Source of the DNA: Candidatus Dojkabacteria bacterium | GTDB taxonomy: Bacteria; Patescibacteriota; Dojkabacteria; B142; OLB20 | Assembly (NCBI GenBank): GCA_035444565.1 | Contig: DAOMOX010000001.1 | Span: forward strand, 130,335 to 194,334 | Direction: 5' to 3' | DNA length: 64,000 nt | In this document: positions 1 through 64,000 of the stretch, in pieces | How positions within the stretch are numbered: position 1 is the first letter of the stretch | Layout: each line of letters starts with the position of its first letter | Program-made: the position numbers and the translations under genes | Notes under the pieces: model-generated | The model's database searches: none | What the model saw: only the letters and a program-made list of their open reading frames with translations | Told to the model about the DNA's origin: nothing

Positions 1-2
1 AT

Positions 3-854
3 GACCAGTCAGAAATAGATGAATGGAGGAATTTCATGAAGGTTTATCAGATTCCAAAGGCAATCGAGATGATAAATAAAATCCAACCTGATATTGTGCA
101 TAATCATTTTGCCTGGAGATTTATTCAGTTTGAGAGGTTTATCGATTGTCCGATGTATACAACAATACACGGACCCATAACCTCAATTCACGAAAGATAT
201 ACTTATGCAGATCACCCTGATCATAATTATATTTCTATTTCGGACAATCAAAGAAAAGCTATGCCTGAATTGAACTGGGTTAAGACAATTTACAATGGTA
301 TTGATGTTAGTAAATTTGAAGTTGGGAAAAAAGAGGACAGAAAGTATTACGCATTTCTAGGCAGAGTATCACCAGAAAAAGGCATAAAAGAAATTTGCGA
401 AACGATTAAAAAGACAAACCATAAGCTCGTAATCGCTGCGAAGGTAGATACTGTTGATAAAAAATATTACAATGAGGAGATTGCTCCTTTGATTGATGGC
501 AAGCAAATTAAATTCATCGGGGAAGTCGATCATAAAGGGAAAAATAAACTTCTTAAAAATGCTAAAGGATTACTACTCTTGTTAAATTGGGAAGAGCCAT
601 TCGGTCTAGCGGTTGTAGAAGCCATGGCATGTGGCACTCCAGTCATTGTAAATAAACGTGGATCTATGCCAGAATTAGTTGTGGACGGAAAGACTGGTTA
701 CTTAGTAGACACACTTGAAGAAATGCAAGCACGGATGGACGATGTCGACAAAATCGACCCTCACGAATGCAGAAGTCATGTGGAGAAAAATTTCTCACAC
801 ACAAAAATGACTAAAGATTATTTAGATTTAGCAGGTAAAATTATTGGCTCATAA
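3..854 (+). CDS. GT4-family glycosyltransferase. The 5' end is partial: the frame is open to the window edge and the first Met in the track is at 36.
   Basis: C-terminal GT4 motif EPFGLAVVEAMACGTPVIV. No stop in frame upstream of the listed Met back to position 3. Confidence 0.6.
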   Translation, partial: DQSEIDEWRNFMKVYQIPKAIEMINKIQPDIVHNHFAWRFIQFERFIDCPMYTTIHGPITSIHERYTYADHPDHNYISISDNQRKAMPELNWVKTIYNGIDVSKFEVGKKEDRKYYAFLGRVSPEKGIKEICETIKKTNHKLVIAAKVDTVDKKYYNEEIAPLIDGKQIKFIGEVDHKGKNKLLKNAKGLLLLLNWEEPFGLAVVEAMACGTPVIVNKRGSMPELVVDGKTGYLVDTLEEMQARMDDVDKIDPHECRSHVEKNFSHTKMTKDYLDLAGKIIGS

Positions 855-860
855 CATATC

Positions 861-1448
861 ATGACAGATGGATTAATTTTAGACATCGACGATACTCTGG
901 CAGAAACTGCATTGACAGCAATTTCAATAATGCGTGAGAAGTTCAACCATCCAGATTCTGTGTGGGAATTATTAACCAAATATGAACAACCGGGAAACGT
1001 TCCAGAGTGGCAATCAATTGAAGCACAAGAATTTTTGTTAAAGACAATGCAAAGCGAAGAATTTTTGCTTAATTTACCAAGAGTTCCGGATTCTCTAGAA
1101 GTTATTGAAAAACTTTCTATAGACTTCCCTGTTCAATTCTACATGACATCTAGATTCACAAAACTTGAAAATCTGACGAAAGATTGGTTAAACAAGAACA
1201 ATTTCCCCACCAAAAATATCATATTTGTTGAACATACGAATTCTGATGATGCATGGAAGTTTAAATATCTAATCGAGAGAGGTGATGAAAATAGGATTTT
1301 TATTGATAACCATCTTCCGTCTTTTGGAACTAACGTTGAAACATATAAAGGGAAATTGATTTGGCTCAATCGTTATAACGAACAAACTGGATTAAAGGTT
1401 GTTTCGTTAAATTCTTGGCAATCAATTTACGACTATCTTAGGCAATAA
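861..1448 (+). CDS. HAD-superfamily hydrolase (nucleotidase-like).
   Basis: N-terminal LILDIDDTLA matches the DxDxT HAD motif I. Lies 7 nt after the GT4 stop. Confidence 0.45.
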   Translation: MTDGLILDIDDTLAETALTAISIMREKFNHPDSVWELLTKYEQPGNVPEWQSIEAQEFLLKTMQSEEFLLNLPRVPDSLEVIEKLSIDFPVQFYMTSRFTKLENLTKDWLNKNNFPTKNIIFVEHTNSDDAWKFKYLIERGDENRIFIDNHLPSFGTNVETYKGKLIWLNRYNEQTGLKVVSLNSWQSIYDYLRQ

Positions 1449-1943
1449 CTGCTTATAAATCCGCACTTTTTCCTCTAGCGAAATTCTTGCATAACGAGGA
1501 GAGGGAGATGGCAATCTCACAAACTGTGTTCTTATTTTAGAATCAAGAATTGGGGAAAAGAACTTGTTAAAAGTATTTTCCACAAACGCACTTGTAAAGA
1601 ACACCCTTAGAAGATTGGATTCATTTAAAATATCAACTATAGAGTAATTGTGAGTAATATTGACCAGATTTGAATCAGAACTATTATTGTGTTTTCGTTC
1701 ACAGCTTTCAATAACATCAGCAAATCCAATTTTCAAATCATTAAACAAATTGATTTTTGAATTTTTGTCTTTTAGTGGAACTCCATATACTCCTTCCAGA
1801 ATCCTCCATAACTGATTGTACTTACTTCCATAATACCAATCATATCCGGTATTTAGCTCTAGACCCTTTGAGTAAAAACTTCCCAGAATGATGTATTTTA
1901 TATCCTTTGGAATGAAGTTCCCTAGTATATGTTTCTCTATCAT
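1422..1943 (-). CDS. Uracil-DNA-glycosylase-superfamily protein, closest to family 6 (hypoxanthine-DNA glycosylase-like).
   Basis: ILGSFYS and YYGSKYNQLWRIL resemble the GSFPS / YY..NxFW motifs of UDG family 6. Confidence 0.4.
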   Translation of the reverse strand: MIEKHILGNFIPKDIKYIILGSFYSKGLELNTGYDWYYGSKYNQLWRILEGVYGVPLKDKNSKINLFNDLKIGFADVIESCERKHNNSSDSNLVNITHNYSIVDILNESNLLRVFFTSAFVENTFNKFFSPILDSKIRTQFVRLPSPSPRYARISLEEKVRIYKQLLPKIVVN

Positions 1944-1990
1944 ATTTATTACAAATTGTTTACTAGATTTAAAATTTAATGAAACAGTAG

Positions 1991-2257
1991 ATGGCTATTA
2001 TTAATTATATTATAAATCTAATCATGCCTTACAAAAGTAAAAGAGAACTACCGAAAGGTGTAAGAGATAATTTACCTCTTGATGCTCAAGAGATTTACCA
2101 AGATACGTATAACAGTGCGGAAGAATTTTATAAAGAGAAGTCGAAAAGGAAAAATCCAAATGAGTCTAAGGAAGAAGTTGCTGCAAAAGTTGCTTGGAGT
2201 GCAGTGAAGAGCAAGTACAAGAAAGTCGATGATAAGTGGAAACGAATTAAGATTTAA
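1991..2257 (+). CDS. ChaB-family protein.
   Basis: The LPxxVRDNLPxxAQxIY...AWSAVKxKY pattern is typical of ChaB. Confidence 0.5.
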   Translation: MAIINYIINLIMPYKSKRELPKGVRDNLPLDAQEIYQDTYNSAEEFYKEKSKRKNPNESKEEVAAKVAWSAVKSKYKKVDDKWKRIKI

Positions 2258-2273
2258 ATATTATTTATAAATT

Positions 2274-2603
2274 ATGGAGTTTATTAAAAATTATTCTTTG
2301 TCCATTGTACTAATTACACTATTTATAGTGAGTTGGGTTGGTCAGTATTATTTCCAATACAGAGACGAACAATCCCAAGCCGAGATGCACAATCAAGAGT
2401 TTACAATGAGTGAATTCACAGACTCATTCCTCACGAACACATTTGAGAACTGGCAATCAGAATTTCTACAACTCGCGACGATGGTTATTCTAACATCCAA
2501 ATTAAGCCATAAAGGAAGTCCTGAATCTAAGGACTCTGAAGAAAAAACTGAAAAGAAATTAAATATGATTTTAGATGCCGTACGGAAAGGGGAAAATAAG
2601 TAA
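2274..2603 (+). CDS. Hypothetical small membrane protein.
   Basis: One N-terminal TM helix followed by an acidic/lysine-rich tail. Confidence 0.3.
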   Translation: MEFIKNYSLSIVLITLFIVSWVGQYYFQYRDEQSQAEMHNQEFTMSEFTDSFLTNTFENWQSEFLQLATMVILTSKLSHKGSPESKDSEEKTEKKLNMILDAVRKGENK

Positions 2604-2620
2604 GGGTTGTAAATGTATTG

Positions 2621-2917
2621 TTAGTAAAATCCAGGATCAAACCTATGAGTATCCATTCTTTTAGCACCCGATAAAGAACCACCACAAGTGGAGCAATGGT
2701 CAAGTCCAGTACAAACATTTATATTTCCACAATGAGGACATTGTCTTTCCTGATCTGAATCAACAGAGTATTTCCCAGCCATATCGGGATTTTCAGAATA
2801 GAAAGCATCTCTCTGACTTTCTAGGTCATTTTTTGGCTTTATTGTTTTTTTGGCTCTTGTGAGTTTATTTCTGATTCCATGATTATTTACAAATGCAATT
2901 CTGACGCATAATAGCAT
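2621..2917 (-). CDS. Hypothetical zinc-ribbon protein.
   Basis: CPHCG...CSTCG four-cysteine cluster. Confidence 0.3.
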   Translation of the reverse strand: MLLCVRIAFVNNHGIRNKLTRAKKTIKPKNDLESQRDAFYSENPDMAGKYSVDSDQERQCPHCGNINVCTGLDHCSTCGGSLSGAKRMDTHRFDPGFY

Positions 2918-3017
2918 AAGATTAATCTTATTCTCTAATAAAATTGCTCTGCATTTAAATGCTAAGACTTTTTCTAAAGTTTTACTATTACTAAAGAAAA
3001 AAAACTATCATATATAC

Positions 3018-3046
3018 TTGTGATATATCTGTTCAGGTAGTATAAT
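3018..3046 (+). promoter_or_regulatory. Sigma70-like promoter: TTGTGA, 17-nt spacer, TATAAT.
   Basis: -35 TTGTGA at 3018-3023 and -10 TATAAT at 3041-3046 with a 17-nt spacer, about 28 nt before the ATG at 3074. Confidence 0.35.
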
Positions 3047-3073
3047 TCCTAATGGTTTTTATAAGTTAACATT

Positions 3074-5527
3074 ATGATGCCAGAAGGAGAATACATCACA
3101 CCAAATCAACCCAATGAAGGAATTGGGTCGATACCTGCGCTTGAAAACCCTGCAATTCCTCCTACCAGCAATACTTTACAGTCAAGGGGTCAGTTTTTAG
3201 GTTTTGATGCTCTCAGAAATCTTGCCCAAGCAAAAAGGGATCAGATTCACGGTAATATTGACTCTCCTATTACATCAGAAGAAAATCTTAATTATGTCCA
3301 CGAATTTAACCGAGGTCTACTCAGACTAATCCCTACATGGGTAAAAGCTCCAATTATCGCTGCTGGACTTATAGCAAGCTATCCAAAAGACGAATTAATG
3401 AATCGAAGAAAATTCCTAAAGGTCGGTGGGTTTATTACTGCTGTCGGCACATTCCTTGCTGGCTGTGGTGGTGAACCTGGGACAGGCACATTAAACCTAA
3501 CAAGTTCAGGAGAATACGTTAGCAGCTCAGAGGACGAGATAGACGGATTAGCGTTGCTTGAAAAAGAAAGCTGGACTGCGGATGAGTTATTACAGTACCT
3601 ACAGTTTGCAGGTATTGGTGGAGTGTTGAGCTACACTGCTGCTGACGCAGTATTAACTAGTAATCCTCGAAATGACGTAATAAGTGCCCTACGTGCTGCC
3701 ATTGATGCAGGAGAAAATCTTAACTACAGAGTAGCTATACTCGATTTATTTGATGCCGTAGACAATACGATGCCTGAAGCATCACAGAGCATTGTCAACA
3801 CTCAAGAATTAGCTAAACCGGAACAATTCAGATCTTTAGGATTAACCAATCCTGATGGATCGATACCTCAAAGTTGGGCAGAAGTAAAATTCAACAGAGC
3901 TATAACCGGGGAAGTTACAGACACCAGATTTGGCGGTAGAACTATGGAATATATCTCTTCTGGAGAAATAATAGAAGGTTTTGATATTACAAAACCAGAT
4001 AGTAAAGTAACATTTCTTGGTGAGACTAGAAGTTCAAAAAATGTCGCAATTAGAATCCAAGACAGTACAGGACAAACCGCTGAAGTACTAGCCCAAAGAA
4101 ATGTAATGTTCCCTAATTTCAATAAAGACAGAGGTTATAGACTTATTACTCCTGATGGAACAGCACAAAAGATATTTACACATTTAGAGGCAAGACACCC
4201 AATAAGTATGACCGATGTATCAAATTTTATGGGAGGTATAGGACCGAATGCTGAGGTAGACTATTTGATTAAGTGTGCCGGAGAACGAGGTCCAGTGGTC
4301 ATGGGAGTTAGGACTTTACATGATAATAGAGTACATGATGTAGTATTCAAAATGGATCCAAGAATTAATCAATTATTGGCAGAAGATAAAATTGATGACG
4401 TTATAGAGTACGCAAGAGCACTTCCTGAAGACCGAATCATTACCGCATATGATTCTTTCGATAGAATAAATGGTTTAAGCGATGAAGTACTTGAAGTACA
4501 CAAACGTTATAGGAATGTTTTTAGTCTACAAAAGAATACTATGGTGTATGAAACACTACCTAATGGTGATTATCTAAGACTACCATCTAGAGGACCCGGC
4601 ATTATAAGATGGGCAGCTCAATTGGGAAAACTCACGAGAGGAAATCCTAGGATGGGTCAAAAAATTGGAAAAGTTTTAGAAGTTATTTCAAAGAATCGAC
4701 CGAAACTTAAAGCAACTGCTTCTGTAGTAGGTGCAGTACTTGAAGTACTTGCTATAGAAACTGCAAAGGTTGCACTTGATGTATATGAAGCTGGGACTAC
4801 ATATGATCGTTTAAACGAACGCGCGAATCTTTACAATGAATTCGGCACAGGAGATGGACCAATTGCGCCTTATTCACTTGATAGATATAAACAAAACTTT
4901 ACTCTAACAACAACTCCTTCTACTTTTGCTGATGCTAATGGACAAATAGTCACTGGTAAAGCAGCAATACTACCTCCCCTAAAAGGCTTACCAACTAGTG
5001 AAGGCGCAACGCTTGCAGGAATCACGTTTGAAAGAGTAAAACCTACCAACGAGATTCCAGAAGATGCAAGTCTGCTAGATTTGAGTACACTAAAAACACA
5101 GATTGAACTAAATCAAATAAGAATGGGAGTTGCAAACCATCCCTTTAATAGAGGAATTGAAAGCCTTAACTTTTTGTACGCAAGGCAAAATACGTATAAT
5201 GAACCCTATCAAATTGGTTTCCCAGCATTGCCAACTGAATATGGAGAATTGCCAAAGAGAATCGGAATATTTTTAGATGGGGAAGTCATGAAATTTTGCA
5301 CTGTTGATTATGCCAATGAAACTGGATTAGGTGAAAACCTTGGGACAGAGTTTGCGTACCCTGTAGAAGTCACACACCCAAGAGATTTAGTAGCATATTA
5401 TGGCTCATACCAGGAAACACTAAAACATATAACAGCAGCTGATATTGATGGCAGAAGTGGGAATTTTGTTGTAAAATATAGTATAATTAATAATAATCAA
5501 GTTAATATTCAAGTTACACCAGCTTAA
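3074..5527 (+). CDS. Large secreted lipoprotein of unknown function. A Tat-type signal with a lipobox (MNRRKFLKVGG...LAGCGG) sits at residues ~109-133, so an alternative start at 3398 is possible.
   Basis: Twin-arginine motif RRKFLK, hydrophobic core, LAGC lipobox. No recognisable catalytic domain. Confidence 0.5.
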   Translation: MMPEGEYITPNQPNEGIGSIPALENPAIPPTSNTLQSRGQFLGFDALRNLAQAKRDQIHGNIDSPITSEENLNYVHEFNRGLLRLIPTWVKAPIIAAGLIASYPKDELMNRRKFLKVGGFITAVGTFLAGCGGEPGTGTLNLTSSGEYVSSSEDEIDGLALLEKESWTADELLQYLQFAGIGGVLSYTAADAVLTSNPRNDVISALRAAIDAGENLNYRVAILDLFDAVDNTMPEASQSIVNTQELAKPEQFRSLGLTNPDGSIPQSWAEVKFNRAITGEVTDTRFGGRTMEYISSGEIIEGFDITKPDSKVTFLGETRSSKNVAIRIQDSTGQTAEVLAQRNVMFPNFNKDRGYRLITPDGTAQKIFTHLEARHPISMTDVSNFMGGIGPNAEVDYLIKCAGERGPVVMGVRTLHDNRVHDVVFKMDPRINQLLAEDKIDDVIEYARALPEDRIITAYDSFDRINGLSDEVLEVHKRYRNVFSLQKNTMVYETLPNGDYLRLPSRGPGIIRWAAQLGKLTRGNPRMGQKIGKVLEVISKNRPKLKATASVVGAVLEVLAIETAKVALDVYEAGTTYDRLNERANLYNEFGTGDGPIAPYSLDRYKQNFTLTTTPSTFADANGQIVTGKAAILPPLKGLPTSEGATLAGITFERVKPTNEIPEDASLLDLSTLKTQIELNQIRMGVANHPFNRGIESLNFLYARQNTYNEPYQIGFPALPTEYGELPKRIGIFLDGEVMKFCTVDYANETGLGENLGTEFAYPVEVTHPRDLVAYYGSYQETLKHITAADIDGRSGNFVVKYSIINNNQVNIQVTPA

Positions 5528-5537
5528 ATATAATTCG

Positions 5538-5774
5538 ATGAGTAACGAAGCTCCTATAACACCAGATGATATTGCAAAATTCCTAGTAGATTATTCTATA
5601 AGTAAACCTGAAGAAGCCGCAGCAGAGGCAGGTAGATTATCACAAGATCCTGAGAGGTTAGTATTAATTATTGGCCCAATGTTTCCCAACGCAGTGACAG
5701 TACAGGAAGCGATACAACTGGAAAGGTCTGGCACACCAATCAGTTTACAGGCAACTGATGATGGAGTAGATTAA
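5538..5774 (+). CDS. Hypothetical small acidic protein, probably co-transcribed with the lipoprotein.
   Basis: Starts 10 nt after the upstream stop on the same strand. Confidence 0.3.
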   Translation: MSNEAPITPDDIAKFLVDYSISKPEEAAAEAGRLSQDPERLVLIIGPMFPNAVTVQEAIQLERSGTPISLQATDDGVD

Positions 5775-5794
5775 TATTTAAGAAAACAGGGAAA

Positions 5795-6433
5795 CTACAA
5801 ATTCACCCCATCCACATACCACCCCGCTTCAGTAAAACGCACTATTGATAAGCCAGTATTGTTGATTTTAATTCTATAAATCAGGCGATCATTGAACCCC
5901 ATGATATAGTGCAACAGTACCCGAATCGTCATAGAGTGAGTAAAAACGCCAATATCCAGAGTCTTCCCGATATAGTTTTCATTGTAAATAATTTCATCAA
6001 AAAGCCATTGCATCACCCTCCTTTGCACCATAACGAGAGATTCACCTTTGGGGGGAGTGAAATATGGCCCCATTAGATTCATCGACTTAGTTACTTCAGA
6101 GGTATAGATTTCATCACGTTTTCCACCTGCCCAATCCCCGACACTATACTCTACAATTCTGTCATCTTTCTTTATTTCATCAGTATTAAATCCAATTTTC
6201 TCTGTGGCAATCTGTGCTGTCTGGTAGGCCCTCATAGAGGAAGATGAATAGACAAAATCAAATTTTATGCGCTTACGTTTTAAAGTAAGTCCTAATTTAG
6301 CAGCTTGTCTTTCGCCCTTTGGAGTGAGAGGTGATTCATGGGACTGGCCAACTACTAATTTTCTCTCAAGATTAATTTCACTTTCACCATGTCGGACGAT
6401 GTAGAGGGTCAGACTTGTATTTTTATGGAGCAT
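5795..6433 (-). CDS. Histidine phosphatase (phosphoglycerate-mutase-family) protein.
   Basis: LYIVRHGESE matches the RHGE catalytic motif. Confidence 0.6.
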   Translation of the reverse strand: MLHKNTSLTLYIVRHGESEINLERKLVVGQSHESPLTPKGERQAAKLGLTLKRKRIKFDFVYSSSSMRAYQTAQIATEKIGFNTDEIKKDDRIVEYSVGDWAGGKRDEIYTSEVTKSMNLMGPYFTPPKGESLVMVQRRVMQWLFDEIIYNENYIGKTLDIGVFTHSMTIRVLLHYIMGFNDRLIYRIKINNTGLSIVRFTEAGWYVDGVNL

Positions 6434-6501
6434 TCATATAGACTAATCTAAACTAGGAACGAAGGAGTTTTTCCCTATCACAAAATTTATCAGTTTAAAA
6501 A

Positions 6502-7260
6502 ATGGATTCACCAACACAAATCGAATCAAATGGAAGCAAAAGTGAAGACGAACTTTTAGCGGAAGAGCTGGATATTAACTTGATTGAGTTAAATCTTGCA
6601 CAAAATTTCTATAAAGGTCTCCAAACTCCACCGACCAGGGATGAAATGAAATTATTACTTACACATTATTCTGTCGCTAGGAACCAGGAGAAACAAGGGG
6701 CACCAGGAGTTAGCATCCCCTACGCTTTAGAAACAAGCATGAGGGATACATACTTTTTAGATAATTCGAAACTAGGATATGAACGCCCAGAGTCTCATAC
6801 AAGAACTCTACCCAAATCAAAAATGAGGATAAACCAAGAAAAAGAAGACAGGGCCGTTTCAGTAAACCTCGCAACCAATTATCCAGCAAGAGTTCTACCC
6901 ATTCATTTAATAAATTTTATAAACAACTACTTCAACTATGTAGGGATAACCGAGAAAGCAAGAAATATAGATATTAGTCCCTTAGCAGAAGTGCAAAAAT
7001 ACCTATCTCGTGGGAATAACCTAGAAAGTGCTATAAATGATGTAATAGAGACAGTTCTACTTGAGCTACCAAAAAGTAATAATAAGCCTGTACAGATTGA
7101 GGACGATTTAACACCCTATGAAAAAATGAAGTTGATAGAAAAAGCTTTTGAAAATTTCAAAGAGGAGAGGAAAAAAGTCGGATTGCGAGAAAAGTACCTA
7201 CAGCATTTAAAGAGCGGGGATAGCATGGAAAGTGCTTTGAAAAAGACCTTTGGTAACTAA
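6502..7260 (+). CDS. Hypothetical protein.
   Basis: Long ORF with normal composition. No recognised domain. Confidence 0.4.
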   Translation: MDSPTQIESNGSKSEDELLAEELDINLIELNLAQNFYKGLQTPPTRDEMKLLLTHYSVARNQEKQGAPGVSIPYALETSMRDTYFLDNSKLGYERPESHTRTLPKSKMRINQEKEDRAVSVNLATNYPARVLPIHLINFINNYFNYVGITEKARNIDISPLAEVQKYLSRGNNLESAINDVIETVLLELPKSNNKPVQIEDDLTPYEKMKLIEKAFENFKEERKKVGLREKYLQHLKSGDSMESALKKTFGN

Positions 7261-7357
7261 TAGTAGAATAGGACTATTCCTATAATACAACTTTGGCAAT
7301 TCCTAAATTATTTAAGAAATTATATCCCTTTCGCACATATTAGTTTCTACCATAAAC

Positions 7358-7388
7358 AAAAACCGGAGGATTTCTCCTCCGGCTTTTT
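7358..7388. terminator. Rho-independent terminator. The stem is palindromic, with A-run/T-run flanks on both sides.
   Basis: CCGGAGGATTTCTCCTCCGG at 7363-7382 followed by CTTTTT. Preceded by AAAAA, so it could act on either strand. Confidence 0.5.
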
Positions 7389-7866
7389 AGTACAAAATCA
7401 AACTAGCATTTATGCTCTGTCTGATCTTCCGTCATTATTGTTGTTTCCTGATTGGTTATAATTTTGCTGTTCTGTGTATTCTCTTTGATCAGTATTAGAG
7501 AATTCATCGTTTCTCTGTTTGTTTCTTTCGTTCATATTGATATTAGACGAGTCATTTCTGAATTGACTTCCTCTATCATTCTTGTTCTTATTACCCCTGT
7601 TTTTATTGTTACTATTGTTGTTTTGATTATTCATGAGAATAATTTAACAATTTATATAGACTCCTATCTGCAGATTACTATTGGAGAATAAACAGTATAC
7701 ATACAAAGAGTTAAACAAGGTTTAAGCAGGAGTAAAGCTTTTGAAAAGAATTGTAGATCGACACCCTTTAATTAAGTCATAAAATTATTTTTATATTAAT
7801 TAAAATATATTTTACTTTTATTCAGATTCGTTTTATTCTTATTTTAATACATTTTATATTAACTCG

Positions 7867-9303
7867 ATGGACCAAACTCAATTGCGAAATTTCCTAGAAA
7901 TTCCATATGACGAATTACAAAATTTAAATCTAGAAGCTAAAAGACGTTTCACAAATAAAGAATCAGAAACCAGTGTTAGAAAGTACTATATTGATTACTT
8001 AAAAAGCGAACCACGTCTTAAAGCTGTCACTCTATGTTTTTCGGATATAGAAGGACGTTTTCATATGCTCGATTACGACAAAGAATACTTTATTAAGAAC
8101 CTTGATGGACTAACTTTCGACGGTTCATCAATTCGAGGTTTTTCAACGATAGACCAATCCGACCTTCGATTAAAACCTGATTGGTACTCTTTTAGATGGC
8201 TACCTAGTGATGTATTTGGACCAGGAAAAGTTATAATGTTCGGATATGTTTGCGAACAAGATGGTTCACCTTACTCGTGTGATTTTCGATATTCATTACA
8301 TCTCACACTGCAAGAGATGTATAAGAAAAATAAACTAGAATATTTTGTCGCACCTGAACTGGAGGGCTTTTTACTCAGTGGCCAATATGCAGAACAATCA
8401 TTCGATGAGAAAGAAGGTTTCCAGGAAGCATCCGAAGGTGGCTACTATCACACATTACCGACAGACACATTGAAATTATTTATTGATAAAGCCGCAGAAG
8501 CTCAACGTGCGTTAGGATTTGAAAACGAAAAGGATCATCCCGAAGTCGCACCATCTCAGTTTGAACTAAATTTCTCATACACAGACGCATTACTTGCATG
8601 CGATCAAATACAACTTTACAAGCTTGTCTGTCGACAAATTGCACACAATATGGGGATGACCGCATCGTTCTTGCCCAAACCAGTTGTTGGGATTAACGGA
8701 AACGGTATGCATATTAATTTGTCATTACATAAATCTGGTAAAAACTTGTTTTATGACGAGAATGATGAGTCGAAATTATCAAAAACAGCATGGGAATTTA
8801 TATCAAGAATTCTAAACCATGCGAATGACATCTGTTTAATTCTAAATGCTAGTGTAAATGCCTACCGTAGACTTGATCCACATTTTGAGGCACCAAATCA
8901 AATAAAATACTCATATACGGATAGAAGTTCCATGATAAGGATTCCTCTTTCAACACAGAAATCCACTCGCATAGAAATACGCTCTGTAGGTCCTGACACA
9001 AACCCCTATGCAGTAGCACTGGTTCTTTTAAAAACAGGCCTTGAAGGAGAAGACCTTGAGACAGACGAAGATAAAAGACAGCGCACAAGGGTGCTTCCGG
9101 ACTCTATCCAAGATGCTATTAAACAATTCAAGGCATCGGAATTTGTTGGTAATGTTCTAGGAGAATATGCAAAATCAAAGTACGTTGAACAAAAACAAAT
9201 CGTTGCAAATAGAAGCCCAAAAGATCTTGGCAAAACTATTAAAAATGGAGAGGTTTTATACCATCACGAAATCACCAATCAGGTTTTGTGGAATAAATTT
9301 TGA
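7867..9303 (+). CDS. glnA: Glutamine synthetase.
   Basis: KPVVGINGNGMHINLSL resembles the GS ATP-binding region. The 478-aa length fits GS type I. Confidence 0.8.
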   Translation: MDQTQLRNFLEIPYDELQNLNLEAKRRFTNKESETSVRKYYIDYLKSEPRLKAVTLCFSDIEGRFHMLDYDKEYFIKNLDGLTFDGSSIRGFSTIDQSDLRLKPDWYSFRWLPSDVFGPGKVIMFGYVCEQDGSPYSCDFRYSLHLTLQEMYKKNKLEYFVAPELEGFLLSGQYAEQSFDEKEGFQEASEGGYYHTLPTDTLKLFIDKAAEAQRALGFENEKDHPEVAPSQFELNFSYTDALLACDQIQLYKLVCRQIAHNMGMTASFLPKPVVGINGNGMHINLSLHKSGKNLFYDENDESKLSKTAWEFISRILNHANDICLILNASVNAYRRLDPHFEAPNQIKYSYTDRSSMIRIPLSTQKSTRIEIRSVGPDTNPYAVALVLLKTGLEGEDLETDEDKRQRTRVLPDSIQDAIKQFKASEFVGNVLGEYAKSKYVEQKQIVANRSPKDLGKTIKNGEVLYHHEITNQVLWNKF

Positions 9304-9407
9304 GTATTCTCTAAAACTATAGGTTAATCGACGCATTCTTTATCGATACATTTTTATTGTTTTTCGATATCTTTTGTGTTACAATTTCTCAAATTTAACC
9401 ACAAAAC

Positions 9408-9884
9408 ATGAAAAAGAAAGAGACTCTTTTCCTTAAATCAGTAATATTATTGATTACTCTTGCAGTCGTTACATTCCTAGTATTCCTAACAATCCCCTTT
9501 CGGAATGAATTATCTCAACCTTATGAAGAAAGGGATTACCTTCCAATATTCTCAGTTATATACTTTTCATCGATGCCTTTTCTATATGGCTTGTACCAAT
9601 CATTCAAATTATTAACTTTTATTGATAGAAACAAAGCTTTTTCAAAGTTAGCAATATCTTCGTTAAATAGAATCAAACTGTCTTCACTTACAATTTCTGC
9701 AATATTTACTATCCATCTTCCTTTCATCTTTAAGATTGCCGATATGGATGATGCTCCTGGGTTAATGTTGATTGCACTTATTATCATTTTCGCTACCTTT
9801 GTAGTAGCTATTTTTGCAGCAGTCTTACAAAAACTCCTTCAAAACGCAATTGATATCAAATCTGAAAACGAACTTACTGTTTAA
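9408..9884 (+). CDS. Membrane protein (DUF2975/YoaS-like), paired with the downstream HTH regulator.
   Basis: Four predicted TM segments. Followed 10 nt later by a YozG-like HTH gene, a known pairing. Confidence 0.4.
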   Translation: MKKKETLFLKSVILLITLAVVTFLVFLTIPFRNELSQPYEERDYLPIFSVIYFSSMPFLYGLYQSFKLLTFIDRNKAFSKLAISSLNRIKLSSLTISAIFTIHLPFIFKIADMDDAPGLMLIALIIIFATFVVAIFAAVLQKLLQNAIDIKSENELTV

Positions 9885-9893
9885 ATTGTAACA

Positions 9894-10109
9894 ATGGGAA
9901 TAATAATTAATATCGATGTAATGCTAGCCAAAAGGAAAATGAGCGTCACCGAACTAGCTCAGAAAGTAGGCATAACCATGGCTAATCTCTCAATTTTAAA
10001 GAACGGAAAAGCAAAGGCAGTTCGTTTCTCAACCTTAGAGAGTATTTGCAAAGCACTCGATTGCCAACCGGGGGATATATTAGAATACAGGAAAGACCAT
10101 AAAATCTAA
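9894..10109 (+). CDS. XRE-family (Cro/C1-type) HTH transcriptional regulator.
   Basis: MSVTELAQKVGITMANLSILKNGKAKAVRFSTLESICKALDCQPGDILEY matches the YozG-like HTH. Confidence 0.6.
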   Translation: MGIIINIDVMLAKRKMSVTELAQKVGITMANLSILKNGKAKAVRFSTLESICKALDCQPGDILEYRKDHKI

Positions 10110-10548
10110 ACGCTTAACATGTGGCCAGATTTTATTCAAATTTATGTACCTATCTTCCAGAGAGGACTTAAATTTTAGATAGTTCCCAGTATTCTTGTTA
10201 TTTTCAACCTAAAATTTTGTGTTGGTTTGTTTAATCTATAACTGGGAATGGTTCACCACTTTCCCCGGTTATATCTTCACCTTCAATAATATCATCATTT
10301 ACAATACGATCGGTACTCATGGTTTTAATTTAAAAATTAAAATATTTAGAATGGTTACCAATATATTAATTATTATATCCTCCGATTGTAAATTTTAATT
10401 AATCCCATTGTAAATTATTTGAAAACGCCTAAGTTACTGATTGAAATGATTATGCAGGGATTTGATAATAACTATAACTTTTAACTTTGCTAGACAACTA
10501 TTTTAGAAGTATAATTCACTTGAGGCGAATAATTATTAGGGAAATTTT

Positions 10549-11922
10549 TTGAGTTTAACACTCCACAAAGGATTGTCTCCCCTAGCCGACCGATACGGAC
10601 AACTTGTTGCACCCCTCTCAGATTATCTTTCAGAATCAGCTTTAATAAAATATCGAGTTGAAATCGAAATAAGATATTTACTAAAATTGTCAGAGTACGG
10701 AGTTGTCAAAAAACTCAACAAAGTTGAAATATCAGACCTAATAAAAATAATCAAAGATATTGATGACAAAGATATTCAAACAGCGAAAGAATTTGAAGAC
10801 GTAGTTCACCATGATGTAAAAGCAATCGAATTGTTACTACGTGAGAAACTCAAAGAAATGAATCTTGAAGAGTTAATCGAGAAGATTCATTATTGCCTCA
10901 CTTCGGAAGATGTAAACAACATTGCATACAGATTGATGCTCAAATATTCAGTTTCCGAGGTTTTAATGAAAGAACTCCAAAGTTTCATTTCCGAATTAGT
11001 TCAATTTTCAAAAGAAACGAAATCTACCGTAATGATGGCTCGTACACATGGGCAGGATGCAGTACCAACTACTTTAGGCAAAGAAATCGCAGTCTATGCA
11101 ACACGATTGTTCAAAATATATAAGAAGATAGAGAGGAATAATCTTACGGGAAAACTTGGCGGAGCAATTGGTGGATGGAATGCACACCTATACTCCGAGC
11201 CTCAAATTGATTGGATGAAATTTTCTAAAGAATTTGTTGAATCGTTGGACCTCGAGTTTAACGAATTCACTACGCAGATAAATCCTTACGACGATGTAGT
11301 CGAGCTTCTTTCATTGATACACCAAATAAACTCAATTATGATTGATTTCAATCAAGATATGTGGCGCTACATTAGTGACGATTGGATAAAGCAGAAATCT
11401 GATAGCAAATCAGTAGGTTCTTCAACAATGGCACAGAAGGTTAATCCAATAAATTTCGAAAATAGTGAAGGTAACGCTCAAGTTGCAAATGGATTAATCG
11501 AAGCATTAAATCGCACATTACCAATATCGAGATTACAACGTGATCTATCAAATAGCACCATTGTGAGAAATATCGGCCCCGCTATAGGTCATTCTTTGAT
11601 TGTCATCAAAAGTGCCTCAAGTGGTTTCTCAAAAATCCATCCTGATTTTGTGGCAATCGAACTTCATCTTATGTTTAATTGGTCAATCCTAGCAGAACCT
11701 TTACAGATATTACTTAGGAAAAATAATATCGAGAATTCATTCAATTTGGTAAAAGAACAGATGATGGGCAAAAAACTATCCAAGAAGGCATGGATTAAGA
11801 TGATAAAGGAAATGAATATTCCGAAAAATGTCAAGAATGAGATCTTGATGCTGAATCCAAGAACATATACAGGTTATTGCGAAAGTGTTGTAGACGACGC
11901 TATTAAATTAATCAAATTCTAA
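10549..11922 (+). CDS. purB: Adenylosuccinate lyase.
   Basis: SPLADRYG and SSTMAQKVNPINFENSEGN are close to E. coli PurB motifs. Confidence 0.8.
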   Translation: MSLTLHKGLSPLADRYGQLVAPLSDYLSESALIKYRVEIEIRYLLKLSEYGVVKKLNKVEISDLIKIIKDIDDKDIQTAKEFEDVVHHDVKAIELLLREKLKEMNLEELIEKIHYCLTSEDVNNIAYRLMLKYSVSEVLMKELQSFISELVQFSKETKSTVMMARTHGQDAVPTTLGKEIAVYATRLFKIYKKIERNNLTGKLGGAIGGWNAHLYSEPQIDWMKFSKEFVESLDLEFNEFTTQINPYDDVVELLSLIHQINSIMIDFNQDMWRYISDDWIKQKSDSKSVGSSTMAQKVNPINFENSEGNAQVANGLIEALNRTLPISRLQRDLSNSTIVRNIGPAIGHSLIVIKSASSGFSKIHPDFVAIELHLMFNWSILAEPLQILLRKNNIENSFNLVKEQMMGKKLSKKAWIKMIKEMNIPKNVKNEILMLNPRTYTGYCESVVDDAIKLIKF

Positions 11923-11947
11923 TTATTTTAATTCTTTAATTTTTCTC

Positions 11948-13303
11948 ATGAATAAACCAAGAAAAAACAGCATCGGATTTTGCGGAGGTGCTTATGGAGA
12001 CGAAGGTAAAGGAAGATTTGTTGATGAATATGTACATAAATTTGCAAAAAAGGGTAAGGTTGTACTTTATCGTGACAATGGAGGATCAAACGCTGGTCAC
12101 ACGGTGGCATTTGATGATGTAAAACTTGCACTCCATCAGTTACCCTCAGGTGTATTCGTAAAAAATGTTGTCTGTGTACTTGGAAAAGGTATGGTTTTGA
12201 ATCCAAACGATTTACTGATGGAAATTGAAGAAGTGAAAAAAGCTAGCGGAGGCAAGATTATTGCAGAAATAAAGATTGATGAAATGGCAGCACTATCCCT
12301 CGATACTCACAGAGCATTTGAAACAGCATTGAGTAATTATCAGTCAGGAGGGAAAGGATCAACTGGACGGGGAATCAGTCCTGCATATATGGATGTAATT
12401 CTAAGACATCCACTAAGAATGAGAGATTTGAAAAAATGGGATGAAAAGAAAATCCAAGCCCACTACAAATTATACAAAAACCTAATTAAAGGTTTAGGTT
12501 TTGATTTGGCTAAAATGGAAGCAAAAAGACTTGACGGAACAACTACTTTTGTAGGTTCAGAGAAAGAATTCGTTAACGAATTGAAAACTCACGCTTCGAA
12601 ATTAAAGAAATACATCGAAGATGTTACAGGATTTATAAAAGAAACATGGGCAAATACAAAAGATTACGCATACGTTTTCGAGAAATCTCAAGCGATTGGC
12701 TTAGATATGAGATACGGAGTCTATCCCGACGTTACCGCTTCTGACTGTACACTTGGTGGTGTTACCTACTCCACAGAAGGAACAATCGACTCATTCCAGA
12801 TTGAAAAAAGAGTCGCAGTTATCAAAGCTACATATATGTCTAGTGTCGGAATTAGGAAAATCCCTACCTTGGTTGAAGGTGAGTTTGCAAATAGAGTACG
12901 TGAAGATGCAAACGAATACGGTGCAACCACCAAACGTCCTAGAGGAATAGCATATCTTGACTTACCAGCAATCAAATATTATCAAAAAGCTGGATATACA
13001 ACACATCTAGGCCTTACACATATGGATATAGTCTACAAAGATACTCCAGTTATGGTTTGTATTGGGTATGAAATTAATGGAAAACCAGTGGATTATAGAC
13101 CTGATCAAGAATATTTATTGAAAGTAAAACCTGTTTACAAAGAATTCAAAACATGGGACCAGAAAGCCATGATGGAAGCTCGAAAAGAGTCAGAAATTCC
13201 GAAAAATGCACAGATTTTCCTAAAATATGTAAGTGATTATGTAGGATTACCTATTTTGGTTATTGCGATGGGACCCAAGAGAGAGGAGACGATTTTCATG
13301 TAA
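11948..13303 (+). CDS. purA: Adenylosuccinate synthetase.
   Basis: GDEGKG P-loop, GGSNAGHTV, GSTGRGISPAY and EYGATTKRPRG match PurA signatures. Confidence 0.75.
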   Translation: MNKPRKNSIGFCGGAYGDEGKGRFVDEYVHKFAKKGKVVLYRDNGGSNAGHTVAFDDVKLALHQLPSGVFVKNVVCVLGKGMVLNPNDLLMEIEEVKKASGGKIIAEIKIDEMAALSLDTHRAFETALSNYQSGGKGSTGRGISPAYMDVILRHPLRMRDLKKWDEKKIQAHYKLYKNLIKGLGFDLAKMEAKRLDGTTTFVGSEKEFVNELKTHASKLKKYIEDVTGFIKETWANTKDYAYVFEKSQAIGLDMRYGVYPDVTASDCTLGGVTYSTEGTIDSFQIEKRVAVIKATYMSSVGIRKIPTLVEGEFANRVREDANEYGATTKRPRGIAYLDLPAIKYYQKAGYTTHLGLTHMDIVYKDTPVMVCIGYEINGKPVDYRPDQEYLLKVKPVYKEFKTWDQKAMMEARKESEIPKNAQIFLKYVSDYVGLPILVIAMGPKREETIFM

Positions 13304-13325
13304 TAGTTACTTGGAATAAAAAAAG

Positions 13326-13352
13326 AAGGCAGTCATTGACTGCCTTTTTTAT
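13326..13352 (+). terminator. Rho-independent terminator after purA.
   Basis: AAGGCAGTCATTGACTGCCTT followed by TTTTTT. Confidence 0.55.
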
Positions 13353-13359
13353 ATTACAA

Positions 13360-13596
13360 TTAACTTCGAACATGTTCAATTACTATACCGGTCAAAGTAA
13401 GAAGTCCGGATAATGCAGCACCAGCCAAGATGCTTAATCCAGCTTCAGCCTGTCCCGTATATCCTACTCCAGGTTCAAAACTACCAGGAAAACTTATGAA
13501 TGCTTTGGCGACACCCCCAGCTAATGGAAGTGCAGCAATAATACAACCTAAATTGTAACGATTGTTTCTTGAACTCTCAGAATTTGAATTTTCCAT
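13360..13596 (-). CDS. Hypothetical small membrane protein.
   Basis: Gly/Ala-rich TM segments. Confidence 0.3.
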   Translation of the reverse strand: MENSNSESSRNNRYNLGCIIAALPLAGGVAKAFISFPGSFEPGVGYTGQAEAGLSILAGAALSGLLTLTGIVIEHVRS

Positions 13597-13703
13597 AACT
13601 TTTAATACAAATTAATATATATCTATTATATCACTCTTACGTAATTCATAGTTAAAAACAGACTTCGAAGAAATTAATATTTGGGTAATGATAACAAGAA
13701 GTT

Positions 13704-14129
13704 TTAATTAGGGAATTTGTCGGTAAGGAATTTTTTAATGCCTAATGCAATTTTCAATCCTGCCTCACCAGAAGCGCCCTGAATTAACCTTACCATCTCA
13801 TCGACATCAACCCATATTGCACCTTTCCCTTCTTTGACCTCGAAAATCCAATTATCTTTATCGACATTTAACAGATAGACATATCTTGTGACTAATTTCC
13901 CTTCAATCTCATCCGTGAAATTTCCCACCTCTAGGAGTTCTTCGCTGGAGATATCGGTTCCTAGTTCCTCAATTGTTTCTCGAATCAGTGCTTCCTTAAT
14001 CGACTCACCCTCCTCGATACTCCCTCCGAAATATCCCCATCTAGGTGGTTTAAAACCCTCACGATCCTGAATTAAAATTTCGCCTAATTGATTTAACGGA
14101 ATCAGCAATGCTTTGGTAACTTTTTTCAT
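13704..14129 (-). CDS. NUDIX hydrolase.
   Basis: Nudix box GGSIEEGESIKEALIRETIEELG. Confidence 0.6.
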   Translation of the reverse strand: MKKVTKALLIPLNQLGEILIQDREGFKPPRWGYFGGSIEEGESIKEALIRETIEELGTDISSEELLEVGNFTDEIEGKLVTRYVYLLNVDKDNWIFEVKEGKGAIWVDVDEMVRLIQGASGEAGLKIALGIKKFLTDKFPN

Positions 14130-14181
14130 ATTAATAAACCAAATTCTAATAGTTGTGAGAATTATAACTTACAATTATATG

Positions 14182-14394
14182 TTATACAGAATGTGTTTTT
14201 TGAGTTGCGCTCCCACCACGCCGCCAACCTGCAACAGAACTAATACCAGCCGTTATTAGGGGGAGATATCCAAGAATTTTGTCATGTATTTCAGTTACAA
14301 ACAATCCTACAATCATACCCAAAACAGCGCCAACTAAAGCGTATGTAATTCTATCCATATCAGGATCATTGCAAACTTCATTCATAACATTCAT
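14182..14394 (-). CDS. Hypothetical small membrane protein.
   Basis: Two hydrophobic helices. Confidence 0.25.
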   Translation of the reverse strand: MNVMNEVCNDPDMDRITYALVGAVLGMIVGLFVTEIHDKILGYLPLITAGISSVAGWRRGGSATQKTHSV

Positions 14395-14530
14395 TATAAC
14401 ACCGAAACAGTTTTATTCATTCATATACGCATAATATGAGTGATTTACAAAATCTTTACAGTACAAATACTTTCTCTCAAACTTTCCCCCATATACTTAA
14501 TAGAAAATAATAATTAATTGACAATAATAA

Positions 14531-15160
14531 GTGAATAACAATCCCGAAGTTAAGGAAGAAGTAGTTAGAGAACCATCCGAAGAGCAACCTATTAGAAGAA
14601 GTATGATACCGCTCTATACAAACCTATTTTTAGTCTTTGTATTATTGGCTTTCCTTCTCTTAGTATTTGTGTTTCTGATGATGTTTCTTTCAGACTATTT
14701 AGAATCAATTGCGTTACCTCTGAATATGATTGTAATCACACTGTTAGTTGGTTTTTATCTTGTCTACTTTGTATTGAGTTACTTAAATTATCGATCCGTG
14801 AGTTATATGTTAATACCAGGTTCAATTCAAAAAACAACATTAAATACAATTGATCAAATTCCGGGGAAGATATTAGTTAAAGAAGGATTCTTTTATAGAA
14901 ACAAGTTACTTTTAACAATGAATGACTTTGACCACATTAGAATTGAAAAATCATTTGTCGGGAGAGCTTATAATTTTGGACATATTTATCTTATGCAAAT
15001 TGACGAGTTAGTAAGCACAAAGAACTATGTTCTTACCAATGTATATGAACCTGAAGAGGCAGCTACATTAATTCAAAAAATGATTGATGTTGAAATATTC
15101 AAGTCAACACCTGCTAGAAGTAATACTAGCGATGAAAAAAGTGATGGAAAATCAAAATAG
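14531..15160 (+). CDS. Membrane protein with a bPH_2 (YdbT/DUF304-like) domain.
   Basis: Two TM helices then a YRNKLLLT...IRIEKSF...GHIYL segment. Confidence 0.35.
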   Translation: MNNNPEVKEEVVREPSEEQPIRRSMIPLYTNLFLVFVLLAFLLLVFVFLMMFLSDYLESIALPLNMIVITLLVGFYLVYFVLSYLNYRSVSYMLIPGSIQKTTLNTIDQIPGKILVKEGFFYRNKLLLTMNDFDHIRIEKSFVGRAYNFGHIYLMQIDELVSTKNYVLTNVYEPEEAATLIQKMIDVEIFKSTPARSNTSDEKSDGKSK

Positions 15161-15240
15161 AAGCCGAATTTACACAAAATTAACAGAAGCTTCACAATCC
15201 ATCACCTATAATAGTTTATAATTTATGCGAGTTAATTCAA

Positions 15241-15624
15241 ATGTATGATGATGAAATGAATGTACTAGTTTGTGAAGACGATCCAGGAATACAAGATCTT
15301 ATGGAGATCATGTTAGAAGATATGGACTTCGAAGTTATGAAATGCGACAACCAAGAAAGCGTCAAAGAGCTAATGTCTACCGAAAAAGTAGATATAGTAA
15401 TCATGGATTACTGGCTTAGTGACGGGAAAGCTGACGACGTAATCATCGAAACGAAGAAGAAATATCCCGAAGTCCCTATTCTTGTGGTTTCTGCGGACAC
15501 AAATCTTGACGAAGTAGTGAAAAAACTTGAAGTAAATGACTATTTAAAGAAACCATTTGATATAATTGAGTTTCAATCTAAAATTAAAGAACTATCAGAT
15601 GGTACCAACAATAGTAGTAATTGA
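15241..15624 (+). CDS. Stand-alone response-regulator receiver protein.
   Basis: Acidic pocket VLVCEDD, phospho-acceptor D in IVIMDYW, conserved K in YLKKPF. Confidence 0.65.
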   Translation: MYDDEMNVLVCEDDPGIQDLMEIMLEDMDFEVMKCDNQESVKELMSTEKVDIVIMDYWLSDGKADDVIIETKKKYPEVPILVVSADTNLDEVVKKLEVNDYLKKPFDIIEFQSKIKELSDGTNNSSN

Positions 15625-16279
15625 CGACGACAAAGCACTGCTCGATTATCTACAGGAGTTATTCAAAACTACCGAAGAGATGAACGTAAAGGGCTTTACC
15701 TCTGGTCTTGCTGGACTCAAATACCTCAAGAATGAAACCCCAAAACTCATTCTACTTGATTTAGGACTTGAAGATATTCATGGTTCTTCCCTTTGTGGGG
15801 AAATTCGTAAAATACACGAGACATTACCTATAGTTATTCTTACAGGCGATGATTCAAAAGACATGTTAATCCGATGTCTAAACATGGGTGCTGACGACTA
15901 TATTACCAAACCATTCAATAACGATGAACTCATTGCCAGAGTCAAGAGTAAGCTTCGCAACACAGGCATTGAGGACGAAAAACAAATATTAAAAATCCAA
16001 GACCTTGTATTAAATCCCGAAACACTTGAAGTGACAAAAGCCGGAAAACCTTTAACGCTTACAGGTAAAGAATTCCAGTTACTACAATACCTGATGCTAA
16101 ATAGTCACAAAGTCTGCACTAGAGACAAAATCCTTTTTTCTGTTTGGGGATACTCAGCAGATATTGATACCAGAGTAGTAGATGTTCATATAGCAAAACT
16201 CAGGAAAAAACTAGAGGGCAAGGATACAAACTATATACAGTCTTTGAGAGGCTTTGGATACAGAATGCTTGAGACCTAA
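15566..16279 (+). CDS. OmpR-family response regulator (receiver plus winged helix). The true start is probably the Met at 15599.
   Basis: VVIDDD...LLDLGLED...ITKPF receiver and C-terminal LTGKEFQLLQYLMLN...VWGY...VDVHIAKLRKKLE winged helix. Confidence 0.7.
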   Translation: MSFNLKLKNYQMVPTIVVIDDDKALLDYLQELFKTTEEMNVKGFTSGLAGLKYLKNETPKLILLDLGLEDIHGSSLCGEIRKIHETLPIVILTGDDSKDMLIRCLNMGADDYITKPFNNDELIARVKSKLRNTGIEDEKQILKIQDLVLNPETLEVTKAGKPLTLTGKEFQLLQYLMLNSHKVCTRDKILFSVWGYSADIDTRVVDVHIAKLRKKLEGKDTNYIQSLRGFGYRMLET

Positions 16280-16532
16280 TCGAGGTCTCTTTCGATACTT
16301 TGGATTTGTTCAAGCAAAGATGTACAAGAATCACTAGCCTTTTGAACTAATTTCTGGTTTTTTTCAATAAAATCAGAATTATCTGCTTTATTAATATTTG
16401 CACGAAGCATTTGGAGATAGCCAGATATTACAGTGATAGAACTTTTAGTTTTATGTACCTTAGATTTCAGATTTTGCTTTTTATTCATGACTAATTTTAC
16501 AACAGATGTAAAGCCTTCAGGTATTAAAATAA

Positions 16533-18383
16533 ATGAATTTTAAGAAAGCAATACAAACCAAAAACGAGAACTTGAAATTTAAGTCTACTTTGATAAATTT
16601 ACTTAAAATAGTATCCAACCTATTCGCACCTATCCTTACTGCTACAATTATAATTTCCTCAAGAATGTATCTAGAGGAAGGACTTTATCCAGCCCCTTTC
16701 CAACTACTCACGTTAGTTGTGATGTTTCACTCATTAACAGGTAAATTCTACGCTGGGGTATCTGCCACATTTATTACTACCCTGGGAGCCCACTTCTTTC
16801 TTATGCATCCAGCCTGGGAATTCAAACTAACACAATCTACCTATCTTGTGCCCACTTTGGAATTTTTCATACAGTCAATAATAATTGCCTACATTACTTC
16901 AAAATTTATTGGCAATCTTCGAGAACTCCGAAAGACTTCGAAAAATCTAGAATATGCTAGACAAAAGTTCAAATATGTCTCTGAAGAAAATACAACTCTC
17001 TTTGCGGTAACGAGTACAGACGGAACTGTGCTAGAAGTAAATAAGGCATTCTCAATCTTAGTCCCTGGTGGTGAAACGGAATTACTAGGAAATAAAATAT
17101 ATGAATGTCCACCCTGGAACAACGCTACAGGTTCAAAAGATCACTTGATAAAAACTATCGAGAATATAACAGATTTCAAAACTTCTAATTACGAAGACAT
17201 CCTCTATCTAGCCGAAGAAACCAAAATATACGTCAATGTTAGTGTTACCCTCATAAATACAGACGACTCAAATCCATTTCTAATAATCTCTGCTTCTGAT
17301 ATTTCCGATAAAAAGAAGTCTGAAAAAAGCGCAAAGAAAGAACAGGCATTATTCTCCAATTTCATTCACTCTAATATCGTTGGATTGATCTTCACAGATT
17401 CACAACGACATATTACGAATGCAAATCGCAAATTCCTAAAAATGTTGGGCTATAAACTGAGTGAAGTCAAAGAAAAAAAACTTGAACTGATCTCTGTTGT
17501 ACCAGTCACATATCATCAACAAAAATCTGACACCATCAAGAAAATCCTAAAATACGGCTACGGGGGTCCAATCGAAATCGAAATCGCGCATAAAGATGGT
17601 TCACTTGTCCCGGTATTACTTAGTGGTATTATTGTTGATCCCGATGAAAAGTCATTTCTATTTTTATTTGTAGATCTTACTGAACAAAAAAAATTAGAAA
17701 GAAAAAAGGATGAATTTATTAGTATCGCTAGTCATGAAATAAAAACTCCTTTGACAATAATCAAAGGATACCTACAACTACTCAATCAAAAATCCTCAAT
17801 TAATAACTATAAGGACTTCCCTAAATATATGTCAGTACTCACACGCGAAGTAAATAAACTCACCGATTTACTAAATGTTATGTTAGACATTAGTAGAATC
17901 GAAACTAATAAATTCAAACTAAATATACGTGAAGTAGATATAGTCGATCACACAAAAAAATCAGTTCTCGCTGTTGAGCCAATGTTAAAGGGTAGAATTA
18001 TAAAATTTGAAAGTGATATGAAAGAACTGACTATTGAGGCTGATCCAAATCGAATAAATCAAGTCACTATGAATTTACTAACTAACGCTATTAAACATTC
18101 TCAAAGGAAAGGCGAAATTATAGTTAGTGTCAAAGAAGTAAAAAATGGAGTAAAAATATCCGTACAAGACTTCGGTAAAGGTATTCATGAAGAAAAACTA
18201 GATAAAATTTTTACAAAATTCTTCCAAATTGACAAAGCCAAAGGTAATATTGAAGGTCTTGGTCTGGGGCTCTTTATCTCTAAAGAGATAGTAAAAGCTC
18301 ATCATGGACAGATTGATGTTGCGAGCGAATTCGGCCACGGAGCTACCTTCAGTTACACACTTCCTCAAAAGCAAAATTCTTAA
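16533..18383 (+). CDS. Sensor histidine kinase (membrane region, PAS-like, HisKA, HATPase_c).
   Basis: ISIASHEIKTPLTIIKGY H-box. N/G boxes LLTNAIKHS, QDFGKGI, GLGLGLFISKEIV. Confidence 0.75.
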   Translation: MNFKKAIQTKNENLKFKSTLINLLKIVSNLFAPILTATIIISSRMYLEEGLYPAPFQLLTLVVMFHSLTGKFYAGVSATFITTLGAHFFLMHPAWEFKLTQSTYLVPTLEFFIQSIIIAYITSKFIGNLRELRKTSKNLEYARQKFKYVSEENTTLFAVTSTDGTVLEVNKAFSILVPGGETELLGNKIYECPPWNNATGSKDHLIKTIENITDFKTSNYEDILYLAEETKIYVNVSVTLINTDDSNPFLIISASDISDKKKSEKSAKKEQALFSNFIHSNIVGLIFTDSQRHITNANRKFLKMLGYKLSEVKEKKLELISVVPVTYHQQKSDTIKKILKYGYGGPIEIEIAHKDGSLVPVLLSGIIVDPDEKSFLFLFVDLTEQKKLERKKDEFISIASHEIKTPLTIIKGYLQLLNQKSSINNYKDFPKYMSVLTREVNKLTDLLNVMLDISRIETNKFKLNIREVDIVDHTKKSVLAVEPMLKGRIIKFESDMKELTIEADPNRINQVTMNLLTNAIKHSQRKGEIIVSVKEVKNGVKISVQDFGKGIHEEKLDKIFTKFFQIDKAKGNIEGLGLGLFISKEIVKAHHGQIDVASEFGHGATFSYTLPQKQNS

Positions 18384-18459
18384 CACAATCATTACAATTC
18401 TAAAATGTTTCTTTCATAGAGTTTAACTACACTATGTACATAATTTTTAATTAACCATT

Positions 18460-18666
18460 ATGTACAAAGTAAATAAAACAATCTCACAAGAACAAGAGCT
18501 TGATAGTATCAAGTCAAAATTTATAAAAATGTCAGGACCAAAGCTTGCTTTCGGAACAGTTATCGAAAAGAAAAATACTCCAAAAAGTAAAGGTGCAGCT
18601 TACAAGGCCACCAAGGATTGGTTATCAGAACTTCCAACAGATTACATGATTGTTGAAATGCTTTAA
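18460..18666 (+). CDS. Hypothetical small protein.
   Basis: ORF only. Confidence 0.25.
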   Translation: MYKVNKTISQEQELDSIKSKFIKMSGPKLAFGTVIEKKNTPKSKGAAYKATKDWLSELPTDYMIVEML

Positions 18667-18709
18667 GAATTAAACAAATTATTATATTTTTAATTATTAA
18701 CTACCCACA

Positions 18710-18913
18710 ATGAGAAATAGACAAAGTACACATTTTGAGACAAAAGTATTAGACGGTGTTTACCAACCTAGATTCTACACAAATACAGTAGACAACATAA
18801 AAGCAACATCATTAAACGAAGTTACAGTTGCTTGGACCAAACCAGTTTCAGCACTTTCATGGGAAGAACTTGAGGAAAGATACAAGATGAAAGGTGCTAC
18901 AAACTTATATTAA
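18710..18913 (+). CDS. Hypothetical small protein.
   Basis: ORF only. Confidence 0.25.
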   Translation: MRNRQSTHFETKVLDGVYQPRFYTNTVDNIKATSLNEVTVAWTKPVSALSWEELEERYKMKGATNLY

Positions 18914-19236
18914 TAATTGTGAATGAATCGTTCAAAAATCAAATTGCCTCTATTTTTACCGCCTAAACTTGCACTTTAGATTGCAGAAAATCCATACCCT
19001 AAACTCTACAAAAAATCCCTTCCAAACATCCGATAGTGCTAGCAGCATAATTAATTAGTGAATATTCACAATATCTGTTATAATGACTCAGCCATTTTGA
19101 TTTGAATCATAAAGGTTTTTAGGACAAAAAAGTACAAGTTACTCTGCATAAGCATATCTCCTTCGAACCTGACTGCCACAAGCAGGTTATTTCATCATTA
19201 AACTGGAATTTAGTTAAATTCTTTATATATACATAC

Positions 19237-20418
19237 ATGTATACACAACGTTTTGGGCAAGCGAGCCATGGTCGAAGGAATAGATTTAATCGACGCAGTA
19301 ATCGCAAAGTAAGCAAAGGTGTAAACCCAAGCTTATTTATTAATAAAATTACATCTTCGGTCGAAGAAAATGTCTACGAACCGAAATTTACTTTCGAGGA
19401 CTTCAATATTAGTCCCGAACTTAAATCCAATTTGAAATACAAAGGTTTTCACAAACCGATGCCTATTCAAGATCAAGCGATTCCGCATTTACTTCAAGGT
19501 AAAGATCTTATCGGTATTGCAAATACTGGAACTGGAAAAACATTAGCATTTTTAGTGCCGATGTTAGAGAAGGTTATGAATTTAGAAAACGAAAAGGTAC
19601 TTATTATCGCACCAACTAGAGAGCTTGCTGTTCAGATTGAAGAGGATCTGCATGCACTTACCTACAGAATTGGCGTTAATAAAGTTGTATGTATCGGAGG
19701 AACTAGTATAAATCAACAGATTTACAAGTTGAGAATGAATAATCAATTCGTAATTGGTACACCAGGTAGACTTTTAGACTTGGAAAAAAGACGTGCTTTA
19801 AACTTCAATAGGTTCACAAATATTGTTCTAGACGAAGTTGATCGTATGTTTGATATGGGTTTTGTAGATGATATTAAATTCATCTTAAGCCAATTACCAG
19901 AAAGTCGACAATCTCTTTTCTTCTCAGCCACACTTGATAACAAAATCGAGGGGTTGATCAGAAGTCATTCAAAAGATCCAGTAATGGTCTCAGTGAAAAC
20001 TAGAGAAACAGCTGATCATGTTGATCAAGATGTTGTCAAAGTCGCCTATGGTCAGAACAAAATGGAAGTTCTTCACGATATGTTAATCAAAGAAGAATTT
20101 GAAAAAGTATTGATATTCGGTAGAACCAAAATGGGTGTACACCGATTATCTGAGGATTTACAGAGACGAGGCTTCAAAGCAGAGTCAATACACGGAGACA
20201 AAACACAATATCAGAGACAAAGATCACTTAAAAATTTCAAAGAGAACAGAGTGAATATTCTAGTTGCCACTGATGTTGCGGCTCGTGGCCTCGACATCCC
20301 AAATGTGTCACACGTTATTAATTTTGAAGCTCCCGACAACTATACCGACTATGTTCATAGGATCGGTAGAACAGGTAGAGGGAATAAGATGGGGAAAGCG
20401 TTGACGTTTGTGCAGTAA
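19237..20418 (+). CDS. DEAD-box ATP-dependent RNA helicase.
   Basis: Motif I ANTGTGKT, PTRELA, DEVD, SAT, HRIGRTGR. Arg-rich N terminus and a long 5' UTR. Confidence 0.8.
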   Translation: MYTQRFGQASHGRRNRFNRRSNRKVSKGVNPSLFINKITSSVEENVYEPKFTFEDFNISPELKSNLKYKGFHKPMPIQDQAIPHLLQGKDLIGIANTGTGKTLAFLVPMLEKVMNLENEKVLIIAPTRELAVQIEEDLHALTYRIGVNKVVCIGGTSINQQIYKLRMNNQFVIGTPGRLLDLEKRRALNFNRFTNIVLDEVDRMFDMGFVDDIKFILSQLPESRQSLFFSATLDNKIEGLIRSHSKDPVMVSVKTRETADHVDQDVVKVAYGQNKMEVLHDMLIKEEFEKVLIFGRTKMGVHRLSEDLQRRGFKAESIHGDKTQYQRQRSLKNFKENRVNILVATDVAARGLDIPNVSHVINFEAPDNYTDYVHRIGRTGRGNKMGKALTFVQ

Positions 20419-20783
20419 TTAGATGCCATTATAAAGAAAATCTCAACCAAGCTTAGTTGCTGGTAATATACCATCCTCTTCAAGCTCTCTTTTTACTCTT
20501 TCTTCATACTCGGCTTCATTTTCACGAATTGGAGTCACTACTGGCGATATGTATTCTTCATATCCGCCACCAACATTTGACCCCTTTAATACGCGTTTAC
20601 CCTCCCATGGATGTTGCCACTTATCAGCCGGATCCGGAATCTCTCTTTCTTGACTATTTCCCATTAAAGAAAATTAATAATTTGAATTCAGACAAATTGT
20701 ATATTATCACTAAATTTATTACACTATTTTTTACTTCTATTGCTATTATGCCTTAATATATCAATCGCTGTAACAAAATAATT

Positions 20784-21317
20784 ATGTGGAAAATATTAAG
20801 TTCTAGAGATGTTTATAAAAATCCTTGGCTTAAAGTTAAAGAGGATAAGGTAATAATCGAAAGTGGTCGAGAAAGAACCTTTACCACAGTCGATATCAAA
20901 CCAGGTGTATCTGTTTTGGTAGTTGATGAGAAAATGAGTGCCTATTTAAGTAAAGGTTATCAGTATGCACTTGATGAAGAGATTACAGGTGTTACTGCAG
21001 GGGGAGGAATTGACGATGGAGAAAGTCCTCTCGAATGTGCCAAAAGAGAATTAAAAGAGGAAACTGGTTTTATAGCAAGTGAATGGATTGAGTTAGGAAA
21101 GGTTCATGCGATCACAAGTGGCATAATTTCTTCCCCAAATTATTTATTTCTCGCTAGAAACATTGAATTCGGAGAGAAGTCTTTGGAGGATACTGAAAAA
21201 ATCACAACATATAAATTGCCACTTAAGGATGCTTTCAATATGGTAATTAGTGGGGAAATTACTCACTCTGCTTCTGCGGTATTGATTATGAAAGCTTGGA
21301 ATTATTTAAACAACTAA
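20784..21317 (+). CDS. NUDIX hydrolase (ADP-ribose-pyrophosphatase-like).
   Basis: Nudix box GGGIDDGESPLECAKRELKEETGF. Confidence 0.6.
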   Translation: MWKILSSRDVYKNPWLKVKEDKVIIESGRERTFTTVDIKPGVSVLVVDEKMSAYLSKGYQYALDEEITGVTAGGGIDDGESPLECAKRELKEETGFIASEWIELGKVHAITSGIISSPNYLFLARNIEFGEKSLEDTEKITTYKLPLKDAFNMVISGEITHSASAVLIMKAWNYLNN

Positions 21318-23177
21318 ATTCTGCTTCGCAATCTCAGATAAATTCTTACGTTTTGACCAGATTCTCTCGGTTTTAGTCAAATATTGTTTTCTTAATCGAA
21401 GGTTTTTAGGTGTAACCTCAAGAATCTCATCCTTCGCCAAGAAGAACAGAGCAAATTCTAATGTTAATTGTTTAGGAGCTTTAAGCTGTATTTGAGTAAT
21501 CTCTGCCTGATTTCTCCTAACTCCTGATTTGGCTCTTTCTTTTGTGGGATTAACTTCTAGATCTTCTTCGTATTTATTGATTCCGATAATCATACCCTCA
21601 TAAACTTCAGTAGCTGGAATTACAAATAATTCTCCCCTTTCCTGAATCGTATTCAGTGAATAAGCTGCAGTTACTCCAGTATCAGAAGAAACTATTGCTC
21701 CTCTTCTGAAGAACTCAACCTTTGGACCTTGCTCTACGAACTCTAACATCGAGTTATGCATAATCAAGTTACCTTTGGTTTCGGTAATAAGGATATTTCG
21801 AAGTCCGAGTAGATTTGAAGTTAGAATCTTGTATGAAAAATACGTTCTGCCTGCATCCGTGTCCATGGAAATCATTTCACCTTTTCTACCACTTACAGTG
21901 TTTAATACAGTTCCACCGTATTCTTCAGGTACTTCAATGAATAGTTCCTCAAGTGGCTCATATTTCTTGCCATCAATCACTTTCGTTATGACTTCAGGTC
22001 GTCTCACTTGAAGTTCGAATCCTTCTCTACGTAATTCCTCAAGTAAAATTGAGAGTTGTAAATCTCCTCTACCTGCAACGTAAAATGAGCCCTGATCTGT
22101 TTTTTCTATATTTAAAGAAATATTTTGTACTGCTTCTTTTTCAAGTCTTTGCTGTAATTGCTTTGCGGTTACAAATTCTCCATCTTTTCCTACAAATGGA
22201 GAAGTATTCGCTTCAATTTTGATCCTTACAGAAGGCTCCGAAATTTCAATTATTGGTAATGGATCAATATTTTCTGATGTACTAACTGTTGCGCCAATTG
22301 CTCTTGAATCGATTCCAACTAAGGCAATAATCTCACCTGTTGCAGCTTTATCAATAGGTGTAAATCCCAGACCATGCTTTACCATAATCTGCTTGACTTT
22401 ACCCCTTGTGAGGATTTCAGGTTTTTCTGGACCAGGGAGTGAAACTACAACACTATCTTCTAACTTTATAGTTCCACTCAAAACCTTCCCGATTAGATAA
22501 TTTCCGATGTGTGAATCGTAATCTACGGAAGTAATCTGGAATTCGAATGGTGCTTGTGCATCACCTTCAGGAGCTGGAATGTATTCAATAATCTTATCGA
22601 GCAAACTTTTGATATTTGCTTCTGAATTTGTGTCTTCTGGAATTTCATCCCATACTTTTCCGTCCCTTGCTATAGCATAGAATACTGGAAATTCAAGTTG
22701 ATCATCCTCTGTAGCCAAAGTTAAGAATAAATCTTGAATTCTTGATAAAGTCTTAGCTAAGTTTGAAGCAGGTTTATCAATTTTATTAATTACAACAATT
22801 GGTTTCAACTTGAATTCTAATGCTTTTTTCAACACAAATCTTGTTTGAGGCATGGGACCTTCTTGTGCATCAACGATAATCAAACAGCCCTCGGCCATAT
22901 TCAGAGTTCTTTCCACTTCTCCACCAAAATCAGCATGACCAGGTGTATCGATAATATTAATATGGTAACCATTGTATTCCACAGAAACATTTTTAGCTTT
23001 GATTGTAATCCCCTTTTCTCTCTCCAAATCTCCAGTATCAAGAATCATACTTTGATTCATTTCTTCTTGGTTTTCACGAAAAACATGAGTCTGCTTCAAA
23101 AACGCATCAACAAGGGTTGTCTTCCCATGATCAACGTGGGCAATTATTGCTATGTTTCTAATTTTGTTCTGGTCCAT
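21306..23177 (-). CDS. typA: Translational GTPase TypA/BipA.
   Basis: The N terminus is near-identical in pattern to E. coli BipA (NIAIIAHVDHGKTTLVD, DTPGHADFGGEVER, PIVVINKID). 623 aa. Confidence 0.85.
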   Translation of the reverse strand: MDQNKIRNIAIIAHVDHGKTTLVDAFLKQTHVFRENQEEMNQSMILDTGDLEREKGITIKAKNVSVEYNGYHINIIDTPGHADFGGEVERTLNMAEGCLIIVDAQEGPMPQTRFVLKKALEFKLKPIVVINKIDKPASNLAKTLSRIQDLFLTLATEDDQLEFPVFYAIARDGKVWDEIPEDTNSEANIKSLLDKIIEYIPAPEGDAQAPFEFQITSVDYDSHIGNYLIGKVLSGTIKLEDSVVVSLPGPEKPEILTRGKVKQIMVKHGLGFTPIDKAATGEIIALVGIDSRAIGATVSTSENIDPLPIIEISEPSVRIKIEANTSPFVGKDGEFVTAKQLQQRLEKEAVQNISLNIEKTDQGSFYVAGRGDLQLSILLEELRREGFELQVRRPEVITKVIDGKKYEPLEELFIEVPEEYGGTVLNTVSGRKGEMISMDTDAGRTYFSYKILTSNLLGLRNILITETKGNLIMHNSMLEFVEQGPKVEFFRRGAIVSSDTGVTAAYSLNTIQERGELFVIPATEVYEGMIIGINKYEEDLEVNPTKERAKSGVRRNQAEITQIQLKAPKQLTLEFALFFLAKDEILEVTPKNLRLRKQYLTKTERIWSKRKNLSEIAKQNLVV

Positions 23178-23351
23178 AATTCAATTTTCATAAAATCCCT
23201 GAATACACGAAAATCCTCATATAATAGGATTTGTAAGTTCATGCTTCAAGGGGGAAGTTAAACATAGTCATTTTAACACATTTTGTGTGTATTTCGTTGA
23301 TTCTAGGAACAAATATATCTGTCTCAATTAGGAAGTATAGATGTCAGATGC

Positions 23352-24569
23352 TCACCTCCTAAATAATTTTTTCTTCAAATATCTATTTATAACTACGAAT
23401 AATCTTGAGTATTGGTTTTCAAATAAAACACTTAATATTTCATCGAAATGGAACAATGAAACAGCTTTAACCCCTCTGGTTATATTTCTATCACTTAATT
23501 TGCCATATACAAGTTTTGAGAGTTTTTCTGCAATCCAATATTCCTTTCTGAGATAACCTTTGGCTTCTTTCTCGTATTGACTGAAAACGAATTCATTCTT
23601 CCGAATTGCTTCATCTATGTATTTCGAAGCTAGTGTGGCATTTCTCATCCCGTAACGAATCCCTTCTCCTCCTAACCAATTAACAGAGGATACGACATCA
23701 CCTATGCCTACTACCCTGCCATTTTGATATGTATCTTTTCTTTTCGAGTTGTAGAAAAGCGTACCTCCGTGTTTTTCTGTGATTGTATATTCTTTTTTAT
23801 CCAGTCCGAGATAGTCCTCGATTATCTTCTCAATATATTCTGCAGGTTGGATTGGTTTTTTGAGATATTGAGGGTACCAGGCAACGCCAATTTTATATTC
23901 CTTATTGCTCATTGGGAAAATCCAGCCATAGCCATTTGAGATTTATTTGTACCCCAGGAAAAATTGAAAATCTTTAGAATCTATCTCTTTTTTAGTTTTC
24001 ACAATGAATTCAAGTCCTATTCCTTGAACATAATTCTTCGGATTATCTCTCTTTCCAGTAATCGATCTAGCACTTCCTGTTCCATCGACTAAAACATCGG
24101 TCACCACATTCTCGATTTTTTTATTAATAGAATTATATAAACTAATCTCTAAACTTCCCTCACCTAGGGTTTTGTGTTTTTTATATTCCCAACCCAACTT
24201 CACCTCTCCATGATGCTTCTGTACCTCATCAAGTAAGAACTCCCGTAGTTTTGTAAAATCCATTACAACACCTTTATTTTCTGGGGATATCCATTTTTTC
24301 TCGAAGTTAGTTGATACCAGGGTTAATTTGTTCCAGTAGGTTGCTACGACACTTTTAGGGAGTTCGAATTCTTTCAAAATACTAAGTGGAGCACCTGCAC
24401 TTGAGAAATTATTCAAACTTAAATCTCTAACTCGATCAACAATGAGGACTTTATGTCCTTTCTGAGTCAATAACCTGGCACATTGTCCCCCAGACGGACC
24501 CGCTCCAACTATCACAACATCGTATATTTTGTTTTTCTGTTCACTCATTTTTATTCTCAATAATCTCAT
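23352..24569 (-). pseudogene. Geranylgeranyl-reductase-family FAD oxidoreductase interrupted by one in-frame TAA at 23943-23945. It is listed as two ORFs, 23943..24569 and 23352..23912.
   Basis: N-terminal part has YDVVIVGAGPSGG Rossmann and DGTGSAR. The GGR motif GYGWIFP spans the stop. C-terminal part has GIGDVVSSVNWLGGEGI. Both pieces are in the same frame. Confidence 0.5.
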
Positions 24570-25044
24570 AGCTGTCGTAACCTTTCAATTCCTCCAAGGA
24601 AGGCACTTCAAACTCAGAATACCACTTTTCAATGTTCTCCATCGAAATATTAAATACTCCTTTAGGTGCTTCGGCGTTTCTTTTAGCTAAGCGATGTTTT
24701 AGAAGTTCTAGATCAGCTTTGAATAAGTAAATAGTGACTTCTGCTCCGATATTTTTTGCCTCTGTTTTATACCTCTCTCTTTCTTCAATTGACCAAAAAC
24801 CATTTTCAAGTAGAACTGTGTTCCCTAATTGTAATAATTTCTTGGCTTGAATCCATTGTCTTGATTCTACAATATCTCTAACTCTGTCCATTTCAAGGAT
24901 GTTGGTTTTATCTGCCAATAAGTCATAAACCCAATCGTCTGGGCAAAGTCTTACTATTGGCTTTTCTTTCTCTAATTTTTTCGCAAGTGTGGTTTTCCCT
25001 GTTCCAGGAAGACCACAAAATAAGAATAATTTTCCAGTGCTCAT
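24541..25044 (-). CDS. P-loop kinase (AAA_33 / zeta-toxin-like fold).
   Basis: Walker A GLPGTGKTT at the N terminus. Small size. Confidence 0.5.
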   Translation of the reverse strand: MSTGKLFLFCGLPGTGKTTLAKKLEKEKPIVRLCPDDWVYDLLADKTNILEMDRVRDIVESRQWIQAKKLLQLGNTVLLENGFWSIEERERYKTEAKNIGAEVTIYLFKADLELLKHRLAKRNAEAPKGVFNISMENIEKWYSEFEVPSLEELKGYDSYEIIENKNE

Positions 25045-25252
25045 GATAGATTAAAAATTTATTAATTATACTAGTTCAAAGTTTTAGTATAAATGGGATA
25101 TCAACATTAATAGTCTTTTACAAAAGTAATTTTATTTACTACTTTTTTTCTATTGACTTTGGCTTTTTCTAAACTATAATTATAAAAATATGATTTATTA
25201 ATGACTAACTTTCAACGCGAGAAATTACTAATCAATACATACTAGTTTATTA

Positions 25253-25275
25253 GGAGCCAAAGGCTCCTTTTTTTT
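25253..25275 (+). promoter_or_regulatory. Terminator-like hairpin plus T8, 17 nt upstream of the ABC-operon start. Candidate attenuator.
   Basis: GGAGCCAAAGGCTCC followed by TTTTTTTT. No + strand gene lies upstream for it to terminate. Confidence 0.3.
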
Positions 25276-25292
25276 GGCCTAAAATAGGCACT

Positions 25293-26078
25293 ATGAAAAA
25301 GAAAAATAGAAAAATACTCTCTTATTTAATAAAAATTTCACTGATTCTGATACTGCTATTTATTTGGGAACAAATTGTAATTAGCTTCGAGATACCCAAA
25401 AGAATACTTCCAAAACCTAGTCAGATTATTGATTATTTATCAAGCGACTTTAGTTCGGGAAAGTACACATTACTCATAAAAACACTTCTTAGTTTCCGCG
25501 ATGCATTAATCGGATTCTCCATTTCTGTAATTTTAGGCACATTACTAGGGATAATTTTTCATCAATTTAAAATACTTAAAACAATCTTCTCTCCATTCAT
25601 TTTAATTTCACAATTATTACCAGTCCCTGCTTTCGCGCCAGTAGTAGCAGCATTGCTAGGATACGGATTTGAAACAAAAATCATTATTATCGTACTGTTC
25701 ACGATTTTCCCAGTAATTGTGACAGTTGAAAGCACAATTTCCAGTTTATCCGCCAACTATTTTGCTTTGTTCTCATCATACAATGCAAAAAAAATCGAAG
25801 TAATTAAAAAACTCTTCCTACCATCAATTCTTCCTGACTTGATAACCACAATGAAAATTTTAACAACTGCATCCATAGTGACATCAATAATCGCAGAACT
25901 CCCTTTGACAGTAAGTGGTGGGATTGGAAAAGACATTTACAACTCATTTAATAATCAAATAACTACTCGTGTATGGGCAAGTCTAGTTATGCTATGCACA
26001 GTTTCAATATTATTTTTCAAATCGATGCTCGAGATTGAGAAAACCATTATTAATAAATATCGCTATGCAAAAGAATAA
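25293..26078 (+). CDS. ABC transporter permease (NitT/TauT/SsuC family).
   Basis: Six TM segments. The operon also has an ATPase, a second permease and an NMT1-like binding protein. Confidence 0.7.
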   Translation: MKKKNRKILSYLIKISLILILLFIWEQIVISFEIPKRILPKPSQIIDYLSSDFSSGKYTLLIKTLLSFRDALIGFSISVILGTLLGIIFHQFKILKTIFSPFILISQLLPVPAFAPVVAALLGYGFETKIIIIVLFTIFPVIVTVESTISSLSANYFALFSSYNAKKIEVIKKLFLPSILPDLITTMKILTTASIVTSIIAELPLTVSGGIGKDIYNSFNNQITTRVWASLVMLCTVSILFFKSMLEIEKTIINKYRYAKE

Positions 26079-26856
26079 CAGTATTGAAATAAAAGAATTA
26101 TCAATCCTTTACAACGACTTAAAAATCGGTCTTGAGGCTGTATCAAAAGTATCGTTCGATGTGAAAAATGGGGAATTCATTTCAATCGTAGGACCATCTG
26201 GTTGCGGTAAATCAACCATACTGAAAGTTATCAGCGACACTCTTGATCTCTCGTATTCCGAAACAAGAGGTGACGTAAAGGTACTGGGAAGTTCACCTAA
26301 AAAAGCCAGAGAACAAAGGAAAATCGGCTTCGTATTCCAAAAACCGACACTACTCCAATGGAGGAATCTTGAGAAAAACGTGAGTTTGCCATTGGAAATT
26401 ATCGGATTAAACAAAGTTGAGATTAAAAAACGAGTCAAGAAGTTGTTGAAAATGGTCGAACTTGAGAAATATGCAAGTTATCATCCTGACCAATTATCAG
26501 GCGGAATGCAGCAGAAAGTTTCAATCGCTCGAGCACTTGCATATGACCCAGAGATCCTATTAATGGATGAGCCTTTCGGAGCATTGGATGAAATAAATCG
26601 CAGAAAAATGAATGACGAATTACTTAGTGTATGGAAAGAGACGGGGAAAACTATCGTCTTTGTTACACACAGCATCGAAGAAGCGATCTATCTCTCTCAA
26701 AGAATCATCGTTTTGACAAAACAACCCGGGAGAATTAAAAAAATCATCAATGTAGAGCTTCCTTATCCCAGAAAGGAAGAGTTAGGAAGCATGAAGTTTT
26801 ATAAGTATATAAATCAAATTCGCTCATTATTGGAAAATGAAGAAGAAATCGTTTAA
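26035..26856 (+). CDS. ABC transporter ATP-binding protein (SsuB/TauB-like).
   Basis: Walker A GPSGCGKST, signature LSGGMQQKVSIARAL, Walker B LLMDEPFGALD. Confidence 0.8.
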   Translation: MRKPLLINIAMQKNNSIEIKELSILYNDLKIGLEAVSKVSFDVKNGEFISIVGPSGCGKSTILKVISDTLDLSYSETRGDVKVLGSSPKKAREQRKIGFVFQKPTLLQWRNLEKNVSLPLEIIGLNKVEIKKRVKKLLKMVELEKYASYHPDQLSGGMQQKVSIARALAYDPEILLMDEPFGALDEINRRKMNDELLSVWKETGKTIVFVTHSIEEAIYLSQRIIVLTKQPGRIKKIINVELPYPRKEELGSMKFYKYINQIRSLLENEEEIV

Positions 26857-27595
26857 AAATTTTAAAGATTTAATTGTGATGGCACTTTCCTTGGGCGTGT
26901 TTTTCGTCATCTGGGAACTATTTGTTAAATATTCTGATATAAGTGCCACCGTATTGGTAGCTCCTTCTGAAATTCTTCCAGTTATCACGAATAACTATGA
27001 TACATTACTTAAAGAATTGAAATACACCTCCGAAGAAGTTCTCTATGGATGGTTTTGGGGAAATCTCCTCGCTTTAGTGACTTCAATAGTTATATTTTCC
27101 TATAAAAAAATCTCCGATTCAGTCATAAGTTTAGGGGTTATTGTGAATGCAGTACCTTTGATTGCACTCGCTGCGATTCTAGGCGGATTTATCGGTACAG
27201 ATCAAAACGCAAAAACTATCATTGTTGCTATATTATGTTTCTTCCCGATGTTAATTGTGACAACCACTGCTTTCAAACGAGTAAACGGAGACTACAAAAG
27301 ACTTTTTGACAGCTATAATTCAAGCAAACCTATAACGTTTATCAAACTGATTTTCCCTGCGAGTTTGCCAGCAATTTTCACAGTCTTGAAACTTAACGTG
27401 GTCAATGCAATCACCACCGCAATAGTAAGCGAATTTTTTGGAGCACACGGAGGGATAGGTCAGTTCATACTAGCTAGAAAAGGTTTTTATGATCTGCCGA
27501 TGGTTTGGGCAGGAATATTTTTCATAGTAATTAGTGGGAGTTTGTTCTACTTCACGATAGAAATCGCGAAGAGATTATTTATAAAGTGGAATTAA
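26837..27595 (+). CDS. ABC transporter permease (second subunit).
   Basis: Polytopic. In the operon. Confidence 0.7.
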   Translation: MKKKSFKNFKDLIVMALSLGVFFVIWELFVKYSDISATVLVAPSEILPVITNNYDTLLKELKYTSEEVLYGWFWGNLLALVTSIVIFSYKKISDSVISLGVIVNAVPLIALAAILGGFIGTDQNAKTIIVAILCFFPMLIVTTTAFKRVNGDYKRLFDSYNSSKPITFIKLIFPASLPAIFTVLKLNVVNAITTAIVSEFFGAHGGIGQFILARKGFYDLPMVWAGIFFIVISGSLFYFTIEIAKRLFIKWN

Positions 27596-27622
27596 TTTAT
27601 TTTTATTTTTTATTTTTTTAAG

Positions 27623-28714
27623 ATGACAGAAAGCAAAAGCTCCCCAGGCAAATGGGTTTTCGTTTTAATTCTGGCGTTTATTGCTGTAGGCAGCATATAT
27701 ATGTACAACAATAAATCAGCTGACACAGAAAGCGACGACGGAGAAAAGGACAAGATAGTCCTTCAATTGAAATGGGTTCCACAAGCTCAATTTGCAGGTT
27801 ACTTTACTGCATTAGAAAAAGGCTATTACGAAGATGAGAATATCGAAGTAGAAATCAAATCAGGTGGTGTAGGAATCAACCCAGTAGATGTTCTTATTGC
27901 TGACGATGCTGACGTAGCAGTCGCCTGGACAGGTAACGTACTACCTGCAATTGCAAAGGGTGAAGAGTTGGTAAATATCGGCCAAGGACTTCAAAGTACT
28001 GGTATGGTTTTGGTAGCAAAAAAATCTTCCGGAATAGTAAACCCTGCTGACATAGCAGGTAAAAAGATTGGTGTGTGGGCAGGAGGAAATGAAACTGAGC
28101 CATTTGCTTTTATTGCTAAACAAGGACTTGATAGGGACAAAGATGTTGAAATAATTTCGCAAGCATTCGATATGAACCAACTTTTAAATGACGAAATCCA
28201 CCTTGCATCAGCTATGAAATATAACGAATTAGAGCTAGTTTTTGAATCCGGATTAAAAGAAGAAGATTTGACCATCTTCGATCTTGAGGACTCAGGGGCT
28301 GGTATGCTTCAGGATGGTCTATTTGTCAGAAGAGATTATCTTGATGAAAATGAAGATGTGTTAGTCAGATTTCTAAGAGCAAGTATGAAAGGATGGGACT
28401 ACGCTATCATGAATCAAGAGGAAGCAATCGATATGATTGGCATGGACTTCACAGAGAATGACGTAACAGCAAGACCTCATCAGCTAAAAAGTATGGAGCA
28501 GATGGCGAAATTATTCATTGCTGACAAAGGTACATCTGAAGGTTTGTTCTTTATTGATGAAGATAAACTTGAGAATACGGTAGAAATCGCTAGAGAGTTT
28601 GTAAAGGAAGTGAAAGAAGGAGAAGACTTCAATATAGAGGATATTTACACGAACGATATCTGGGAAGAAGCTGTAAAAGAAGTCGATTTTAGTGATTACA
28701 GTGAAATTAACTAA
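27623..28714 (+). CDS. ABC substrate-binding protein (NMT1/THI5/SsuA-like).
   Basis: N-terminal anchor/signal. LKWVPQAQFAGYF is typical of NMT1-like binding proteins. Confidence 0.7.
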   Translation: MTESKSSPGKWVFVLILAFIAVGSIYMYNNKSADTESDDGEKDKIVLQLKWVPQAQFAGYFTALEKGYYEDENIEVEIKSGGVGINPVDVLIADDADVAVAWTGNVLPAIAKGEELVNIGQGLQSTGMVLVAKKSSGIVNPADIAGKKIGVWAGGNETEPFAFIAKQGLDRDKDVEIISQAFDMNQLLNDEIHLASAMKYNELELVFESGLKEEDLTIFDLEDSGAGMLQDGLFVRRDYLDENEDVLVRFLRASMKGWDYAIMNQEEAIDMIGMDFTENDVTARPHQLKSMEQMAKLFIADKGTSEGLFFIDEDKLENTVEIAREFVKEVKEGEDFNIEDIYTNDIWEEAVKEVDFSDYSEIN

Positions 28715-28728
28715 TTAAATATTAAACA

Positions 28729-29142
28729 ATGAAAACATTTGTCGAAAGATTACATAAAGGTTCAGATCTTAAGCTCGAGATTAAGCGAATTGCAAAGGAG
28801 AATCATTTTTCTGCAGCCTGCATTGTTAATGCAGTCGGAAGTTTAAGCAAACTAATTGTAAGAACCGACGTTAGGGATGGAAAACCTGTAATCAAAGAAT
28901 ACGGCAAAGTTGAAGTTGTTTCATTAATTGGAACTATCGGCAAAGACGGTGACCACCTACACATCCATATCGCAGGAGGACAAATAGATGGTATTGTTGT
29001 AGGTGGTCACCTCGTAGATGGATGCATAGTGCATACAACGGTGGAGCTTATGTTTCTAGTAATGGAAGAAATGGAATTTATCACCGAACTAGATTCAAAT
29101 ACTGGTTTCGATGAATTGGTTGTGAAGAAAGTAAAGTCATAA
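28729..29142 (+). CDS. PPC/PCC (DUF296) domain protein.
   Basis: HLHIHIAGGQIDGIVVGGHL matches the DUF296 core. Confidence 0.55.
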   Translation: MKTFVERLHKGSDLKLEIKRIAKENHFSAACIVNAVGSLSKLIVRTDVRDGKPVIKEYGKVEVVSLIGTIGKDGDHLHIHIAGGQIDGIVVGGHLVDGCIVHTTVELMFLVMEEMEFITELDSNTGFDELVVKKVKS

Positions 29143-29158
29143 TTATTAATTAATATTA

Positions 29159-29833
29159 ATGAAAAAGCATAATGTGAGGGTAATCAACACCCCGATGGTA
29201 ATTGATTTGATTACTAAATTAAGAGATATAAACACAAATTCCCAACTATTCCGAATTTATTTGAACGAAATCTCAAAACTTTTGATCTACGAAGCATTAA
29301 GTGATGTAGAAATGAAAGCTAATAAAGTTCCGACTCAAACTGGAATTGATTTTGAGGGTGAAACAATTGGAGAAAGAATTGCATTCATCTCAATTCTACG
29401 AGCAAGTCTAGGGATGCTTTCTTCGGCAATGGAATTCTTCCCTGAAGGTGAATTTCACTGTCTTGGAATGAAACGTAACGAAGAAGATCCAAATAATATC
29501 GAACCCAATTTCTATTTGGACCGACTTGAAGAAATGAGTCCGAAAACTAACAGAGTCTTAGTCATGGATCCAATGTTAGCTACTGGTGGTTCGATGATCT
29601 CGGCACTCAAATCAGTAAAAGAGAAACACGGCTTTAAAGGAAAGATTCAGGTTTTGAGTTTAATCACTGCTCAACCTGGAGCAGAAGCCATCTATAAAAA
29701 ATTCCCAGAGGTTGAAATAATATGTGCTGGTTTAGATGAGAAACTAAACGAACATGCTTATATCATTCCAGGACTGGGGGATGCTGGAGATAGGCTTTTT
29801 GGAATCAATACCGACTTGACTACAATACAATAG
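29159..29833 (+). CDS. upp: Uracil phosphoribosyltransferase.
   Basis: 224 aa. PRPP-binding VLVMDPMLATGGS and the C-terminal YIIPGLGDAGDRLFG motif. Confidence 0.8.
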   Translation: MKKHNVRVINTPMVIDLITKLRDINTNSQLFRIYLNEISKLLIYEALSDVEMKANKVPTQTGIDFEGETIGERIAFISILRASLGMLSSAMEFFPEGEFHCLGMKRNEEDPNNIEPNFYLDRLEEMSPKTNRVLVMDPMLATGGSMISALKSVKEKHGFKGKIQVLSLITAQPGAEAIYKKFPEVEIICAGLDEKLNEHAYIIPGLGDAGDRLFGINTDLTTIQ

Positions 29834-30024
29834 TAATGGACAAGATTTATAAGTTAGGCAATCGTTATATAAATGCGCTATAATAGTACATGGTATTAGA
29901 TACCAATATTTTGCTTGAATCTACACAATTGTTGACTGAGGAACATAACGCTTTTCTTCCCCATTTTAGTACCAAGCATTCCATTTAAGTTTGGCGTAGA
30001 TAGAAACTTAGAATCTATAGAAAT

Positions 30025-30885
30025 ATGCAATCAAGCAACAGCATTCTAGTTTTACCCACAATCCACAATATCGAAGAAGTGATCTCTGGATTATCTGCAA
30101 AGTATAAATTAACGAAGGGCAAATTCTCTCAATTGGAATACATCCTGAAAGATGGAAAAGTTATTTTAAGACACGCAGGTCGCGATATTAAAGAATTCTC
30201 CAACGTATGGCTCTCTTCATATTGGAGATCGAGAGATTTAGCATACGCAGTGAAGCTTTATTTAACACACAATGAAATTTCACATACTTATGTTGAAAAA
30301 GCTACGTCAAAACTAACTGATCAAATAATTTTCGCACTAAATAATATTTCAATTCCAAATACTTTTTTTATTGATGACGAAGACATTTCAAGTCATATTG
30401 ATACAATTGAAGATGTCTGTAAGTACCCATTAATAATCAAAGACATCACTGGCTCAGGTGGTCGCCTTTCTGCATTAGTCAGTAACAGAGAACAACTACT
30501 TGATAAATACAAGGAGTTACCTAAGCGAAAGAAATATTTATTCCAACAATTCATTCCCAATGATTACGATTGGGGAATTTTAATCGTAAATGGAAAAGCA
30601 GTCTCGGCAGAGAAAAGTTTTTCTATTCAAGGTGAGTTTTTAAATAACGCTTGTAACGGAGCAAAAGAAGTTTTCGTAGAGATGAATGAAGTTCCGCAAC
30701 ACATTATAGATATGGCAATAAAATCGACTAAACTATTGAAGTTAAATTGGGCACGCGCAGATATCGTTATTGATAAAAAAACCAATAAAGCCTACATCAT
30801 GGAGGTTAATCGATGTCCTGGTATTAGTACTGGATCTTCTGAAGTTATCGGAGCTCAGATATTCTTGGATAATCACCTAGAATAG
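30025..30885 (+). CDS. ATP-grasp-domain protein (RimK-like ligase family).
   Basis: PLIIKDITGSGG, FQQFIP and MEVNRCPGI resemble ATP-grasp motifs. Confidence 0.55.
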   Translation: MQSSNSILVLPTIHNIEEVISGLSAKYKLTKGKFSQLEYILKDGKVILRHAGRDIKEFSNVWLSSYWRSRDLAYAVKLYLTHNEISHTYVEKATSKLTDQIIFALNNISIPNTFFIDDEDISSHIDTIEDVCKYPLIIKDITGSGGRLSALVSNREQLLDKYKELPKRKKYLFQQFIPNDYDWGILIVNGKAVSAEKSFSIQGEFLNNACNGAKEVFVEMNEVPQHIIDMAIKSTKLLKLNWARADIVIDKKTNKAYIMEVNRCPGISTGSSEVIGAQIFLDNHLE

Positions 30886-30915
30886 ACAAAAAAAGAGCAG
30901 ACCGAAGTCTGCTCT
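30886..30915 (-). terminator. Rho-independent terminator for cspA, read on the minus strand.
   Basis: AGAGCAGACCGAAGTCTGCTCT preceded by an A7 run on the + strand, giving a T7 run after the hairpin on the minus strand. Confidence 0.55.
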
Positions 30916-30934
30916 CTATTAAATTCTGTAAATT

Positions 30935-31141
30935 TTACTCTACTAGTTTAATATTTACTGCACTTAGACCCTTTTGAGTTTCTTCAACATCGAATTCGAC
31001 ATTATCGCCAACTCTTAGTTTTCTAGTAGCAAGTTCGCCTTCTAGGACACTTTCATGATAGAAAATATCTTTGTCTGCGCCTTCTTTACTGATAAAGCCG
31101 AAGCCTTTGTCTGTAACAGTTTTTACTGTACCGTTTGCCAT
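30935..31141 (-). CDS. cspA: Cold-shock protein (CspA family).
   Basis: 68 aa. GTVKTVTDKGFGFI RNP1 motif and FYHESV. Confidence 0.8.
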   Translation of the reverse strand: MANGTVKTVTDKGFGFISKEGADKDIFYHESVLEGELATRKLRVGDNVEFDVEETQKGLSAVNIKLVE

Positions 31142-31281
31142 TTTTATATATAAAAAAATAAAATTCGTTAGGGAAAACTCTAGAGAAACTTTTGGGGGAT
31201 TGCCTAAATATTCTTCCTAAACTTGAACTATTATAACATAAAGAGAAAGTTTAAACTACTTTACCTATCAAACAAAGATAT

Positions 31282-31560
31282 TCAATAACTATTAATGATT
31301 AACAATATCATCACTATCCACCCCAATAATTTTCTAAACCTATTAACCCCTTGTGTGAGTTCCAAGTAGGCCCATATAAACAAGAAGCCCATACTTAACT
31401 GGTTAAACATAGAATTGTATGCTGGAAGAACTTTTAAGTAGACAATGATTTTAGATACTAACCAAATTAATAGTGGTGCATTCGGAAATTGCCATAGAAC
31501 AAGTTTCCCTGTCTTATCATAGAAAAAATATTTATATATGCTTATTAAATCCCCTCGCAT
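31282..31560 (-). CDS. Hypothetical small membrane protein.
   Basis: Three hydrophobic segments. Confidence 0.3.
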   Translation of the reverse strand: MRGDLISIYKYFFYDKTGKLVLWQFPNAPLLIWLVSKIIVYLKVLPAYNSMFNQLSMGFLFIWAYLELTQGVNRFRKLLGWIVMILLIINSY

Positions 31561-31628
31561 CTTAAAATTGAATTGATTGAAGTAATACTATAACATTTTA
31601 TATATACATTAATTATCAGTATCGTTTT

Positions 31629-32234
31629 ATGTGTGGAAGATTCCATCTAGAACCAGATGAAGATTTTTATCCTCGATTTAAGTTAAAACATAAAGACGAC
31701 GATTATCCTCTTCAACCAAACCATAATATTAAACCTGGCCAAATTATCCCGACCATAATTCACCAAGATAAAAATAACAAATTAACAGGTATGAAATGGG
31801 GTTTCGTTCCAGTCTGGGCAAAAGATCCTAAGATTGGATATAAGTTGATAAATTCAAGATCAGAAACAATCTTTGAAAAACCTTCATTCAAACACGCAAT
31901 AAAAAACACTCGTTGTTTAATACCAGCTACAGGATTTTACGAGTGGGACGAGAAAAAGAACGCTCACCTTTTCCAACTTAAAGGAGTGAAATACTTTGCT
32001 ATTGCTGGGATTTTTTCTGAATGGAAGGACCCTCAAGGTGAAATTCTTACAACCTGCTCCATCATCACTCGAGAAGCAAACAAAGATGTTAAGGATGTAC
32101 ACGAAAGGATGCCAGTGATATTAGATGAAGAATCTGAAAATGAATGGTTGTCAAACGATGACATAGGTTATATTGAACATGTTCTCAATAAACCTACTGA
32201 TAAGTCCCTATCGTCACGTATCGTCACCCTTTAG
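31629..32234 (+). CDS. SOS-response-associated peptidase (SRAP/YedK, abasic-site processing).
   Basis: Begins MCGRF with the catalytic Cys2. ~200 aa. Conserved GMKWGFVP. Confidence 0.75.
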   Translation: MCGRFHLEPDEDFYPRFKLKHKDDDYPLQPNHNIKPGQIIPTIIHQDKNNKLTGMKWGFVPVWAKDPKIGYKLINSRSETIFEKPSFKHAIKNTRCLIPATGFYEWDEKKNAHLFQLKGVKYFAIAGIFSEWKDPQGEILTTCSIITREANKDVKDVHERMPVILDEESENEWLSNDDIGYIEHVLNKPTDKSLSSRIVTL

Positions 32235-32261
32235 TCACGAGAATTCACAGAACCGCTCAAA

Positions 32262-32849
32262 TTAATAAGCAAGCATAACAGAAGTTGCAACATTCTCTCT
32301 TAATTCCTTATCGTACTCATATGTTATTTTTACTTCTAACTTTCCCTCCTCTAATTGCGTTGCGTAGTAGTTATTAAATTTATCTCGAGAAACCGATTCA
32401 TCCGTGAATTGGCCAGTTTTAACCCTAAAGATGGTTATTTCATTGATGGGCATCTTATTTAATTTCTCAGCATTATTTTCAAGAATAGGTCCGGAAATTG
32501 GAAAATCACAATCTTTTACAGCGACATCTTCACAGGCACCATTTTCCTGTGCAATATGTGTAGCATCAAATCCATCATAGTAACTCACGTAATCGTATTC
32601 GATATAATCACTGCCAATCTCGGTAAGAATTGCATATATATGTGAATCTTCGGGTTCACTTTTCATAGTTTCAACTAATTGATTAACCGCGTATACCTCT
32701 TGTTTCAGCATGTCTACTTCCATATTCAATCTCGTGTATTGCCGAACGAAATAAAAACAATTGAAATATACCAATAGAAAAGATATATACATAAACAATT
32801 TCCATCCGATAAAATATTTCCAGTTGAGAACTCTCTTTTCAATTTTCAT
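32262..32849 (-). CDS. Hypothetical membrane-anchored protein.
   Basis: N-terminal TM. No recognised domain. Confidence 0.35.
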   Translation of the reverse strand: MKIEKRVLNWKYFIGWKLFMYISFLLVYFNCFYFVRQYTRLNMEVDMLKQEVYAVNQLVETMKSEPEDSHIYAILTEIGSDYIEYDYVSYYDGFDATHIAQENGACEDVAVKDCDFPISGPILENNAEKLNKMPINEITIFRVKTGQFTDESVSRDKFNNYYATQLEEGKLEVKITYEYDKELRENVATSVMLAY

Positions 32850-33261
32850 GGTATTTCATTAATAAAGTATTACTTTATAGTAGACGTAGTGGTCAGAGGA
32901 ATCAATCAATTCGTATCAAAGTCGAGGTTATTATTAGTTTAATTTATTTGATGGAAGAGATAGTATATAAAAGAATATAGTAGAAACTTAAATTTTTACA
33001 AAATTCAACAGATGGAAGGTGCGCCAAGAATAGTCATCATAGAGAATCCAAAAGAGAAGTATGGTGTAGTAGGTGAAGAAATAGCACCGGGAATATATGT
33101 TGTAGTTCCAGTTGATGATCCTTATGCACAAGAAGGCACTTATGATTATCAAGGCGCCGAAAAAAGTCACCATTGGGTACATGAGCCAGAACAGGAGGAT
33201 CAATTTCCAACAGCAAATCCTACTTAAGGAAAATATTTCAACTATATAAAAAACCAATAAA

Positions 33262-33334
33262 TGCGCTGAGCAAGATTCGAACTTGCAACCTACTGCTTAG
33301 AAGGCAGTTGCTCTATCCATTGAGCTATCAGCGC
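33262..33334 (-). tRNA. tRNA-Arg (anticodon UCU). 73 nt, no encoded CCA.
   Basis: Clean cloverleaf: GCGCTGA/TCAGCGC acceptor, GCTC/GAGC D-stem, ACTGC-CTTCTAA-GCAGT anticodon arm, GCAAG-TTCGAAT-CTTGC T-arm. Confidence 0.85.
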
Positions 33335-33351
33335 ATTTATTGCTTTTGTAT

Positions 33352-33504
33352 TACCTACTGCTTATCCCGCTCATTGTATGCGAACTTAGTGAGCATTACA
33401 ATGACGTGGATCCCAATCCTTCACAAATCATATCTACGGGATCCTCGATGATTTATAGACTCGCTCCGCTTCGTCCAAATCATCGGGAGAAGGCAGTTGC
33501 TCTA
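33352..33504 (-). other. Pseudo-copy of the tRNA-Arg D-stem/anticodon-arm/variable region, split by a ~124-nt structured insertion at the anticodon loop.
   Basis: GAGCAACTGCCTTCT (33488-33504) and AAGCAGTAGGT (33352-33364) match tRNA-Arg positions ~22-47 but are separated by an insert. No acceptor or T-arm. Confidence 0.4.
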
Positions 33505-33788
33505 ATCAACTAGAAAATCAGACTTTCATGAACATAGTGAAGTGAAAGGCTAGATTTTCTGTTGTCCCGTACGAACAAAGTGAGATACGGGACCTCTCTT
33601 TATCAGTATGCTATTTTCAAAACATCAGCATTATACCGCTGAATGCTCTCTATTATAATGTTTTTCCCTATTTTTTTCATCTTTTTTCACGGATTCTAAT
33701 ATTTTGCGTTAGAATCCAAAGTTGTCTAAGTGGACAAACAATATAATCACACCAATGCTCTACTCTTTATACATTTTATATAGAGCAT

Positions 33789-34451
33789 ATGAACAAAGCA
33801 CCAACCGAACTTGAAGTATTTATCCACGACATTGCAAGCCCACTTACGAATATTGGCATCAGTCTAGAGAATATGAAATCTCATATTTATACTAATCCTC
33901 GTAAACTCGAGAAGACAATAGTGGCAACACTTGACTCACTTGAATATTTGCACTCAATATCTAGAATCCATAATTCCTATTTTTTTGATAATAAAGACAC
34001 CAAGTATTCGGTAGAAGAGTTAATACGTAAAATTGTTACAAATAAATTCGGCTTCATAATCGACCAAAACAAAATATTGCTTTTGTATGACGTACAAGAG
34101 GAGCTTACAATTAATTATGACAAACTATTATTGAACAGAGTAATTACTAATATCATCTCGAACTCAATTGATGCGCTTTTAGAGAAAACACCTCATAAAC
34201 CGAAAAAAATAAAAATTTCAATAAAGAACTTACAAAACAAACTGGTGATTACAATCTTGGACAATGGAATTGGAGTTGACAATAATTTAATTAAAGAAAT
34301 TTTTAATTATGGATATTCAGAAAAAGACTCCCATTTTGGTATTGGTCTCCCAGTAACTAAAGATATTATTGAAAATAGGTTTGGGGGAGTGCTGAAGTTT
34401 CAATCCCTAAGCGGTATAGGGACCTTAGTAAAAATTATACTTCCAATTTAA
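33789..34451 (+). CDS. Soluble histidine-kinase-like protein (HisKA-like H-box plus HATPase_c).
   Basis: FIHDIASPLTNI H-box. ITNIISNSIDAL, ILDNGIGVD and GIGLPVTKDII ATPase boxes. Confidence 0.6.
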   Translation: MNKAPTELEVFIHDIASPLTNIGISLENMKSHIYTNPRKLEKTIVATLDSLEYLHSISRIHNSYFFDNKDTKYSVEELIRKIVTNKFGFIIDQNKILLLYDVQEELTINYDKLLLNRVITNIISNSIDALLEKTPHKPKKIKISIKNLQNKLVITILDNGIGVDNNLIKEIFNYGYSEKDSHFGIGLPVTKDIIENRFGGVLKFQSLSGIGTLVKIILPI

Positions 34452-35119
34452 ATCCTACAAAGATAACCATAACCGTGCGAGGTCTCGATGAAATCCTTTG
34501 CTTTTATTCTTTTTAGTTTTTTTCGCAGGTTCGAGATATAACAATCAACAGTGTTATGGGTAATATCTGGCTTGTCTAGCCAAACATTTGAAACAAGCCT
34601 ATCCCTAGATACCATGCAATTTTTGTTTAGTATCAGAAACTCTAGTAGTTTGTGCTCCCTCTTTGTTAAGGATTCACAAAATGCATCTTTGCGAATACAC
34701 ATTCCTTGAAAATCGATTTCAATTTCGCCAATTTTATGAGTTGAGTATCTCAGCATAGGGGGTTTGCTGATTAACCTTTCAATACGTGCGATCAATTCGA
34801 TATGGGAGAAAGGTTTTGACAGGTAATCATCTACACCGATTCGGAAGCTTTTAGCAAGATGTTCTGAGGATGCCTGACCTGTCAACATAAGTACTGGAGT
34901 TTCAATATCTCTAACTCTGAGATTATTGATAATCTCATCACCATTCATTTCCGGGAGCTTGTAGTCAACGAGAAGACAATCAAAATGTTTCGATATCGCG
35001 TATTTGTAACCTTTTCTACCGTTGTCTACTATGGTAGTATTAAATCCATGTTGTTTTAGAGACTCTCTTAGAGTAAATGCAAGTTGAAGATCGTCTTCAA
35101 TAATTAATAAGTTTTTCAT
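34448..35119 (-). CDS. OmpR-family response regulator.
   Basis: LLIIEDD receiver and a C-terminal winged helix (REHKLLEFLILN...VWLD...VDCYISNLRKKL). Confidence 0.7.
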   Translation of the reverse strand: MKNLLIIEDDLQLAFTLRESLKQHGFNTTIVDNGRKGYKYAISKHFDCLLVDYKLPEMNGDEIINNLRVRDIETPVLMLTGQASSEHLAKSFRIGVDDYLSKPFSHIELIARIERLISKPPMLRYSTHKIGEIEIDFQGMCIRKDAFCESLTKREHKLLEFLILNKNCMVSRDRLVSNVWLDKPDITHNTVDCYISNLRKKLKRIKAKDFIETSHGYGYLCRI

Positions 35120-35164
35120 ATTTATATGTTAGAATCTAAATTCGCTTAAATAAGAAATTCAAAT

Positions 35165-35917
35165 ATGAAGTTACGTAAACGTATACAACTTATGGTTTTG
35201 TCATTATCGATAGTTAGTTTTCTAGTACTGACACTATTCTTCTTCGTGATGAGCAACGAAGGCAGTGATATCTCAGCGCAGGATTATGATCTAGCAGATT
35301 CACTCTTGATTGATAATCAAAAAATCAACCTCTACTACGATAACAACAACAACCAACTGAAGGATAGCGAAGAATCAACATGCGAACAATGCGCTTCAAA
35401 GCAAATTTTAATTGAAATCGTCACAGATGTTGGAAAGGAACTAATAGTTAGAGAAACCGAATCCGACGGAACACTAAATCTTAAGTCAATACGAGTATCA
35501 GCTCTTTGGGCATATCTTCCAGAAGAAAAGTTAATTATTCCTACATTCACATTCACCAATATGATGGATAATTCAGAATTTGATATCCCTGTTATAGCCT
35601 TAAACTACGAACTTGTAGGAGAAAACTCAAATATCGGAAATGTAGATTACAGAAATTTGAATAATAATAATTATGAAATAGATTTTGAATATAAAAATAT
35701 CATTCCAGTATTAGATAATTTCCTTAATTCAGACCTACCAGTGTGGTATGTTTACTATCCTAATGCAGATGTTGTTGATAATTACTACATCTCGTCAGGC
35801 TTAATAGAAACCACCAACGAAAAGACAAATAATTCTTCAACTTTCTGGCATTTTGTTCAGGAGTATTCCACTATCGACAACATCGATCAGTACAAATTAC
35901 TAATACCGAAGGTTTAA
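35165..35917 (+). CDS. Hypothetical secreted or membrane-anchored protein.
   Basis: N-terminal signal/TM. Asn-rich. Confidence 0.35.
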   Translation: MKLRKRIQLMVLSLSIVSFLVLTLFFFVMSNEGSDISAQDYDLADSLLIDNQKINLYYDNNNNQLKDSEESTCEQCASKQILIEIVTDVGKELIVRETESDGTLNLKSIRVSALWAYLPEEKLIIPTFTFTNMMDNSEFDIPVIALNYELVGENSNIGNVDYRNLNNNNYEIDFEYKNIIPVLDNFLNSDLPVWYVYYPNADVVDNYYISSGLIETTNEKTNNSSTFWHFVQEYSTIDNIDQYKLLIPKV

Positions 35918-36675
35918 GGGGCGGTCAGAGTCCACAAACTTGCTATATAAATCACTGCCAGAATCATTGTCAAAAGCTTTCTACTTTTCACCTTTTCAGG
36001 AAGATTCCTAAGTAAAAAATTATAAATTACTAGTGCTAAGGAAATCTGAGCGATAAAAAGTATTGTTAATAGATTAAAGTTAAAAAAGCTATATTCGAAA
36101 TTAATTTCAAAAGGAAGTTTCTCATCTAACAAAATTATAACCATCGCAACGATTCTCATGAATAAGTATCCTCCAATTGCTACGGTGATTTGATTTAATA
36201 AGAATTTTCTATCATCTTGTTTAATCTTAAGAACCCTAAATAACAAAACGATTAGAAGATTTATTCCCAAAACAAACATTATATAAGCACCCCACATAGC
36301 ATAATTTAGAAAAGCTACTTGTTTCGCGATTTCGTTTACCGAGAGATCATTTGCTCGTATGTATGAGGTTAGAAAATATGTAGAAAATGTAACAAAACTT
36401 GAAATTAATAGAAATACAATTAGTTTAATTGTGCTTGGTGGTAAGTAGACTTTGACAAATTCATCAAAATCATAAAAGAATTTAAAAAAATCCGTACTTT
36501 TATGATTCTTATTAGATTCTTTAATTTTGGTAAAGTTGATTTTAGGTTTTTTAATAACAATTTTCATATGAGTTGAGTAAAAATTGAAGAGTAGGTAAAT
36601 TAAAGATAGAATGAATATAGTATCCCTGTCAATTAATAATAAATATGCCCAAGAAAATACATCAGTCAAAAACAT
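35914..36675 (-). CDS. Hypothetical polytopic membrane protein.
   Basis: Five or six hydrophobic helices. Confidence 0.3.
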   Translation of the reverse strand: MFLTDVFSWAYLLLIDRDTIFILSLIYLLFNFYSTHMKIVIKKPKINFTKIKESNKNHKSTDFFKFFYDFDEFVKVYLPPSTIKLIVFLLISSFVTFSTYFLTSYIRANDLSVNEIAKQVAFLNYAMWGAYIMFVLGINLLIVLLFRVLKIKQDDRKFLLNQITVAIGGYLFMRIVAMVIILLDEKLPFEINFEYSFFNFNLLTILFIAQISLALVIYNFLLRNLPEKVKSRKLLTMILAVIYIASLWTLTAP

Positions 36676-38429
36676 CAGTTTTCAAGAGATACAAATCCTT
36701 GATACTCCTACCATTAGGGACTGTCATACTATTAACATTGTGTGTACTTATTTTTGGACTAGGACTCGATAAAAGACTTTTTGATAGTTCTCTAGAGGGT
36801 TACATTTTTGATAAGAATAAAAACCCGATTATTGGTGCAAATGTATGTATCAAAGACAACTGTGCTATAACTGGAAATAATGGATTCTACAAAATAAAAG
36901 AACTCAAGTTAGGAAACAATAAAATTATTGTTACCTCTGACAAACACTTAAATCTCATAGAATCAATTACTATTGATAATGGCGTTAATACCCTTAGTGT
37001 TGAATTAACAGATGCAACACTTGCAAATTTAACTGTAACCATAAGTGATGTGAGTGAACTTCAACTTAACGAGCTTAAATTTTTATTAGATGATAAAGAG
37101 TTAATAGAAAAAACAAGTAAAATAGACGAAAAGACTATTGAACTGAAATTAGAAAACAAGAAAACTGGACTTTACAAGCTTACAGTTGTATCCAGTTATT
37201 ATGTAGACGAAGTCATCGATTTGATAGTAGAACCAGATATTGAAAATAAATATGATATCAAGTTAGAACCTTCTTCAACTTTCAAAATCTATATTCAAAA
37301 TTGGTTGGATTCCACGTCACTCGCAAATACTCAAGTCACTATAGGTAATGACACTGAACTTAGTACAGATGATAAAGGTATGTTAGCAATAAACGAACTT
37401 TCAATTTATGAGGAAGAATTTTTGATTGAAAAAGATGGTTTCTTGAAACAAACATATTCTCTTGTAAATCTACATCCAGGGATAAATCCTGATTTGACTA
37501 TCAAGCTTGTTCCCTATGGTAAGATTACATTCGTGAAAGAAACTGCACTTGGAAAACAAATATTCTTGAGTAATTACGACGGAAGCGAAGCAAGACAACT
37601 CACAGTAGATGGTATGAACACAAATCCATGGATAGATGAAAAAAATGAGAAAGTATACTTTCTAAAAAACCAAGTTGATAAGGCAAACATTGTTCATTGG
37701 GTTGATTTCCTAGGAGAAGAGACAAAGTTAATATCGACAAAGACTGATCAGCCTGCGAGGAAATTAGACTTAGTTAATTATAGGAAAGATATTAGAATTT
37801 TTATAAGAGAAAACGAAAGTGACAGCAAGATTATAAAAACCAATTTAGACGATAATCAAGAAAGTATTTTATACGACCTATCGAATAGAGAATTACAGGA
37901 TTCATTACTTTCCCAAGATGGTAATCAATTTATATTTAGCTTTGTAAGTAAAGAACAGTCAAATTTAGCCGAAGAAGGAATTTACACTAACAATATCCGC
38001 TTCAATCGTACGACAAACCTTATAAAATATAATACAGGTTATGAAAAACGAGTATCTCAACCAAAAGCAGTAAATGATGATGGAAATATCTTAGCATTAA
38101 CTCTCGATGGTGAGTTATTTATTCATAGTTATTCTGGCGAACAAATCGAAAGAATAACAAATGACAATATTGAGAAATCTACATTTCATTTCCAACCAGA
38201 GACTAACAACATAACTTATATCAGAAACATCGAAGGCAAGAAAGAGCTTGTTCTTGTGGATCCTTTTTCAAAGGTTATGAAAATATTAGTTCAGACTGAC
38301 GCAGAATCTTTCGATTATCGGTGGTTGACTAAGGATATTTTCAACTACGTAAGTAATGGAGAGTTGTGGATTTCCTCGGTTAACAACTTAGAGTCAGCCA
38401 AACTTGTAGACAAAACTGTTACGCTTTAG
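36645..38429 (+). CDS. Membrane-anchored protein with a CarboxypepD_reg-like domain and TolB/PD40-like beta-propeller repeats.
   Basis: N-terminal TM. GYIFDKNKNPIIGANVCI...FYKIKELKLG then a PD40-like FLSNYDGSEARQLTVDG. Confidence 0.5.
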   Translation: MPKKIHQSKTSVFKRYKSLILLPLGTVILLTLCVLIFGLGLDKRLFDSSLEGYIFDKNKNPIIGANVCIKDNCAITGNNGFYKIKELKLGNNKIIVTSDKHLNLIESITIDNGVNTLSVELTDATLANLTVTISDVSELQLNELKFLLDDKELIEKTSKIDEKTIELKLENKKTGLYKLTVVSSYYVDEVIDLIVEPDIENKYDIKLEPSSTFKIYIQNWLDSTSLANTQVTIGNDTELSTDDKGMLAINELSIYEEEFLIEKDGFLKQTYSLVNLHPGINPDLTIKLVPYGKITFVKETALGKQIFLSNYDGSEARQLTVDGMNTNPWIDEKNEKVYFLKNQVDKANIVHWVDFLGEETKLISTKTDQPARKLDLVNYRKDIRIFIRENESDSKIIKTNLDDNQESILYDLSNRELQDSLLSQDGNQFIFSFVSKEQSNLAEEGIYTNNIRFNRTTNLIKYNTGYEKRVSQPKAVNDDGNILALTLDGELFIHSYSGEQIERITNDNIEKSTFHFQPETNNITYIRNIEGKKELVLVDPFSKVMKILVQTDAESFDYRWLTKDIFNYVSNGELWISSVNNLESAKLVDKTVTL

Positions 38430-39447
38430 ATAATTCCTGAACCCAGTTATACAATTTACCAATTCCTTCATGGACACTTGTTTGAGGTGCCCATCCAAAA
38501 TCATTTAATGCCTTGTTGTTATTGCTGATAAACACTTTTTGATCTCCAGGTCGCCATGGGAAAAATTCAGTTTTGACCTTGGATTGAAGGATTGATTCGA
38601 TGACATCTAATGCTTCAATTAAAGAGACAGAATTCACAAGTCCACCACCAACATTGTAAATTTTACCCGATGTGGTTTCCAAGTTGTCGATTGCCATATC
38701 GTATGCACGAAGAAGATCATCAATATAGAGTAAGTCTCTTACTTGTTTCCCGTCACCAAATATTTTTATTGTTTCTTTCTGATAAGCAGTTCTTAAGAAA
38801 TGAAAAACCCAACCCTGATCTTCGGTTCCCCATTGTCTTTGTCCATAAATACATGACTGTCTAAACACTAGAGTTTTTAATCCGTAAATTCTAGAAAAAT
38901 CACGAACATATTGGTCCGCACTTCCTTTCGAACAACCATATGGAGAATGGAAATCGAGATTAACATCTTCTGAAACACCCTCTAATAGAGCATCATCTGA
39001 AAATGCATATCTACCGTTTTTCTCCTCTACATTAAATTTTTCTAATCCTCCATAAACTTTATTTGTAGAGGCGAAAACAAAGACTGCGTCAGGACTGTGT
39101 TGTCTCATCGCATCCAGAACATTTAGTGTCCCTCTTGCATTGATTTCAAAATCCTCAATTGGATTTACGACAGAATCAGTCACTGCTACTTGAGCTGCTT
39201 CATGGAAGACAAAATCTTTACCCTGGACTGCCTTGGTAACCGACAATTCATCCCTGACATCACCCCTAATGACTTGTAGGCCTCCACCGAAGGATTCAAG
39301 CCATGGAAGATTTTTCTCTACATTGTTTCTGGAGAAATTATCAAAGATGGTTACGTTTGCTTTGTTCTGAAGCAGATATTTGGCTAAATTAGACCCAATG
39401 AAACCTGCACCACCAGTAATTAATACATTCTTTTTGTTCCAGTTCAT
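38419..39447 (-). CDS. NAD-dependent sugar epimerase/dehydratase (SDR family).
   Basis: VLITGGAGFIGSNL Rossmann and YGCSK catalytic YxxxK. Confidence 0.75.
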   Translation of the reverse strand: MNWNKKNVLITGGAGFIGSNLAKYLLQNKANVTIFDNFSRNNVEKNLPWLESFGGGLQVIRGDVRDELSVTKAVQGKDFVFHEAAQVAVTDSVVNPIEDFEINARGTLNVLDAMRQHSPDAVFVFASTNKVYGGLEKFNVEEKNGRYAFSDDALLEGVSEDVNLDFHSPYGCSKGSADQYVRDFSRIYGLKTLVFRQSCIYGQRQWGTEDQGWVFHFLRTAYQKETIKIFGDGKQVRDLLYIDDLLRAYDMAIDNLETTSGKIYNVGGGLVNSVSLIEALDVIESILQSKVKTEFFPWRPGDQKVFISNNNKALNDFGWAPQTSVHEGIGKLYNWVQELSKA

Positions 39448-39459
39448 AGTTTTAATTTT

Positions 39460-39495
39460 ATAAAAAAATAGGGTGCCGCTACTGCGACACCCTAG
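39460..39495 (-). terminator. Rho-independent terminator for the surface-protein gene.
   Basis: On the minus strand, TAGGGTGTCGCAGTAGCGGCACCCTA followed by TTTTTTTAT. Confidence 0.5.
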
Positions 39496-39511
39496 ATTGT
39501 ATCAGTAAATC

Positions 39512-42247
39512 CTAATCTGTTAAAATCCCACCATTGGTTTTTCTTTTACCGATTAGATTTCCAACATATATGTGACCACCTAGTGCGAAGAATGCAATTC
39601 CCGAAATTATTGCTATTACTGGTATGATAATCCTGTTTGTATTATCACCTAGTATTCCTGTTGCTGGAAGACACATTACATTTACAGTGTGTACTGCTCT
39701 ACCGACTTCTATTCCATCCTGTTTCACTATCACGGTATTAACATAGGTCCCGAAATCAGCGTTTTGAACTGTAACTGAATATGTAAAGGTCTTAGTTTCG
39801 TTTGCAGCCATATTTGTATCTGCCCATACTATTTGGTTCAGGTCGGCATTATATACACCACCTGCAGAGATGGAACTCACACTTAGCAAATCTCCAGTCA
39901 CTTTCTCATCCAATATGTCTGTAATTTCCAATACTCTACTTTCAGAGGTTGGGTTTGTAACAGTCACTGTGTAGACAACTGTCGCAGATGTATCTGCTTG
40001 ACATGTTGGTGCAGAGGTTTTGGTTACTGTAACATTCCCTGGTACTACTACTGTTGTAGGATCATCATCTGTGACGACCTCTTCAGTATCTACTGATTTG
40101 GCAGTTACTGTAACAACATTTACAAAACCAGAGTTTACATTTGCTTGGGTACATGTAAATGATTTCGATTCTCCAATGGCAAGTGATACTTGAAGAGTAT
40201 CGGCAGTACCATCATCTTCTGTTAGATATCTTGTACATGATAGTGCTAATGGATCAGTAACATTTACATTTTCCAATGCAACTGCACCGATATTAGTTAC
40301 GGTAATGTAGAAAGTTGCAGTACCACCTTTTTCAACAGTCTGGGTATCTTGAGCCACTGAGTGATTTTCTACTTCCGATTTCTGTACTCTAATCGCCGGA
40401 GTTCCAGCTAATACAACTTCACTATCATCTTCATCCTCAACAGGGGACCTTCCATCGATAGGTGTTCCTATCACCTCGGCAACATTAGTATAGGATTCAG
40501 TAACATTAGTATCTTGACATGAGTAAGAAACACTTTGATCAACCTTAAGAACACCTGCAGGGGTACTGTCGGCTAAGTCTTCTGTCGAGATATTCCTAGC
40601 ACACCCTGGTGCCATTGCATCTGTAACGACTACATCTTTCAAGTCAATTTCTCCGGTATTTGTAACTGTGATATGGAATGTTGCGTTACCTCCTGAAGCT
40701 ATGATTTGGAAATCAGTGGCATTATTATGATCAGCAATTTCTGATTTGATAATTTGAATTTGCGGATTTAATCTAAATATACCAGCATCCCAACATAGAT
40801 CGGTTTCTCCTGCATCTAGTGTTATGTTTCCTGTATAACCAGTCGATATGTTTGCGTCACTATCTTTACAAGAATCTGTACCAGCGCCTTCAGGACTATA
40901 CGCAAAACCAGTTGGAAGCGTAAATTTGACCACGTATGTTCCTGCTTCTACGTTATCAAACAGATAACACCCTGTATTATCCGTGGTCTTTGTCTGTAGT
41001 GCTGTAGTTGAAGTCGAACTAGTATAAAGACCAACCGTTACGCCAGGCACACCAGTCGCTTCAGTGGTGTCTTGTATACCATCTTTGTTTATATCTTCCC
41101 AAACACAGTCTCCAATCTTTCCAACTTGCAGATAGTAACCTGCATCCCACGAATTGTCTGTCTGTCCAGCAGTTAAAGTGATGACCTCAGTTTTTCCTGA
41201 AACTACGTTTGCATCGCTATCTTTATCATTATTCGACCCTAAGTTTGCACCTGTTCGCGTGTAACTAGGTATATCTTCAAATTCAACAATATATTTCCCA
41301 GCATCAATATTTCTAAATGTATAATTACCTAATGCATCTGTTTGCAGTGTTGCAATCGCTGTGGTACCCGTATCTGTATATAAGTTAACTGTAACCCCTT
41401 CTATTCCTGGTTCTCCATCATCTTGAATACCATTTTTGTTGTTATCTCGCCATACGAAGTCTCCTAGATTAGCTTTTAATGGCTCTGGGGTAGGTGTTAG
41501 AGATGGAGTGACAGATGGTGTTATTGTTGGTGATGGTTTTGGTGTAGGAGTTGGTGTTGGTGTATCCTCAACAGCATTCCAAACTACTCTTACTCTATAT
41601 TCATGGGAACCATTACAAATTGGATCATCCTTATCTGTTCCAGTGGTTCTGTTACACCACTCTTCTGGTGGTCCATCCAATCCGGTAAAATTTATATCTA
41701 CAACCAAAGCTCCTTTCGAACTATCCCAATTCCCTGTCACAATCTTTGGAGTAGCAGGGAACCATGTGTTATCTTTTGTTTCATCAGCGTGTGGCAAATT
41801 AAATGGACCGATTTGCGCATTTGTGTAACCCAATGCTTTCAATGCATTAATCTCAGCGGTACAATCAGCCTGATCGGTACCGTTACCTAAATCTTCCATT
41901 ACAATCGTTTTATTTAATCCAGGAATTTTTAATTCGTGAGTTTCGTTCATTTGAACTATACAACTAGTATTTCCCGCACTCCAACCCCATTGTGTTTCGA
42001 TTTTAACTGTACCTTCTTTGAAATTAGTTGGTATTTGGAATGTTTCCTTTTGGGCTGGTTTTTGTTTCCAAATATCACCCACTCTCCACTCTGTTACAAC
42101 TGGTTCAACTGCAGCATCACTGTCATCAGGTGCGACTTCTCTTTTTTGGAAAAGGTACACACCAAGTATCAACATAAGAAACACAAAAAGACTTGCAACA
42201 GCAGCTATAATAAGCGTTTTGGTTCTTTTATCGTATGAAGTATTCAT
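39512..42247 (-). CDS. Large cell-surface protein: signal/TM, (TP)n linker, SdrD-B-like and DUF11-like Ig-fold repeats, C-terminal LPATG sorting signal plus TM.
   Basis: TPTPTPTPKPSPTITPSVTPSLTPTPEP linker. Repeated GDxVWxDxNxNGIQD (SdrD B-like). TVTNTG (DUF11-like). C-terminal LPATG, then a hydrophobic helix and KRK. Confidence 0.6.
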   Translation of the reverse strand: MNTSYDKRTKTLIIAAVASLFVFLMLILGVYLFQKREVAPDDSDAAVEPVVTEWRVGDIWKQKPAQKETFQIPTNFKEGTVKIETQWGWSAGNTSCIVQMNETHELKIPGLNKTIVMEDLGNGTDQADCTAEINALKALGYTNAQIGPFNLPHADETKDNTWFPATPKIVTGNWDSSKGALVVDINFTGLDGPPEEWCNRTTGTDKDDPICNGSHEYRVRVVWNAVEDTPTPTPTPKPSPTITPSVTPSLTPTPEPLKANLGDFVWRDNNKNGIQDDGEPGIEGVTVNLYTDTGTTAIATLQTDALGNYTFRNIDAGKYIVEFEDIPSYTRTGANLGSNNDKDSDANVVSGKTEVITLTAGQTDNSWDAGYYLQVGKIGDCVWEDINKDGIQDTTEATGVPGVTVGLYTSSTSTTALQTKTTDNTGCYLFDNVEAGTYVVKFTLPTGFAYSPEGAGTDSCKDSDANISTGYTGNITLDAGETDLCWDAGIFRLNPQIQIIKSEIADHNNATDFQIIASGGNATFHITVTNTGEIDLKDVVVTDAMAPGCARNISTEDLADSTPAGVLKVDQSVSYSCQDTNVTESYTNVAEVIGTPIDGRSPVEDEDDSEVVLAGTPAIRVQKSEVENHSVAQDTQTVEKGGTATFYITVTNIGAVALENVNVTDPLALSCTRYLTEDDGTADTLQVSLAIGESKSFTCTQANVNSGFVNVVTVTAKSVDTEEVVTDDDPTTVVVPGNVTVTKTSAPTCQADTSATVVYTVTVTNPTSESRVLEITDILDEKVTGDLLSVSSISAGGVYNADLNQIVWADTNMAANETKTFTYSVTVQNADFGTYVNTVIVKQDGIEVGRAVHTVNVMCLPATGILGDNTNRIIIPVIAIISGIAFFALGGHIYVGNLIGKRKTNGGILTD

Positions 42248-42340
42248 AGAGTTACGGTATCAAAAAATAGATATTATTAATAATCTAACACAAGCGCAAA
42301 GCGATGTTAAATAATTTTAGAGGAATTTACATTACGGGAT

Positions 42341-43084
42341 TTATGAGTGAAGACTTTCCAAAAAAGCGAGTACGTCTTCCCAACTCTTGGATGTGTAGTC
42401 AGCATAATCGTCAAGTTCTGTTCTATGAACATTTTCTGTGAAAAGCACAAACTTATCTACTTCTCCACTTTTTTTTACTTCGTAATCAGTATAACCATCT
42501 CCTATCATAACTTTATTACCAGATAGTTTCAGATTTTTTACACATTCTATTTTTCCGCCTGTCTTACATAAGGCAATATCTCTATCAATTCCTGAGATAT
42601 TATCCTCTAAATCATAAATAAACTTGTTGGACAAAACATTCATTTCGTCAATTCCGAATTCTTTTACGATTGGAACAATCCATTCTTCAAAACCACCAGA
42701 AATTATATAGATATTAGAAGAGTTATCTTGAAAAAAATTCTTGTTTCTAATAATTGATTCTGAAATATTTTCCTTTAATAAATCTACTAAATTTGCAATA
42801 TCGCTTCTGGATGACTTGAACATTTTCAGCCTAGAATCCAAAGAATCTTGGAAGCTGATTTTTCCAGTCATACCTTGATTTGTTATCTCTTCAATTTTGT
42901 TTATTATTTCTTGTTTACGAGTATTCCCATTTAAAGTAATTTTTGCGAGTTCCTCCAGTCCTTCAAGTTTTACAAAGGTACTATCAAAATCGATTATTAT
43001 ATTTGTATTTAAGTCAGATAGGTTCATAAAATCGATAAAAACAAGGAGTAATATATCAGAAATATTAGGTATCTGGAAATTCAA
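42341..43084 (-). CDS. HAD-IB (phosphoserine-phosphatase-like) hydrolase.
   Basis: IIDFDSTF (motif I) and GDGYTDYEV (motif III). Confidence 0.5.
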   Translation of the reverse strand: MNFQIPNISDILLLVFIDFMNLSDLNTNIIIDFDSTFVKLEGLEELAKITLNGNTRKQEIINKIEEITNQGMTGKISFQDSLDSRLKMFKSSRSDIANLVDLLKENISESIIRNKNFFQDNSSNIYIISGGFEEWIVPIVKEFGIDEMNVLSNKFIYDLEDNISGIDRDIALCKTGGKIECVKNLKLSGNKVMIGDGYTDYEVKKSGEVDKFVLFTENVHRTELDDYADYTSKSWEDVLAFLESLHS

Positions 43085-43353
43085 AAGATGAATTTTATCA
43101 ATATTAATTGTATTATTAGTTATATTTAATAATATTATGGATAATACTGGTCAAATCCTCCTCATCACTTTGGTCACCGCGATTGGAAGTAGCATTACTA
43201 CATATTTATATCGCAAGAGAAAGATAGCAAAAAAGGACTATAGTTTGTCAGATCATGCCAAGACTAAAAGACCCGACATAACTATCGGGATGTAAACGAT
43301 GATTGGAGTTTTTTAATAAGCAAGTTATAATTGCCTCATGATTTATTTCTGAC

Positions 43354-45087
43354 GTGAAGAGGTTTTCCAAATATAAAATATTACTACTTTTAATAATCCT
43401 TCTCGGTGCATTCTTACGTTTCTACAATCTCGACTGGGGCGATCAAAATTTTTTCCATCCAGACGAAAGGAACATAGCAATAGCCACTTCAAATATTAAT
43501 TTTATTAGAGGTGACTATAATCCTGACTTTTTTGCTTACGGAAGCTTTCCCATTTATATGATTTATATCGTTTCGAAGGGAGATTTCGAAACTTCACTAT
43601 TATTTGGAAGGTTATTAAGTGCTATTTTTTCTACTATAAGTTTGTATCTAATATACCTCATAACCAAAAACCTACTTTTTTCAATATTGCTCAAAGATGG
43701 TGAATCAATTAAGAAAACTAACAAGATTGAAACATATTCATTACTTGCTGTCGCATTGGCAGCTTTCTCTCCGGGTTTAATCCAATTTGCACACTTCACA
43801 ACATTTGAATCATTTCTTACATTTGAGTACTTGTTGTTTACATTTCTGGCACTCAAATTATTAAATAAGCCTTCTTTCCTCAATTATGTATTTATAGCAG
43901 TCATAATGGGACTTTCTGTAGGAACGAAGATAGTCAGTCTCTTTTTGGTTGGGGTATTTCTAGTGATTCATTTCTTCGTTAATCTCAAAGGAAGAACGAA
44001 GGATACAAATAAGTTGAAATTTATTATTAAATTCCCTTTCAAATTTCTTAATAATAAGTTCTTTTCAGCGGTTCTGTTATCAATCCTTATTTTCGTTCTC
44101 ACAAATCCATTTATTTTTCTAGATTATCAAAACTTCAGAAATTCACTTAATTATGAAAGTTCTGTTGCAAGAGGCACACTGCCAGTTTTCTACACACAAC
44201 AATTCTTAGAAACCATTCCATTCGTATATCAAGTTTTGTACGTTTTCCCAAGTCTGATAAGCTGGCCACTTACGATTTTCTCGTTATTTGCACTGTTTTA
44301 TCTGATTATTTATTGTCTAAGGTATGGTCTTAGGTACATTTTCAAAAACGAATCCAAGACCAAACTTCCTATTATTGTATTCACGCTTATCGGGCTAGGT
44401 TACACCGCCTTCCACTTAACAATGTATGTTAAATGGAGTCGATATATGGTTCCTTCAATTCCTTTTTTAATAATTGCCTTCGTCATAGTTCTGGTAAATC
44501 TTTCGTATAAACGTCATAAAATGATTAGATTGATTTCGAAATCCACATTATTTGTGGTTTCAATATTTGCAATTATTCAAGGGTTGAATTTCTTTACAAT
44601 CTATCTTAAACCCGACCCTCGACTTGAAGCTGCAACTTGGCTAAAAGACGATGCAGAGAATAGCGATACTTTTGCAGGAGAAGTCTACGATATTGGAATG
44701 ACTGCGTTCAATGGAGCTGTAGGCAATCATAGAATTACCGAGTATGACTACTACAATCTTGACGATGGAATAAACGATCAAGCTGAATTAGAATCACTTA
44801 ACAAGTTGATGGATGAGTCAGAGTATGTCATTGTGCCCGCCGAGAGAATATATCCTACAAGAGTTCGACTGAAAGATGAATTCCCAAACGGATATCGACA
44901 CTATGAACAACTTTTTGAGGGAGAATTGGGGTTCGTCAAAGTTGCTGAGTTCACCAGAACCACATATCTAGAAGATTTATTTGATATTAGTTTTTATAGT
45001 GGAGGAATATTTATGCCTTTGAACTACGATGAAACATTTAGAGTTTTTGATCAACCTACTGTAACAATCTTTAAGAAAAACACATGA
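43354..45087 (+). CDS. GT-C membrane glycosyltransferase (ArnT/PMT-like, GT39/GT83 family).
   Basis: N-terminal LRFYNLDWGDQNFFHPDER is characteristic of ArnT/PMT_2. About 12 TM segments. Confidence 0.55.
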   Translation: MKRFSKYKILLLLIILLGAFLRFYNLDWGDQNFFHPDERNIAIATSNINFIRGDYNPDFFAYGSFPIYMIYIVSKGDFETSLLFGRLLSAIFSTISLYLIYLITKNLLFSILLKDGESIKKTNKIETYSLLAVALAAFSPGLIQFAHFTTFESFLTFEYLLFTFLALKLLNKPSFLNYVFIAVIMGLSVGTKIVSLFLVGVFLVIHFFVNLKGRTKDTNKLKFIIKFPFKFLNNKFFSAVLLSILIFVLTNPFIFLDYQNFRNSLNYESSVARGTLPVFYTQQFLETIPFVYQVLYVFPSLISWPLTIFSLFALFYLIIYCLRYGLRYIFKNESKTKLPIIVFTLIGLGYTAFHLTMYVKWSRYMVPSIPFLIIAFVIVLVNLSYKRHKMIRLISKSTLFVVSIFAIIQGLNFFTIYLKPDPRLEAATWLKDDAENSDTFAGEVYDIGMTAFNGAVGNHRITEYDYYNLDDGINDQAELESLNKLMDESEYVIVPAERIYPTRVRLKDEFPNGYRHYEQLFEGELGFVKVAEFTRTTYLEDLFDISFYSGGIFMPLNYDETFRVFDQPTVTIFKKNT

Positions 45088-46214
45088 ATATTGTAATGTT
45101 AACTACTTATTATCACCCTCATGTCAGTGGACTCACACTTTATTTCCAGCGTTTAGCTGAAGAATATGTAGAACTTGGACATAATGTCACAATTTTGTGT
45201 GCACAACATGATAAAAATCTAAAGAGCAAAGAAATTATCAAAGGAGTAAAAGTCATAAGAACTCCTTATCTAATCAAAATTAATAAAGGCATGATTTTGC
45301 CTAAAATCATTATTGATGCTTGGAAACCATTGAAGGAGGCTGATGTATTGCATAATAATCTCCCATCCATAGAAGCGCTTCCAGTGGTAATACTGGCTAA
45401 GCTGTTTCGTAAGCCAATAGTCACAACTTATGTTTGCGATATCACACTACCCAAATTTTTCGGAAGTAAATTATTGGATAAAATCATAGATATTAACCAT
45501 CATCTCGTACTAAAACTCTCAGATACCATAGCTTCATTTACACTAGATTTTGCCAAGCATTCTAGAGTTTTGAAAGGATATTATAAAAATACCGTAGAGG
45601 TATTACCCATAGTAGAACTGAATAAGAAACATATAATCAAAATAAACGAGTTAGAGAATTCTCCCCATCCTCGAATCGGCATGGCGACTAGAATTGCAGC
45701 GGATAAAGGTATCGACTATTTGGTAAATGCATTGCCATTAATTTGGAAGAAATATCCGACAGCCGAGTTATTCATAGTTGGAACTATTAACGCAGTGGGA
45801 GAAGAAAAGTATTTAGAAAAACTCAAACCATTGTTTAAGAAATATGAAGAAAAAATACATTTGTTAGGACAAATAGATCCAAACGCAATGCCTTATTATT
45901 TTAAAAACATTGATGTTTTAGTTGTGGCCAGTACAAACTCTACCGAGGCTTTTGGCATGGTACAAGTTGAAGCTATGCTAGAGGGGACACCAGTTGTGGC
46001 TACCGATTTGCCGGGTGTCAGAGTACCCATTAAAACAACTGGTATGGGTGAAATTGCAAAAATTGCTGATAGTGAAGATTTAGCGAAGAAAATTATCAGT
46101 GTGTTAAGCAATGCTAAATCCTACTCCATGGACACTCTCCATAAATTCAATAAACAAAGTGTGATTGAGACAAACCTGAATTTATATAAAGACTTGTTGA
46201 AAAGAGATGAATAA
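45084..46214 (+). CDS. GT4 glycosyltransferase.
   Basis: EAFGMVQVEAMLEGTPVVATD matches the GT4 E-x7-E region. Start overlaps the upstream stop (ATGA). Confidence 0.7.
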   Translation: MNIVMLTTYYHPHVSGLTLYFQRLAEEYVELGHNVTILCAQHDKNLKSKEIIKGVKVIRTPYLIKINKGMILPKIIIDAWKPLKEADVLHNNLPSIEALPVVILAKLFRKPIVTTYVCDITLPKFFGSKLLDKIIDINHHLVLKLSDTIASFTLDFAKHSRVLKGYYKNTVEVLPIVELNKKHIIKINELENSPHPRIGMATRIAADKGIDYLVNALPLIWKKYPTAELFIVGTINAVGEEKYLEKLKPLFKKYEEKIHLLGQIDPNAMPYYFKNIDVLVVASTNSTEAFGMVQVEAMLEGTPVVATDLPGVRVPIKTTGMGEIAKIADSEDLAKKIISVLSNAKSYSMDTLHKFNKQSVIETNLNLYKDLLKRDE

Positions 46215-47811
46215 ATCGATACTGAAGAAATACCTACCATTCCTAACCTTCATCATCTTCTGTATTTATATTATCACCATAGAACTTTCATATTATTTTG
46301 ATTCCTCATTAGGAAAAATAGGGGTTGTATTATGGTATATGTTGGGAGTCCTACTTATCACGCACACTATTCTTGAACTTTTCAGTTTACTGAAAAAAGT
46401 ATCTAAAGGCCATTTCATAGTACCACTTGTTATTTTTCTAATATTAAATGTTGTTGGAATCTTCTATATGGCCAGGCCTGAAAACATAAGCTTGGAAGCG
46501 ACCCAACAGGTAAGTTGTGCAATTAATAATTTCTCAGTTTCGGAAGACTGGGGATATTTTCAAAATTGCTTTCTAGGTTACCCTGCAAGACAATTTTTAA
46601 TGCCTTTAATTCCTAGCTTAGTTGGTAAAAGTGTCTTCACACTACATCTAGGTAACTATATATACTTCCTAATTGGCCAAGTCTTATTTTTATCGGTCTC
46701 AGCAAAATGGATTTCCCCGACTAAAAAAATCCAGGTGTATTTGGTTTCGATGTTATTAATCATTCCTTTTCATTTTCATTTTTTTAACTACTTAAATCTA
46801 ACCTTCGAACAAGCATTTTATCCAATCGGACTCGGGTTAATTTTGTTTTCAACTTTGTTGAATATGAAGTTACAGATTAACGTCCGCAATATTTTGATTT
46901 TCCTAATTTCGGGATTACTTATAATCTCTTCATACACAACTGCACTTGCATATATTCCACTAATATTTTTATTCGGATTGTATTTCCTAATAATACAGAA
47001 ATCTAGTAAAAAGCATAAAACAATAATTTTGTCATCACTAATTACACTGGCCGTGTCATTAGTAGTATCACTCGCATACAGAGGGGACTTGCGGTTTGAA
47101 AATAATAAGGAAGTTCTGGACAAAGAAAAAACGGAGCTAATTGTTCGAACAATCTTCGGGCTCAGTGATGGTATAAATTTTGTTTCTCCAGTTTTTACAC
47201 TAATTTGGATTCTGACCTTGGTATCTGCACTTCTATTTAAGTTTAGATTGCTTGGGGTTGTATTTCTGGTTTGGGTAATTGCAGTATTCCACTCATCCGT
47301 TTCAACACATGGTTACGCAGGTCCTGACATGGTTTTCTCATTATATCGAGCGAGTGTTTTAATCCCACCAATGCTGTTCTTACTACTTTATAATAGAGTT
47401 GGTTTTTTCAATAAAAAATATTCTTTAATAGTGGTTTTGATTTTATTGATAAGTGGATTGCTCTTTCAATACGACTATTATAAAACTAAAGCCGATAACA
47501 AATCCGTAATACTTTACGAACTATATACTACTCTAAACAGAGAAGTCGAACCCCCAAAGGAAAAGCTTTATCTTTTTGAACTAGATAAAGAACCATTTCT
47601 CCCAATACTCAATGGTAGCGGATATTTTATGAAAGATATCGAATTAATTTTTACCAAAGATCTGTGCATTGTCGATTCTAAGAATTCCGCAATCCTCTCA
47701 GATAAAGCTATTCCTGATGTAGAATGTGAGAACGAAGTTGATTATAATCAACTTGACCAAAAATCTTTAACCATAGAAGGAATAAATGATACTCTTTATT
47801 TGTATCAATAA
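46207..47811 (+). CDS. Polytopic membrane protein (possible GT-C fold or polymerase), hypothetical.
   Basis: More than 12 TM helices. Embedded in the glycosyltransferase operon with start/stop overlaps. Confidence 0.4.
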   Translation: MNKSILKKYLPFLTFIIFCIYIITIELSYYFDSSLGKIGVVLWYMLGVLLITHTILELFSLLKKVSKGHFIVPLVIFLILNVVGIFYMARPENISLEATQQVSCAINNFSVSEDWGYFQNCFLGYPARQFLMPLIPSLVGKSVFTLHLGNYIYFLIGQVLFLSVSAKWISPTKKIQVYLVSMLLIIPFHFHFFNYLNLTFEQAFYPIGLGLILFSTLLNMKLQINVRNILIFLISGLLIISSYTTALAYIPLIFLFGLYFLIIQKSSKKHKTIILSSLITLAVSLVVSLAYRGDLRFENNKEVLDKEKTELIVRTIFGLSDGINFVSPVFTLIWILTLVSALLFKFRLLGVVFLVWVIAVFHSSVSTHGYAGPDMVFSLYRASVLIPPMLFLLLYNRVGFFNKKYSLIVVLILLISGLLFQYDYYKTKADNKSVILYELYTTLNREVEPPKEKLYLFELDKEPFLPILNGSGYFMKDIELIFTKDLCIVDSKNSAILSDKAIPDVECENEVDYNQLDQKSLTIEGINDTLYLYQ

Positions 47812-47815
47812 TTAA

Positions 47816-49642
47816 ATGAAGAAATATTTAACAAAACTAAATTTTTACGAGATTGTATTACTTGTATTAATTGTTCTTTTAGCTTCTTATTTTAGGTTTA
47901 CCGGAACAAATTGGGATAATTTTGCACACCTTCATCCTGATGAGAGATACATGACAATGGTAGCCATTGCCGTGCAGTGGCCTGAAGACTTTGAAGAGTA
48001 TCTTGATCCGCAGACATCTCCACTTTCCCCTTACAACAATAACTTTGGTTCTTACATTTACGGGACACTTCCTCTATTTTTCGTGAAATATGTTGCCGAT
48101 AGTTTGGAATTAGGCGATTACAACAATCTCCACCTAGTCGGAAGGACCTTGAGCGGAATTCTAGATATTGGAAATCTCTTATTAATATATTTAATTGGCA
48201 ACAATATCTATAGAAAACGTCTTGGATTAATTGCGGCGTTATTCTATGCAGTAGCAGTTATGCCAATTCAACAAAGTCATTTTTTCACAACAGATACGTA
48301 CGAAACATTTTTCGCTTTGATTACATTCCTACTATTAATAATTTTTCTAAAGGTTAGATCACCCATGATTAATGTTTCTCTTAGCATTTTAATAGGAATC
48401 TCTATGGGACTTGCCCTTGCAAGTAAAATCTCAGCTGCAGTATTTGGATTGATGATTGGTGTTGCTTTAGCTATGAAATTCCTACAACAGTTAAAAAGAT
48501 TTTCACTTCCAAGAAATATGTTTTATGTTGTTGATTTTGCTCTTCTAATCCTTATCACAATTTATGTCGTCTTCCGGTTAGCCTCCCCATATATATTTAA
48601 TGATGCTAGTTGGTTGGATATCACCTTGAATAAAAGCTTCCTCGAGTCTCTTAATTTCCAAAGATCTGCGATTACAGGTGAAGTTATATTCCCGCCTTCG
48701 ATGCAATGGTTCGAAACTACCCCATACCTATTTCCTTTGAAAAATATAATAGTATGGGGACTTGGTATTCCGATAGGAATAAGTGCGATCTTTGGACTTG
48801 GATATTTTGTTTATGAACAGATTCTATATCTGAAGCACCATTACAAATTAAAGCAACTTCTTACACCACTTACATCCCCATTATTAATAGCATTTATCTG
48901 GATAATTGGTGATTTCATTTACAGAGGCGGAAATTTTGTAAAGTCGTTTAGATATTTACTGGCGATACTCCCATTCCTCACAATTTTTGCAGCTTTAGCA
49001 ATTTACCAACTAAAGAAAGTCAATAAACGAATTTATTATATTGTTTTGGCACTGGTGTTTTTACCTACACTGCTTTGGGCTTACGCGTTTACGAACATAT
49101 ATAGAACAACCACAACAAGGATTGAAGCATCAGACTGGATTTACGAGAATGTTCCAGCAAATAGTACTGCAGTTGTTGAACATTGGGACGATGGTATACC
49201 ATTTAAAACGTTGGTACCTCCTCCTCATTTATACAATGCAACTGAACTCGCTGTTTACAATCCAGACGATCATACAAAGATTCCTTATCTTTTCGAAGTA
49301 CTTAGTAAGACGGATTATATATTTATAAGTAGTGATCGAGCACGAATGACAATCGGAGAGCTTCCTGAGAGACACCCTGTTATGGCATCGTATTATTCCG
49401 CTCTTGATGATGGTTCTCTGGGGTATAAATTAATAAAAGAAGTTTCATCTTACCCGCAAATTTTCGGAATTGAAATAAATGATAGTAAAGCAGAAGAAGC
49501 TTTCTGGGTATATGATCATCCAACTGTTAGAATATACAAAAAAGAAAGACAATTGCCTATGAATGAATTCTCTTGTGTACTTGGCCGTGAGAAGGGTTCA
49601 GTTTGGAGTGAATCTAGATGTGTAAATATAAACGAATTATGA
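47816..49642 (+). CDS. GT-C membrane glycosyltransferase (ArnT/PMT_2-like), second copy.
   Basis: YFRFTGTNWDNFAHLHPDERY matches the same motif as the 43354 gene. Confidence 0.6.
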   Translation: MKKYLTKLNFYEIVLLVLIVLLASYFRFTGTNWDNFAHLHPDERYMTMVAIAVQWPEDFEEYLDPQTSPLSPYNNNFGSYIYGTLPLFFVKYVADSLELGDYNNLHLVGRTLSGILDIGNLLLIYLIGNNIYRKRLGLIAALFYAVAVMPIQQSHFFTTDTYETFFALITFLLLIIFLKVRSPMINVSLSILIGISMGLALASKISAAVFGLMIGVALAMKFLQQLKRFSLPRNMFYVVDFALLILITIYVVFRLASPYIFNDASWLDITLNKSFLESLNFQRSAITGEVIFPPSMQWFETTPYLFPLKNIIVWGLGIPIGISAIFGLGYFVYEQILYLKHHYKLKQLLTPLTSPLLIAFIWIIGDFIYRGGNFVKSFRYLLAILPFLTIFAALAIYQLKKVNKRIYYIVLALVFLPTLLWAYAFTNIYRTTTTRIEASDWIYENVPANSTAVVEHWDDGIPFKTLVPPPHLYNATELAVYNPDDHTKIPYLFEVLSKTDYIFISSDRARMTIGELPERHPVMASYYSALDDGSLGYKLIKEVSSYPQIFGIEINDSKAEEAFWVYDHPTVRIYKKERQLPMNEFSCVLGREKGSVWSESRCVNINEL

Positions 49643-50427
49643 ATACGACTATAAATTTAATCAAAAGAATAAAATATTACCTGATTTCTATTAAAACTCT
49701 ACTTATCAAAGTTCCCCTCAAAGTTCTTTGGAATATGACTTTTAACAAGGAAACAGTGCTAAAACTTGACGACGGTGCCTCATTCAAATTAAGGAACAAA
49801 TTCGATTTATGGGTTGTGAAAGAAACCTATCTAGATGAAGATTATCGAATTGATGATGACTTGATTGCTGAAAATCCAACTATTATCGATATTGGCGCAT
49901 ATATTGGTGACTACGCAATCTGGGCTGCAAAAAAATACTTGAATTCGAAAGTTTATGCTATTGAGCCTGTTAAAGAAAATTATGATTTAGTTTTAGAGAA
50001 TATCGAAAACAGTTCACTAAGCAATATTAAGCCCTATCGATTAGCACTTCACAGTTCCGAAACGGAACAATATCTGAAAACAAAGAACATCAGTCTTAGC
50101 CAAAGCTTCATTGCACAAAATGAAGAATCCATGGACGAAAAATCTCCAAGTATGTCTCTCAAAAACTTTATGAAAGTAGAAAATATTAAAAAATGTCATA
50201 TCTTGAAAATGGACTGTGAAGGTTCAGAATATGATATTTTACTTAATTCAGAAATCACATTCCTGAAAGAGAAGTTCGACAATATCATCTTGGAGTATCA
50301 TACGCATCCCGAATATTCATACAAGGATTTGGTTAAGCATCTTGAATCAGCAGATTTTGAAGTGGAGATAATCGCACCGAAGTTTGAGAATGGAACTGGA
50401 TTTATGAAAGCAAAGAAGTCTAAATAA
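49618..50427 (+). CDS. FkbM-family SAM-dependent methyltransferase.
   Basis: IIDIGAYIGDY SAM-binding Gly-rich loop and LKMDCEGSEYDIL FkbM motif. Confidence 0.6.
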   Translation: MCKYKRIMNTTINLIKRIKYYLISIKTLLIKVPLKVLWNMTFNKETVLKLDDGASFKLRNKFDLWVVKETYLDEDYRIDDDLIAENPTIIDIGAYIGDYAIWAAKKYLNSKVYAIEPVKENYDLVLENIENSSLSNIKPYRLALHSSETEQYLKTKNISLSQSFIAQNEESMDEKSPSMSLKNFMKVENIKKCHILKMDCEGSEYDILLNSEITFLKEKFDNIILEYHTHPEYSYKDLVKHLESADFEVEIIAPKFENGTGFMKAKKSK

Positions 50428-51382
50428 TTTCCCGAATCTGACTAGCGATTGCCACTCTATCAATTTTATACTTCTCCCACAATTTTCGATGACTTCCAGA
50501 CTCACCGAAAGTATCGTCTATGCCCACTATTTTTGTAAATACGGGATGATTTTCCGCAACAATTCTGGAAATGCTCTCTCCGGCACCACCCCAAATATTA
50601 TGCTCTTCTACAATCAACAGTTTTCCTGTTTTACGAACAGACTCTAATATACCTTCCTTGTCTAGTGGTTTGATGGTATGGAGATTTAATAATTCGACAT
50701 TTCCACCATCTTTATCTACTTCTAGTACAGCTTGAAGAGTTTCATAGACCATAGATCCAGTTGCGATTACGGTTAATTTATCCCCTGATAAAAGTTTCTG
50801 AACTTTTCCAATCTCAGTATGTGCGTCTTCTTTCAGGAAAACTGGAAATTTTTCTCTTGTGAGTTTCATATATATCGGTCCCTTAGCTCTTGAAATCAAA
50901 TGTGTCATGGTTTTTGTTTGATTGTAGTCAGCAGGATTGACAATTACCATGTTAGGGATAGCTTTCATCATAGCGATGTCACTCTCCATCTGTGCGGATG
51001 CTCCATCTGGACCGACATGAAAACCGTAATGAGATGAAACAACTTTGAAATTTTGGTTTTTAATCGAACCGATTCTAATTTGTGCAATATTCAATCCAGG
51101 ACTAAATGCCGCAAATGAGGTAATAAAAGGAATTTTGCCATAATGGCTCAAACCAATTGCTATACTCGCCATATTCTGCTCTGCAACTCCAATTTGTAAA
51201 TACCTCTCTGGGAATACCTCCATAAAGTCGTTTAATTTTAACGAACCTGGAAGATCTGCATTCAATACCACAACATCGTCGTTTTCATTTGCCACAGATA
51301 CAATCGCCACACCAAAAGCTTCTCGAGTTGCCATTTTCTCAAGTTCAGACTCGTTTTTATAGTTTTCTAACAAATACTCCAT
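50420..51382 (-). CDS. Transketolase, C-terminal (pyrimidine-binding) subunit.
   Basis: Split-transketolase architecture. The N-terminal subunit lies 12 nt upstream. Confidence 0.8.
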   Translation of the reverse strand: MEYLLENYKNESELEKMATREAFGVAIVSVANENDDVVVLNADLPGSLKLNDFMEVFPERYLQIGVAEQNMASIAIGLSHYGKIPFITSFAAFSPGLNIAQIRIGSIKNQNFKVVSSHYGFHVGPDGASAQMESDIAMMKAIPNMVIVNPADYNQTKTMTHLISRAKGPIYMKLTREKFPVFLKEDAHTEIGKVQKLLSGDKLTVIATGSMVYETLQAVLEVDKDGGNVELLNLHTIKPLDKEGILESVRKTGKLLIVEEHNIWGGAGESISRIVAENHPVFTKIVGIDDTFGESGSHRKLWEKYKIDRVAIASQIREII

Positions 51383-51394
51383 TTCGTGTTTCTA

Positions 51395-52234
51395 CTAATT
51401 AAATTTATCCAACTCTGCTTGAAGTTCCTTAAGTGCTTTCTCGACTTCTACAGGATCGTCTTTCCAATCGTGATATTTATAAAGTCGTTCCATAAAACTT
51501 ATATCCTCACCTGCTATTGTGTGTGCGATAATCGCGACAGGTTGATCAATATTCTTCACGAAATCAAATATTTGCAATATTTCATTGTAATCGTGACCAT
51601 TAATATCGAGTGCTATCCAACCGAAACTCTCATACTTTTCTTTTAAATTTCCTAAAGGCATTATGTCTTCTGTATTGCCATCAATTTGGACGTGGTTCCT
51701 ATCTACAATGACCACAAGGTTGTTTAGGCTCCACTTGTTGGCTGACATTATCGCTTCCCATGTCTGACCTTCTTGATGCTCACCGTCGGAAGTAATCACA
51801 TAAACTTTATTTGGCTTTGAATCCATCGTCAAACCGAGTGCCATTCCTACTCCTTGTGATAATCCTTGTCCGAGTAGACCACTTGTATTCTCAACTCCCG
51901 GAATTCCCAATTTGGGATGACCTTGAAGAAGAGAGTCAATTTTACGTAGATTATTTAGTTCTTCTTTGGGAAAAAAGCCTTTTCTCGCAAGTGCTGCATA
52001 AAGTATAGGGCAAACATGCCCGTTTGATAACAAGATGTAATCCCTCTCATCCCAATCAGGGTTAGTTGGATCAAGATTAGCTACTTTGAAATATAGACAA
52101 GTTACAATGTCAGCAATACTGAAAGCACCTCCAATATGACCTGAATCAGCCTTATCGAGCATTTTTATCACGTCGATTTTCAACTCATAGGAGAGTTTAC
52201 GAAGTTTATCTAATTCTTCTTTGCTATAATCCAT
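51395..52234 (-). CDS. Transketolase, N-terminal (thiamine-diphosphate-binding) subunit.
   Basis: SGHIGGAFSIADIV, GHVCP and ITSDGEHQEGQTWEA resemble TPP-binding motifs. Confidence 0.8.
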   Translation of the reverse strand: MDYSKEELDKLRKLSYELKIDVIKMLDKADSGHIGGAFSIADIVTCLYFKVANLDPTNPDWDERDYILLSNGHVCPILYAALARKGFFPKEELNNLRKIDSLLQGHPKLGIPGVENTSGLLGQGLSQGVGMALGLTMDSKPNKVYVITSDGEHQEGQTWEAIMSANKWSLNNLVVIVDRNHVQIDGNTEDIMPLGNLKEKYESFGWIALDINGHDYNEILQIFDFVKNIDQPVAIIAHTIAGEDISFMERLYKYHDWKDDPVEVEKALKELQAELDKFN

Positions 52235-52235
52235 A

Positions 52236-52838
52236 TTACTTTATTGAAAATTCAACAGATTTTCCACCAAATGATTCTGTATAGAGAAGAGAAAAGACAG
52301 TCTCCTTAGCAGGCACTTCATATGTTATCCACCCTCTATGTTCTTGTCCTGCTGGTAGAGTACCAGAAGAAAAAGTGGGTTGTTTTGCTCCTCCAAAAAC
52401 AACACCATAAGAATAATTGTCTGAGTCCTTTAATTTGAAATTATAGTCCGAATAATAGACAGATTCATCTGAATCGTTAACCATATATAATTCTACCGCG
52501 ACATACTTCATATCAGTATCTGGTGAATAAAAATCATCCTCCGGCATATATTCCATATCAAATTCGTTAATACTGAGTTTCAAACCATCAAGATTGGCCG
52601 TCTCTTCTACATCCAAATATTCGACCTCATCCCTCTGTGGAGTAACTGTATCAAATATCTCTGTAAGTCTATCATTATCTTCTATTATTGTGGGACTTGG
52701 AGTTGCGAATAGCGCTATTGCCATAAACGTCCCGCAACAGAAACATAGAAATAGGAATATGGCAATCGCGAGGACTATGAAAATAGTCTTGTTGCTACCA
52801 GATTTTTGTATTGGTTGATTTACTTCAGCCTGTTCCAT
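52236..52838 (-). CDS. Hypothetical membrane-anchored protein (DUF4352-like).
   Basis: N-terminal TM and a C-terminal beta-rich domain. Confidence 0.35.
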   Translation of the reverse strand: MEQAEVNQPIQKSGSNKTIFIVLAIAIFLFLCFCCGTFMAIALFATPSPTIIEDNDRLTEIFDTVTPQRDEVEYLDVEETANLDGLKLSINEFDMEYMPEDDFYSPDTDMKYVAVELYMVNDSDESVYYSDYNFKLKDSDNYSYGVVFGGAKQPTFSSGTLPAGQEHRGWITYEVPAKETVFSLLYTESFGGKSVEFSIK

Positions 52839-52949
52839 TAATAATGATTAAGAAATAATAATAAATCATATCAAAAATAAGATATTATTATTAGACCTCT
52901 TACCTTTTTCTGTTTTTTATGTAAGAATATCTTTTAAATAATCCCCAAT

Positions 52950-54032
52950 ATGTCACACAAATTTTATATAGGTGGAGGAAAAACGGCTGATTGGCCAAAC
53001 CTTCCCACCCAGACTTTCGCGCCCGTTATGGGTCTAAATTACAGAAACGTATTGCTTTTGCAACAAGTTTCTGATGTCAGCTCTCGCAATCAGGTTGACA
53101 CTTCAGTCAAATTCGGCCCATTCGAGCTGAAAGTTCCAATTATGACAGCTGCCATGGACAGCGTCAGTGGAGAATTGATGATTCGTACACTTCATGAACT
53201 TGGTGCACTAGGCACTTTGCCACGTGCGCACACAGAAACAGAGTTCAAAGAAAACCTTGTTATTTGCAAATCACTAGCAGAGGAAAATATTTCATGTGTC
53301 TACTCCGTAGGATTAGCGAATGCTACTGAAGAAGCAAATAAATATATTTCAAACGGTGCGAAAGTAATTTTGATAGATGTCGCACAAGGAGGAATGAAAA
53401 AAATAGTTGAGCAGGCAATTAAAATTAAAAAGAAATTCCCTAAAGTTCATATGATTGCAGGAAGCATTTGCACCTATGATGTCACAAAAATGTACATCGA
53501 TGCAGGAATTGATATGATCAAACTTGGTGTCGGAAACGGAAGCGCATGCGATACAAGACAACAAGCAGGCACCGGAACACCTCAGCTATCTGCAATTCTG
53601 GATGCAACATTAGCAGATGATGTCACCATCATCGCTGATGGCGGAATAAAATATCCCGGAGACGTAGCATTGTCTCTTGCGGCTGGAGCGGATATGGTGA
53701 TGAGCGGCTCAATATTTGCTGGGACAACAGAAACTCCTGGAAGAGTAATTAATGGCGTAAAAACATACAGAGGACAAGCCTCAGCAGAATATATGAAAGA
53801 TCATGGAATTAAAAAAGCGCATAGAAGTATAGAAGGAATCAGTATGAATGTTCCTTACAAAGGTGACGTGAAATATGTTATAGAAAACTTTGCTGCCGGA
53901 TTACGTTCTGCTTTTAGTTATAGTGGTGCTACAAATCTCAAGGAGTTCCAAGATAGAGCTATTTTTCAATATATTGGAGAGAACACATTTACTAGGGAGA
54001 GTCTACCTCAGGTACCCGTAAACTTGCAGTAA
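52950..54032 (+). CDS. IMPDH/GMP-reductase-family enzyme without a CBS insert (GuaC-like).
   Basis: 360 aa. GVGNGSACDTR contains the catalytic Cys. GTGTPQLSAI and ADGGIKYPGDV match GuaC/IMPDH motifs. Confidence 0.65.
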   Translation: MSHKFYIGGGKTADWPNLPTQTFAPVMGLNYRNVLLLQQVSDVSSRNQVDTSVKFGPFELKVPIMTAAMDSVSGELMIRTLHELGALGTLPRAHTETEFKENLVICKSLAEENISCVYSVGLANATEEANKYISNGAKVILIDVAQGGMKKIVEQAIKIKKKFPKVHMIAGSICTYDVTKMYIDAGIDMIKLGVGNGSACDTRQQAGTGTPQLSAILDATLADDVTIIADGGIKYPGDVALSLAAGADMVMSGSIFAGTTETPGRVINGVKTYRGQASAEYMKDHGIKKAHRSIEGISMNVPYKGDVKYVIENFAAGLRSAFSYSGATNLKEFQDRAIFQYIGENTFTRESLPQVPVNLQ

Positions 54033-54087
54033 GAGTTAAATTAGAATATCATTAGTCATAAATTAATTAACTTTAACAGAAACTAAA

Positions 54088-54339
54088 ATGCCAAAAAGTG
54101 TGAATAAACTCGTAAAACAAGCTAGTGTTGTTGCTTCAGCAATAGGAGCAGGAGTTCTAGCCGGTCTTATGCTTGCCCCTAAATCAGGGAAAGAGACCAG
54201 AAAAGATATTAAAAACAAACTTGACGAGACTAAAGATAATATCGAAAAAAAAGGTACAGAAGTAAAGACAGATATGAAAGAAAAAACAGAAGAAATGAAG
54301 AGAGAAGTCGAGAAAAAAGTCGAAGAATTGAAGAAATAA
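54088..54339 (+). CDS. YtxH-like small protein.
   Basis: AGVLAGLMLAPKSGKETRKDI then a K/E-rich coiled region. Confidence 0.45.
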   Translation: MPKSVNKLVKQASVVASAIGAGVLAGLMLAPKSGKETRKDIKNKLDETKDNIEKKGTEVKTDMKEKTEEMKREVEKKVEELKK

Positions 54340-54358
54340 TTTTCAATCCAAAAAACTA

Positions 54359-54387
54359 AAACACGCATTAAACATGCGTGTTTTTTT
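54359..54387 (+). terminator. Rho-independent terminator.
   Basis: AACACGCATTAAACATGCGTGTT followed by TTTTTTT. Confidence 0.55.
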
Positions 54388-54425
54388 ATGCTAATCTATA
54401 TTCATAAATATTATTTTTCCCATTT

Positions 54426-55751
54426 ATGGATAGTTTTGAAAATAGTCCCGACACAACACCAACCCCAGGTGAACAATTAAAACCTACTACTACAAACCCA
54501 CCAACACCAACTCCCGTATCTGCTACAACTTCAAAAACTAAATCAAAGAAAAACTTACTAGAGATTGGAATACTAATAATCATCCTCGCTATCTTGGGAG
54601 GACTTGTTGCATATTATTTAATCTCAAAGAATCAGACAATTTCCATTCCACAGGAGTCAGATACAAACGATCAAGCAAATGGGGAAACAACAACTCAACC
54701 CACACTTGTAGTAGTAACACCTACAATCGAGCCAAGAGAATTAAAGGTACTGGCTGATTGTAAGATGCATAATATTAGTCCTGACGGAGAAATATCCGTG
54801 TTATACGAGAAAGAAGAATTATGCGATTATAATAATCTCATAATTGACGATACCCAGCAATATATTGCTGTTTGGGGTAATTCACGCAAGCTACTAAAAG
54901 TATCTGATGGGACCCTTAATGATTTACCAGAGAATTTATCATTTGGATACTACCATCCGACAAGTAAAAATCTATACACGAAATCTTTTGAAGAAACTTC
55001 ATCCGTTTTGTACAAAGGAACATTGACCAATCCAAAAGTAACCAAAATATTTGAATTTGAACTAACAATGGGAGGACGCGGACCAATGGCAGAAGACGAC
55101 GGTTACATCGCTCCAAACAGTTCAGAAAGTTACATAATTTATCAAGATACAACTACAAATGATTTCTTTACTGAATCGAAACTAGTGCCTCCAAGCTACA
55201 ATGGAGGTATGGTTGTTTTTACATCAACAGGTAGTAAATTAATTGAAGTTGAGGGAGCATTTCGGACTCGTTGGATTGACGATAGTTCACTTGTCACATT
55301 GGTAAAAAACGAGAATAACACACAAGTGACCATAAGGAAGTACACAATCACACCAGATGGTAAGTTCAGTTTCGTAGATTTGTATCGTATTAATGATAAA
55401 TCAACTTTTGGAGAAATCTATAATATTGACATAAGTAATAAAACTGCCCTACTAAACGTTTATAAAGAGGAAAAGCATTTGGCTTACATAGCAGATTTGT
55501 CTGGTGATACCACAACTCTAGTGAAGTATTCAGACATTCCTGCAAATTCACATCTAATGGGTAATGAAAATTTACTTGGTTATGGTTTAACCGAATGTGA
55601 TCCAACAAAGGGACTCGAACAACCAGAAGAATTATCATGTCCTGTGGCAGACTGGGTTTTCGATGATTACAAAACAGATATTAGAATATACAACTTAGTC
55701 ACAAAAGAGAAAAAGACCCTACTCAAACTAGACGAGATGTATTTACTCTAA
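54426..55751 (+). CDS. Hypothetical secreted or anchored protein with a Thr/Pro-rich linker.
   Basis: TTPTPGEQLKPTTTNPPTPTPVSATTS then a TM, then a ~350-aa extracellular domain. Confidence 0.4.
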   Translation: MDSFENSPDTTPTPGEQLKPTTTNPPTPTPVSATTSKTKSKKNLLEIGILIIILAILGGLVAYYLISKNQTISIPQESDTNDQANGETTTQPTLVVVTPTIEPRELKVLADCKMHNISPDGEISVLYEKEELCDYNNLIIDDTQQYIAVWGNSRKLLKVSDGTLNDLPENLSFGYYHPTSKNLYTKSFEETSSVLYKGTLTNPKVTKIFEFELTMGGRGPMAEDDGYIAPNSSESYIIYQDTTTNDFFTESKLVPPSYNGGMVVFTSTGSKLIEVEGAFRTRWIDDSSLVTLVKNENNTQVTIRKYTITPDGKFSFVDLYRINDKSTFGEIYNIDISNKTALLNVYKEEKHLAYIADLSGDTTTLVKYSDIPANSHLMGNENLLGYGLTECDPTKGLEQPEELSCPVADWVFDDYKTDIRIYNLVTKEKKTLLKLDEMYLL

Positions 55752-55759
55752 AATAAGGA

Positions 55760-56689
55760 CTACTTAAAATAAGGCACTCTCCACCATTTAATTGGGTCGA
55801 CGAATCTGTAGTCTCGATTTAATTTCGAGATTTTATCATAATCCTCTGGAGTCATCTCGAAATCAAGGGCTTGTTTGTTTTCTTTGATTCTAGCCTTTGT
55901 GGTACTTTTCGGAATGATTACAACATCTCTACTGATACCCCAATTTAATGCAATTTGAGCAGGTGATTTTTTATATTTCTTTGCAAGTTCCAAGATAACA
56001 TCATCTTCCAACAAGGAATCCTCACCTTCATCTCGTCCGCCAGGTGAGCCCATTGGCGAATACGCGGTTACAAGAATATCTTCGTGTTTCATATATTTCA
56101 GGAACAAATCCTGTGTATTGTATGGATGAACTTCGATTTGATTAACTGCAGGGCGTATTTTCGCATAAGAAAATAACTCAAGCATCAACTGAGTTGAGAA
56201 ATTTGAAACTCCAATAGATTTTACCAATCCTTTTTCGACTAGATTCTCCATCGCTTCCCAAGTTTCTCTAAGTGAGACATTTTCAGTTCTGATGTAACCC
56301 TCACTATCTAATGGTTCATTTTCCTCACCGGATTCGAAAGCAATTCCCCAGTGAATCAAATACAAATCAAGATAATCAAGTTTCAGATCTTTGAGAGTTT
56401 TTCGGCAAGCCTTCTCAACATTTTCTTTTTTGTGCTTTGTATTCCATAACTTGCTGGTGATAAAAATATCCTCACGTTTCACTTTGCCCGAGTTGAAAAC
56501 TTCCTCAAATGCTTCTCCAATTTCTTTCTCATTGCCATAAACAGCAGCACAATCGATGTGTTTATAATCTGCTTCAAGTAATGCATATTTAACAATTTCT
56601 CCAACTACCCCTTTCTCTGACCTCCATGTTCCAAGACCAAAAGATGGCATAGTATTTCCATTGTTCAGTTTGAATTCTGTATGGATCAT
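55760..56689 (-). CDS. Aldo/keto reductase.
   Basis: GLGTW...DCAAVYGNE and IGVSNF are AKR-family motifs. Confidence 0.75.
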   Translation of the reverse strand: MIHTEFKLNNGNTMPSFGLGTWRSEKGVVGEIVKYALLEADYKHIDCAAVYGNEKEIGEAFEEVFNSGKVKREDIFITSKLWNTKHKKENVEKACRKTLKDLKLDYLDLYLIHWGIAFESGEENEPLDSEGYIRTENVSLRETWEAMENLVEKGLVKSIGVSNFSTQLMLELFSYAKIRPAVNQIEVHPYNTQDLFLKYMKHEDILVTAYSPMGSPGGRDEGEDSLLEDDVILELAKKYKKSPAQIALNWGISRDVVIIPKSTTKARIKENKQALDFEMTPEDYDKISKLNRDYRFVDPIKWWRVPYFK

Positions 56690-56835
56690 ATCAAAGAAAA
56701 ATAAATTAATATATAAGCAAATTATATATCACTTTGAGTATAGAATTTCTATTCAAATTGACATGTAAATCTAGTTTTATTAGATATTTGATATTTGTTA
56801 TAGTTTAGATGAACTTAAAATTCCAGAGATTATAA

Positions 56836-58311
56836 ATGCAGAAAATAGTTATCATCATTGTTGTATTACCATTAATATTCCTAGTGTATTCGAGAGAATT
56901 GATAAATACAAAAGCTCAATCGACTGAAGATATTAACACAAGTGTTGCCCCAGGAACTGAGTGGCAAAACGTACCAGGGAATGCTCTATACAATACTGAA
57001 GAGTTCTCAGTGATGCAATTTGAAGCTAAATATGACTGTACTGGAGATGGCCTTGGTGATACAGCAGAAGCTTGCGGTGCTGTTGCGAATTCTGGTTTCG
57101 GTTTGGATCATCGGGACATCATTTCTTTTGATCCTGACAAAGTTGTTTCAACTGCAGAAGGTGCTCCAATTGTACACATCAGTCTCAATCAAGCAGAGAA
57201 TGCTTGTCCTGCAGGGACATATTTGATAAAAAATGATGAATGGATGACAATTACTCGAAACGCAGAACTTCAGTCTGCAAACTGGATTGACGATGTTGTG
57301 GGTTCTACAATTACAGGATTAGGAGGATTAAAAAGAGGTAATGTTTGCGTTATAGATGGAGTTAGTTATGATGGTGAAAATCCTGAATACGGAACATCTC
57401 GAGATGAAAAATCTAAAATTATATTATCGAATGGAACTGAAATATGGGATTTGTCTGGGAATGTGTGGGAACATCTTCGCATAGACGATGCTGATAGTGT
57501 GATACCTCGTGTAAATATGCCGACTTTAAGCACTACTGCTGATGATGGAACTTCTGGAGGTTGGGGAGAATTCACAGACATCGACGGTTATGGCATGCTT
57601 TCTTACGACATCATAAGACCCTTGGATTCATCATATAATTCAACTCATGGGGTTGGACGGATCTGAATATTTGGTGATGATGAAGTATCCGCTGGTTTGA
57701 GAATTGCATTACGTGGAGGTTCATGGACAAGCTTAATCGATGGTGGTATTTTCACAATGAGTCTAAGTGTGGCTGATGTAGGAAGCAACGAAGATATTGG
57801 CTATCGCTGTGCTGGTCCTGCAATTGTTTACCCTACAAATACCCTTACCCCTACATTAGTTCCAACAAACACGCCCCAACCTACTGTGACACCAACTCCA
57901 GTAATAGATATGAGGATTACAAATATTAACGCTATCTACATATTAACTAATGTCTTTACATATTATTACCCTTACAACAACAATATTAAATTTAAAGGGA
58001 TAACACACCCATTGGCATTTGTGAAGATTACAGTTAATTCTGAACCTAAGATTTGCGAAACTACTGCAGACGCAGAAGGGAACTTCGAATGTACATTCTC
58101 ATATATTGAGAATGGTTTGCATACAGTGACAATAGTAGCAACAACTACTGATGAACAGGTCATAACTTATCCTCAAATTACATTAGGGATTAACATGAGT
58201 TTGGTGCCAACTGGCAATGGTTCTCTCATCTCAGTAATAGTTGGAGCCATTATTTTTATATTTGGTATACTAATTACTCGGTTTAAATCACCACGTCTTA
58301 ATTACAAATGA
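56836..58311 (+). pseudogene. FGE/SUMF1-domain (sulfatase-modifying-factor-like) protein interrupted by an in-frame TGA at 57664-57666. Listed as ORFs 56836..57666 and 57697..58311.
   Basis: GNVWEH before the stop and RGGSW after it are the two hallmark FGE-sulfatase motifs. Both pieces share a frame. The C terminus has a T/P linker and a TM. Confidence 0.45.
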
Positions 58312-58784
58312 CCTTCCTATCACATGCACTCGTTGGGGCTTCAATCGGAGTTGCGTTATCAAATATCACTGGAGTAGATTCAAATTTAACAGTTCCATTG
58401 AATATTGGACTTTCATTGCTTCCGGACATTAATTTAATCTGGAGGAAGATTTCCGACCACCATAATGATATTACACATTACCCATTTCTCTGGGTGGTAT
58501 TAGCAACAATTGTGTGGTATTTAGAGCCTGCGACACATATATATTCTATGTCGATTTTATTGTCTGGATTATTCCATCTCATTTTAGATACTTTTGGGAT
58601 GAATGTAGGTGTTCATTGGCTCGCGCCCTTCCATTCAAAAGAGTTTTCGTTTACTAAAATACATCCACAACCCAAACAAAAGTCTGTGAAATCAAAGATC
58701 AATCAATTCCATAATTCAAAACATAGTTACATCGAACTTATTACGATTTTGGCAAGTACCTTTGTAATCTGGGCATTATTTTAG
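58308..58784 (+). CDS. Membrane-bound metal-dependent hydrolase (DUF457/YdjM-like).
   Basis: SHALVGASIGVAL and HLILDTFG match His-rich motifs in TM helices. Confidence 0.45.
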   Translation: MTFLSHALVGASIGVALSNITGVDSNLTVPLNIGLSLLPDINLIWRKISDHHNDITHYPFLWVVLATIVWYLEPATHIYSMSILLSGLFHLILDTFGMNVGVHWLAPFHSKEFSFTKIHPQPKQKSVKSKINQFHNSKHSYIELITILASTFVIWALF

Positions 58785-59363
58785 TAACTCGTCTAGTTCT
58801 TCGACTTTATCGATAATGGCTAAGGGTTTGGCTTCTCCTAAAATTTCTCTAGAGTGCAATCCCCAAGTAACCCCTATTGCATCAATATTGAGTTTCCTGG
58901 CTTCATTTATATCTCCAACTGTGTCAGTCACAAATATACAATCTTCCGGCTTTGCATCATATTTGTCCATTATCATTTGTAGTTTCTCCACCTTGCTTGG
59001 ATTTATGTGTACATCATAAATATCATCAATAAACTCACTAATTCTTTTCTCAGACAGAAAATTTTCAATTCCCTCTCTAGGAGAACTACTACAAATCACA
59101 ATTGTTCTGTCATTGTATTTTTTCAGGAAATCATACAAAGGGTAAAACTCAGTCTCTACTACTCTTTTGTTATACATATCAAAATATATTGGATAATGTT
59201 CCTTCTCATATCTAATAGCTGGTTTTAACATGGGATTAGATTTCCCATGATCAATATGGTCTTGTTCTGTTACATCGGGGAAAAATTTCCGTGACAATTC
59301 AAGGTGAAGTTGCATAGTATTTGCAAGGACACCGTCGAAATCGAATATTATTACTTTTTTCAT
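58776..59363 (-). CDS. HAD-IA hydrolase (phosphatase).
   Basis: IIFDFDGVLANT motif I. Confidence 0.6.
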   Translation of the reverse strand: MKKVIIFDFDGVLANTMQLHLELSRKFFPDVTEQDHIDHGKSNPMLKPAIRYEKEHYPIYFDMYNKRVVETEFYPLYDFLKKYNDRTIVICSSSPREGIENFLSEKRISEFIDDIYDVHINPSKVEKLQMIMDKYDAKPEDCIFVTDTVGDINEARKLNIDAIGVTWGLHSREILGEAKPLAIIDKVEELDELLK

Positions 59364-59608
59364 ATTATAATGACTGATTATAAATCTCTAAGATGCCTGA
59401 GTACATATTTCTCAAGAGTCTGTCTAACCTCAATATCAGGAATTTCTTTTATTTTCTTCTTTAGAGTCTGAACTTCACTCACATCTTCAAGCTCCTTTAG
59501 AATTTTAGCACCTTGCTTAGATAAAATTGATTTGTCAGTCAGAACTCGCGCTATATCTACGCCTTCTTTTATATATGTATTTAAGGCTGTGTTTTGGTCT
59601 AATTTTCG

Positions 59609-60154
59609 TTACTTCGGAAGGCTCAACAATCCTTTAATCACAACTTTCTTTGTCTCATCTTTATTAAATACTACATTTAAATATGTCTCTGCGCCATATT
59701 TTGATTTTGAGATGTATTTCAAATGCGGTAATAAATCTTCCTTATAATAAGCTCTTTGCCCAGTGAGATTTGAGAATATCTTATGTATTGGTTTAACTTC
59801 CAAAATCCCCATCACCACTCTGTAGTTGCTATTTAATATTGGCTTCAATAAAGTTTCAATATGTTCGATCGTTAGATTTGTAAAATCCGCATCCAGGAAT
59901 AGAATAATATCCCCTTTGGCTTTTTTAATTCCCTCTGCCATTGCATTCCCTTTGCCTTGATTTAGATGGATATCGATAATTTGAATCTTATTTTTGAAAT
60001 TATTAATTTCTTCAAGAGTGTTGTCAGTTGAGCCATCATTAATACAAATTACCTCATCAACTTTGGGAGATTTCAATATCACCTCTAATACTGTAGTGAT
60101 TGTCTTTTCCTCATTATATGCAGGAACGATTGCGCTAATAAAGTGTTTTGACAT
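59609..60154 (-). CDS. GT2 glycosyltransferase (dolichyl/polyprenyl-phosphate sugar synthase-like).
   Basis: ISAIVPAYNEE, INDGSTDNT and FLDADF (DxD) motifs. Confidence 0.6.
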   Translation of the reverse strand: MSKHFISAIVPAYNEEKTITTVLEVILKSPKVDEVICINDGSTDNTLEEINNFKNKIQIIDIHLNQGKGNAMAEGIKKAKGDIILFLDADFTNLTIEHIETLLKPILNSNYRVVMGILEVKPIHKIFSNLTGQRAYYKEDLLPHLKYISKSKYGAETYLNVVFNKDETKKVVIKGLLSLPK

Positions 60155-60237
60155 ATAGATTAGATTAATTAGTGGGAAAGTATAGCATGTGATGAGAAGG
60201 GGTGGAATGTTTCCGATTTAGTCACAAAGCGGGACCG

Positions 60238-60489
60238 ACGGGACTCGAACCCGCAACCTCACGCGCTTGCCCCGTAAGAATTTATTCTGTACGGGGTGAC
60301 AGATAAATAATGTTTACAGGAAAAATGAGAATACGGACAACCATAGACAAAAAAGCGGGACCGACGGGACTCGAACCCGCAACCTCACGCGCTTGCCCCG
60401 TAAGAATTTATTCTGTACGGGGTGACAGATAAATAATGTTTACAGGAAAAATGAGAATACGGACAACCATAGACAAAAAAGCGGGACCG
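60238..60489 (-). repeat. Two tandem 126-nt units. Each is an 89-nt spacer carrying a CCCCGTA...TACGGGG hairpin plus a 37-nt copy of the tRNA-Asp 3' half.
   Basis: 60238-60363 and 60364-60489 are identical. The 37-nt segment equals tRNA-Asp positions 38-74. In tRNA sense the spacer ends CTGTCA-[31-nt hairpin]-C then GCGTG. Confidence 0.8.
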
Positions 60490-60490
60490 A

Positions 60491-60564
60491 CGGGACTCGA
60501 ACCCGCAACCTCACGCGTGACAGGCGTGTGCTCTAACCAGTTGAGCTACAATCCCGCTTTTTTG
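60491..60564 (-). tRNA. tRNA-Asp (anticodon GUC). 74 nt including discriminator G, no encoded CCA.
   Basis: GGGATTG/CGGTCCC acceptor, TA, GCTC-AACTGGTTA-GAGC, CACGC-CTGTCAC-GCGTG, GCGGG-TTCGAGT-CCCGT. Confidence 0.85.
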
Positions 60565-60796
60565 TCTATTCAATTATGAAGAACAATAAAGTCTAATACC
60601 CAAATAAACGAGAGCTATTTATCCTCCGTAGTTTTACGAAGGAGGACAATCCCGCTTTGTGACTATTGACGACTTGTATAGAACGGATAGATTATAGCAG
60701 AATTTGGAGAAAAATATTAAGAGATTGAGAAATTTAGAAACGAAGTAACTCTTTAAGAGAACCTAAGAAATTATTTCTAATTATTAAAATTATTAA

Positions 60797-61164
60797 TGCC
60801 GCGGAGAGCCCAGGATTTAATCCGGGGGAATCCCGTACAAACTTCATTTCACTCGTTTTACGGGACAAGCCTCAAAGGGATTTCTCTCCCGCTAAACTTC
60901 GTTAGCGGGACAAGCCACCACCACCTTTGAAGAGATTAACTAAGTTGCTGCTGCGGAGAGGAGTTTTACTAGTAGTTGATGAACGTAGTGAATCTACTAC
61001 TAGTTATCCCTGCATATATCAGATTCCATTTAACTTTGTCAGGGAGAACCTCAAGTATCCTTAGCTAGTTGAATGATAAATGCTGCGGAGAGCCCCGGAT
61101 CTAATCCGGGGGAACCTCAATCATAATGTTCCCACCACCACCTCAATAAAGATAAACAAGTTGC
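60797..61164 (-). repeat. Three degenerate tandem tRNA-Leu-derived units (pseudo-tRNA fragments) with hairpin insertions.
   Basis: Each unit begins (T)TGCTGC(T)GCGGAGAG, like the tRNA-Leu 3' end. They retain AAGGGATTTCTC and CCACCACCACCT blocks homologous to the intact gene. Confidence 0.5.
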
Positions 61165-61248
61165 TGCTGAGGACAGGAGTTGAACCTGCAAGGGATTTCT
61201 CCCACTACCACCTCAAGGTAGCGTGTCTACCAATTTCACCACCCCAGC
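61165..61248 (-). tRNA. tRNA-Leu (anticodon GAG), class II with a long variable arm. 84 nt.
   Basis: GCTGGGGTGGTGAAATTGGTAGACACGCTACCTTGAGGTGGTAG...GCAGGTTCAACTCCTGTCCTCAGCA is close to E. coli tRNA-Leu architecture. Confidence 0.85.
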
Positions 61249-61371
61249 AGCAATTTGTTTATCCTATCGATTTTATTTACCCTTTGTAGCTTAAACGAAG
61301 AAAGGCCACCACAGCATTTAGTGCTTTAGACAACACCTATTTTATCAAATAATGTGGGAATTCGTTACTAT

Positions 61372-63060
61372 TTACTTCTTCTTCGTCAAATAGTACTCTA
61401 ACCTCTTACCGAAAAGTAGTCGAGTGTGGGCTTCGATACCAGGAAGGAAGACGATGAAAAAGGTGATGTATGGGAGGAAAACCCATTCGAGTAAAGTCAG
61501 AATCGTTTTCAAGAAACCTTTTCGATCACTTTTCGGCTTTACAAAGTAATAATCGGTGAGGATAAGTCCAATTAAAAACCAAACTGTAATTTGTATTATG
61601 AATCCTGAGACAGTTGGTAACCTACTCCCAAGAACAGTTCCGGCAAACTGGGGATTGATGAGATATGGTAAGTTTCCGCCTAGTACTAATATGAACGTAA
61701 CAACAACTCCAACAATATGATCGAAGAAGACATGAAGTGCCACATAAGCAGCTCTAAGTGAAATTTTGCCTTTTAAAGTAAGCTTGGCGACTTGCGAAAG
61801 CATCCAACCATCAATTGTTACACCCCATATCCAACGTCTTTGTTGAAAATAGTTATTCTTAATAGTTTCGGTGTGAGTTGAACCTTCGGCAGCATCTGAC
61901 ATTGTCTTCAGAAACAGAGGTACTGTGGAGACCTTGTTGGGAAATTTGAATAAACTTTTAAAGAAGATATGAAAGTCTTCTGGCGTAATCCAAGGTGTCC
62001 AGTATCCAATCTGGTCAATTAACCAGAATGACGCGGTGTAAGTTGAAAAAGGTACTAATTTATCTGGTCTCAACTGACCAGTCATGTTATATAGACTTGA
62101 GATAGAGTTTTTCACTCTAGCGTAGAACTTCAGTCTCCAGATATTAGAATAGAAAATGATAGCTCCAGTATAGAATTTGTAATGGGCGTCTTCTCGTAAT
62201 GAATATTCATATGATAATTTAGCAAAATGCTGCTTGTGGATAAGCGAATCAGCATCACAGCTCGTCATTGTAGTTTTTTTCATATCCCAACCGAGTTCTT
62301 TTATTTTTTCGACAGCAAACTTTCCCGCCCAAGCCATATTTGATGATTTCCCAATAATCTCATCATCTTGCATAACATGGCTACTAACCCAGAAATTTTC
62401 GAAATTGTCTCCGAATTCCTCTTTTAAACGATATGACTTCTGAATTCCTTCTTCATCCCGGGCTTCAGCTGCCATTAATACTGTGATTTGCTTCGTTGGA
62501 AAAGTAGACGCGCTAATTGCACGAACTGTGTCAGCTAGAACTTCGTAAGGTTCTTTCCAATGAGGAACCATGATAATATGGTGCAAATCTCGAGTATCGT
62601 TATGAATTCCCTGCTCTCTTAAAATCTCTAGATTTTCAATCTCTTTATTAATAAATCTTTCGGTTTTTCGTTTTTCAATTATGAATGCATACCTATCCAG
62701 GAACTTCGGAATTCTTTTGTTTTTGTGGAGCTTTTCTTTTTGGGATTCAAAAGTTGTATTTTGCACATCTACTAGTTCCAGTTTCAACCTCTCTATACCT
62801 GCTTCTGGATTGTGCAGATCGACAATCTTTTTCATCCAATCAATACCTTCTGTTGTACGAATTTTGATAACTGCCAAAGCTACCAAAATGAAATAGCTTA
62901 TAGATTTGTACAAAAAGTACACATTGAAAATAATAACTGCGTAAGCTGTGAAAACTGGAGCCGTCAAAGCTCCCAAGACTGGGCTAATTATTACTAGTAA
63001 AACTACTAAGGAAGGAATCTTTTCAATGAGTTTTTCACGTCTTGTGATTATTCGAGACAT
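61372..63060 (-). CDS. Processive family-2 membrane glycosyltransferase (cellulose/chitin-synthase-like).
   Basis: QQRRW (the QxxRW motif). N- and C-terminal TM bundles flank the cytosolic GT domain. Confidence 0.65.
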   Translation of the reverse strand: MSRIITRREKLIEKIPSLVVLLVIISPVLGALTAPVFTAYAVIIFNVYFLYKSISYFILVALAVIKIRTTEGIDWMKKIVDLHNPEAGIERLKLELVDVQNTTFESQKEKLHKNKRIPKFLDRYAFIIEKRKTERFINKEIENLEILREQGIHNDTRDLHHIIMVPHWKEPYEVLADTVRAISASTFPTKQITVLMAAEARDEEGIQKSYRLKEEFGDNFENFWVSSHVMQDDEIIGKSSNMAWAGKFAVEKIKELGWDMKKTTMTSCDADSLIHKQHFAKLSYEYSLREDAHYKFYTGAIIFYSNIWRLKFYARVKNSISSLYNMTGQLRPDKLVPFSTYTASFWLIDQIGYWTPWITPEDFHIFFKSLFKFPNKVSTVPLFLKTMSDAAEGSTHTETIKNNYFQQRRWIWGVTIDGWMLSQVAKLTLKGKISLRAAYVALHVFFDHIVGVVVTFILVLGGNLPYLINPQFAGTVLGSRLPTVSGFIIQITVWFLIGLILTDYYFVKPKSDRKGFLKTILTLLEWVFLPYITFFIVFLPGIEAHTRLLFGKRLEYYLTKKK

Positions 63061-64000
63061 TAGAAAATATTAAAAACAGCGTCCTGATAATCTATTACAA
63101 TCTTGTCCCAAAGGTAATTATGTGCAAGTTCGTAATTATTTTTCGAGAACTTATTTATCATTTTGGCATCTTTTGAAAGAAGTTCCAAATGCTTTGTAAG
63201 TGTTTTTACATCTTCGAAATCATAGAGCAATCCGTTATCTTTGTTTTTAATCAAAAACTTTCCACCCTCAGTTCTGGTTGACACTACTGCGCATTTCTTT
63301 GCCATTGCTTCCAAAATGCTTATTCCAAAAGCTTCCCAACGACTTGGCATTACAAATATTTTACTTGCGGTCAGTATCTCATCTCGGGTAATATCACTGG
63401 GGTTTTCTAGGAAAACCACATATTTCTCGACTTCTAGATTTTTTACAAGCGTTTTCAAATGCATCAAATATCCTCCCTCTCGTCCCATTGCAACAAATCT
63501 GATAGTCGGCTTAGTCTTGGCAAGCTTCGGTAATGCTTTAATCACCTGTTGGATACCTTTGTATTCTTCGAACCTGCCAGTGTATGAAATTATGAATCTT
63601 CGATTTAAGCCATAATCAGTTAATGCTCGGCTTGTCTTTATGGTCCTCAATGTGACTTCATTGATACCATTTGGTAAATATTTAATTTTCTCTTCATCGA
63701 TTCCGTAAGCTTTTATCCATCTATATTGATCAGGATTAACCTGAATAACCAATCTGTATAATCGATTTAAGAACAATCTTTGATTAAAAATATATAACTT
63801 TTTGAGTAAAATCTTAATTAATGAATAGTTCCCATGTGCCATAAATGGTCCATGTGGAGTATTTATCATCTTAGTTTTTCGATGGACGATTTTCTTAAGA
63901 ATCAAAAACAGATCCTGCCAATAAAAACCAAATCCATGAACATGAATCAAATTTGCTTTACTCCTCAAAAGTCCGAATAACATCCCTGGATAGAATCCCA
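63060..64000 (-). CDS. GT4 glycosyltransferase. The 5' end runs off the window edge (first Met at 63983, frame open beyond it).
   Basis: C-terminal GT4 region EAFGISILEAMAKKCAVVST. No in-frame stop between 63983 and 64000. Confidence 0.55.
   Translation of the reverse strand, partial: GFYPGMLFGLLRSKANLIHVHGFGFYWQDLFLILKKIVHRKTKMINTPHGPFMAHGNYSLIKILLKKLYIFNQRLFLNRLYRLVIQVNPDQYRWIKAYGIDEEKIKYLPNGINEVTLRTIKTSRALTDYGLNRRFIISYTGRFEEYKGIQQVIKALPKLAKTKPTIRFVAMGREGGYLMHLKTLVKNLEVEKYVVFLENPSDITRDEILTASKIFVMPSRWEAFGISILEAMAKKCAVVSTRTEGGKFLIKNKDNGLLYDFEDVKTLTKHLELLSKDAKMINKFSKNNYELAHNYLWDKIVIDYQDAVFNIF

Follow-up and report, generated by a model that had tools for sequence, protein, structure and literature searches.

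A second, broken copy of part of the tRNA-Arg(UCU) gene lies directly upstream of the intact gene in the Dojkabacteria DNA analyzed here, and it is interrupted by a structured insert. This raises the question of what the broken copy is, and what the insert is. The window is the whole stretch of DNA that was analyzed, with a length of 64 kb, and all features described at the locus are on its minus strand. The intact tRNA-Arg(UCU) gene was called, in agreement with the earlier note, by both ARAGORN (33261-33335) and Rfam (33262-33334; RF00005, 77.4 bits). The gene at 33262-33334 represents the allele termed A1, has the acceptor stem GCGCTGA/TCAGCGC and does not encode CCA. It is preceded by an 18-nt leader, AATACAAAAGCAATAAAT (33335-33352). 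Leader and trailer form an inverted repeat (33246-33351; arms 33246-33269 and 33328-33351, 24 nt with 92% complementarity) that lengthens the acceptor stem to about 24 bp and appears in the minimum free energy fold. A compensating version of this repeat (AATGAAT/ATTCATT) was found at the inner gene of the related locus L005. A sigma-70-like promoter, ATGAAA-17-TATAAT, is located at 33652-33680 in a block conserved in all lineages, and judged from the sequence it probably drives the old gene pieces, the insert and the tRNA as one transcript.

The broken copy was identified by two exact direct repeats. The sequence 33299-33315 recurs at 33488-33504 (17 nt, tRNA positions 20-36), and 33288-33299 recurs at 33353-33364 (12 nt, positions 36-47), with E values of 2e-4 and 0.2, respectively, in a blastn-short search of the 64 kb. 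The two repeats are collinear, they adjoin within the tRNA, where they share 1 nt (T36), and they are present again in relatives; chance similarity is therefore excluded. The pieces of the old gene are TAGAGCAACTGCCTTCT (33488-33504, positions 20-36) and AAGCAGTAGGT (33353-33363, positions 37-47). The earlier note had recognized this second copy but gave its span as positions ~22-47, whereas it is 20-47. It was right that the T arm and the 3' acceptor strand are absent from the copy in the window. With partial identity to its cognate, no complete cloverleaf, no call by tRNA finders and an intact cognate present, the copy is a tRNA remnant (pseudogene). It is not an isolated pseudo arm as first described, but rather the central part of an older tRNA gene that was once complete and whose remnant also holds an insert in the D region (33508-33593) and encloses the current gene. 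We read 33598-33611 (GCATACTGATAAAG compared to GCGCTGATAGCT) as a tentative decayed 5' end of the old gene; it lies at the same place as the leader and positions 1-19 in L024, and the assignment is a weak one. At its 5' edge, the current leader adjoins position 47 of the old gene, and a homologous 47/48 junction is found in L024, L005, and L020. A simple tandem duplication of the Arg locus was rejected, since the resulting units of 65 and 189 nt are unlike each other outside the tRNA pieces.

The insert between the two pieces is 124 nt long, and its bounds are 33364-33487 or 33365-33488, depending on the assignment of the ambiguous T. It is located in the anticodon loop of the old gene at 36/37 or, equivalently, 35/36, so that both size and site are as originally reported. 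Sequence, fold and alignment show it to be closed by UCCCG/CGGGA. The termini thus pair as had been claimed, but the ATCCCG quoted for them is the 5' strand of the middle hairpin. The insert folds as a three-hairpin junction, and insert plus arm reach -48.5 kcal/mol (z = -2.85), with 2 of 200 shuffled sequences folding equally well. Hairpin 1 (33446-33485) contains the 9-bp helix CGATGATTT/AAATCATCG, noticed before and recovered here as an inverted repeat, and in the alignment it has a variable tip, GGACGAAGCGGAGCGAGTC; its pair 26-55 changes from AU to UA in L017. In the folds, hairpin 2 (33408-33444, GGATCCCG...TGGGATCC) has a large variable loop, and it contains a G.U pair in the window compared to G-C in relatives. 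Hairpin 3 (33371-33404) consists of an 8-bp stem, a bulged A, a 3-bp stem and the 11-nt loop TCACTAAGTTC.

Three other readings of parts of the insert were rejected. A hammerhead or C/D-box, considered for CUGAUGA/CGAUGA in hairpin 1, is without model support and without a K-turn. The plus-strand open reading frame 33340-33513 is unlikely to be coding, as the indels between insert variants are non-triplet. Hairpin 3 could be taken for a sigma-70 promoter (TTGTAA-17-TACAAT), which is possible for the Arg locus, but the homologues at the tRNA-Leu locus keep the loop and not the hexamers, and this reading therefore fails to explain the conservation.

The D region of the old gene carries a further structured sequence, here termed block B. 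Its long hairpin AACAGAAAATCTAG...CTGATTTTCTAGTT (33508-33563), supported by fold and alignment, has the motif TCACTATGTTC at the tip; it is 89% identical in L020, 75% identical in L017 and absent from L024. The adjacent hairpin GTCCCGTA...TACGGGAC (33564-33593) with the loop TCTCACTTTGTTCG is the CCCGTA...TACGGG hairpin described previously, which was recovered in a hairpin search and is also kept in L020. No second copy of either the insert or block B was found within the 64-kb window.

Syntenic loci from six other Dojkabacteria lineages were compared to that of the window, giving about seven lineages in all, with many contigs breaking inside the repeats. The flanks of L024 are 95% identical to those of the window, and this locus contains a leader, positions 1-36, the insert, positions 37-47, a second leader and the intact gene. 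In L005, the old gene is present as four pieces around a whole new tRNA: positions 1-14 of allele A1, a D-loop insert, positions 18-36, the anticodon insert and positions 36-47 are followed by a complete tRNA of allele A2 with leader and trailer, and then by A1 positions 60-73. L020 and L021 carry two tandem insert units, while L022 carries a recombinant single unit. L012 and L014 have clean tRNA-Arg genes, and the insert is missing from L009, L012/13/23, and L014. An intact second tRNA-Arg copy was found in every relative. The breakpoints in the old Arg genes are all at unpaired positions (14, 16/17, 18-20, 36, 47, and 60), with one borderline case at 27.

Between L005 and L009, the alleles A1 and A2 have traded places as inner and outer gene, and the site of nesting is different in L009 (after position 27) and in L017 (T loop). 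Nesting and exchange have therefore occurred repeatedly. The acceptor halves of the inner genes are matched pairs, which indicates that whole genes and not 3' halves were replaced. A mobile unit made of the insert, positions 37-47, leader and positions 1-36 that inserts at 36/37 was rejected, because the inner 5' halves would then mismatch the resident 3' acceptor strands; in L020, such a unit would set an A1 5' half against an A2 3' end.

The insert is always found at 36/37, in seven sequence variants, and its length is 124 nt in the window and 114 nt in L017. It is 74-99% identical among lineages, and four-fold sites are saturated at about 32% identity. The substitutions are not uniformly distributed, with 28/35 in two apical regions compared to 13/90 elsewhere (p = 7e-12). 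In all four stem changes that affect one side only, a G.U pair is kept on the tRNA-sense strand (p ~0.06), and covariation within the Arg insert alone is thin, with one compensatory pair. The insert is present once in the 64-kb window, and an invariant 21-mer was found at one locus among 185,579 species genomes and at one in the metagenome set, both being this syntenic site; there was no match in viral contigs. The multi-copy, MITE-like behavior proposed for the whole insert is thus not seen. The earlier note had also called the insert the footprint of an element at the anticodon stem-loop. It is indeed discrete, structured, conserved and always in the anticodon loop of a non-functional tRNA-Arg, but footprint is too weak a word for an element that is intact and evolving under constraint. 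The element may recognize the anticodon stem-loop, as that note proposed. As observations against its view, that note had named an insert unique in the genome, an insert without conserved structure in relatives, and relatives lacking the pseudo-arm; none of these was judged to apply, since the relatives have both pseudo-arm and insert and the structure of the insert is conserved.

Hairpin 3 aligns with hairpins of the tRNA-Leu locus, and together they define a family of hairpins at Dojkabacteria tRNA loci, for which a covariance model, termed R1, was built in this analysis. R1 has a stem of 8-9 bp, a bulge, a 3-bp stem and the 11-nt loop TCAYTnnGTTC (Y is dC or dT, and n is any nucleotide), and the stems covary between loci. 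In four of seven pairs both sides have changed, the share of paired cells is 96.8%, and 0/500 shuffles reach the observed value. Hairpin 3 scores 51.4 bits (E = 3e-12, by construction), and a homologue is found at 60968-61004. Matches to the model are at tRNA loci only. They lie in old tRNA-Leu pieces and, as inverted copies, beside tRNA-Asp in relatives, where the only new members were found (E = 4e-4 and 0.013, with one more at a non-significant 0.17). Relative to the neighboring tRNA, the family occurs in both orientations. The block B hairpins have the loop motif but score E = 2-4, and their membership of the R1 family is suggestive. The Arg and Leu inserts fold with the same two-hairpin module, and old pieces of both tRNA-Leu and tRNA-Asp hold related modules in their loops. 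Since the motif is not dispersed, a role of the loop as a DNA-uptake sequence was rejected.

The nested layout is also found at tRNA-Leu and tRNA-Asp. The latter resembles the Arg locus, with an outer leader GTCACAAA and positions 1-10 at 60646-60663, an inner gene, two 126-nt units and an outer trailer TTTGTGAC at 60221-60228. Its hairpin site is 37/38, the canonical position of tRNA introns. Downstream 3' fragments at Leu, Asp and the Arg locus of L012 begin in the anticodon loop or the T loop, and relatives have extra genes between tRNA-Leu and tRNA-Asp.

The locus was compared to known element classes. With Rfam 15, nothing but tRNA was identified in the Arg and Leu/Asp regions, whether at the gathering or at permissive thresholds, other matches being far below threshold and overlapping the tRNA. 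The group I and BHB introns considered for the insert are excluded. No intron family was found in 33150-33850 at E <= 10 with permissive filters, nor at the gathering threshold. The 5' exon ends in U36 as for a group I intron, but the insert ends in GCGGGAT or GCGGGA and never in the omega-G, and with only positions 20-36 and 37-47 in the window there is no complete host gene. In the minimum free energy and alignment folds, the anticodon stem runs on into the insert as one continuous helix; it has a 1x1 mismatch, but 3-nt bulges are absent, and thus there is no BHB motif. An EndA-type splicing endonuclease or ligase was not found among the ~50 proteins of the 64-kb window, which is a small part of the genome, and neither was a transposase, integrase, reverse transcriptase or RNA ligase. 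Searches with Pfam and PHROGs revealed no recombinase in the hypothetical open reading frames adjoining the tRNA loci of the window and the relatives. As a miniature element, the insert has paired termini (UCCCG/CGGGA) and hairpins near both ends, but no target site duplication beyond the 1-nt ambiguity, and we know of no transposase for it. A phage origin was rejected, since only the tRNA itself matches phage records and three viral scans were empty. In the literature on tRNA introns or insertions in CPR bacteria or Dojkabacteria we found no earlier description.

Altogether, we read 33353-33611 as the fossil of an older tRNA-Arg(UCU) gene that was colonized by lineage-specific, loop-targeting hairpin elements, and assign this reading a probability of about one half. 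It builds on the anatomy of the locus, the nesting, the conservation in relatives, the single-copy status, the non-uniform substitution and the shared covarying hairpin, all of which are observed. The old gene would have kept positions 20-36 and 37-47 and received two lineage-specific structured insertions, block B in the D region and the 124-nt element at 36/37. The latter would be composed of hairpin modules from a small family that is specific to this Dojkabacteria clade and whose members are found in the unpaired loops of tRNA-Arg and tRNA-Leu copies that no longer function and, in inverted orientation, next to tRNA-Asp in relatives. The current gene with its own 18-nt leader was probably placed inside the old gene at 47/48 of the variable loop by DNA recombination, and in that case the old promoter would still be used and the tRNA be cut from a long structured leader. 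Since no T arm or 3' acceptor strand follows the 124-nt element, it is not spliced to yield a tRNA; nor is it an att site, the repeat covering positions 20-47 only and lying 5' of the gene at a distance of 18 nt. The hairpin elements may insert in a structure-directed manner into single-stranded loops of folded tRNA DNA or RNA, and related strains may exchange intact tRNA cassettes that recombine into the old gene. The relic could persist because short-repeat recombination with the live gene would remove part of the latter, and its helices may be kept so that tRNA-identical segments pair together and spare the downstream tRNA from misfolding.

Some observations are difficult to reconcile with a fossil. 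Across lineages whose kinase proteins are ~55-63% identical, the conservation of most of the insert and of block B is close to that of the tRNA itself. A dead relic should drift, and this conservation fits better with function or recent horizontal spread than with a plain fossil. Safe folding does not account for the conserved sequence of the 11-nt loop, and breakpoints in loops only are also expected of functional old genes with removable introns. The occurrence of R1 members in both orientations is awkward for a purely RNA-level role.

A wider proposal, which we regard as tentative and less likely than not, is that Dojkabacteria harbor a new class of small, ORF-less, structure-targeting elements that invade tRNA-gene loops, like transposing archaeal tRNA introns. 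Hairpin modules with the conserved 11-nt loop would target D, anticodon, variable and T loops on folded single-stranded DNA or RNA. As the targets are essential and single-copy, survivors in which an intact tRNA cassette had recombined into the invaded gene would be favored, and repeated rounds would give Russian-doll tRNA loci and an arms race in tRNA genes.

It is also conceivable, though unlikely, that the insert and the D-loop, Leu and Asp inserts represent a present or recent new bacterial tRNA intron, or an intron-like mobile RNA, that enters exposed loops and is removed from the precursor, the functional old genes having later been replaced by intron-less copies. The precise and invariant site 36/37 in seven sequence variants agrees with this, as do the Asp hairpin at the canonical position, the unpaired breakpoints, the strong constraint outside the apical regions and the homologous module in two tRNA genes, as in transposing archaeal tRNA introns (PMC10714607). 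The at least three independent nesting junctions further suggest a long-lived insert-bearing gene. However, all insert-bearing copies are incomplete or enclose an intact copy, and in the ~seven lineages no complete insert-bearing gene was found as the sole copy. Signatures of group I, group II and BHB introns are absent, the last nucleotide of the insert is A/T and not G, and some family hairpins are inverted relative to the tRNA. To our knowledge, no bacterial splicing enzyme for such an element has been described. The 47/48 junction common to the window, L005 and L020 further argues against an intron, since it indicates that the pseudogene state itself is old while the insert stayed conserved.

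Slightly less likely still is that the old pieces, block B and the insert were co-opted together and are kept by purifying selection, either as a structured 5' leader with a function of its own or as a small RNA derived from that leader, with a role in, e.g., processing, stability or protein binding at the conserved 11-nt loop. The position between a conserved promoter and the tRNA would suit such a role, the whole 401 nt fold into independent domains (z = -5.4), and variable tips with an invariant junction and hairpin 3, together with the G.U pairs kept on the sense strand in one-sided stem changes, form the substitution pattern of a functional RNA. Such a leader would nevertheless be dispensable: the insert is missing from L009, L012/13/23, and L014, block B is missing from L024, and the D loop of L005 holds another insert. 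The number of units varies within a species (L020 compared to L022), no Rfam match was obtained, and related hairpins are also located downstream of tRNAs and on the opposite strand.

The locus is very improbable as the scar of a decayed genomic island or prophage integrated at an attB in the anticodon loop of tRNA-Arg, with the 124 nt as leftover. Transfer RNA genes are classical integration sites and partial copies the usual by-product (PMC9897764), the downstream 3' fragments at Leu, Asp and the L012 Arg locus resemble attR remnants, and extra genes are found between tRNA-Leu and tRNA-Asp in relatives. However, the Arg fragment represents an internal part of the tRNA (20-47), is located upstream of the gene and stops short of the 3' end; the insert is not flanked by a core direct repeat, there being only the 1-nt ambiguity; the acceptor halves of the inner genes are matched; no integrase is present in the window or in neighboring open reading frames of relatives; and the presumed remnant is conserved and structured, not arbitrary. 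Chance similarity or an assembly artefact from repeated tRNA sequence can practically be dismissed: many short-read contigs of relatives stop inside the tRNA repeats, which marks these loci as hard to assemble, and the L020/L022 difference could be a collapsed repeat, but exact collinear matches of 17 and 12 nt are unexpected by chance and the same architecture is found in independent assemblies from different projects and sources (the GTDB MAG L024; L005, L020, and L021 from ENA; L006-8 and L017-19 from Logan), which differ by lineage-specific substitutions.

Several known systems are similar to the locus in part. Bacterial group I introns are found in the anticodon loops of cyanobacterial tRNA-Leu(UAA), Agrobacterium tRNA-Arg(CCU), and Azoarcus tRNA-Ile; they are at least ~200 nt long, have a P3-P9 core, end in G and reside in complete host genes. 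Bacterial host, anticodon-loop insertion and an arginine tRNA among the known hosts are shared, whereas the insert described here is 124 nt, has no Rfam group I match, ends in A/T and lies in a truncated gene. Rickettsia palindromic elements and REP/BIME are small palindromic repeats that tolerate insertion into genes, and they have many dispersed copies with conserved stems. Like these, the present hairpins are short, non-coding, lineage-specific, found in either orientation and sometimes inside RNA genes. Unlike them, they are few and confined to tRNA loci, their loop is conserved but their stems covary, and there is a single copy of the 124-nt composite. Randau and Soll are said to have proposed that interruptions of tRNA genes interact with mobile DNA. 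In archaea, multi-intron, split and tri-split tRNA genes and the transposing tRNA introns of Thermoproteales are known (Fujishima 2010; PMC10714607; PMC4090602). Several insertions per gene at unpaired positions, including non-canonical ones, and related inserts in different tRNA genes are common to both cases. The archaeal genes are functional, however, with BHB motifs cut by the splicing endonuclease, whereas here the host is bacterial, no BHB can be drawn and the interrupted copies seen are all incomplete and backed by an intact copy. In the CPR, Brown and co-workers reportedly described introns and insertions in 16S/23S rRNA genes in 2015. Such insertions are also attributed to Tsurumaki 2022, as cited in PMC10714607. 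They likewise interrupt structural RNA genes in the same superphylum, but are described as introns of group I or II, in many cases accompanied by homing endonucleases, and the rRNA genes that carry them are functional; the present insert is small, ORF-less, of neither intron class and in a tRNA pseudogene.

Integrative elements are known to leave partial tRNA genes behind (Reiter 1989; Williams 2002; reviewed in PMC9897764), and such genes are usually dismissed as integration scars. As there, a non-functional partial copy adjoins the intact gene, breaks occur in the anticodon or T loop and tRNA loci are recombination hot spots. In contrast, there is no island and no integrase here, the fragment is internal and upstream instead of a displaced 3' end, old genes enclose complete new ones with matched acceptor halves within a few hundred nt, and the fragments bear conserved structured insertions. 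The architecture is ordered and recurrent, with new genes nested in old, breaks at unpaired cloverleaf positions (27 being borderline) and a family of conserved structured inserts. It is found in Dojkabacteria (CPR), the tiny and gene-dense genomes of which are not expected to let junk DNA persist. Caution is called for in CPR genomes, as it is at these very repeats that both the annotation of tRNAs and the assembly of short reads break, and the R1 hairpin provides a concrete new RNA/DNA motif for searches. Should the inserts be no more than fossils, the loci would still document that CPR lineages have frequently exchanged tRNA cassettes. If they are mobile or were once spliced, they would be the first bacterial parallel to the archaeal multi-intron and split tRNA genes, and would offer a case in which a conflict of selfish elements with essential RNA genes can be tested.

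The intact tRNA-Arg(UCU) gene is located on the minus strand of region 33200-33700, at 33261-33335 according to ARAGORN and at 33262-33334 according to Rfam (77.4 bits). Two exact direct repeats of the tRNA were found upstream of the gene on the same strand, one of 17 nt (33488-33504, tRNA positions 20-36) and one of 12 nt (33353-33364, tRNA positions 36-47). The 17-mer alone gave E = 2e-4 in a search of the window. Within the intact tRNA the two pieces abut with a one-nucleotide overlap (T36), while in the upstream copy they are parted by 124 nt (33364-33487, or one base shifted). Together with the duplicated arm this insert is predicted to fold into a closed junction of three hairpins that stacks on the anticodon stem of the copy (-48.5 kcal/mol, z = -2.85). 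The exact repeats and the fold agree with the earlier note, which described a partial tRNA-Arg copy split by a structured insert of about 124 nt, and both the 9-bp helix in the insert and the hairpin at 33564-33593 were present. The duplicated stretch is real but covers positions 20-47 rather than about 22-47, and the insert termini do pair, though as UCCCG/CGGGA and not as ATCCCG...CGGGAT.

Hairpin 3 of the insert (33371-33404) also reads as a sigma-70-like promoter, TTGTAA-17-TACAAT, aimed at the intact tRNA-Arg; these hexamers are not kept in the homologues found at tRNA-Leu. The junction of relic and leader (33338-33358) is repeated directly, with 19 of 21 nt identical, inside the histidine kinase ORF (34075-34095), which could be chance in AT-rich sequence or the trace of an illegitimate join behind the junction. 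A perfect 9-bp palindrome, GGATTCTAA-N9-TTAGAATCC (33691-33717), lies where the promoters of the tRNA and the histidine kinase gene diverge and is a possible operator site of the neighbouring OmpR-type regulator; its left half, TTGGATTnnAACGCAAA, was conserved in all lineages.

Syntenic Arg loci of relatives (handles L005 and upward) were retrieved via the adjacent histidine kinase. The sample comprises only about seven lineages, with many contigs ending inside repeats. Short-read contigs of many relatives (L001, L006-8, L014-19) end exactly inside repeated tRNA segments, so these loci are systematically under-assembled. The gene order RimK-CSD-SRAP-small ORF-(tRNA-Arg)-HK-RR was conserved and the tRNA region itself was a mosaic, built mainly from two tRNA-Arg alleles, A1 (acceptor GCGCTGA) and A2 (acceptor GCGCGGG). 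L024 (the GTDB MAG DTUPAT2), with flanks 95% identical to the window, carries a promoter, leader, complete 5' half (1-36), insert, positions 37-47, second leader and intact gene. Between these two, nearly one species, leader and positions 1-19 in L024 replace 33505-33611 of the window, which holds block B, the two-hairpin stretch (33508-33563 and 33564-33593) in the D region of the old gene. In L005-8 an entire A1 gene lies in four pieces, in the order 1-14, D-loop insert of about 90 nt, 18-36, 123-nt insert, 36-47, A2 tRNA and A1 60-73; the enclosed A2 tRNA is complete, with its own leader and trailer. L009-11 have A2 1-16, a D-loop insert and A2 17-27, followed by a complete A1 gene. A clean A2 gene with A1 positions 60-73 about 140 nt further on was found in L012, L013 and L023, and a clean A1 gene in L014. 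In L017-19, block B and the old arm are followed by a diverged insert of 114 nt, beyond which the old-gene sequence extends into the T loop; there a third allele starts without a leader. The number of insert units varied between samples of one species: in L020 and L021 an A2 gene is preceded by two tandem units, each made up of 5' half, insert, 37-47 and leader, while L022 has one recombinant unit. The old A1 3' remnants in the tRNA-sense downstream region (L005 3352-3430 and L012 3294-3350) share about 25 nt of upstream sequence, TCGGCAAnATnTGGCTnAGGAGTCTTGCTCAGCGCA, which resembles a T arm whose loop is enlarged and may represent a fourth insertion, this one in the T loop.

Because of these layouts, we read the pseudo arm of the window as the central part of an earlier tRNA-Arg gene that was once complete, with the current gene placed inside the old one at 47/48. 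L009 and L017 have other nesting junctions, and which of A1 and A2 is inner and which is outer changes between lineages; therefore, nesting happened several times. The allele pattern also suggests that tRNA cassettes moved between lineages.

When the tRNA alleles were mapped by exact match onto each Arg locus, the old copies broke only at unpaired cloverleaf positions (D loop 14, 16/17, 18, 19 and 20, anticodon loop 36, variable loop 47, T loop 60); a single break, after position 27, is borderline. With unpaired positions at about 42%, eight independent hits give p ~1e-3, a rough value as the events are not all independent. By our own reading of the sequences, the breaks at Asp and Leu (9/10, 25/26 and 37/38) agree with this pattern.

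Seven distinct insert versions were recovered, all at 36/37. An invariant 21-mer of the insert was found at one locus in the genome collection, where DTUPAT2 was the only species-level genome with the insert, and at one in the metagenome collection, both at the syntenic Arg site; it was not found in viral contigs. The window contains no second copy. Being single-copy and bound to the Arg locus, the insert does not show the MITE-like behaviour that had been suggested. Four-fold degenerate sites of the flanking kinase and regulator genes were saturated between lineages (about 30-33% identical); insert identity was nevertheless about 90% among the lineages of the window, L005 and L020, and 74% to L017, and block B was 89% (L020) and 75% (L017) identical to the window. 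Variable insert columns were concentrated in two apical regions (28 of 35, vs. 13 of 90 elsewhere, p = 7e-12), also when L017 was left out (15 of 35 vs. 4 of 90, p = 7e-7). Covariation inside the Arg insert alone is thin, with one compensatory pair. Outside L017 there are four one-sided stem changes, each of which retains G.U on the tRNA-sense strand (p ~0.06).

The same layout is found at the two remaining tRNA loci of the window. The nested tRNA-Asp(GUC) array (60221-60663, minus strand) consists of an old 5' piece, the intact gene, two units and an old trailer. The outer leader GTCACAAA and positions 1-10 (60646-60663) are followed by a hairpin (60623-60645) and TAGCTC. The intact tRNA-Asp (60481-60557) comes after these, flanked by a leader and a trailer of its own that are complementary to each other. 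In each of the two exact 126-nt units behind it, a trailer precedes the anticodon loop CTGTCA, a hairpin of 31 nt at 37/38 and positions 38-76. At its far end the locus is closed by the outer trailer TTTGTGAC (60221-60228), which is complementary to the outer leader. The intact tRNA-Leu(GAG) is followed by three partial 3' copies (60797-61146, minus strand), each starting in the anticodon loop: 61081-61146 and 60946-61055 (both GAG) and 60797-60931 (CAA). The second holds a two-hairpin insert of about 80 nt, homologous to hairpins 2-3 of the Arg insert, and the last holds two CTTGTCCCG...CGGGA hairpins (60888-60909 and 60832-60864). Clean Leu and Asp genes were found in the more distant relatives L028 and L029. 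In all three intact tRNA genes an A-rich leader is complementary to a U-rich trailer, extending the acceptor stem by about 8-17 bp: a long helix of 33246-33269 with 33328-33351 at Arg, 60558-60569 with 60469-60480 at Asp, and the flanks of 61162-61251 at Leu. These helices may be processing stems, terminators or insulators against mispairing with relic pieces.

The pattern CCCG-N-CGGG had 8 matches in the 64 kb vs. 1.5 expected by chance. The hairpins of this type all sit at tRNA loci; the match at 43272-43289 is of another type and probably due to chance. The Leu insert was found again in L026 (twice) and in L027. Its second hairpin and hairpin 3 of the Arg insert have the same 11-nt loop, TCAYTnnGTTC, on different stems, and all four Arg and Leu insert sequences are predicted to fold into one shared two-hairpin module. 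In the joint hairpin alignment both sides changed in 4 of 7 stem pairs and 96.8% of cells were paired, compared to 24-73% in slid controls; none of 500 shuffles reached the observed value. With a covariance model of this hairpin (R1), the new members were confined to the surroundings of tRNA-Asp in relatives and lay on the opposite strand: two in L027 (E = 4e-4 and 0.013; these E-values are rough) and one, non-significant, in L026 (E = 0.17). The two block B hairpins, which carry the loop motif, were also non-significant under R1, and nothing else in the window and loci was significant. Downstream of tRNA-Asp, L027 7290-7580 and L026 5990-6060 contain arrays in which short, decayed 3' pieces end in CCGCCA, each with a hairpin behind it that carries the R1 loop motif in reverse complement, GAACnnAGTGA.

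The window is an ordinary chromosomal stretch (G+C about 35%) encoding nucleotide metabolism, glycosyltransferases, transporters and two-component systems. Homologues with a named source, found for a 562-aa glycosyltransferase, assign it to Candidatus Dojkabacteria (WS6, Patescibacteria/CPR). No integrase, transposase, reverse transcriptase or RNA ligase was seen among the about 50 predicted window proteins. Different extra genes adjoin these tRNA loci in relatives (L027 5121-7127, L028 4830-6914, window 32262-32849, L005 1736-3060); they encode a polysaccharide deacetylase and hypothetical proteins of 668, 417, 201 and 195 aa, and no recombinase signature was seen in any of them. The tRNA loci are also hot spots of variable gene content.

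The best-supported reading, to which we assign a probability of about 0.5, is a fossil tRNA-Arg gene. Lineage-specific hairpin modules would have disabled an older gene, colonised its loops, or done both, and the working gene would be an intact cassette that entered the old transcription unit by recombination. This reading does not account for the strength of conservation, the conserved loop sequence or the loop-only breaks, and therefore two other explanations stay alive. A new intron-like mobile RNA or DNA element that targets loops is unlikely. A functional leader RNA, co-opted from the relic, is slightly less likely again. The insert matched no Rfam family. The suggested introns were rejected, group I since there was no model match, the end is not G, the length is 124 nt and the host gene is truncated, and BHB since the fold is a continuous helix with no bulges; an att remnant does not fit a fragment that is internal and upstream, with no flanking core repeat and no integrase in the window.

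Element integration is known to leave partial tRNA genes behind (PMC9897764). In archaeal tRNAs, multiple introns located in loops and transposing introns have been described, as have group I and II introns in CPR rRNA genes (PMC10714607). We found no description in the literature of nested tRNA genes or of the present hairpin family in CPR bacteria. That they represent a new class of tRNA-loop-targeting element is conceivable, if doubtful.

If the relic is a fossil tRNA-Arg gene, the old unit may have been about the only neutral, transcribed spot for a new copy in a gene-dense genome. The relic would also be hard to lose, because recombination of its 17-nt or 12-nt repeat with the live gene would delete part of the latter. 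Its stable, self-contained fold may clamp the tRNA-identical strands and thereby shield the downstream tRNA from mispairing. The leader/trailer helix at the live tRNA-Arg fits this logic, and similar helices are present at tRNA-Asp and tRNA-Leu.

Follow-up and report, generated by a model that had tools for sequence, protein, structure and literature searches.

What are the short GC-rich hairpins that accompany the tRNA genes in the 64-kb stretch of DNA analysed here (the window), which belongs to Candidatus Dojkabacteria, a CPR bacterium, and how did they come to lie there? A pattern search for CCCGTA-N8-30-TACGGG returned exactly four matches in the 64 kb (33566-33591, 60271-60295, 60397-60421 and 60832-60864), where 0.01 were expected, and none of 100 dinucleotide shuffles reached four. 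The four hairpins of a preliminary description are thus real; its coordinates hold for copies 1 and 4 (33564-33593 and 60831-60865), while those given for copies 2 and 3 (60279-60305 and 60405-60431) lie 9 nt too far to the right. The TTG/CTTG prefix it reported is present as GTTG at copy 1 and as CTTG at copies 2 and 3 on the forward strand; copy 4 has its CTTG on the reverse strand, so that CAAG follows the hairpin on the forward strand. All four matches are confined to the two tRNA-bearing intergenic regions, which hold 21% of the noncoding DNA of the window (~10.3 kb). The identity of copies 2 and 3 stems from a 126-bp tandem repeat that contains both; they represent one tandem-duplicated event, which leaves three independent CCCGTA copies.

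Structure of the hairpin family

A covariance model (R1), trained on only two unrelated, foreign metagenomic copies and run with filters off, identified seven members in the window at E<=0.0054, all within the same two intergenic regions. The rest of the window gave no match below E=0.16, which bears out the claim that the hairpins occur nowhere else in it. Members consist of a tetranucleotide tag, usually CTTG (GTTG, CCTG and TTTA were also observed), and a 7-bp stem YCCCGNN/NNCGGGR, and often possess an apical motif of G-A, 2 bp and an NNA triloop. In the R1 alignment 97.5% of the cells are paired, 11 of the 12 pairs show double changes and the apical pair is GC in 13 cases and AU in seven, demonstrating both family membership and covariation. 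Folded as single-stranded DNA, the hairpins have z values of -2.7 to -5.6 relative to shuffles, and the loop motif GAACNNAGTGA has five matches (0.5 expected), four of them inside hairpins of the window. The idea that these are chance palindromes of GC-poor DNA has nothing but the small copy number in its favour, and we consider it already refuted by the excess of matches, by the recovery of the hairpins with an independent model at E of 1e-5 to 1e-7, and by loops common to the window and to copies from unrelated organisms.

Dead tRNA copies and clean insertions

The live tRNA-Arg(TCT) gene (33261..33335, reverse strand) is accompanied by a dead copy (33353..33504, reverse), recognised from exact repeats of the live gene and by alignment. 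Its pieces TAGAGCAACTGCCTTCT (33488-33504, about positions 21-36) and TAAGCAGTAGGT (33353-33364, positions 37-48) are separated at 36/37 by about 120 nt containing hairpins H3, H2 and H1. The hairpin census, the loop motif and the sequence place H2 (33408-33444), H3 (33446-33485) and H4 (33512-33560) at 33408..33560 on the forward strand, with a tRNA-Arg fragment between H3 and H4. Copy 1, or H5 (33561..33593, forward; hairpin proper 33564-33593), is antisense to tRNA-Arg and has a GTTG tag, the stem GTCCCGTA/TACGGGAC and the loop cGAACaaAGTGAga; it matches R1 with 27.6 bits (E=3e-6) and folds as single-stranded DNA at -7 kcal/mol (z=-2.7). H1 (33368..33404, forward; R1 25.8 bits, E=1.2e-5) combines the loop of H5 (GAACttAGTGA) with another stem, TCATTGTA/TACAATGA, in which all changes are compensated, and the loop of H4 is GAACatAGTGA.

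At the second region, the live tRNA-Asp(GTC) gene (60481..60555, reverse) is bordered by a leader/trailer complement of 12-13 bp (atagacaaaaaa / ttttttgtctat). The tandem repeat (60226..60517) comprises 2.3 copies, 100% identical, of a 126-bp unit made up of the tRNA-Asp 3' part, a 52-nt spacer, CTGTCA and a hairpin; its copy number varies among assemblies, L002 (GCA_035444845.1) having one unit fewer than the window. One dead tRNA-Asp 3' copy lies at 60229..60265 (reverse; positions 38-73, 100% identity with the live gene) and a second one at 60355-60391. Copy 2 (60266..60296, forward; hairpin proper 60270-60296), consisting of CTTG and CCCCGTA-agaatttattctg-TACGGGG, is antisense to the tRNA, matches R1 with 26.5 bits and folds as single-stranded DNA with z=-5.6. 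It is inserted at tRNA position 37/38 of the dead 3' copy, in the arrangement CTGTCA[hairpin-CAAG]CGCGTGAGG; its duplicate, copy 3, occupies 60392..60422 on the forward strand (hairpin proper 60396-60422). A dead 5' copy, identified from the sequence and as direct repeat D11, lies at 60612..60663 (reverse). Its pieces GCGGGATTG (60647-60655) and TAGCTC (60612-60617) are interrupted at 9/10 by the hairpin TCCTCCGTAGTTTTACGAAGGAGGA (60622-60646) with a TTTA tag, and its flank gtcacaaa complements the tttgtgac that follows the final dead 3' copy.

Three dead fragments, all on the reverse strand, accompany the live tRNA-Leu(GAG) gene (61163..61249, reverse). Fragment C (60797..60930), a tRNA-Leu-like 3' piece, holds three hairpins. 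Copy 4 (60831..60869, reverse; hairpin proper 60831-60865) is the best R1 match of all (32.1 bits, E=1e-7); composed of CTTG and TCCCGTA-aaacgagtgaaatgaagtttg-TACGGGA, and sense to the tRNA, it is inserted between G53 and T54 of the T stem. Its sister hairpin C1 (60887..60914, reverse; R1 29 bits, E=1e-6), CTTG followed by TCCCGCTAA-cgaagt-TTAGCGGGA, lies within the variable arm, and the hairpin CCCCCGGATTAAATCCTGGG (60809..60828, reverse) within the T loop (56/57). Fragment A (61081..61146), also tRNA-Leu-like and 3', has a homologue of CCCCCGGATTAAATCCTGGG at 61093-61111 and neither CTTG hairpin, and is thus an "empty-site" paralogue of C; taking the two CTTG hairpins out of fragment C brings it back into colinearity with A, as well as with the variable arm and T stem of the live gene. 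Fragment B (60950..61052), a tRNA-Leu T-arm/acceptor piece, carries two hairpins in its T loop: B1 (61007-61045), whose stem shows a compensatory change from G-C to T-A in L005, and B2 (60968-61004), with the loop GAACgtAGTGA and an R1 match at E=0.0054.

Across the three genes, then, the hairpins are clean inserts without target duplication in dead partial copies of tRNA-Asp, tRNA-Leu and tRNA-Arg, the tRNA sequence being continuous across them, and both this manner of insertion and the hairpin anatomy are demonstrated. At 60155-61371 all eight independent hairpin modules lie within tRNA-derived sequence, and the other spacer there (~500 nt) contains none. The dead copies around the hairpins, the tandem duplication of copies 2 and 3, and members beyond the CCCGTA stem are absent from the preliminary description.

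Such debris could also be explained if the tRNA fragments were attachment-site duplicates from integrase-type elements, the hairpins being element arms or secondary decay. Fragments left by integrative elements have been reviewed (PMC9897764), and likewise comprise partial, nonfunctional copies beside an intact gene, with 3' pieces that start at the anticodon loop or T arm, classic crossover places. In addition, close relatives differ in gene content exactly at these loci, the dead Leu fragments retain the ancestral acceptor sequence where the live gene differs, and an rve-family transposase adjoins the array at one locus (L144). However, a tyrosine or serine integrase was found near none of the examined loci. 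As the tRNA sequence continues without a gap from one side of a hairpin to the other, the hairpins are insertions and not element arms. Nor does the layout follow the integrase pattern: a single live gene has 5' pieces on its upstream side and 3' pieces on its downstream side, a GIY-YIG ORF separating these fragments (see below). The same insertion is also seen in a pseudo-5S rRNA copy. We regard this origin as improbable.

Distribution, orientation and the question of an RNA function

The hairpins are present in the window and in L001-L005 and L037, whereas three other Dojkabacteria (L008, L010 and L012) lack them at the syntenic Leu-Asp locus, the Leu-Asp spacer measuring just 85-92 nt in L008 and L010; their presence is lineage-specific. 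Hairpins with the YCCCG stem also interrupt or replace arms of dead tRNA and 5S rRNA copies in unrelated CPR contigs: L141 has insertions at the tRNA-Ile and tRNA-Phe of its rRNA operon, L158 has one in a pseudo-5S rRNA copy, and L144, L082, L076, L069, L120 and L106 have similar ones.

Could the hairpins be functional RNA structures, acting as processing, stability or termination signals of tRNA precursor transcripts? Their strongly conserved structure with compensatory changes would fit, as would an A-to-G change in the Asp hairpin of L005, after which a G-U pair is retained solely on the strand that is sense to the tRNA. The sole good promoter-like site near tRNA-Asp (TTAATA-18-TG-TATAAT, 60691..60720, reverse) does not directly precede the live gene but is situated upstream of the dead 5' piece, and transcription from it would run through that piece and its hairpin. 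Against this, copies sense and antisense to the accompanying tRNA are roughly equal in number, which speaks for a DNA-level element, and hairpins are lacking at the orthologous tRNA loci in other Dojkabacteria, where processing needs are presumably alike. No U-tract follows the hairpins, no terminator-like site was found, and an Rfam search of the window returned three tRNAs and no other match, so that the hairpins belong to no known RNA family. An RNA function is accordingly very unlikely, and orientation and absence from orthologous loci make the tRNA-processing site proposed earlier unlikely too. The proposal of an intron remnant or small structured RNA is unsupported, given the Rfam result and two others: cutting the element out never yields a complete tRNA, either in the window or among 123 metagenomic copies, and no credible intron-bearing tRNA emerges from ARAGORN with intron search. 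A resemblance exists to archaeal BHB (bulge-helix-bulge) tRNA introns, which also are short, form hairpins and occupy many tRNA positions, 37/38, 53/54 and 56/57 among them; unlike them, the present inserts occur in a bacterium, in both orientations, and in incomplete copies from which removal restores no tRNA.

Association with GIY-YIG ORFs

Intact versions carry a GIY-YIG nuclease ORF of 80-100 aa, limited to the catalytic domain. At the orthologous tRNA-Asp locus of L007 and L167, an ORF of 84-89 aa (Pfam PF01541, E=3e-17) is flanked by a dead copy on one side and the live tRNA-Asp on the other, the dead copies having CCCCGAC..GTCGGGG in place of the anticodon arm. Like arrangements occur at tRNA-Lys (L009), Thr (L055), Met (L164-166) and Glu (L168, L170), at tRNA-Asp in L161-163, tandem dead copies included, and at tRNA-Ala in L169, with CTTG-tagged hairpins. 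In L170 a complete tRNA-Glu is restored by excising a 48-nt double hairpin beside the ORF and a live tRNA-Glu; this interrupted tRNA-Glu is a freshly disrupted resident gene. Altogether, tRNA loci account for nine of the 11 ORF contexts. The remaining two have the ORF enclosed by hairpin arms, in L171 by CCCCGTAGTGAAAATTCAAA and TTTGAATTTCTACTACGGGG (an element of 309 nt) and in L157 in a similar arrangement; one of the two has the CCCCGTA...TACGGGG type, and both contigs also have ORF-less CTTG-CCCCG hairpins. That GIY-YIG ORFs are associated both with tRNA loci and with these hairpins is established.

A six-frame HMM search detected no GIY-YIG gene of this family in the 64-kb window. A putative relic, the last ~12 codons of the ORF, was located upstream of tRNA-Asp (60552..60587, reverse) by tblastn and nucleotide alignment, in a position syntenic with the intact ORF abutting tRNA-Asp in L007 and L167; the tblastn matches are weak, with E=2.6 for the window, 0.18 for L004 and 0.44 for L005, and L005 and L007 agree at about 27 of 31 nt. 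A GIY-YIG ORF is within reach at just two of 120 metagenomic CCCGTA-type loci, and Pfam analysis of 127 neighbouring ORFs revealed no recurrent nuclease. The short-loop CCCGAC/CCCGAT hairpins beside the ORFs do not match R1; a shared YCCCG 7-bp stem and the context link them to the CCCGTA type, a link short of demonstrated homology.

Since a GIY-YIG ORF is missing from the vicinity of most copies, the hairpins might instead be independent REP/MITE-like tagged palindromes, moved by an ssDNA transposase (RAYT/IS200-like or IS91-like) encoded elsewhere, with the GIY-YIG ORFs merely sharing a tolerant tRNA-gene "junkyard". GNA/NNA triloops with a C-G closing pair, typical of stable DNA hairpins, also count for this reading. 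The anatomy is that of REP sequences: a palindrome of 30-40 nt (20-40 nt in the general comparison) with a fixed tetranucleotide at its 5' end, multicopy, in both orientations and without target duplication; REP/REPIN palindromes mobilised by RAYT transposases form GTAG- and CGTC-tagged super-families (PMC3733652). REP/REPIN systems further resemble the CPR elements in having a single nuclease gene between inverted repeats and nonautonomous copies that far outnumber it. Yet the CPR tags are CTTG, GTTG, CCTG or TTTA, not GTAG or CGTC, the protein is GIY-YIG and not an HUH Y1 transposase, and CPR is not among the reported host phyla. A motif scan of the loci gave no HUH/Y1 candidate, and Pfam no recurrent transposase. 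Insertion strongly favours tRNA-derived sequence over neutral spacer, CPR copies lying inside tRNA- or 5S-derived DNA where REP/REPIN copies generally lie at gene 3' ends, and arms of this very type enclose the GIY-YIG ORF in L171 and L157. An independent transposase is thus unlikely, if less so than the integrase and RNA readings.

Known GIY-YIG systems

Among the free-standing GIY-YIG homing endonucleases of T-even phages, SegB in particular offers a precedent. Encoded in the tRNA gene cluster, it is described in PMC13096335 (citing Brok-Volchanskaya 2008) as cleaving inside tRNA genes at RAWTSGAAC, which is T-loop DNA, and as driving a tandem amplification in which tRNA segments multiply by way of microhomology that a tRNA end shares with the end of the nuclease gene. 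The CPR nuclease gene is likewise lodged among tRNA genes. SegB possesses an added DNA-binding region, whereas the CPR proteins, known here from sequence, are of 80-100 aa and catalytic domain only, no DNA-binding module being evident in the 84-aa domain. The CPR elements are also chromosomal, in bacteria, and differ in their 7-bp-stem hairpins, dead tRNA copies with replaced or interrupted arms, and ORF-less hairpin derivatives. Compared with the integrative-element fragments discussed above, they differ further in that 5S rRNA is affected.

In fungal mitochondria, mobile GIY-YIG ORFs reportedly bring a replacement copy of part of their target gene, and double-hairpin elements are said to occur in Allomyces mtDNA (Paquin et al. 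1994, 2000). The likeness lies in an ORF that enters an essential gene and supplies a substitute copy, the resident part becoming a pseudogene fragment, and in small mobile hairpins in the same regions, rRNA genes included. The fungal systems differ in being organellar, with protein-coding targets, larger ORFs and no tagged YCCCG hairpin family.

A proposed origin of the hairpins

On balance, we favour the view that the hairpins are ORF-less, MITE/REP-like derivatives of a tiny selfish GIY-YIG palindromic element that targets tRNA genes in CPR bacteria. Among the three readings first offered, which are partly supported overall, a mobile micro-element at tRNA loci comes closest to the evidence of clean, lineage-specific inserts in either orientation, found again in the same setting in CPR genomes that are unrelated; the hairpins may also be a recombination recognition site, serving the nuclease in cis. 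The intact element would comprise the 80-100-aa ORF and a hairpin of this kind, the ORF sometimes between both arms. It would invade tRNA genes, and once 5S rRNA-derived DNA, leaving one gene copy interrupted or with a hairpin in place of an arm, while a working copy stays alongside. In the window, the nuclease ORF would have decayed to ~35 nt upstream of tRNA-Asp, and hairpin-bearing tRNA debris, partly amplified into the 126-bp repeat, would be what remains. The GIY-YIG protein may mobilise the hairpins by a cut, in the target or in the hairpin itself, and subsequent copy-repair. The hairpin probably acts at the DNA level, and may serve to destroy either the target or the ability of the displaced copy to work as a tRNA.

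Hairpin copies and tRNA loci in the window

The three tRNA genes of the window are all encoded on the minus strand and lie in two intergenic regions: tRNA-Arg(TCT) at 33261-33335, tRNA-Asp(GTC) at 60481-60555 and tRNA-Leu(GAG) at 61163-61249. The pattern CCCGTA-N8-30-TACGGG matches four times in the window, against 0.01 matches expected from dinucleotide shuffles, and the full hairpins occupy 33564-33593, 60270-60296, 60396-60422 and 60831-60865. The preliminary description had counted the same four copies and placed the first and fourth correctly; its coordinates for the second and third were 9 nt too high. These two are identical because both lie inside a 126-bp tandem repeat (60226-60517, 2.3 copies, 100% identity), of which the related assembly GCA_035444845.1 has one unit fewer than the window.

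The tRNA genes have no encoded CCA and are followed by oligo-T tails, a hint of archaeal origin that is ruled out by the bacterial genes next to them (an OmpR-type regulator and SRAP). The 562-aa protein encoded beside tRNA-Leu has matches only in Candidatus Dojkabacteria/WS6 and other CPR bacteria, with one genome per species searched, and the order 562-aa gene, tRNA-Leu, tRNA-Asp is conserved. Elsewhere in the window, eight repeats of the hexamer TGGTGT (71% matches) are found at 41516-41563, within a 911-aa ORF on the minus strand.

Structure of the hairpin family

The covariance model R1 was built from only two metagenomic copies of equal length (contigs L141 and L144) with a hand-written structure, because MAFFT put the hairpin family out of register. 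With filters off, R1 identified seven window matches with E<=0.0054. Every one falls within the two tRNA regions, which make up 21% of the window's non-coding DNA; the rest of the window has no match below E=0.16. The restriction to tRNA regions proposed from the first inspection is thereby confirmed for the window. The family extends beyond the CCCGTA stem: hairpins with unlike stems (TCATTGTA/TACAATGA and ACTAGTAGT/ACTACTAGT) have the loop GAACNNAGTGA in common, which occurs five times in the window against 0.5 expected, four of the five inside these hairpins.

When 34 distinct copies are aligned to the model, 97.5% of cells are paired and changes on both sides are seen at 11 of the 12 pairs, although these figures lean toward structure because the alignment was fitted to it. 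Thirteen copies have G-C and seven have A-U at the apical pair, which no search pattern had included. The apex has the form G-A / R-C / NNA / G-Y / G-A and so combines tandem G-A pairs, two base pairs and a triloop. Folded as single-stranded DNA, every hairpin is stable. The tetranucleotide tags of the family vary and include CTTG, GTTG, CCTG and TTTA.

Insertions in dead tRNA copies

The hairpins interrupt partial ("dead") tRNA gene copies beside a live gene, described here on the tRNA-sense strand. After the live tRNA-Asp come two dead 3' copies in tandem, each composed of CTGTCA from the anticodon loop, then CCCCGTA...TACGGGG-CAAG, then CGCGTGAGG and onward to the 3' end, an insert of 31 nt at position 37/38. 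Upstream lies a dead 5' piece split at 9/10, consisting of GCGGGATTG, a hairpin with the tag TAAA, and TAGCTC. Downstream of tRNA-Leu are three dead Leu-like 3' fragments. Fragment C has three hairpins: CTTG-TCCCGCTAA...TTAGCGGGA in its variable arm, CTTG-TCCCGTA...TACGGGA separating G53 from T54, and one more within the T loop. Fragment A has the same sequence minus both CTTG hairpins, and fragment B has two T-loop hairpins. Upstream of tRNA-Arg, the fragments TAGAGCAACTGCCTTCT and TAAGCAGTAGGT are parted at 36/37 by about 120 nt with three hairpins, and further upstream there are two more, including the copy at 33564-33593. Each of the eight independent hairpin modules of the Leu-Asp region is embedded in tRNA-derived sequence, and about 500 nt of other spacer contains none. 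About 15 insertion sites were read in the window and other loci, and none has a target-site duplication.

The arms of C1, a sister hairpin in fragment C (TCCCGC / GCGGGA, 60887-60910), are identical to the two acceptor strands of tRNA-Asp, 3' and 5', with their order permuted, which may be a coincidence within the YCCCG family. The live tRNA-Leu has an acceptor and T arm unlike the ancestral type (..CCTCTCCGCAGCA), which is kept in the dead fragments (60797-61146) and in the related loci L005, L008 and L012. In L004, with 98% neighbour-protein identity, tRNA-Leu (12445-12531) has yet another variable arm. The tRNA-Leu gene is undergoing rapid replacement or conversion.

RNA feature or DNA element

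Three possibilities had been put forward for the hairpins: a recognition site for a tRNA-processing or recombination activity, a small structured RNA or intron remnant, and a mobile micro-element. The intron remnant was rejected. Excision of every window copy and of 123 metagenomic copies, followed by ARAGORN, restored no whole tRNA; ARAGORN with intron search returned nothing credible, and Rfam detected no group I intron signal at the window loci. Nor do the hairpins belong to a known RNA family. Rfam was searched with both loci and 20 foreign loci, using the gathering score and a looser cutoff of E<=10, and matched nothing other than tRNAs, rRNAs and, outside the window, a single group I intron. 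No window sequence besides the three tRNAs reaches threshold, and the next-best score falls far short of it. The two orientations relative to the tRNA, sense and antisense, are about equally frequent among the copies. In more distant Dojkabacteria (L008, L010 and L012), the orthologous Leu-Asp loci are free of dead copies and hairpins alike, and R1 had zero matches in seven such distant-relative loci (11 tRNAs).

These results count against a small structured RNA and against a tRNA-processing site, and they make a host RNA-processing signal unlikely. We still give some weight to signals acting at the RNA level, with both orientations and the hairpin-free orthologues as the evidence against them. 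The hairpins are likely a lineage-specific DNA element. Clean insertion, lineage specificity and tRNA-derived sites agree best with the proposed mobile micro-element, whose movement we infer.

Several other candidates were discarded. A pattern scan of IMG/VR for a phage or viral origin gave 24 scattered matches with no relevant context. The conserved boxes of integron attC, Xer/dif sites and group II intron domain V do not fit. The leader/trailer stems are not "empty processing stalks" and form a separate feature, because hairpin-free relatives have them too. In these stems the tRNA 5' leader and 3' trailer are complementary and extend the acceptor stem, both in the window (Asp 60469-60567, 13 bp; Arg 33253-33343, 7 bp; Leu 61152-61260, about 11 bp with one mismatch) and in L005, L007, L008 and L010. 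At least seven perfect pairs are present in 7 of 20 Dojkabacteria tRNAs, compared with 2.5 in shuffles; the 37 tRNAs of other metagenome loci include no such case.

The same arrangement in other CPR contigs

A pattern scan of metagenome contigs identified at least 120 loci. The raw pattern is no clean definition of the family, because most of its matches are unrelated hairpins, terminators or coding sequence; a T-loop motif is near 6 of 123 matches versus 1.5% in controls. Among the matches listed, a subset of CPR-like contigs has tagged hairpins cleanly inserted in a dead copy beside a live gene. L141 has the arrangement at tRNA-Ile and tRNA-Phe in an rRNA operon, and hairpin-bearing dead copies are found for tRNA-Gly (L144), Ser (L082), Ala (L076), Lys (L120) and Cys (L106), as well as a pseudo-5S rRNA copy with a hairpin insertion (L158). 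The 16S rRNA gene of L141 (2625-4567) is 1,943 nt long against a 1,533-position model, with an insertion of CPR type. Loop variants are common to the window and elsewhere, CGAGTGAAA being present in L141 and in the window's fourth copy. Pfam annotation of 127 ORFs within 1.5 kb of metagenomic copies revealed housekeeping genes and one rve transposase, with no recurrent protein.

Other features were recorded in these contigs. In L154, the 3' arm of a CTTG-CCCCGTA hairpin (8202-8244) provides the first four bases (GGGG) of the live tRNA-Ala (8241-8316), and four identical bases directly precede the tag, as if insertion after position 4 had regenerated the 5' end of the gene. Eight loci (L056, L068, L084, L099, L102, L103, L106 and L123) have a near-identical long hairpin, CTTGCCCCGTAGTAGAAC-TTCG-GTTCACTACGGGA, always followed by CTGCGCCC. 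Seven unrelated low-GC contigs (L048, L058, L060, L067, L072, L129 and L136) have in common a leader of about 75 nt, CTTGTCCCGTACTAAATTTTTGATTACGGGG...AAAATTTTAGTACTGGGATG, which extends to a start codon and has a long-range pairing, CCCGTACTAAAATT / AAAATTTTAGTACTGGG. Rfam had no match to it in the four contigs searched (L048, L058, L060 and L072), and it may be an undescribed cis-regulatory RNA.

Association with a GIY-YIG nuclease gene

The tRNA-Asp locus of two Dojkabacteria relatives, L007 and L167, contains in order a dead 5' copy, an ORF of 84-89 aa, the live tRNA and a dead 3' copy; CCCCGAC..GTCGGGG takes the place of the anticodon arm in each dead copy. At tRNA-Lys, L009 is organised in the same way. 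The ORFs encode GIY-YIG proteins composed of the catalytic domain only (Pfam PF01541, E ~3e-17 in L007 and L009), and homologues came from a local search and from a protein database, with at least 6,714 clusters matching, many named from CPR phyla. Nine of the eleven ORF contexts read are tRNA loci (Asp, Lys, Thr, Met, Glu and Ala) where dead or interrupted copies carry hairpins. In L163, three tandem dead copies have the T arm replaced by TCCCGAT..ATCGGGA. L169 has CTTG-tagged hairpins, and its stem CCCCGCCAC ... GTGGCGGGG (855-954) encloses the whole live tRNA-Ala, with the tRNA in the "loop". In L170, an otherwise complete tRNA-Glu(CTC) at 1318-1440 has its D stem interrupted by a 48-nt double hairpin (1329-1376), next to the ORF and a live tRNA-Glu; once this insert is excised ARAGORN calls a tRNA-Glu, an exception to the general failure of excision to restore a tRNA.

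In the two contexts outside tRNA loci (L171 and L157), the ORF lies between long inverted-repeat arms. The arms of L171, CCCCGTAGTGAAAATTCAAA and TTTGAATTTCTACTACGGGG, start with CCCCGTAGT and end with ACTACGGGG around the ORF and delimit an element of 309 nt; L157 is similar. Both contigs also have ORF-less CTTG-CCCCG hairpins. ORF-less copies have CCCCGTA/TACGGGG in common, with the longer GTAGTAGAA in eight loci and a short match to the L171 arms; this longer stem start, that of the near-identical eight-locus hairpin, resembles the ORF-enclosing arms of L171 and L157. The short-loop hairpins adjoining ORFs gave no match to R1, and are tied to the CCCGTA type by the 7-bp YCCCG stem and by context.

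An HMM search detected no intact gene of this ORF family in the window. A remnant of the L007 ORF, its final ~12 codons, can be recognised there directly upstream of the live tRNA-Asp, and likewise in L004 and L005, with a weak score in a syntenic position. The tRNA-Asp locus has empty alleles (L008, L010 and L012), ORF-filled alleles (L007 and L167) and alleles with a relic and hairpin debris (the window, L004 and L005). Two further observations concern gene content. L166 has two tandem copies of an 83-aa GIY-YIG ORF (1140-1391 and 1501-1752) by tRNA-Met, where its sisters L164 and L165 have one, a tandem amplification of the nuclease gene itself. The Leu-Asp locus is a hot spot of gene gain and loss: extra ORFs located between the 562-aa gene, tRNA-Leu and tRNA-Asp, and absent from the window, differ from one close relative to another (L004 11700-12310; L005 8945-9387; L007 5754-8998).

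Comparison with known systems

REP palindromes end in a conserved tetranucleotide, GTAG or CGTC (PMC3733652), in contrast to the CTTG, GTTG, CCTG and TTTA tags of the family described here. In REP/RAYT systems, an IS200/IS605-type Y1 (HUH) transposase gene is flanked by the repeats, with tens to hundreds of extragenic copies per genome; the window has seven members per 64 kb, all at tRNA loci. No candidate was obtained in a scan for the HUH-Y1 motif in all ORFs of the loci examined, and the 127 neighbouring ORFs include no recurrent transposase; a RAYT/HUH enzyme encoded at these loci was set aside as the mover. An independent REP-like family with an unseen transposase retains some weight. REP/RAYT elements are the nearest analogue of how hairpin and enzyme are related, differing in tags and enzyme (PMC3733652).

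A MITE, as the non-autonomous derivative of an autonomous element, would have terminal inverted repeats like those of an element with the enzyme gene; the resemblance of the ORF-less copies to the L171 arms is short, and the window lacks an autonomous copy. MITEs also differ in that the insertions described here have no target-site duplication. Debris of integrase attachment sites also deserves some weight, but neither tyrosine nor serine integrases were found at the window loci or near other arrays examined, and only 50-300 nt separate the repeats from the live gene. This sets them apart from attachment-site duplicates, in which the tRNA and its partial repeat bound an island with such an integrase. 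The phage GIY-YIG endonuclease SegB, encoded in a tRNA cluster, has cleavage sites within tRNA genes and promotes tandem amplification (PMC13096335), and is a precedent for a GIY-YIG reading. A free-standing GIY-YIG homing endonuclease cassette encodes a protein with this catalytic domain, exists as filled and empty alleles of one site in related genomes, and is copied in by repair once the nuclease has cut the empty site. Relatives have the domain in L007, L009 and nine further contexts, the window has only the ~12-codon relic, and the tRNA-Asp locus has both kinds of allele; cutting and copying by repair would be expected here. In the literature covered, which is incomplete, neither hairpins at CPR tRNA genes nor GIY-YIG genes with tRNA fragments are described in this arrangement.

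In the best-supported interpretation, a tiny palindromic element encoding a GIY-YIG protein gave rise to the hairpins as its ORF-less derivatives. This element would enter tRNA genes and, at one of the loci seen here, a pseudo-copy of 5S rRNA; the protein would move the hairpins and may recognise the target or the hairpin, and the hairpin may destroy the target in the displaced copy. More tentatively, and with rather less than even confidence, we suggest an unrecognised class of minimal mobile elements in CPR bacteria, about 310 bp long, with an 80-90-aa domain-only GIY-YIG ORF inside a hairpin stem of ~20 bp and far commoner ORF-less "riders". Such elements would home into tRNA and 5S rRNA genes and be retained by disrupting the resident gene beside, or while supplying, the only working copy, and the nuclease would read DNA structure (a hairpin or cloverleaf cruciform) and not sequence.

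Hairpin-interrupted tRNA and 5S copies are easily taken for introns, split genes or assembly errors in annotation. If the proposal is true, an 84-aa nuclease guided by structure would be of interest as a tool, and the large non-coding stretches at tRNA loci, among the largest in these streamlined genomes, would be explained. It would also constitute a GIY-YIG-based counterpart of the REP/RAYT system and assign both a role and a lifestyle to a very large stand-alone family, with at least 6,700 protein clusters in one search, many of them from CPR bacteria, that is annotated only as "GIY-YIG nuclease family protein".

Follow-up and report, generated by a model that had tools for sequence, protein, structure and literature searches.

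The window analysed here is a 64,000-nucleotide stretch of Candidatus Dojkabacteria DNA. It contains exactly one tRNA-Asp(GTC) gene, called by both ARAGORN and Infernal at 60481-60555 on the minus strand, the strand of all features below unless the plus strand is named. This gene, which encodes tRNA-Asp(GUC), is the sole functional copy (Infernal tRNA model 68.2 bits, E 9e-14), and its sequence is the same in the related loci L007, L014, L016, L017, L052 and L056. The initial annotation described an array made of this intact gene and of repeated units, and such an array is present in the sequence and exceeds what chance would produce. Upstream of the entire array lies a promoter-like site (60691-60720; TTAATA, an 18-nt spacer and TG-TATAAT), which scored 10/12 plus the extended TG in a consensus scan. 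The promoter stretch CTGCTATAATCTATCCGTTCT is invariant across L007, L014, L016, L017, L021 and L052. Homologues of a neighbouring 562-aa protein bear the names Dojkabacteria/WS6. Ten related Dojkabacteria loci formed the comparison set and account for the parts of the array; a metagenome scan with the tRNA 5' half yielded one additional locus only, L016.

Two 126-nt units, at 60352-60477 (copy 1) and 60226-60351 (copy 2), follow the gene in tRNA sense and are, as had been reported, exact duplicates. Tandem Repeats Finder placed the repeat at 60226-60517, with a period of 126, 2.3 copies, 100% matches and a score of 584. Read in tRNA sense, each unit consists of a trailer (R'), a 45-nt spacer, the sequence CTGTCA (60423-60428 in copy 1 and 60297-60302 in copy 2), a hairpin insert and a tRNA 3' half. 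The order described earlier for the last part of the unit also holds: CTGTCA is followed by CCCCGTA-cagaataaattct-TACGGGG, CAAG and tRNA nucleotides 38-73. These 3' halves lie at 60356-60391 (copy 1) and 60230-60265 (copy 2) and are regarded as dead. No tRNA was called in either unit by ARAGORN or by the Rfam tRNA covariance model; CTGTCA is preceded by CATTATTTAT, which is not the 5' strand of an anticodon stem, and the unit lacks a complete cloverleaf. The 3' part of the tRNA is present as three exact 40-nt copies (60226-60265, 60352-60391 and 60478-60517). The idea that the spacer is a diverged copy of the downstream flank, as in a plain tandem duplication, was unsupported, local alignment being no better than that of shuffled sequences (p = 0.2-0.95).

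A second assembly of the same species, L001 (GCA_035444845.1), has one 126-nt unit fewer and an intergenic region that is otherwise identical throughout. Two short-read contigs, L004 and L005, end inside the repeated 3' half. Owing to the unit difference in L001 and these contig breaks, the copy number of two is either polymorphic or assembly-dependent. The copies are exact and arranged head-to-tail with 40-nt direct repeats at the unit boundaries, and the count differs in L001 (or was collapsed there during assembly), as is characteristic of tandem duplication. The 126-nt duplication would thus be either recent or an effect of assembly.

In related loci the dead copy is cut after CGCGTGAGG (L007) or after CGCGTGAGGTTGC (L014 and L052), and in L016 and L017 its T arm has been replaced. 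Since the 3' halves are decayed, truncated or replaced in relatives, they are not conserved. An independent 3'-half array, with a spacing of 111 nt and 94% identity, was found in L056. The dead 3' halves are perfect copies in the window but damaged in relatives, and their perfection in the window is probably due to gene conversion or to the duplication itself. In L021 the dead copy is located behind the old trailer, and its last nucleotides are an encoded CCA, which the resident gene does not have; this arrangement does not fit a single linear history.

The array is bounded by an inverted repeat that is perfect over 16 nt (60219-60234 and 60650-60665). By our own estimate, the chance expectation of a 16-nt inverted repeat in about 450 nt is roughly 2e-5. 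The initial annotation had recognized this repeat and its length correctly but set its left arm at 60228-60244, 9 nt too far to the right, so that the start at 60228 truncates the arm. The right arm includes the outer leader L (TAGTCACAAAGC; 60654-60665), the leader of an ancestral tRNA-Asp gene, and the left arm includes the outer trailer R (GCTTTGTGACTA; 60219-60230), the trailer of the same gene. Outer leader L abuts an unsplit tRNA-Asp directly in L021 and L017, and the order in L021 is the conserved promoter, TAGTCACAAAGC, the unsplit tRNA-Asp and CTTTGTGAC. Outer trailer R directly follows the unsplit gene in L021 and follows the decayed 3' half in L016 and L017; the trailer partner is missing from L007, L014 and L052. 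Judged by these arrangements, the two arms of the outer inverted repeat are the former flanks, leader and trailer, of the ancestral tRNA-Asp gene.

The functional gene is enclosed by a similar inner pair. Inner leader L' (ATAGACAAAAAAGC; 60556-60569) comprises the last 14 nt of an internally deleted cassette, and inner trailer R' (GCTTTTTTGTCTAT; 60469-60482) pairs with it, adding 14 bp to the acceptor stem. The inner inverted repeat measures 18 nt and is 100% complementary. Leader/trailer pairing of 7-14 bp, with differing, co-varying sequences, was found around most tRNAs of the window and of its closer relatives. It was absent from both genes of L017, from the tRNA-Leu genes of L021 and L054, from all of L023 and from the five other CPR loci examined.

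In tRNA sense the outer leader is followed by a 5' stub corresponding to tRNA-Asp nucleotides 1-8 (GGGATTGT; 60646-60653). Together with the adjacent leader sequence AAAGC it forms the 13-nt AAAGCGGGATTGT (60646-60658), an exact copy of the leader and first 8 nt of the intact gene, and the isolated tRNA 5'-end fragment that had been noted at the right arm is real. No such stub was found in L017, L021 or L056. Next to the stub lies a hairpin, hp1 (CCTCCTTCGTAAAACTACGGAGG; 60623-60645), which is also found upstream of an intact GIY-YIG open reading frame (ORF) in L052, L057 and L058. Elsewhere in the window, a hairpin judged by eye to resemble hp1 follows a tRNA-Leu 5' stub (61305-61281).

The origin of the stub is shown by comparison with sister strains. 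In L052 the stub and hp1 recur, and behind them lies an intact 89-aa ORF that ends ...AGTCACAAAGCGGGATTGTAG within the tRNA. The encoded protein matched the Pfam GIY-YIG domain (E 2e-15) and the UPF0213 structures 1zg2 and 1ywl. In L057 and L058 an ORF 82% identical to that of L052 occupies the same location. Across these three loci the ORF measures 85-89 aa and its stop codon lies inside the tRNA. A 42% identical ORF at the same position in L054 also encodes a GIY-YIG domain (E 5e-18), in a protein of 81 aa; the tRNA-like stub there is 48 nt long, and the 13-nt leader and the first 27 nt of this stub add up to 40 nt that repeat the beginning of the intact gene almost exactly. The distance from the conserved promoter motif to tRNA nucleotide 25 is 171 nt in the window and 398 nt in L052, where the 89-aa ORF is present. 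L053 and L052 encode an identical neighbouring 562-aa protein, yet L053 carries only the 171-nt deleted version, like the window. Presence and absence of the cassette are thus polymorphic at one site, which is filled in L052, deleted in L053 and empty in L017 and L021. In the window, 60556-60622 corresponds to the 5' untranslated part of the cassette and roughly its last 12 codons, and the end that survives agrees with the C-terminal codons of the L054, L052 and L057 ORFs. The stub, hp1 and the following stretch of about 67 nt together are, by this comparison, an internally deleted GIY-YIG cassette, of which hp1 is the left end.

The GIY-YIG protein consists of the catalytic domain only, without a DNA-binding domain, and is closest in PDB sequence matches to the UPF0213 structures 1zg2 and 1ywl. 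Two more distant homologues were found. One lies downstream of a tRNA-Ala at a distance of about 90 nt; the other (L062) adjoins a reverse-transcriptase locus resembling a diversity-generating retroelement, with no tRNA nearby. A general association of the GIY-YIG family with tRNA genes was rejected because the distant homologues are not always beside tRNAs, and the link is therefore clade-specific. A target site within the tRNA would travel with the cassette's own intact tRNA, which would be awkward for a simple homing model. A single cassette of nuclease and tRNA making both the 5' stub and the 3' half was also considered and was set aside because L054 has the cassette and stub with no dead 3' half, while L017 and L056 show the reverse, dead 3' halves with no stub.

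The hairpins within the 126-nt units are palindromic inserts of 31 nt (CTTGCCCCGTAAGAATTTATTCTGTACGGGG), located on the plus strand at 60392-60422 (copy 1) and 60266-60296 (copy 2). Compared with the intact gene, the insert is a clean insertion between tRNA positions 37 and 38 (CACGCG|TGACAG on the plus strand). Two further clean insertions into otherwise uninterrupted sequence, GAGG|TTCC and TGG|GAGA, were found in tRNA-Leu relics; in all three cases the filled and empty sites compared are paralogous copies, not orthologous alleles. The inserts belong to a family of 17 copies and about five types, 28-39 nt long, with the pattern CTTG-YCCCG...CGGGR. All 17 members identified in 162 kb have a tRNA no more than 433 nt away, and only 14.8% of the sequence lies within 600 nt of one. 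The string CCCGTA...TACGGG was observed four times in the window against an expectation of 0.01. Members occur in both orientations relative to the tRNA genes and inside other dead tRNA pieces, where they were found in the variable arm, at the junction of the variable arm and T stem, and in the D stem. No target-site duplication was seen at the three insertion sites, where CTTG is one-sided, and no transposase was detected among the scanned ORFs. One possible lead for the one-sided CTTG is the targeting of CTTG/GTTC by IS91-like elements. To our knowledge, no transposase has been assigned to CTTG hairpin inserts.

The hairpin has decayed in L016 and L017. Its stem differs from that of the L021 copy by two compensatory pair changes, with the loop conserved, so the hairpin could be maintained for a reason. 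The loop motif CGAACGAAGTGAG is found in many family members and, with co-varying stems, in unrelated viral contigs; a literature search for this string returned nothing relevant. The occurrence of the family in both orientations, and only beside tRNAs, indicates that the palindrome acts on DNA and not on RNA. On the strength of these comparisons, the 31-nt hairpin is a clean insertion of a palindromic DNA element belonging to a clade-specific family.

The explanation favoured here, with a probability of roughly two in three, is that the locus is a tRNA insertion hotspot where passive scars surround one working tRNA-Asp gene on a Candidatus Dojkabacteria (Patescibacteria) chromosome. Five steps are proposed, of which comparison with related loci shows the first, fourth and fifth, and an observed insertion/deletion polymorphism the second; the third is one that we infer. 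In the first step, the 16-nt inverted repeat represents the leader/trailer pair of an older form of the gene. A cassette comprising a hairpin and an 85-89-aa GIY-YIG ORF, with its last codons reaching into tRNA nucleotides 1-10, would then have inserted at the 5' end of the gene. It would have supplied a new leader and 5' end and displaced the old leader and nucleotides 1-8 upstream as the stub. The nuclease may have had a part in moving the cassette, and the ORF would later have been deleted internally in the window genome, leaving about 67 nt after the hairpin. In the third step, an older duplication from the anticodon loop to the 3' end may have produced a second, dead 3' part with the old trailer, either as a tandem duplication or because a foreign allele was inserted. 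The 31-nt palindromic element was subsequently inserted into this dead copy, exactly between positions 37 and 38, and it is this placement that gives the locus its intron-like look. Finally, very recent unequal recombination or slippage between two 40-nt 3'-half copies would have doubled the 126-nt unit.

Direct repeats that begin at the anticodon loop of a tRNA gene and reach its 3' end are the typical remnant of integration by tyrosine- or serine-recombinase elements. Such an element could have integrated into the 3' half of tRNA-Asp once or more, restored the gene with its own 3' half and later been lost, with the direct repeats remaining. The three exact 40-nt repeats agree with this scenario, as does the variable gene content beside the dead 3' half, where L007 has a 274-aa UMPH-1-like gene and L014 and L052 have unrelated genes; L021 and L023 likewise carry extra genes between tRNA-Leu and tRNA-Asp, and the encoded CCA of the L021 dead copy, absent from its resident gene, suggests a foreign source. 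Several of the inserted genes in relatives had no Pfam match. However, precomputed Pfam marks and Pfam scans revealed no integrase, recombinase or excisionase near the tRNAs of the window or among the flanking genes of 12 related loci. The repeats are only 87 nt apart, IMG/VR contained no exact match to the spacer and hairpin sequences, and the 5' stub, traced by comparison to the GIY-YIG cassette, is unexplained by the integrase model. A search of IMG/VR with the hairpin, the tRNA 5' half and hp1 likewise gave no exact match except one unrelated hit to hp1. Recombinase-mediated integration is thus considered unlikely. The initial suggestion that the locus is a remnant of a tRNA-targeting mobile element was nevertheless the closest of those offered, with its 5' side corresponding to a GIY-YIG cassette that is intact in sister strains and its 3' side to a short duplication; its tyrosine-integrase form was not borne out, no integrase being found at the 12 loci.

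The remaining explanations assign a role to RNA. The array might be one long transcript folded through the outer 16-19-bp stem, its 3' halves or hairpins giving rise to stable small RNAs (decoys, regulators or tRNA-like fragments) or serving as signals for tRNA processing or termination. The conserved promoter-like site lies upstream of the stub, folding prediction closes the outer stem of a 466-nt transcript (minimum free energy -168.8 kcal/mol, z = -8.0), the hairpin stem shows the two compensatory changes relative to L021, and leader/trailer pairing is clearly kept for functional tRNAs of the clade. Yet much of the low folding energy is contributed by the tRNA itself, the T-arm repeats and the palindromes, and the 3' half and hairpin are truncated, replaced or mutated in relatives in which the tRNA is unchanged. 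L007, L014 and L052 lack the outer trailer partner, the number of units varies within the species, and no Rfam match rose above noise, all of which makes a functional RNA improbable. Rfam scans of 58000-64000 (E<=1) brought only the tRNA to its gathering score, and those of four related loci and seven viral loci returned tRNAs and noise only. The best non-tRNA score was that of YrlA (23.7 bits against a threshold of 69), which was driven by the T arm. Still less probable, and in our judgement very remote, is that the 31-nt insert is a genuine RNA intron lying at position 37/38 of what was once a tRNA-Asp gene, or that the pieces are joined in trans. The hairpin-forming insert does lie exactly at the canonical 37/38 position, and Patescibacteria do have tRNA-Asp introns, an example being an insert of about 200 nt at anticodon-loop position 35/36 in L008 (Daviesbacteria). 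However, the tRNA introns known from Patescibacteria lie at 35/36 and are group I ribozymes, unlike a 31-nt hairpin at 37/38 (PMC13011429). Related hairpins also occur at other tRNA positions and in reversed orientation, none of the loci examined contained an intact gene carrying such an insert, and the 5' piece is just 8 nt long. A group I intron was rejected because the 31-nt insert falls far short of a core of roughly 200 nt or more and matched no covariance model, and a bulge-helix-bulge intron at 37/38 because of the missing 5' exon, the two orientations and the decay in L016 and L017. The proposal of a decaying intron-containing tRNA found no support on the same grounds, together with the lack of an Rfam intron. 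Nor did that of a split or trans-spliced tRNA, the 5' piece comprising nucleotides 1-8 only and the pairing flanks being an ordinary leader and trailer that enclose an unsplit gene in L021.

Several known systems resemble parts of the favoured history of passive scars. Prophages, genomic islands and tycheposons that target tRNA genes leave partial tRNA direct repeats. The present locus shares with them 3'-portion repeats beginning close to the anticodon loop, restoration of the functional gene, displacement of the old end and neighbours that vary between strains. It differs in that the searches found neither an integrase nor an element body, the repeats lie only about 125 nt apart, and a matching 5' displacement is tied to a nuclease cassette and not to a recombinase. 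REP elements, Rickettsia palindromic elements and mitochondrial GC-cluster or double-hairpin elements are small palindromic inserts of reduced or organellar genomes. Like these, the 28-39-nt inserts described here are short, hairpin-forming and non-coding, with clean boundaries and several diverged copies; unlike these, they carry a one-sided CTTG/GTTG, show no duplicated target and were seen only within tRNA-derived DNA or next to it. The group I introns of tRNA-Asp and tRNA-Asn at 35/36 in Patescibacteria (PMC13011429), exemplified by L008, concern the same phylum and the same tRNA and are likewise anticodon-loop insertions. Those introns are self-splicing and interrupt the sole gene copy (PMC13011429), whereas here a 31-nt palindrome at 37/38 lies in a 5'-truncated dead copy.

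A close parallel for the cassette is SegB, a free-standing GIY-YIG homing endonuclease of the T4/T6 tRNA gene cluster that cuts within tRNA genes, as outlined in PMC13096335 (citing Brok-Volchanskaya et al., 2008). According to the same outline, microhomology of the 3' end of the nuclease gene with the 5' end of a tRNA, together with homologous recombination, gives rise in T6 to tandem units containing tRNA sequence (PMC13096335). The present locus resembles the system so outlined in that a GIY-YIG gene lies directly beside a tRNA, the end of the ORF overlaps the tRNA 5' end, a copy of that end lies upstream and tandem tRNA repeats adjoin. In contrast to SegB as portrayed there, the protein here has 85-89 aa and is a UPF0213-type catalytic domain only (PDB sequence match), with no Seg-type match in the scans, and it is encoded on a bacterial chromosome, not by a phage. 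The amplified unit here holds a dead 3' half and not a full tRNA, so that no dosage benefit is expected. A broader interpretation is offered tentatively, and as a whole it is possible but doubtful. A tiny selfish Dojkabacteria cassette, a domain-only GIY-YIG gene overlapping the tRNA 5' end, may invade tRNA genes and supply a new leader and 5' end or a whole tRNA with matched leader and trailer, with each invasion adding to nested stubs at tRNA-Asp and tRNA-Leu; a separate, undescribed family of 28-39-nt palindromes may home to tRNA-derived DNA, and the leader/trailer duplex may constrain which rearrangements survive.

The locus itself is best regarded as passive debris that requires no new biology. 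Through comparison with sister strains, a tRNA fragment that looks 'intron-like' can be resolved even in a genome known solely from metagenomes; for annotators of Patescibacteria, where real tRNA introns exist, this is a caution not to label pieces of this kind as introns or split genes. Two parts are modestly new, the hairpin family and the GIY-YIG/tRNA cassette. The small GIY-YIG gene of the cassette, which has its stop codon within a tRNA, comes and goes among near-identical strains, and would extend the nuclease/tRNA association of T-even phages, as outlined for SegB, to a bacterial chromosome of reduced genome size. The leader/trailer duplex around most functional tRNAs and the family of hairpin inserts confined to tRNA neighbourhoods are two clade-specific features that merit follow-up.

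The array beside tRNA-Asp is real and is explained here, from sequence comparison, as the probable debris that mobile elements and recombination have left at a tRNA gene. The window has three tRNA genes, all on the minus strand: tRNA-Arg(TCT) at 33261-33335, tRNA-Asp(GTC) at 60481-60555 (68.2 bits with the Rfam tRNA model) and tRNA-Leu(GAG) at 61163-61249, with which the Rfam model agrees. Tandem Repeats Finder reported a period of 126 nt in 2.3 copies of 100% identity at 60226-60517, downstream of tRNA-Asp in tRNA sense, and a repeat search of the window returned the 126-nt unit twice and a 40-nt piece of the tRNA 3' part three times, all as exact copies. In tRNA sense, each unit consists of the trailer GCTTTTTTGTCTAT, a 45-nt spacer, CTGTCA, the hairpin CCCCGTA-cagaataaattct-TACGGGG followed by CAAG, and tRNA nucleotides 38-73. 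Directly after the final copy comes GCTTTGTGACTA (60219-60234), which is perfectly complementary over 16 nt to 60650-60665, upstream of an isolated GGGATTGT. The tandem units, hairpin and inverted repeat are thus as the initial annotation described them, except that its left arm was placed 9 nt off.

Proteins encoded in the window include TypA, a PhoR-like kinase, GlnA and PurB, which mark it as bacterial. A family-2 glycosyltransferase gene (59381-60154, minus strand) adjoins the array; of its 258 codons, number 182 is an in-frame stop. The remainder of the frame is intact and 87% identical to the gene of the related locus L017; the 181-aa call recurs in assemblies L001 and L002.

Searching for identical proteins recovered this locus from MAG GCA_035444845.1 (L001/L003) as well as from short-read contigs. 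A scan of a genome collection with the tRNA 3' end matched Patescibacteria only, among them L007 (Candidatus Dojkabacteria) and L014 as two close relatives; L016 came from a metagenome scan. The adjacent 562-aa protein has homologues named Dojkabacteria/WS6, and loci at 99-67% identity to it served as graded relatives (L017, L019, L021, L023 and L052-L056).

At most functional tRNAs of the window (33253-33343, 60469-60569 and 61151-61263) and of closer relatives, leader and trailer pair and lengthen the acceptor stem by 7-14 bp. The pairing is missing at both genes of L017 and at tRNA-Leu of L021 and L054, and is absent in the more distant L023 and five other CPR loci examined. The paired sequences vary between genes and lineages yet co-vary in a compensatory manner (AGACAAAAAAGC/GCTTTTTTGTCT, AGTCACAAAGC/GCTTTGTGAC, GTCGCAAAGC/GCTTTGCGAC, and several further pairs at tRNA-Leu). 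In L021, TAGTCACAAAGC comes directly after the conserved promoter and leads into an unsplit tRNA-Asp, behind which lies CTTTGTGAC. Because leader and trailer flank an unsplit gene there, the outer repeat of the window is no special bracket but the separated ends of an older tRNA-Asp arrangement.

The 5' stub (60646-60653) has its counterpart in L052, whose 562-aa neighbour protein is 99% identical to that of the window and identical to that of L053. L052 has the same leader, stub GGGATTGT and adjoining hairpin (window 60623-60645), then an intact 89-aa ORF (5542-5811) whose stop codon TAG is tRNA nucleotides 8-10. Pfam assigns the ORF to GIY-YIG (E 2e-15), its PDB matches are the UPF0213 structures 1zg2 and 1ywl, and neither comparison gave a second domain. 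A version 82% identical is at the same position in L057 and L058 (2001-2258), and one 42% identical in L054 (8691-8936) likewise terminates within the tRNA. The L054 ORF is preceded by a 48-nt tRNA-like stub with a divergent anticodon arm (TTC); a 13-nt leader and the first 27 nt of this stub form a near-exact 40-nt repeat of the start of the intact gene. From promoter motif to tRNA nucleotide 25 the distance is 398 nt in L052, 171-172 nt in L053, L014, L007, L016 and the window, which keep the untranslated start and last codons of the ORF, and 74-75 nt in L017 and L021. The stub is absent from L017, L021 and L056. These alignments indicate that the 5' stub is the trace of a nuclease cassette, an insertion/deletion polymorphism that regenerates the tRNA 5' end, and the cassette may be mobilised by its nuclease. 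Among documented systems, SegB of T4/T6 comes closest: it cuts within tRNA genes, and homology of its own 3' end to a tRNA 5' end lets it promote tandem amplification (PMC13096335). In contrast, the Dojkabacteria protein is of a different, domain-only kind. Since the stop lies in tRNA nucleotides 8-10 in L052, L054 and L057/L058 alike, RNase P cleavage of an ORF-tRNA co-transcript would strip the stop codon, and nuclease expression could be coupled to tRNA maturation. In the Daviesbacteria locus L006, tRNA-Asp is preceded, about 150 nt upstream, by a fragment of a GIY-YIG pseudogene that contains an in-frame stop (4253-4324, minus strand; tblastn E 0.055), a hint that the association may be older than Dojkabacteria.

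The feature initially annotated as intron-like comprises 31 nt inserted cleanly at 37/38 relative to intact tRNA-Asp (plus strand, CACGCG/CTTGCCCCGTA...TACGGGG/TGACAG). Similar inserts occur in dead tRNA-Leu pieces at 60914-60887 (CTTGTCCCGCTA...TAGCGGGA) and 60869-60831 (CTTGTCCCGTA...TACGGGA), both clean against uninterrupted paralogous sequence, and a fourth family hairpin lies upstream of tRNA-Arg at 33561-33592. CCCGTA...TACGGG was observed four times in the window against 0.01 expected, and none of the 17 members in 162 kb of Dojkabacteria sequence lies farther than 433 nt from a tRNA gene. Members differ in their orientation relative to the tRNA, which rules out an RNA-level element; the supposed intron is thus a palindromic DNA insert. 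In L016 and L017 the Asp copy is decayed, and in L021 it carries two compensatory stem changes, so the palindrome may maintain itself or be under weak selection. The loop motif CGA(A/G)C(G/A)AAG(T/C)GAG is common to many hairpins with stems of unrelated sequence (window 33572, 60850 and 60985; L014, L016, L017 and L021; viral loci L024-L050). Among IMG/VR contigs, 27 also carry the 18-mer AACGAACGAAGTGAGTTT, which appears there in about 12 independent contexts, several with complementary arms on either side when read by eye; neither Rfam nor a literature search gave a match for this loop motif.

The entire intergenic region of L001 is identical to that of the window minus one 126-nt unit, and contigs L004, L005, L057 and L058 end inside the repeated 3' half. 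A two-copy state is what the 40-nt repeats would be expected to yield by slippage or unequal recombination, and the duplication would be either recent or dependent on a collapsed or expanded assembly.

The functional tRNA-Asp is identical in seven relatives, and the dead copy varies. It is reduced to CGCGTGAGG beside an inserted 274-aa gene in L007, and to CGCGTGAGGTTGC followed by unrelated genes in L014 and L052; in L016 and L017 it carries point changes, and its T arm has given way to a different hairpin. In L021 it sits after the old trailer and ends with an encoded CCA, and L056 has its own independent 3'-half array (111-nt spacing, 94% identity). Because 3' halves have formed and decayed repeatedly, these comparisons argue for a hotspot rather than a function. 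A functional processed RNA is improbable given this decay, even though the outer stem is predicted to be closed in a long transcript. Integrase scars, which would concern the 3' side only, are unlikely, though less so: no integrase was found among neighbouring ORFs of the window and inserts of relatives. On the origin of the first 3' half, sequence comparison revealed no recognisable copy of the flank in the spacer. A true intron or split tRNA is essentially excluded; the genuine tRNA-Asp introns of Patescibacteria are group I ribozymes and sit at 35/36 (PMC13011429), whereas the present insert is at 37/38. An interrupted tRNA-Asp missed by ARAGORN, in Daviesbacteria MAG JACPZA010000010 (L008, about 4620-4890, reverse-complemented strand), is broken after CTGT by about 200 nt, which fits such a group I intron at 35/36.

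Dead tRNA pieces also occur at the other tRNA genes. The tRNA-Leu(GAG) locus (61322-60790, minus strand) is nested like tRNA-Asp, as in L016, L017, L052 and L055: a 5' stub GCTGTGGTGGCC (61315-61304) and hairpin, an intact gene with its own leader/trailer pairing (about 14-22 nt), and three dead 3' parts. L017 has two nested stubs; L007, L021 and L023 have an unsplit tRNA-Leu in place of the stub. Upstream of intact tRNA-Arg(TCT), a dead middle fragment (33600-33340, minus strand) runs from TTAGAGCAACTGCCTTCT to AAGCAGTAGGT, interrupted at the anticodon by an insert that is about 124 nt long and highly structured. The junction A^CGCG recurs at window 60391/60392 and 60265/60266, in tRNA-Leu stubs of L016, L017, L052 and L055, and at L056 3764. 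The Asp 37/38 insert sits inside ACGCGT, the D-stem hairpin insert of the tRNA-Leu stubs is at CAGA^CGCGCC, and the L056 duplication junction is at ^CGCGTGAGG. A^CGCG is possibly a preferred break or insertion site.

A further element of about 60 nt, with two hairpins, starts with CCA right after the discriminator base of tRNA-Asp. It follows the live and dead 3' ends in L017 (7993-8060 and 8185-8252) and forms three tandem copies in L021 (9394-9580), in effect supplying an encoded CCA to the gene. The leader/trailer pairing of this clade suggests an unusual precursor-processing or termination requirement. The main interest of the locus lies in the GIY-YIG/tRNA overlap cassette and in the family of tRNA-associated hairpins.
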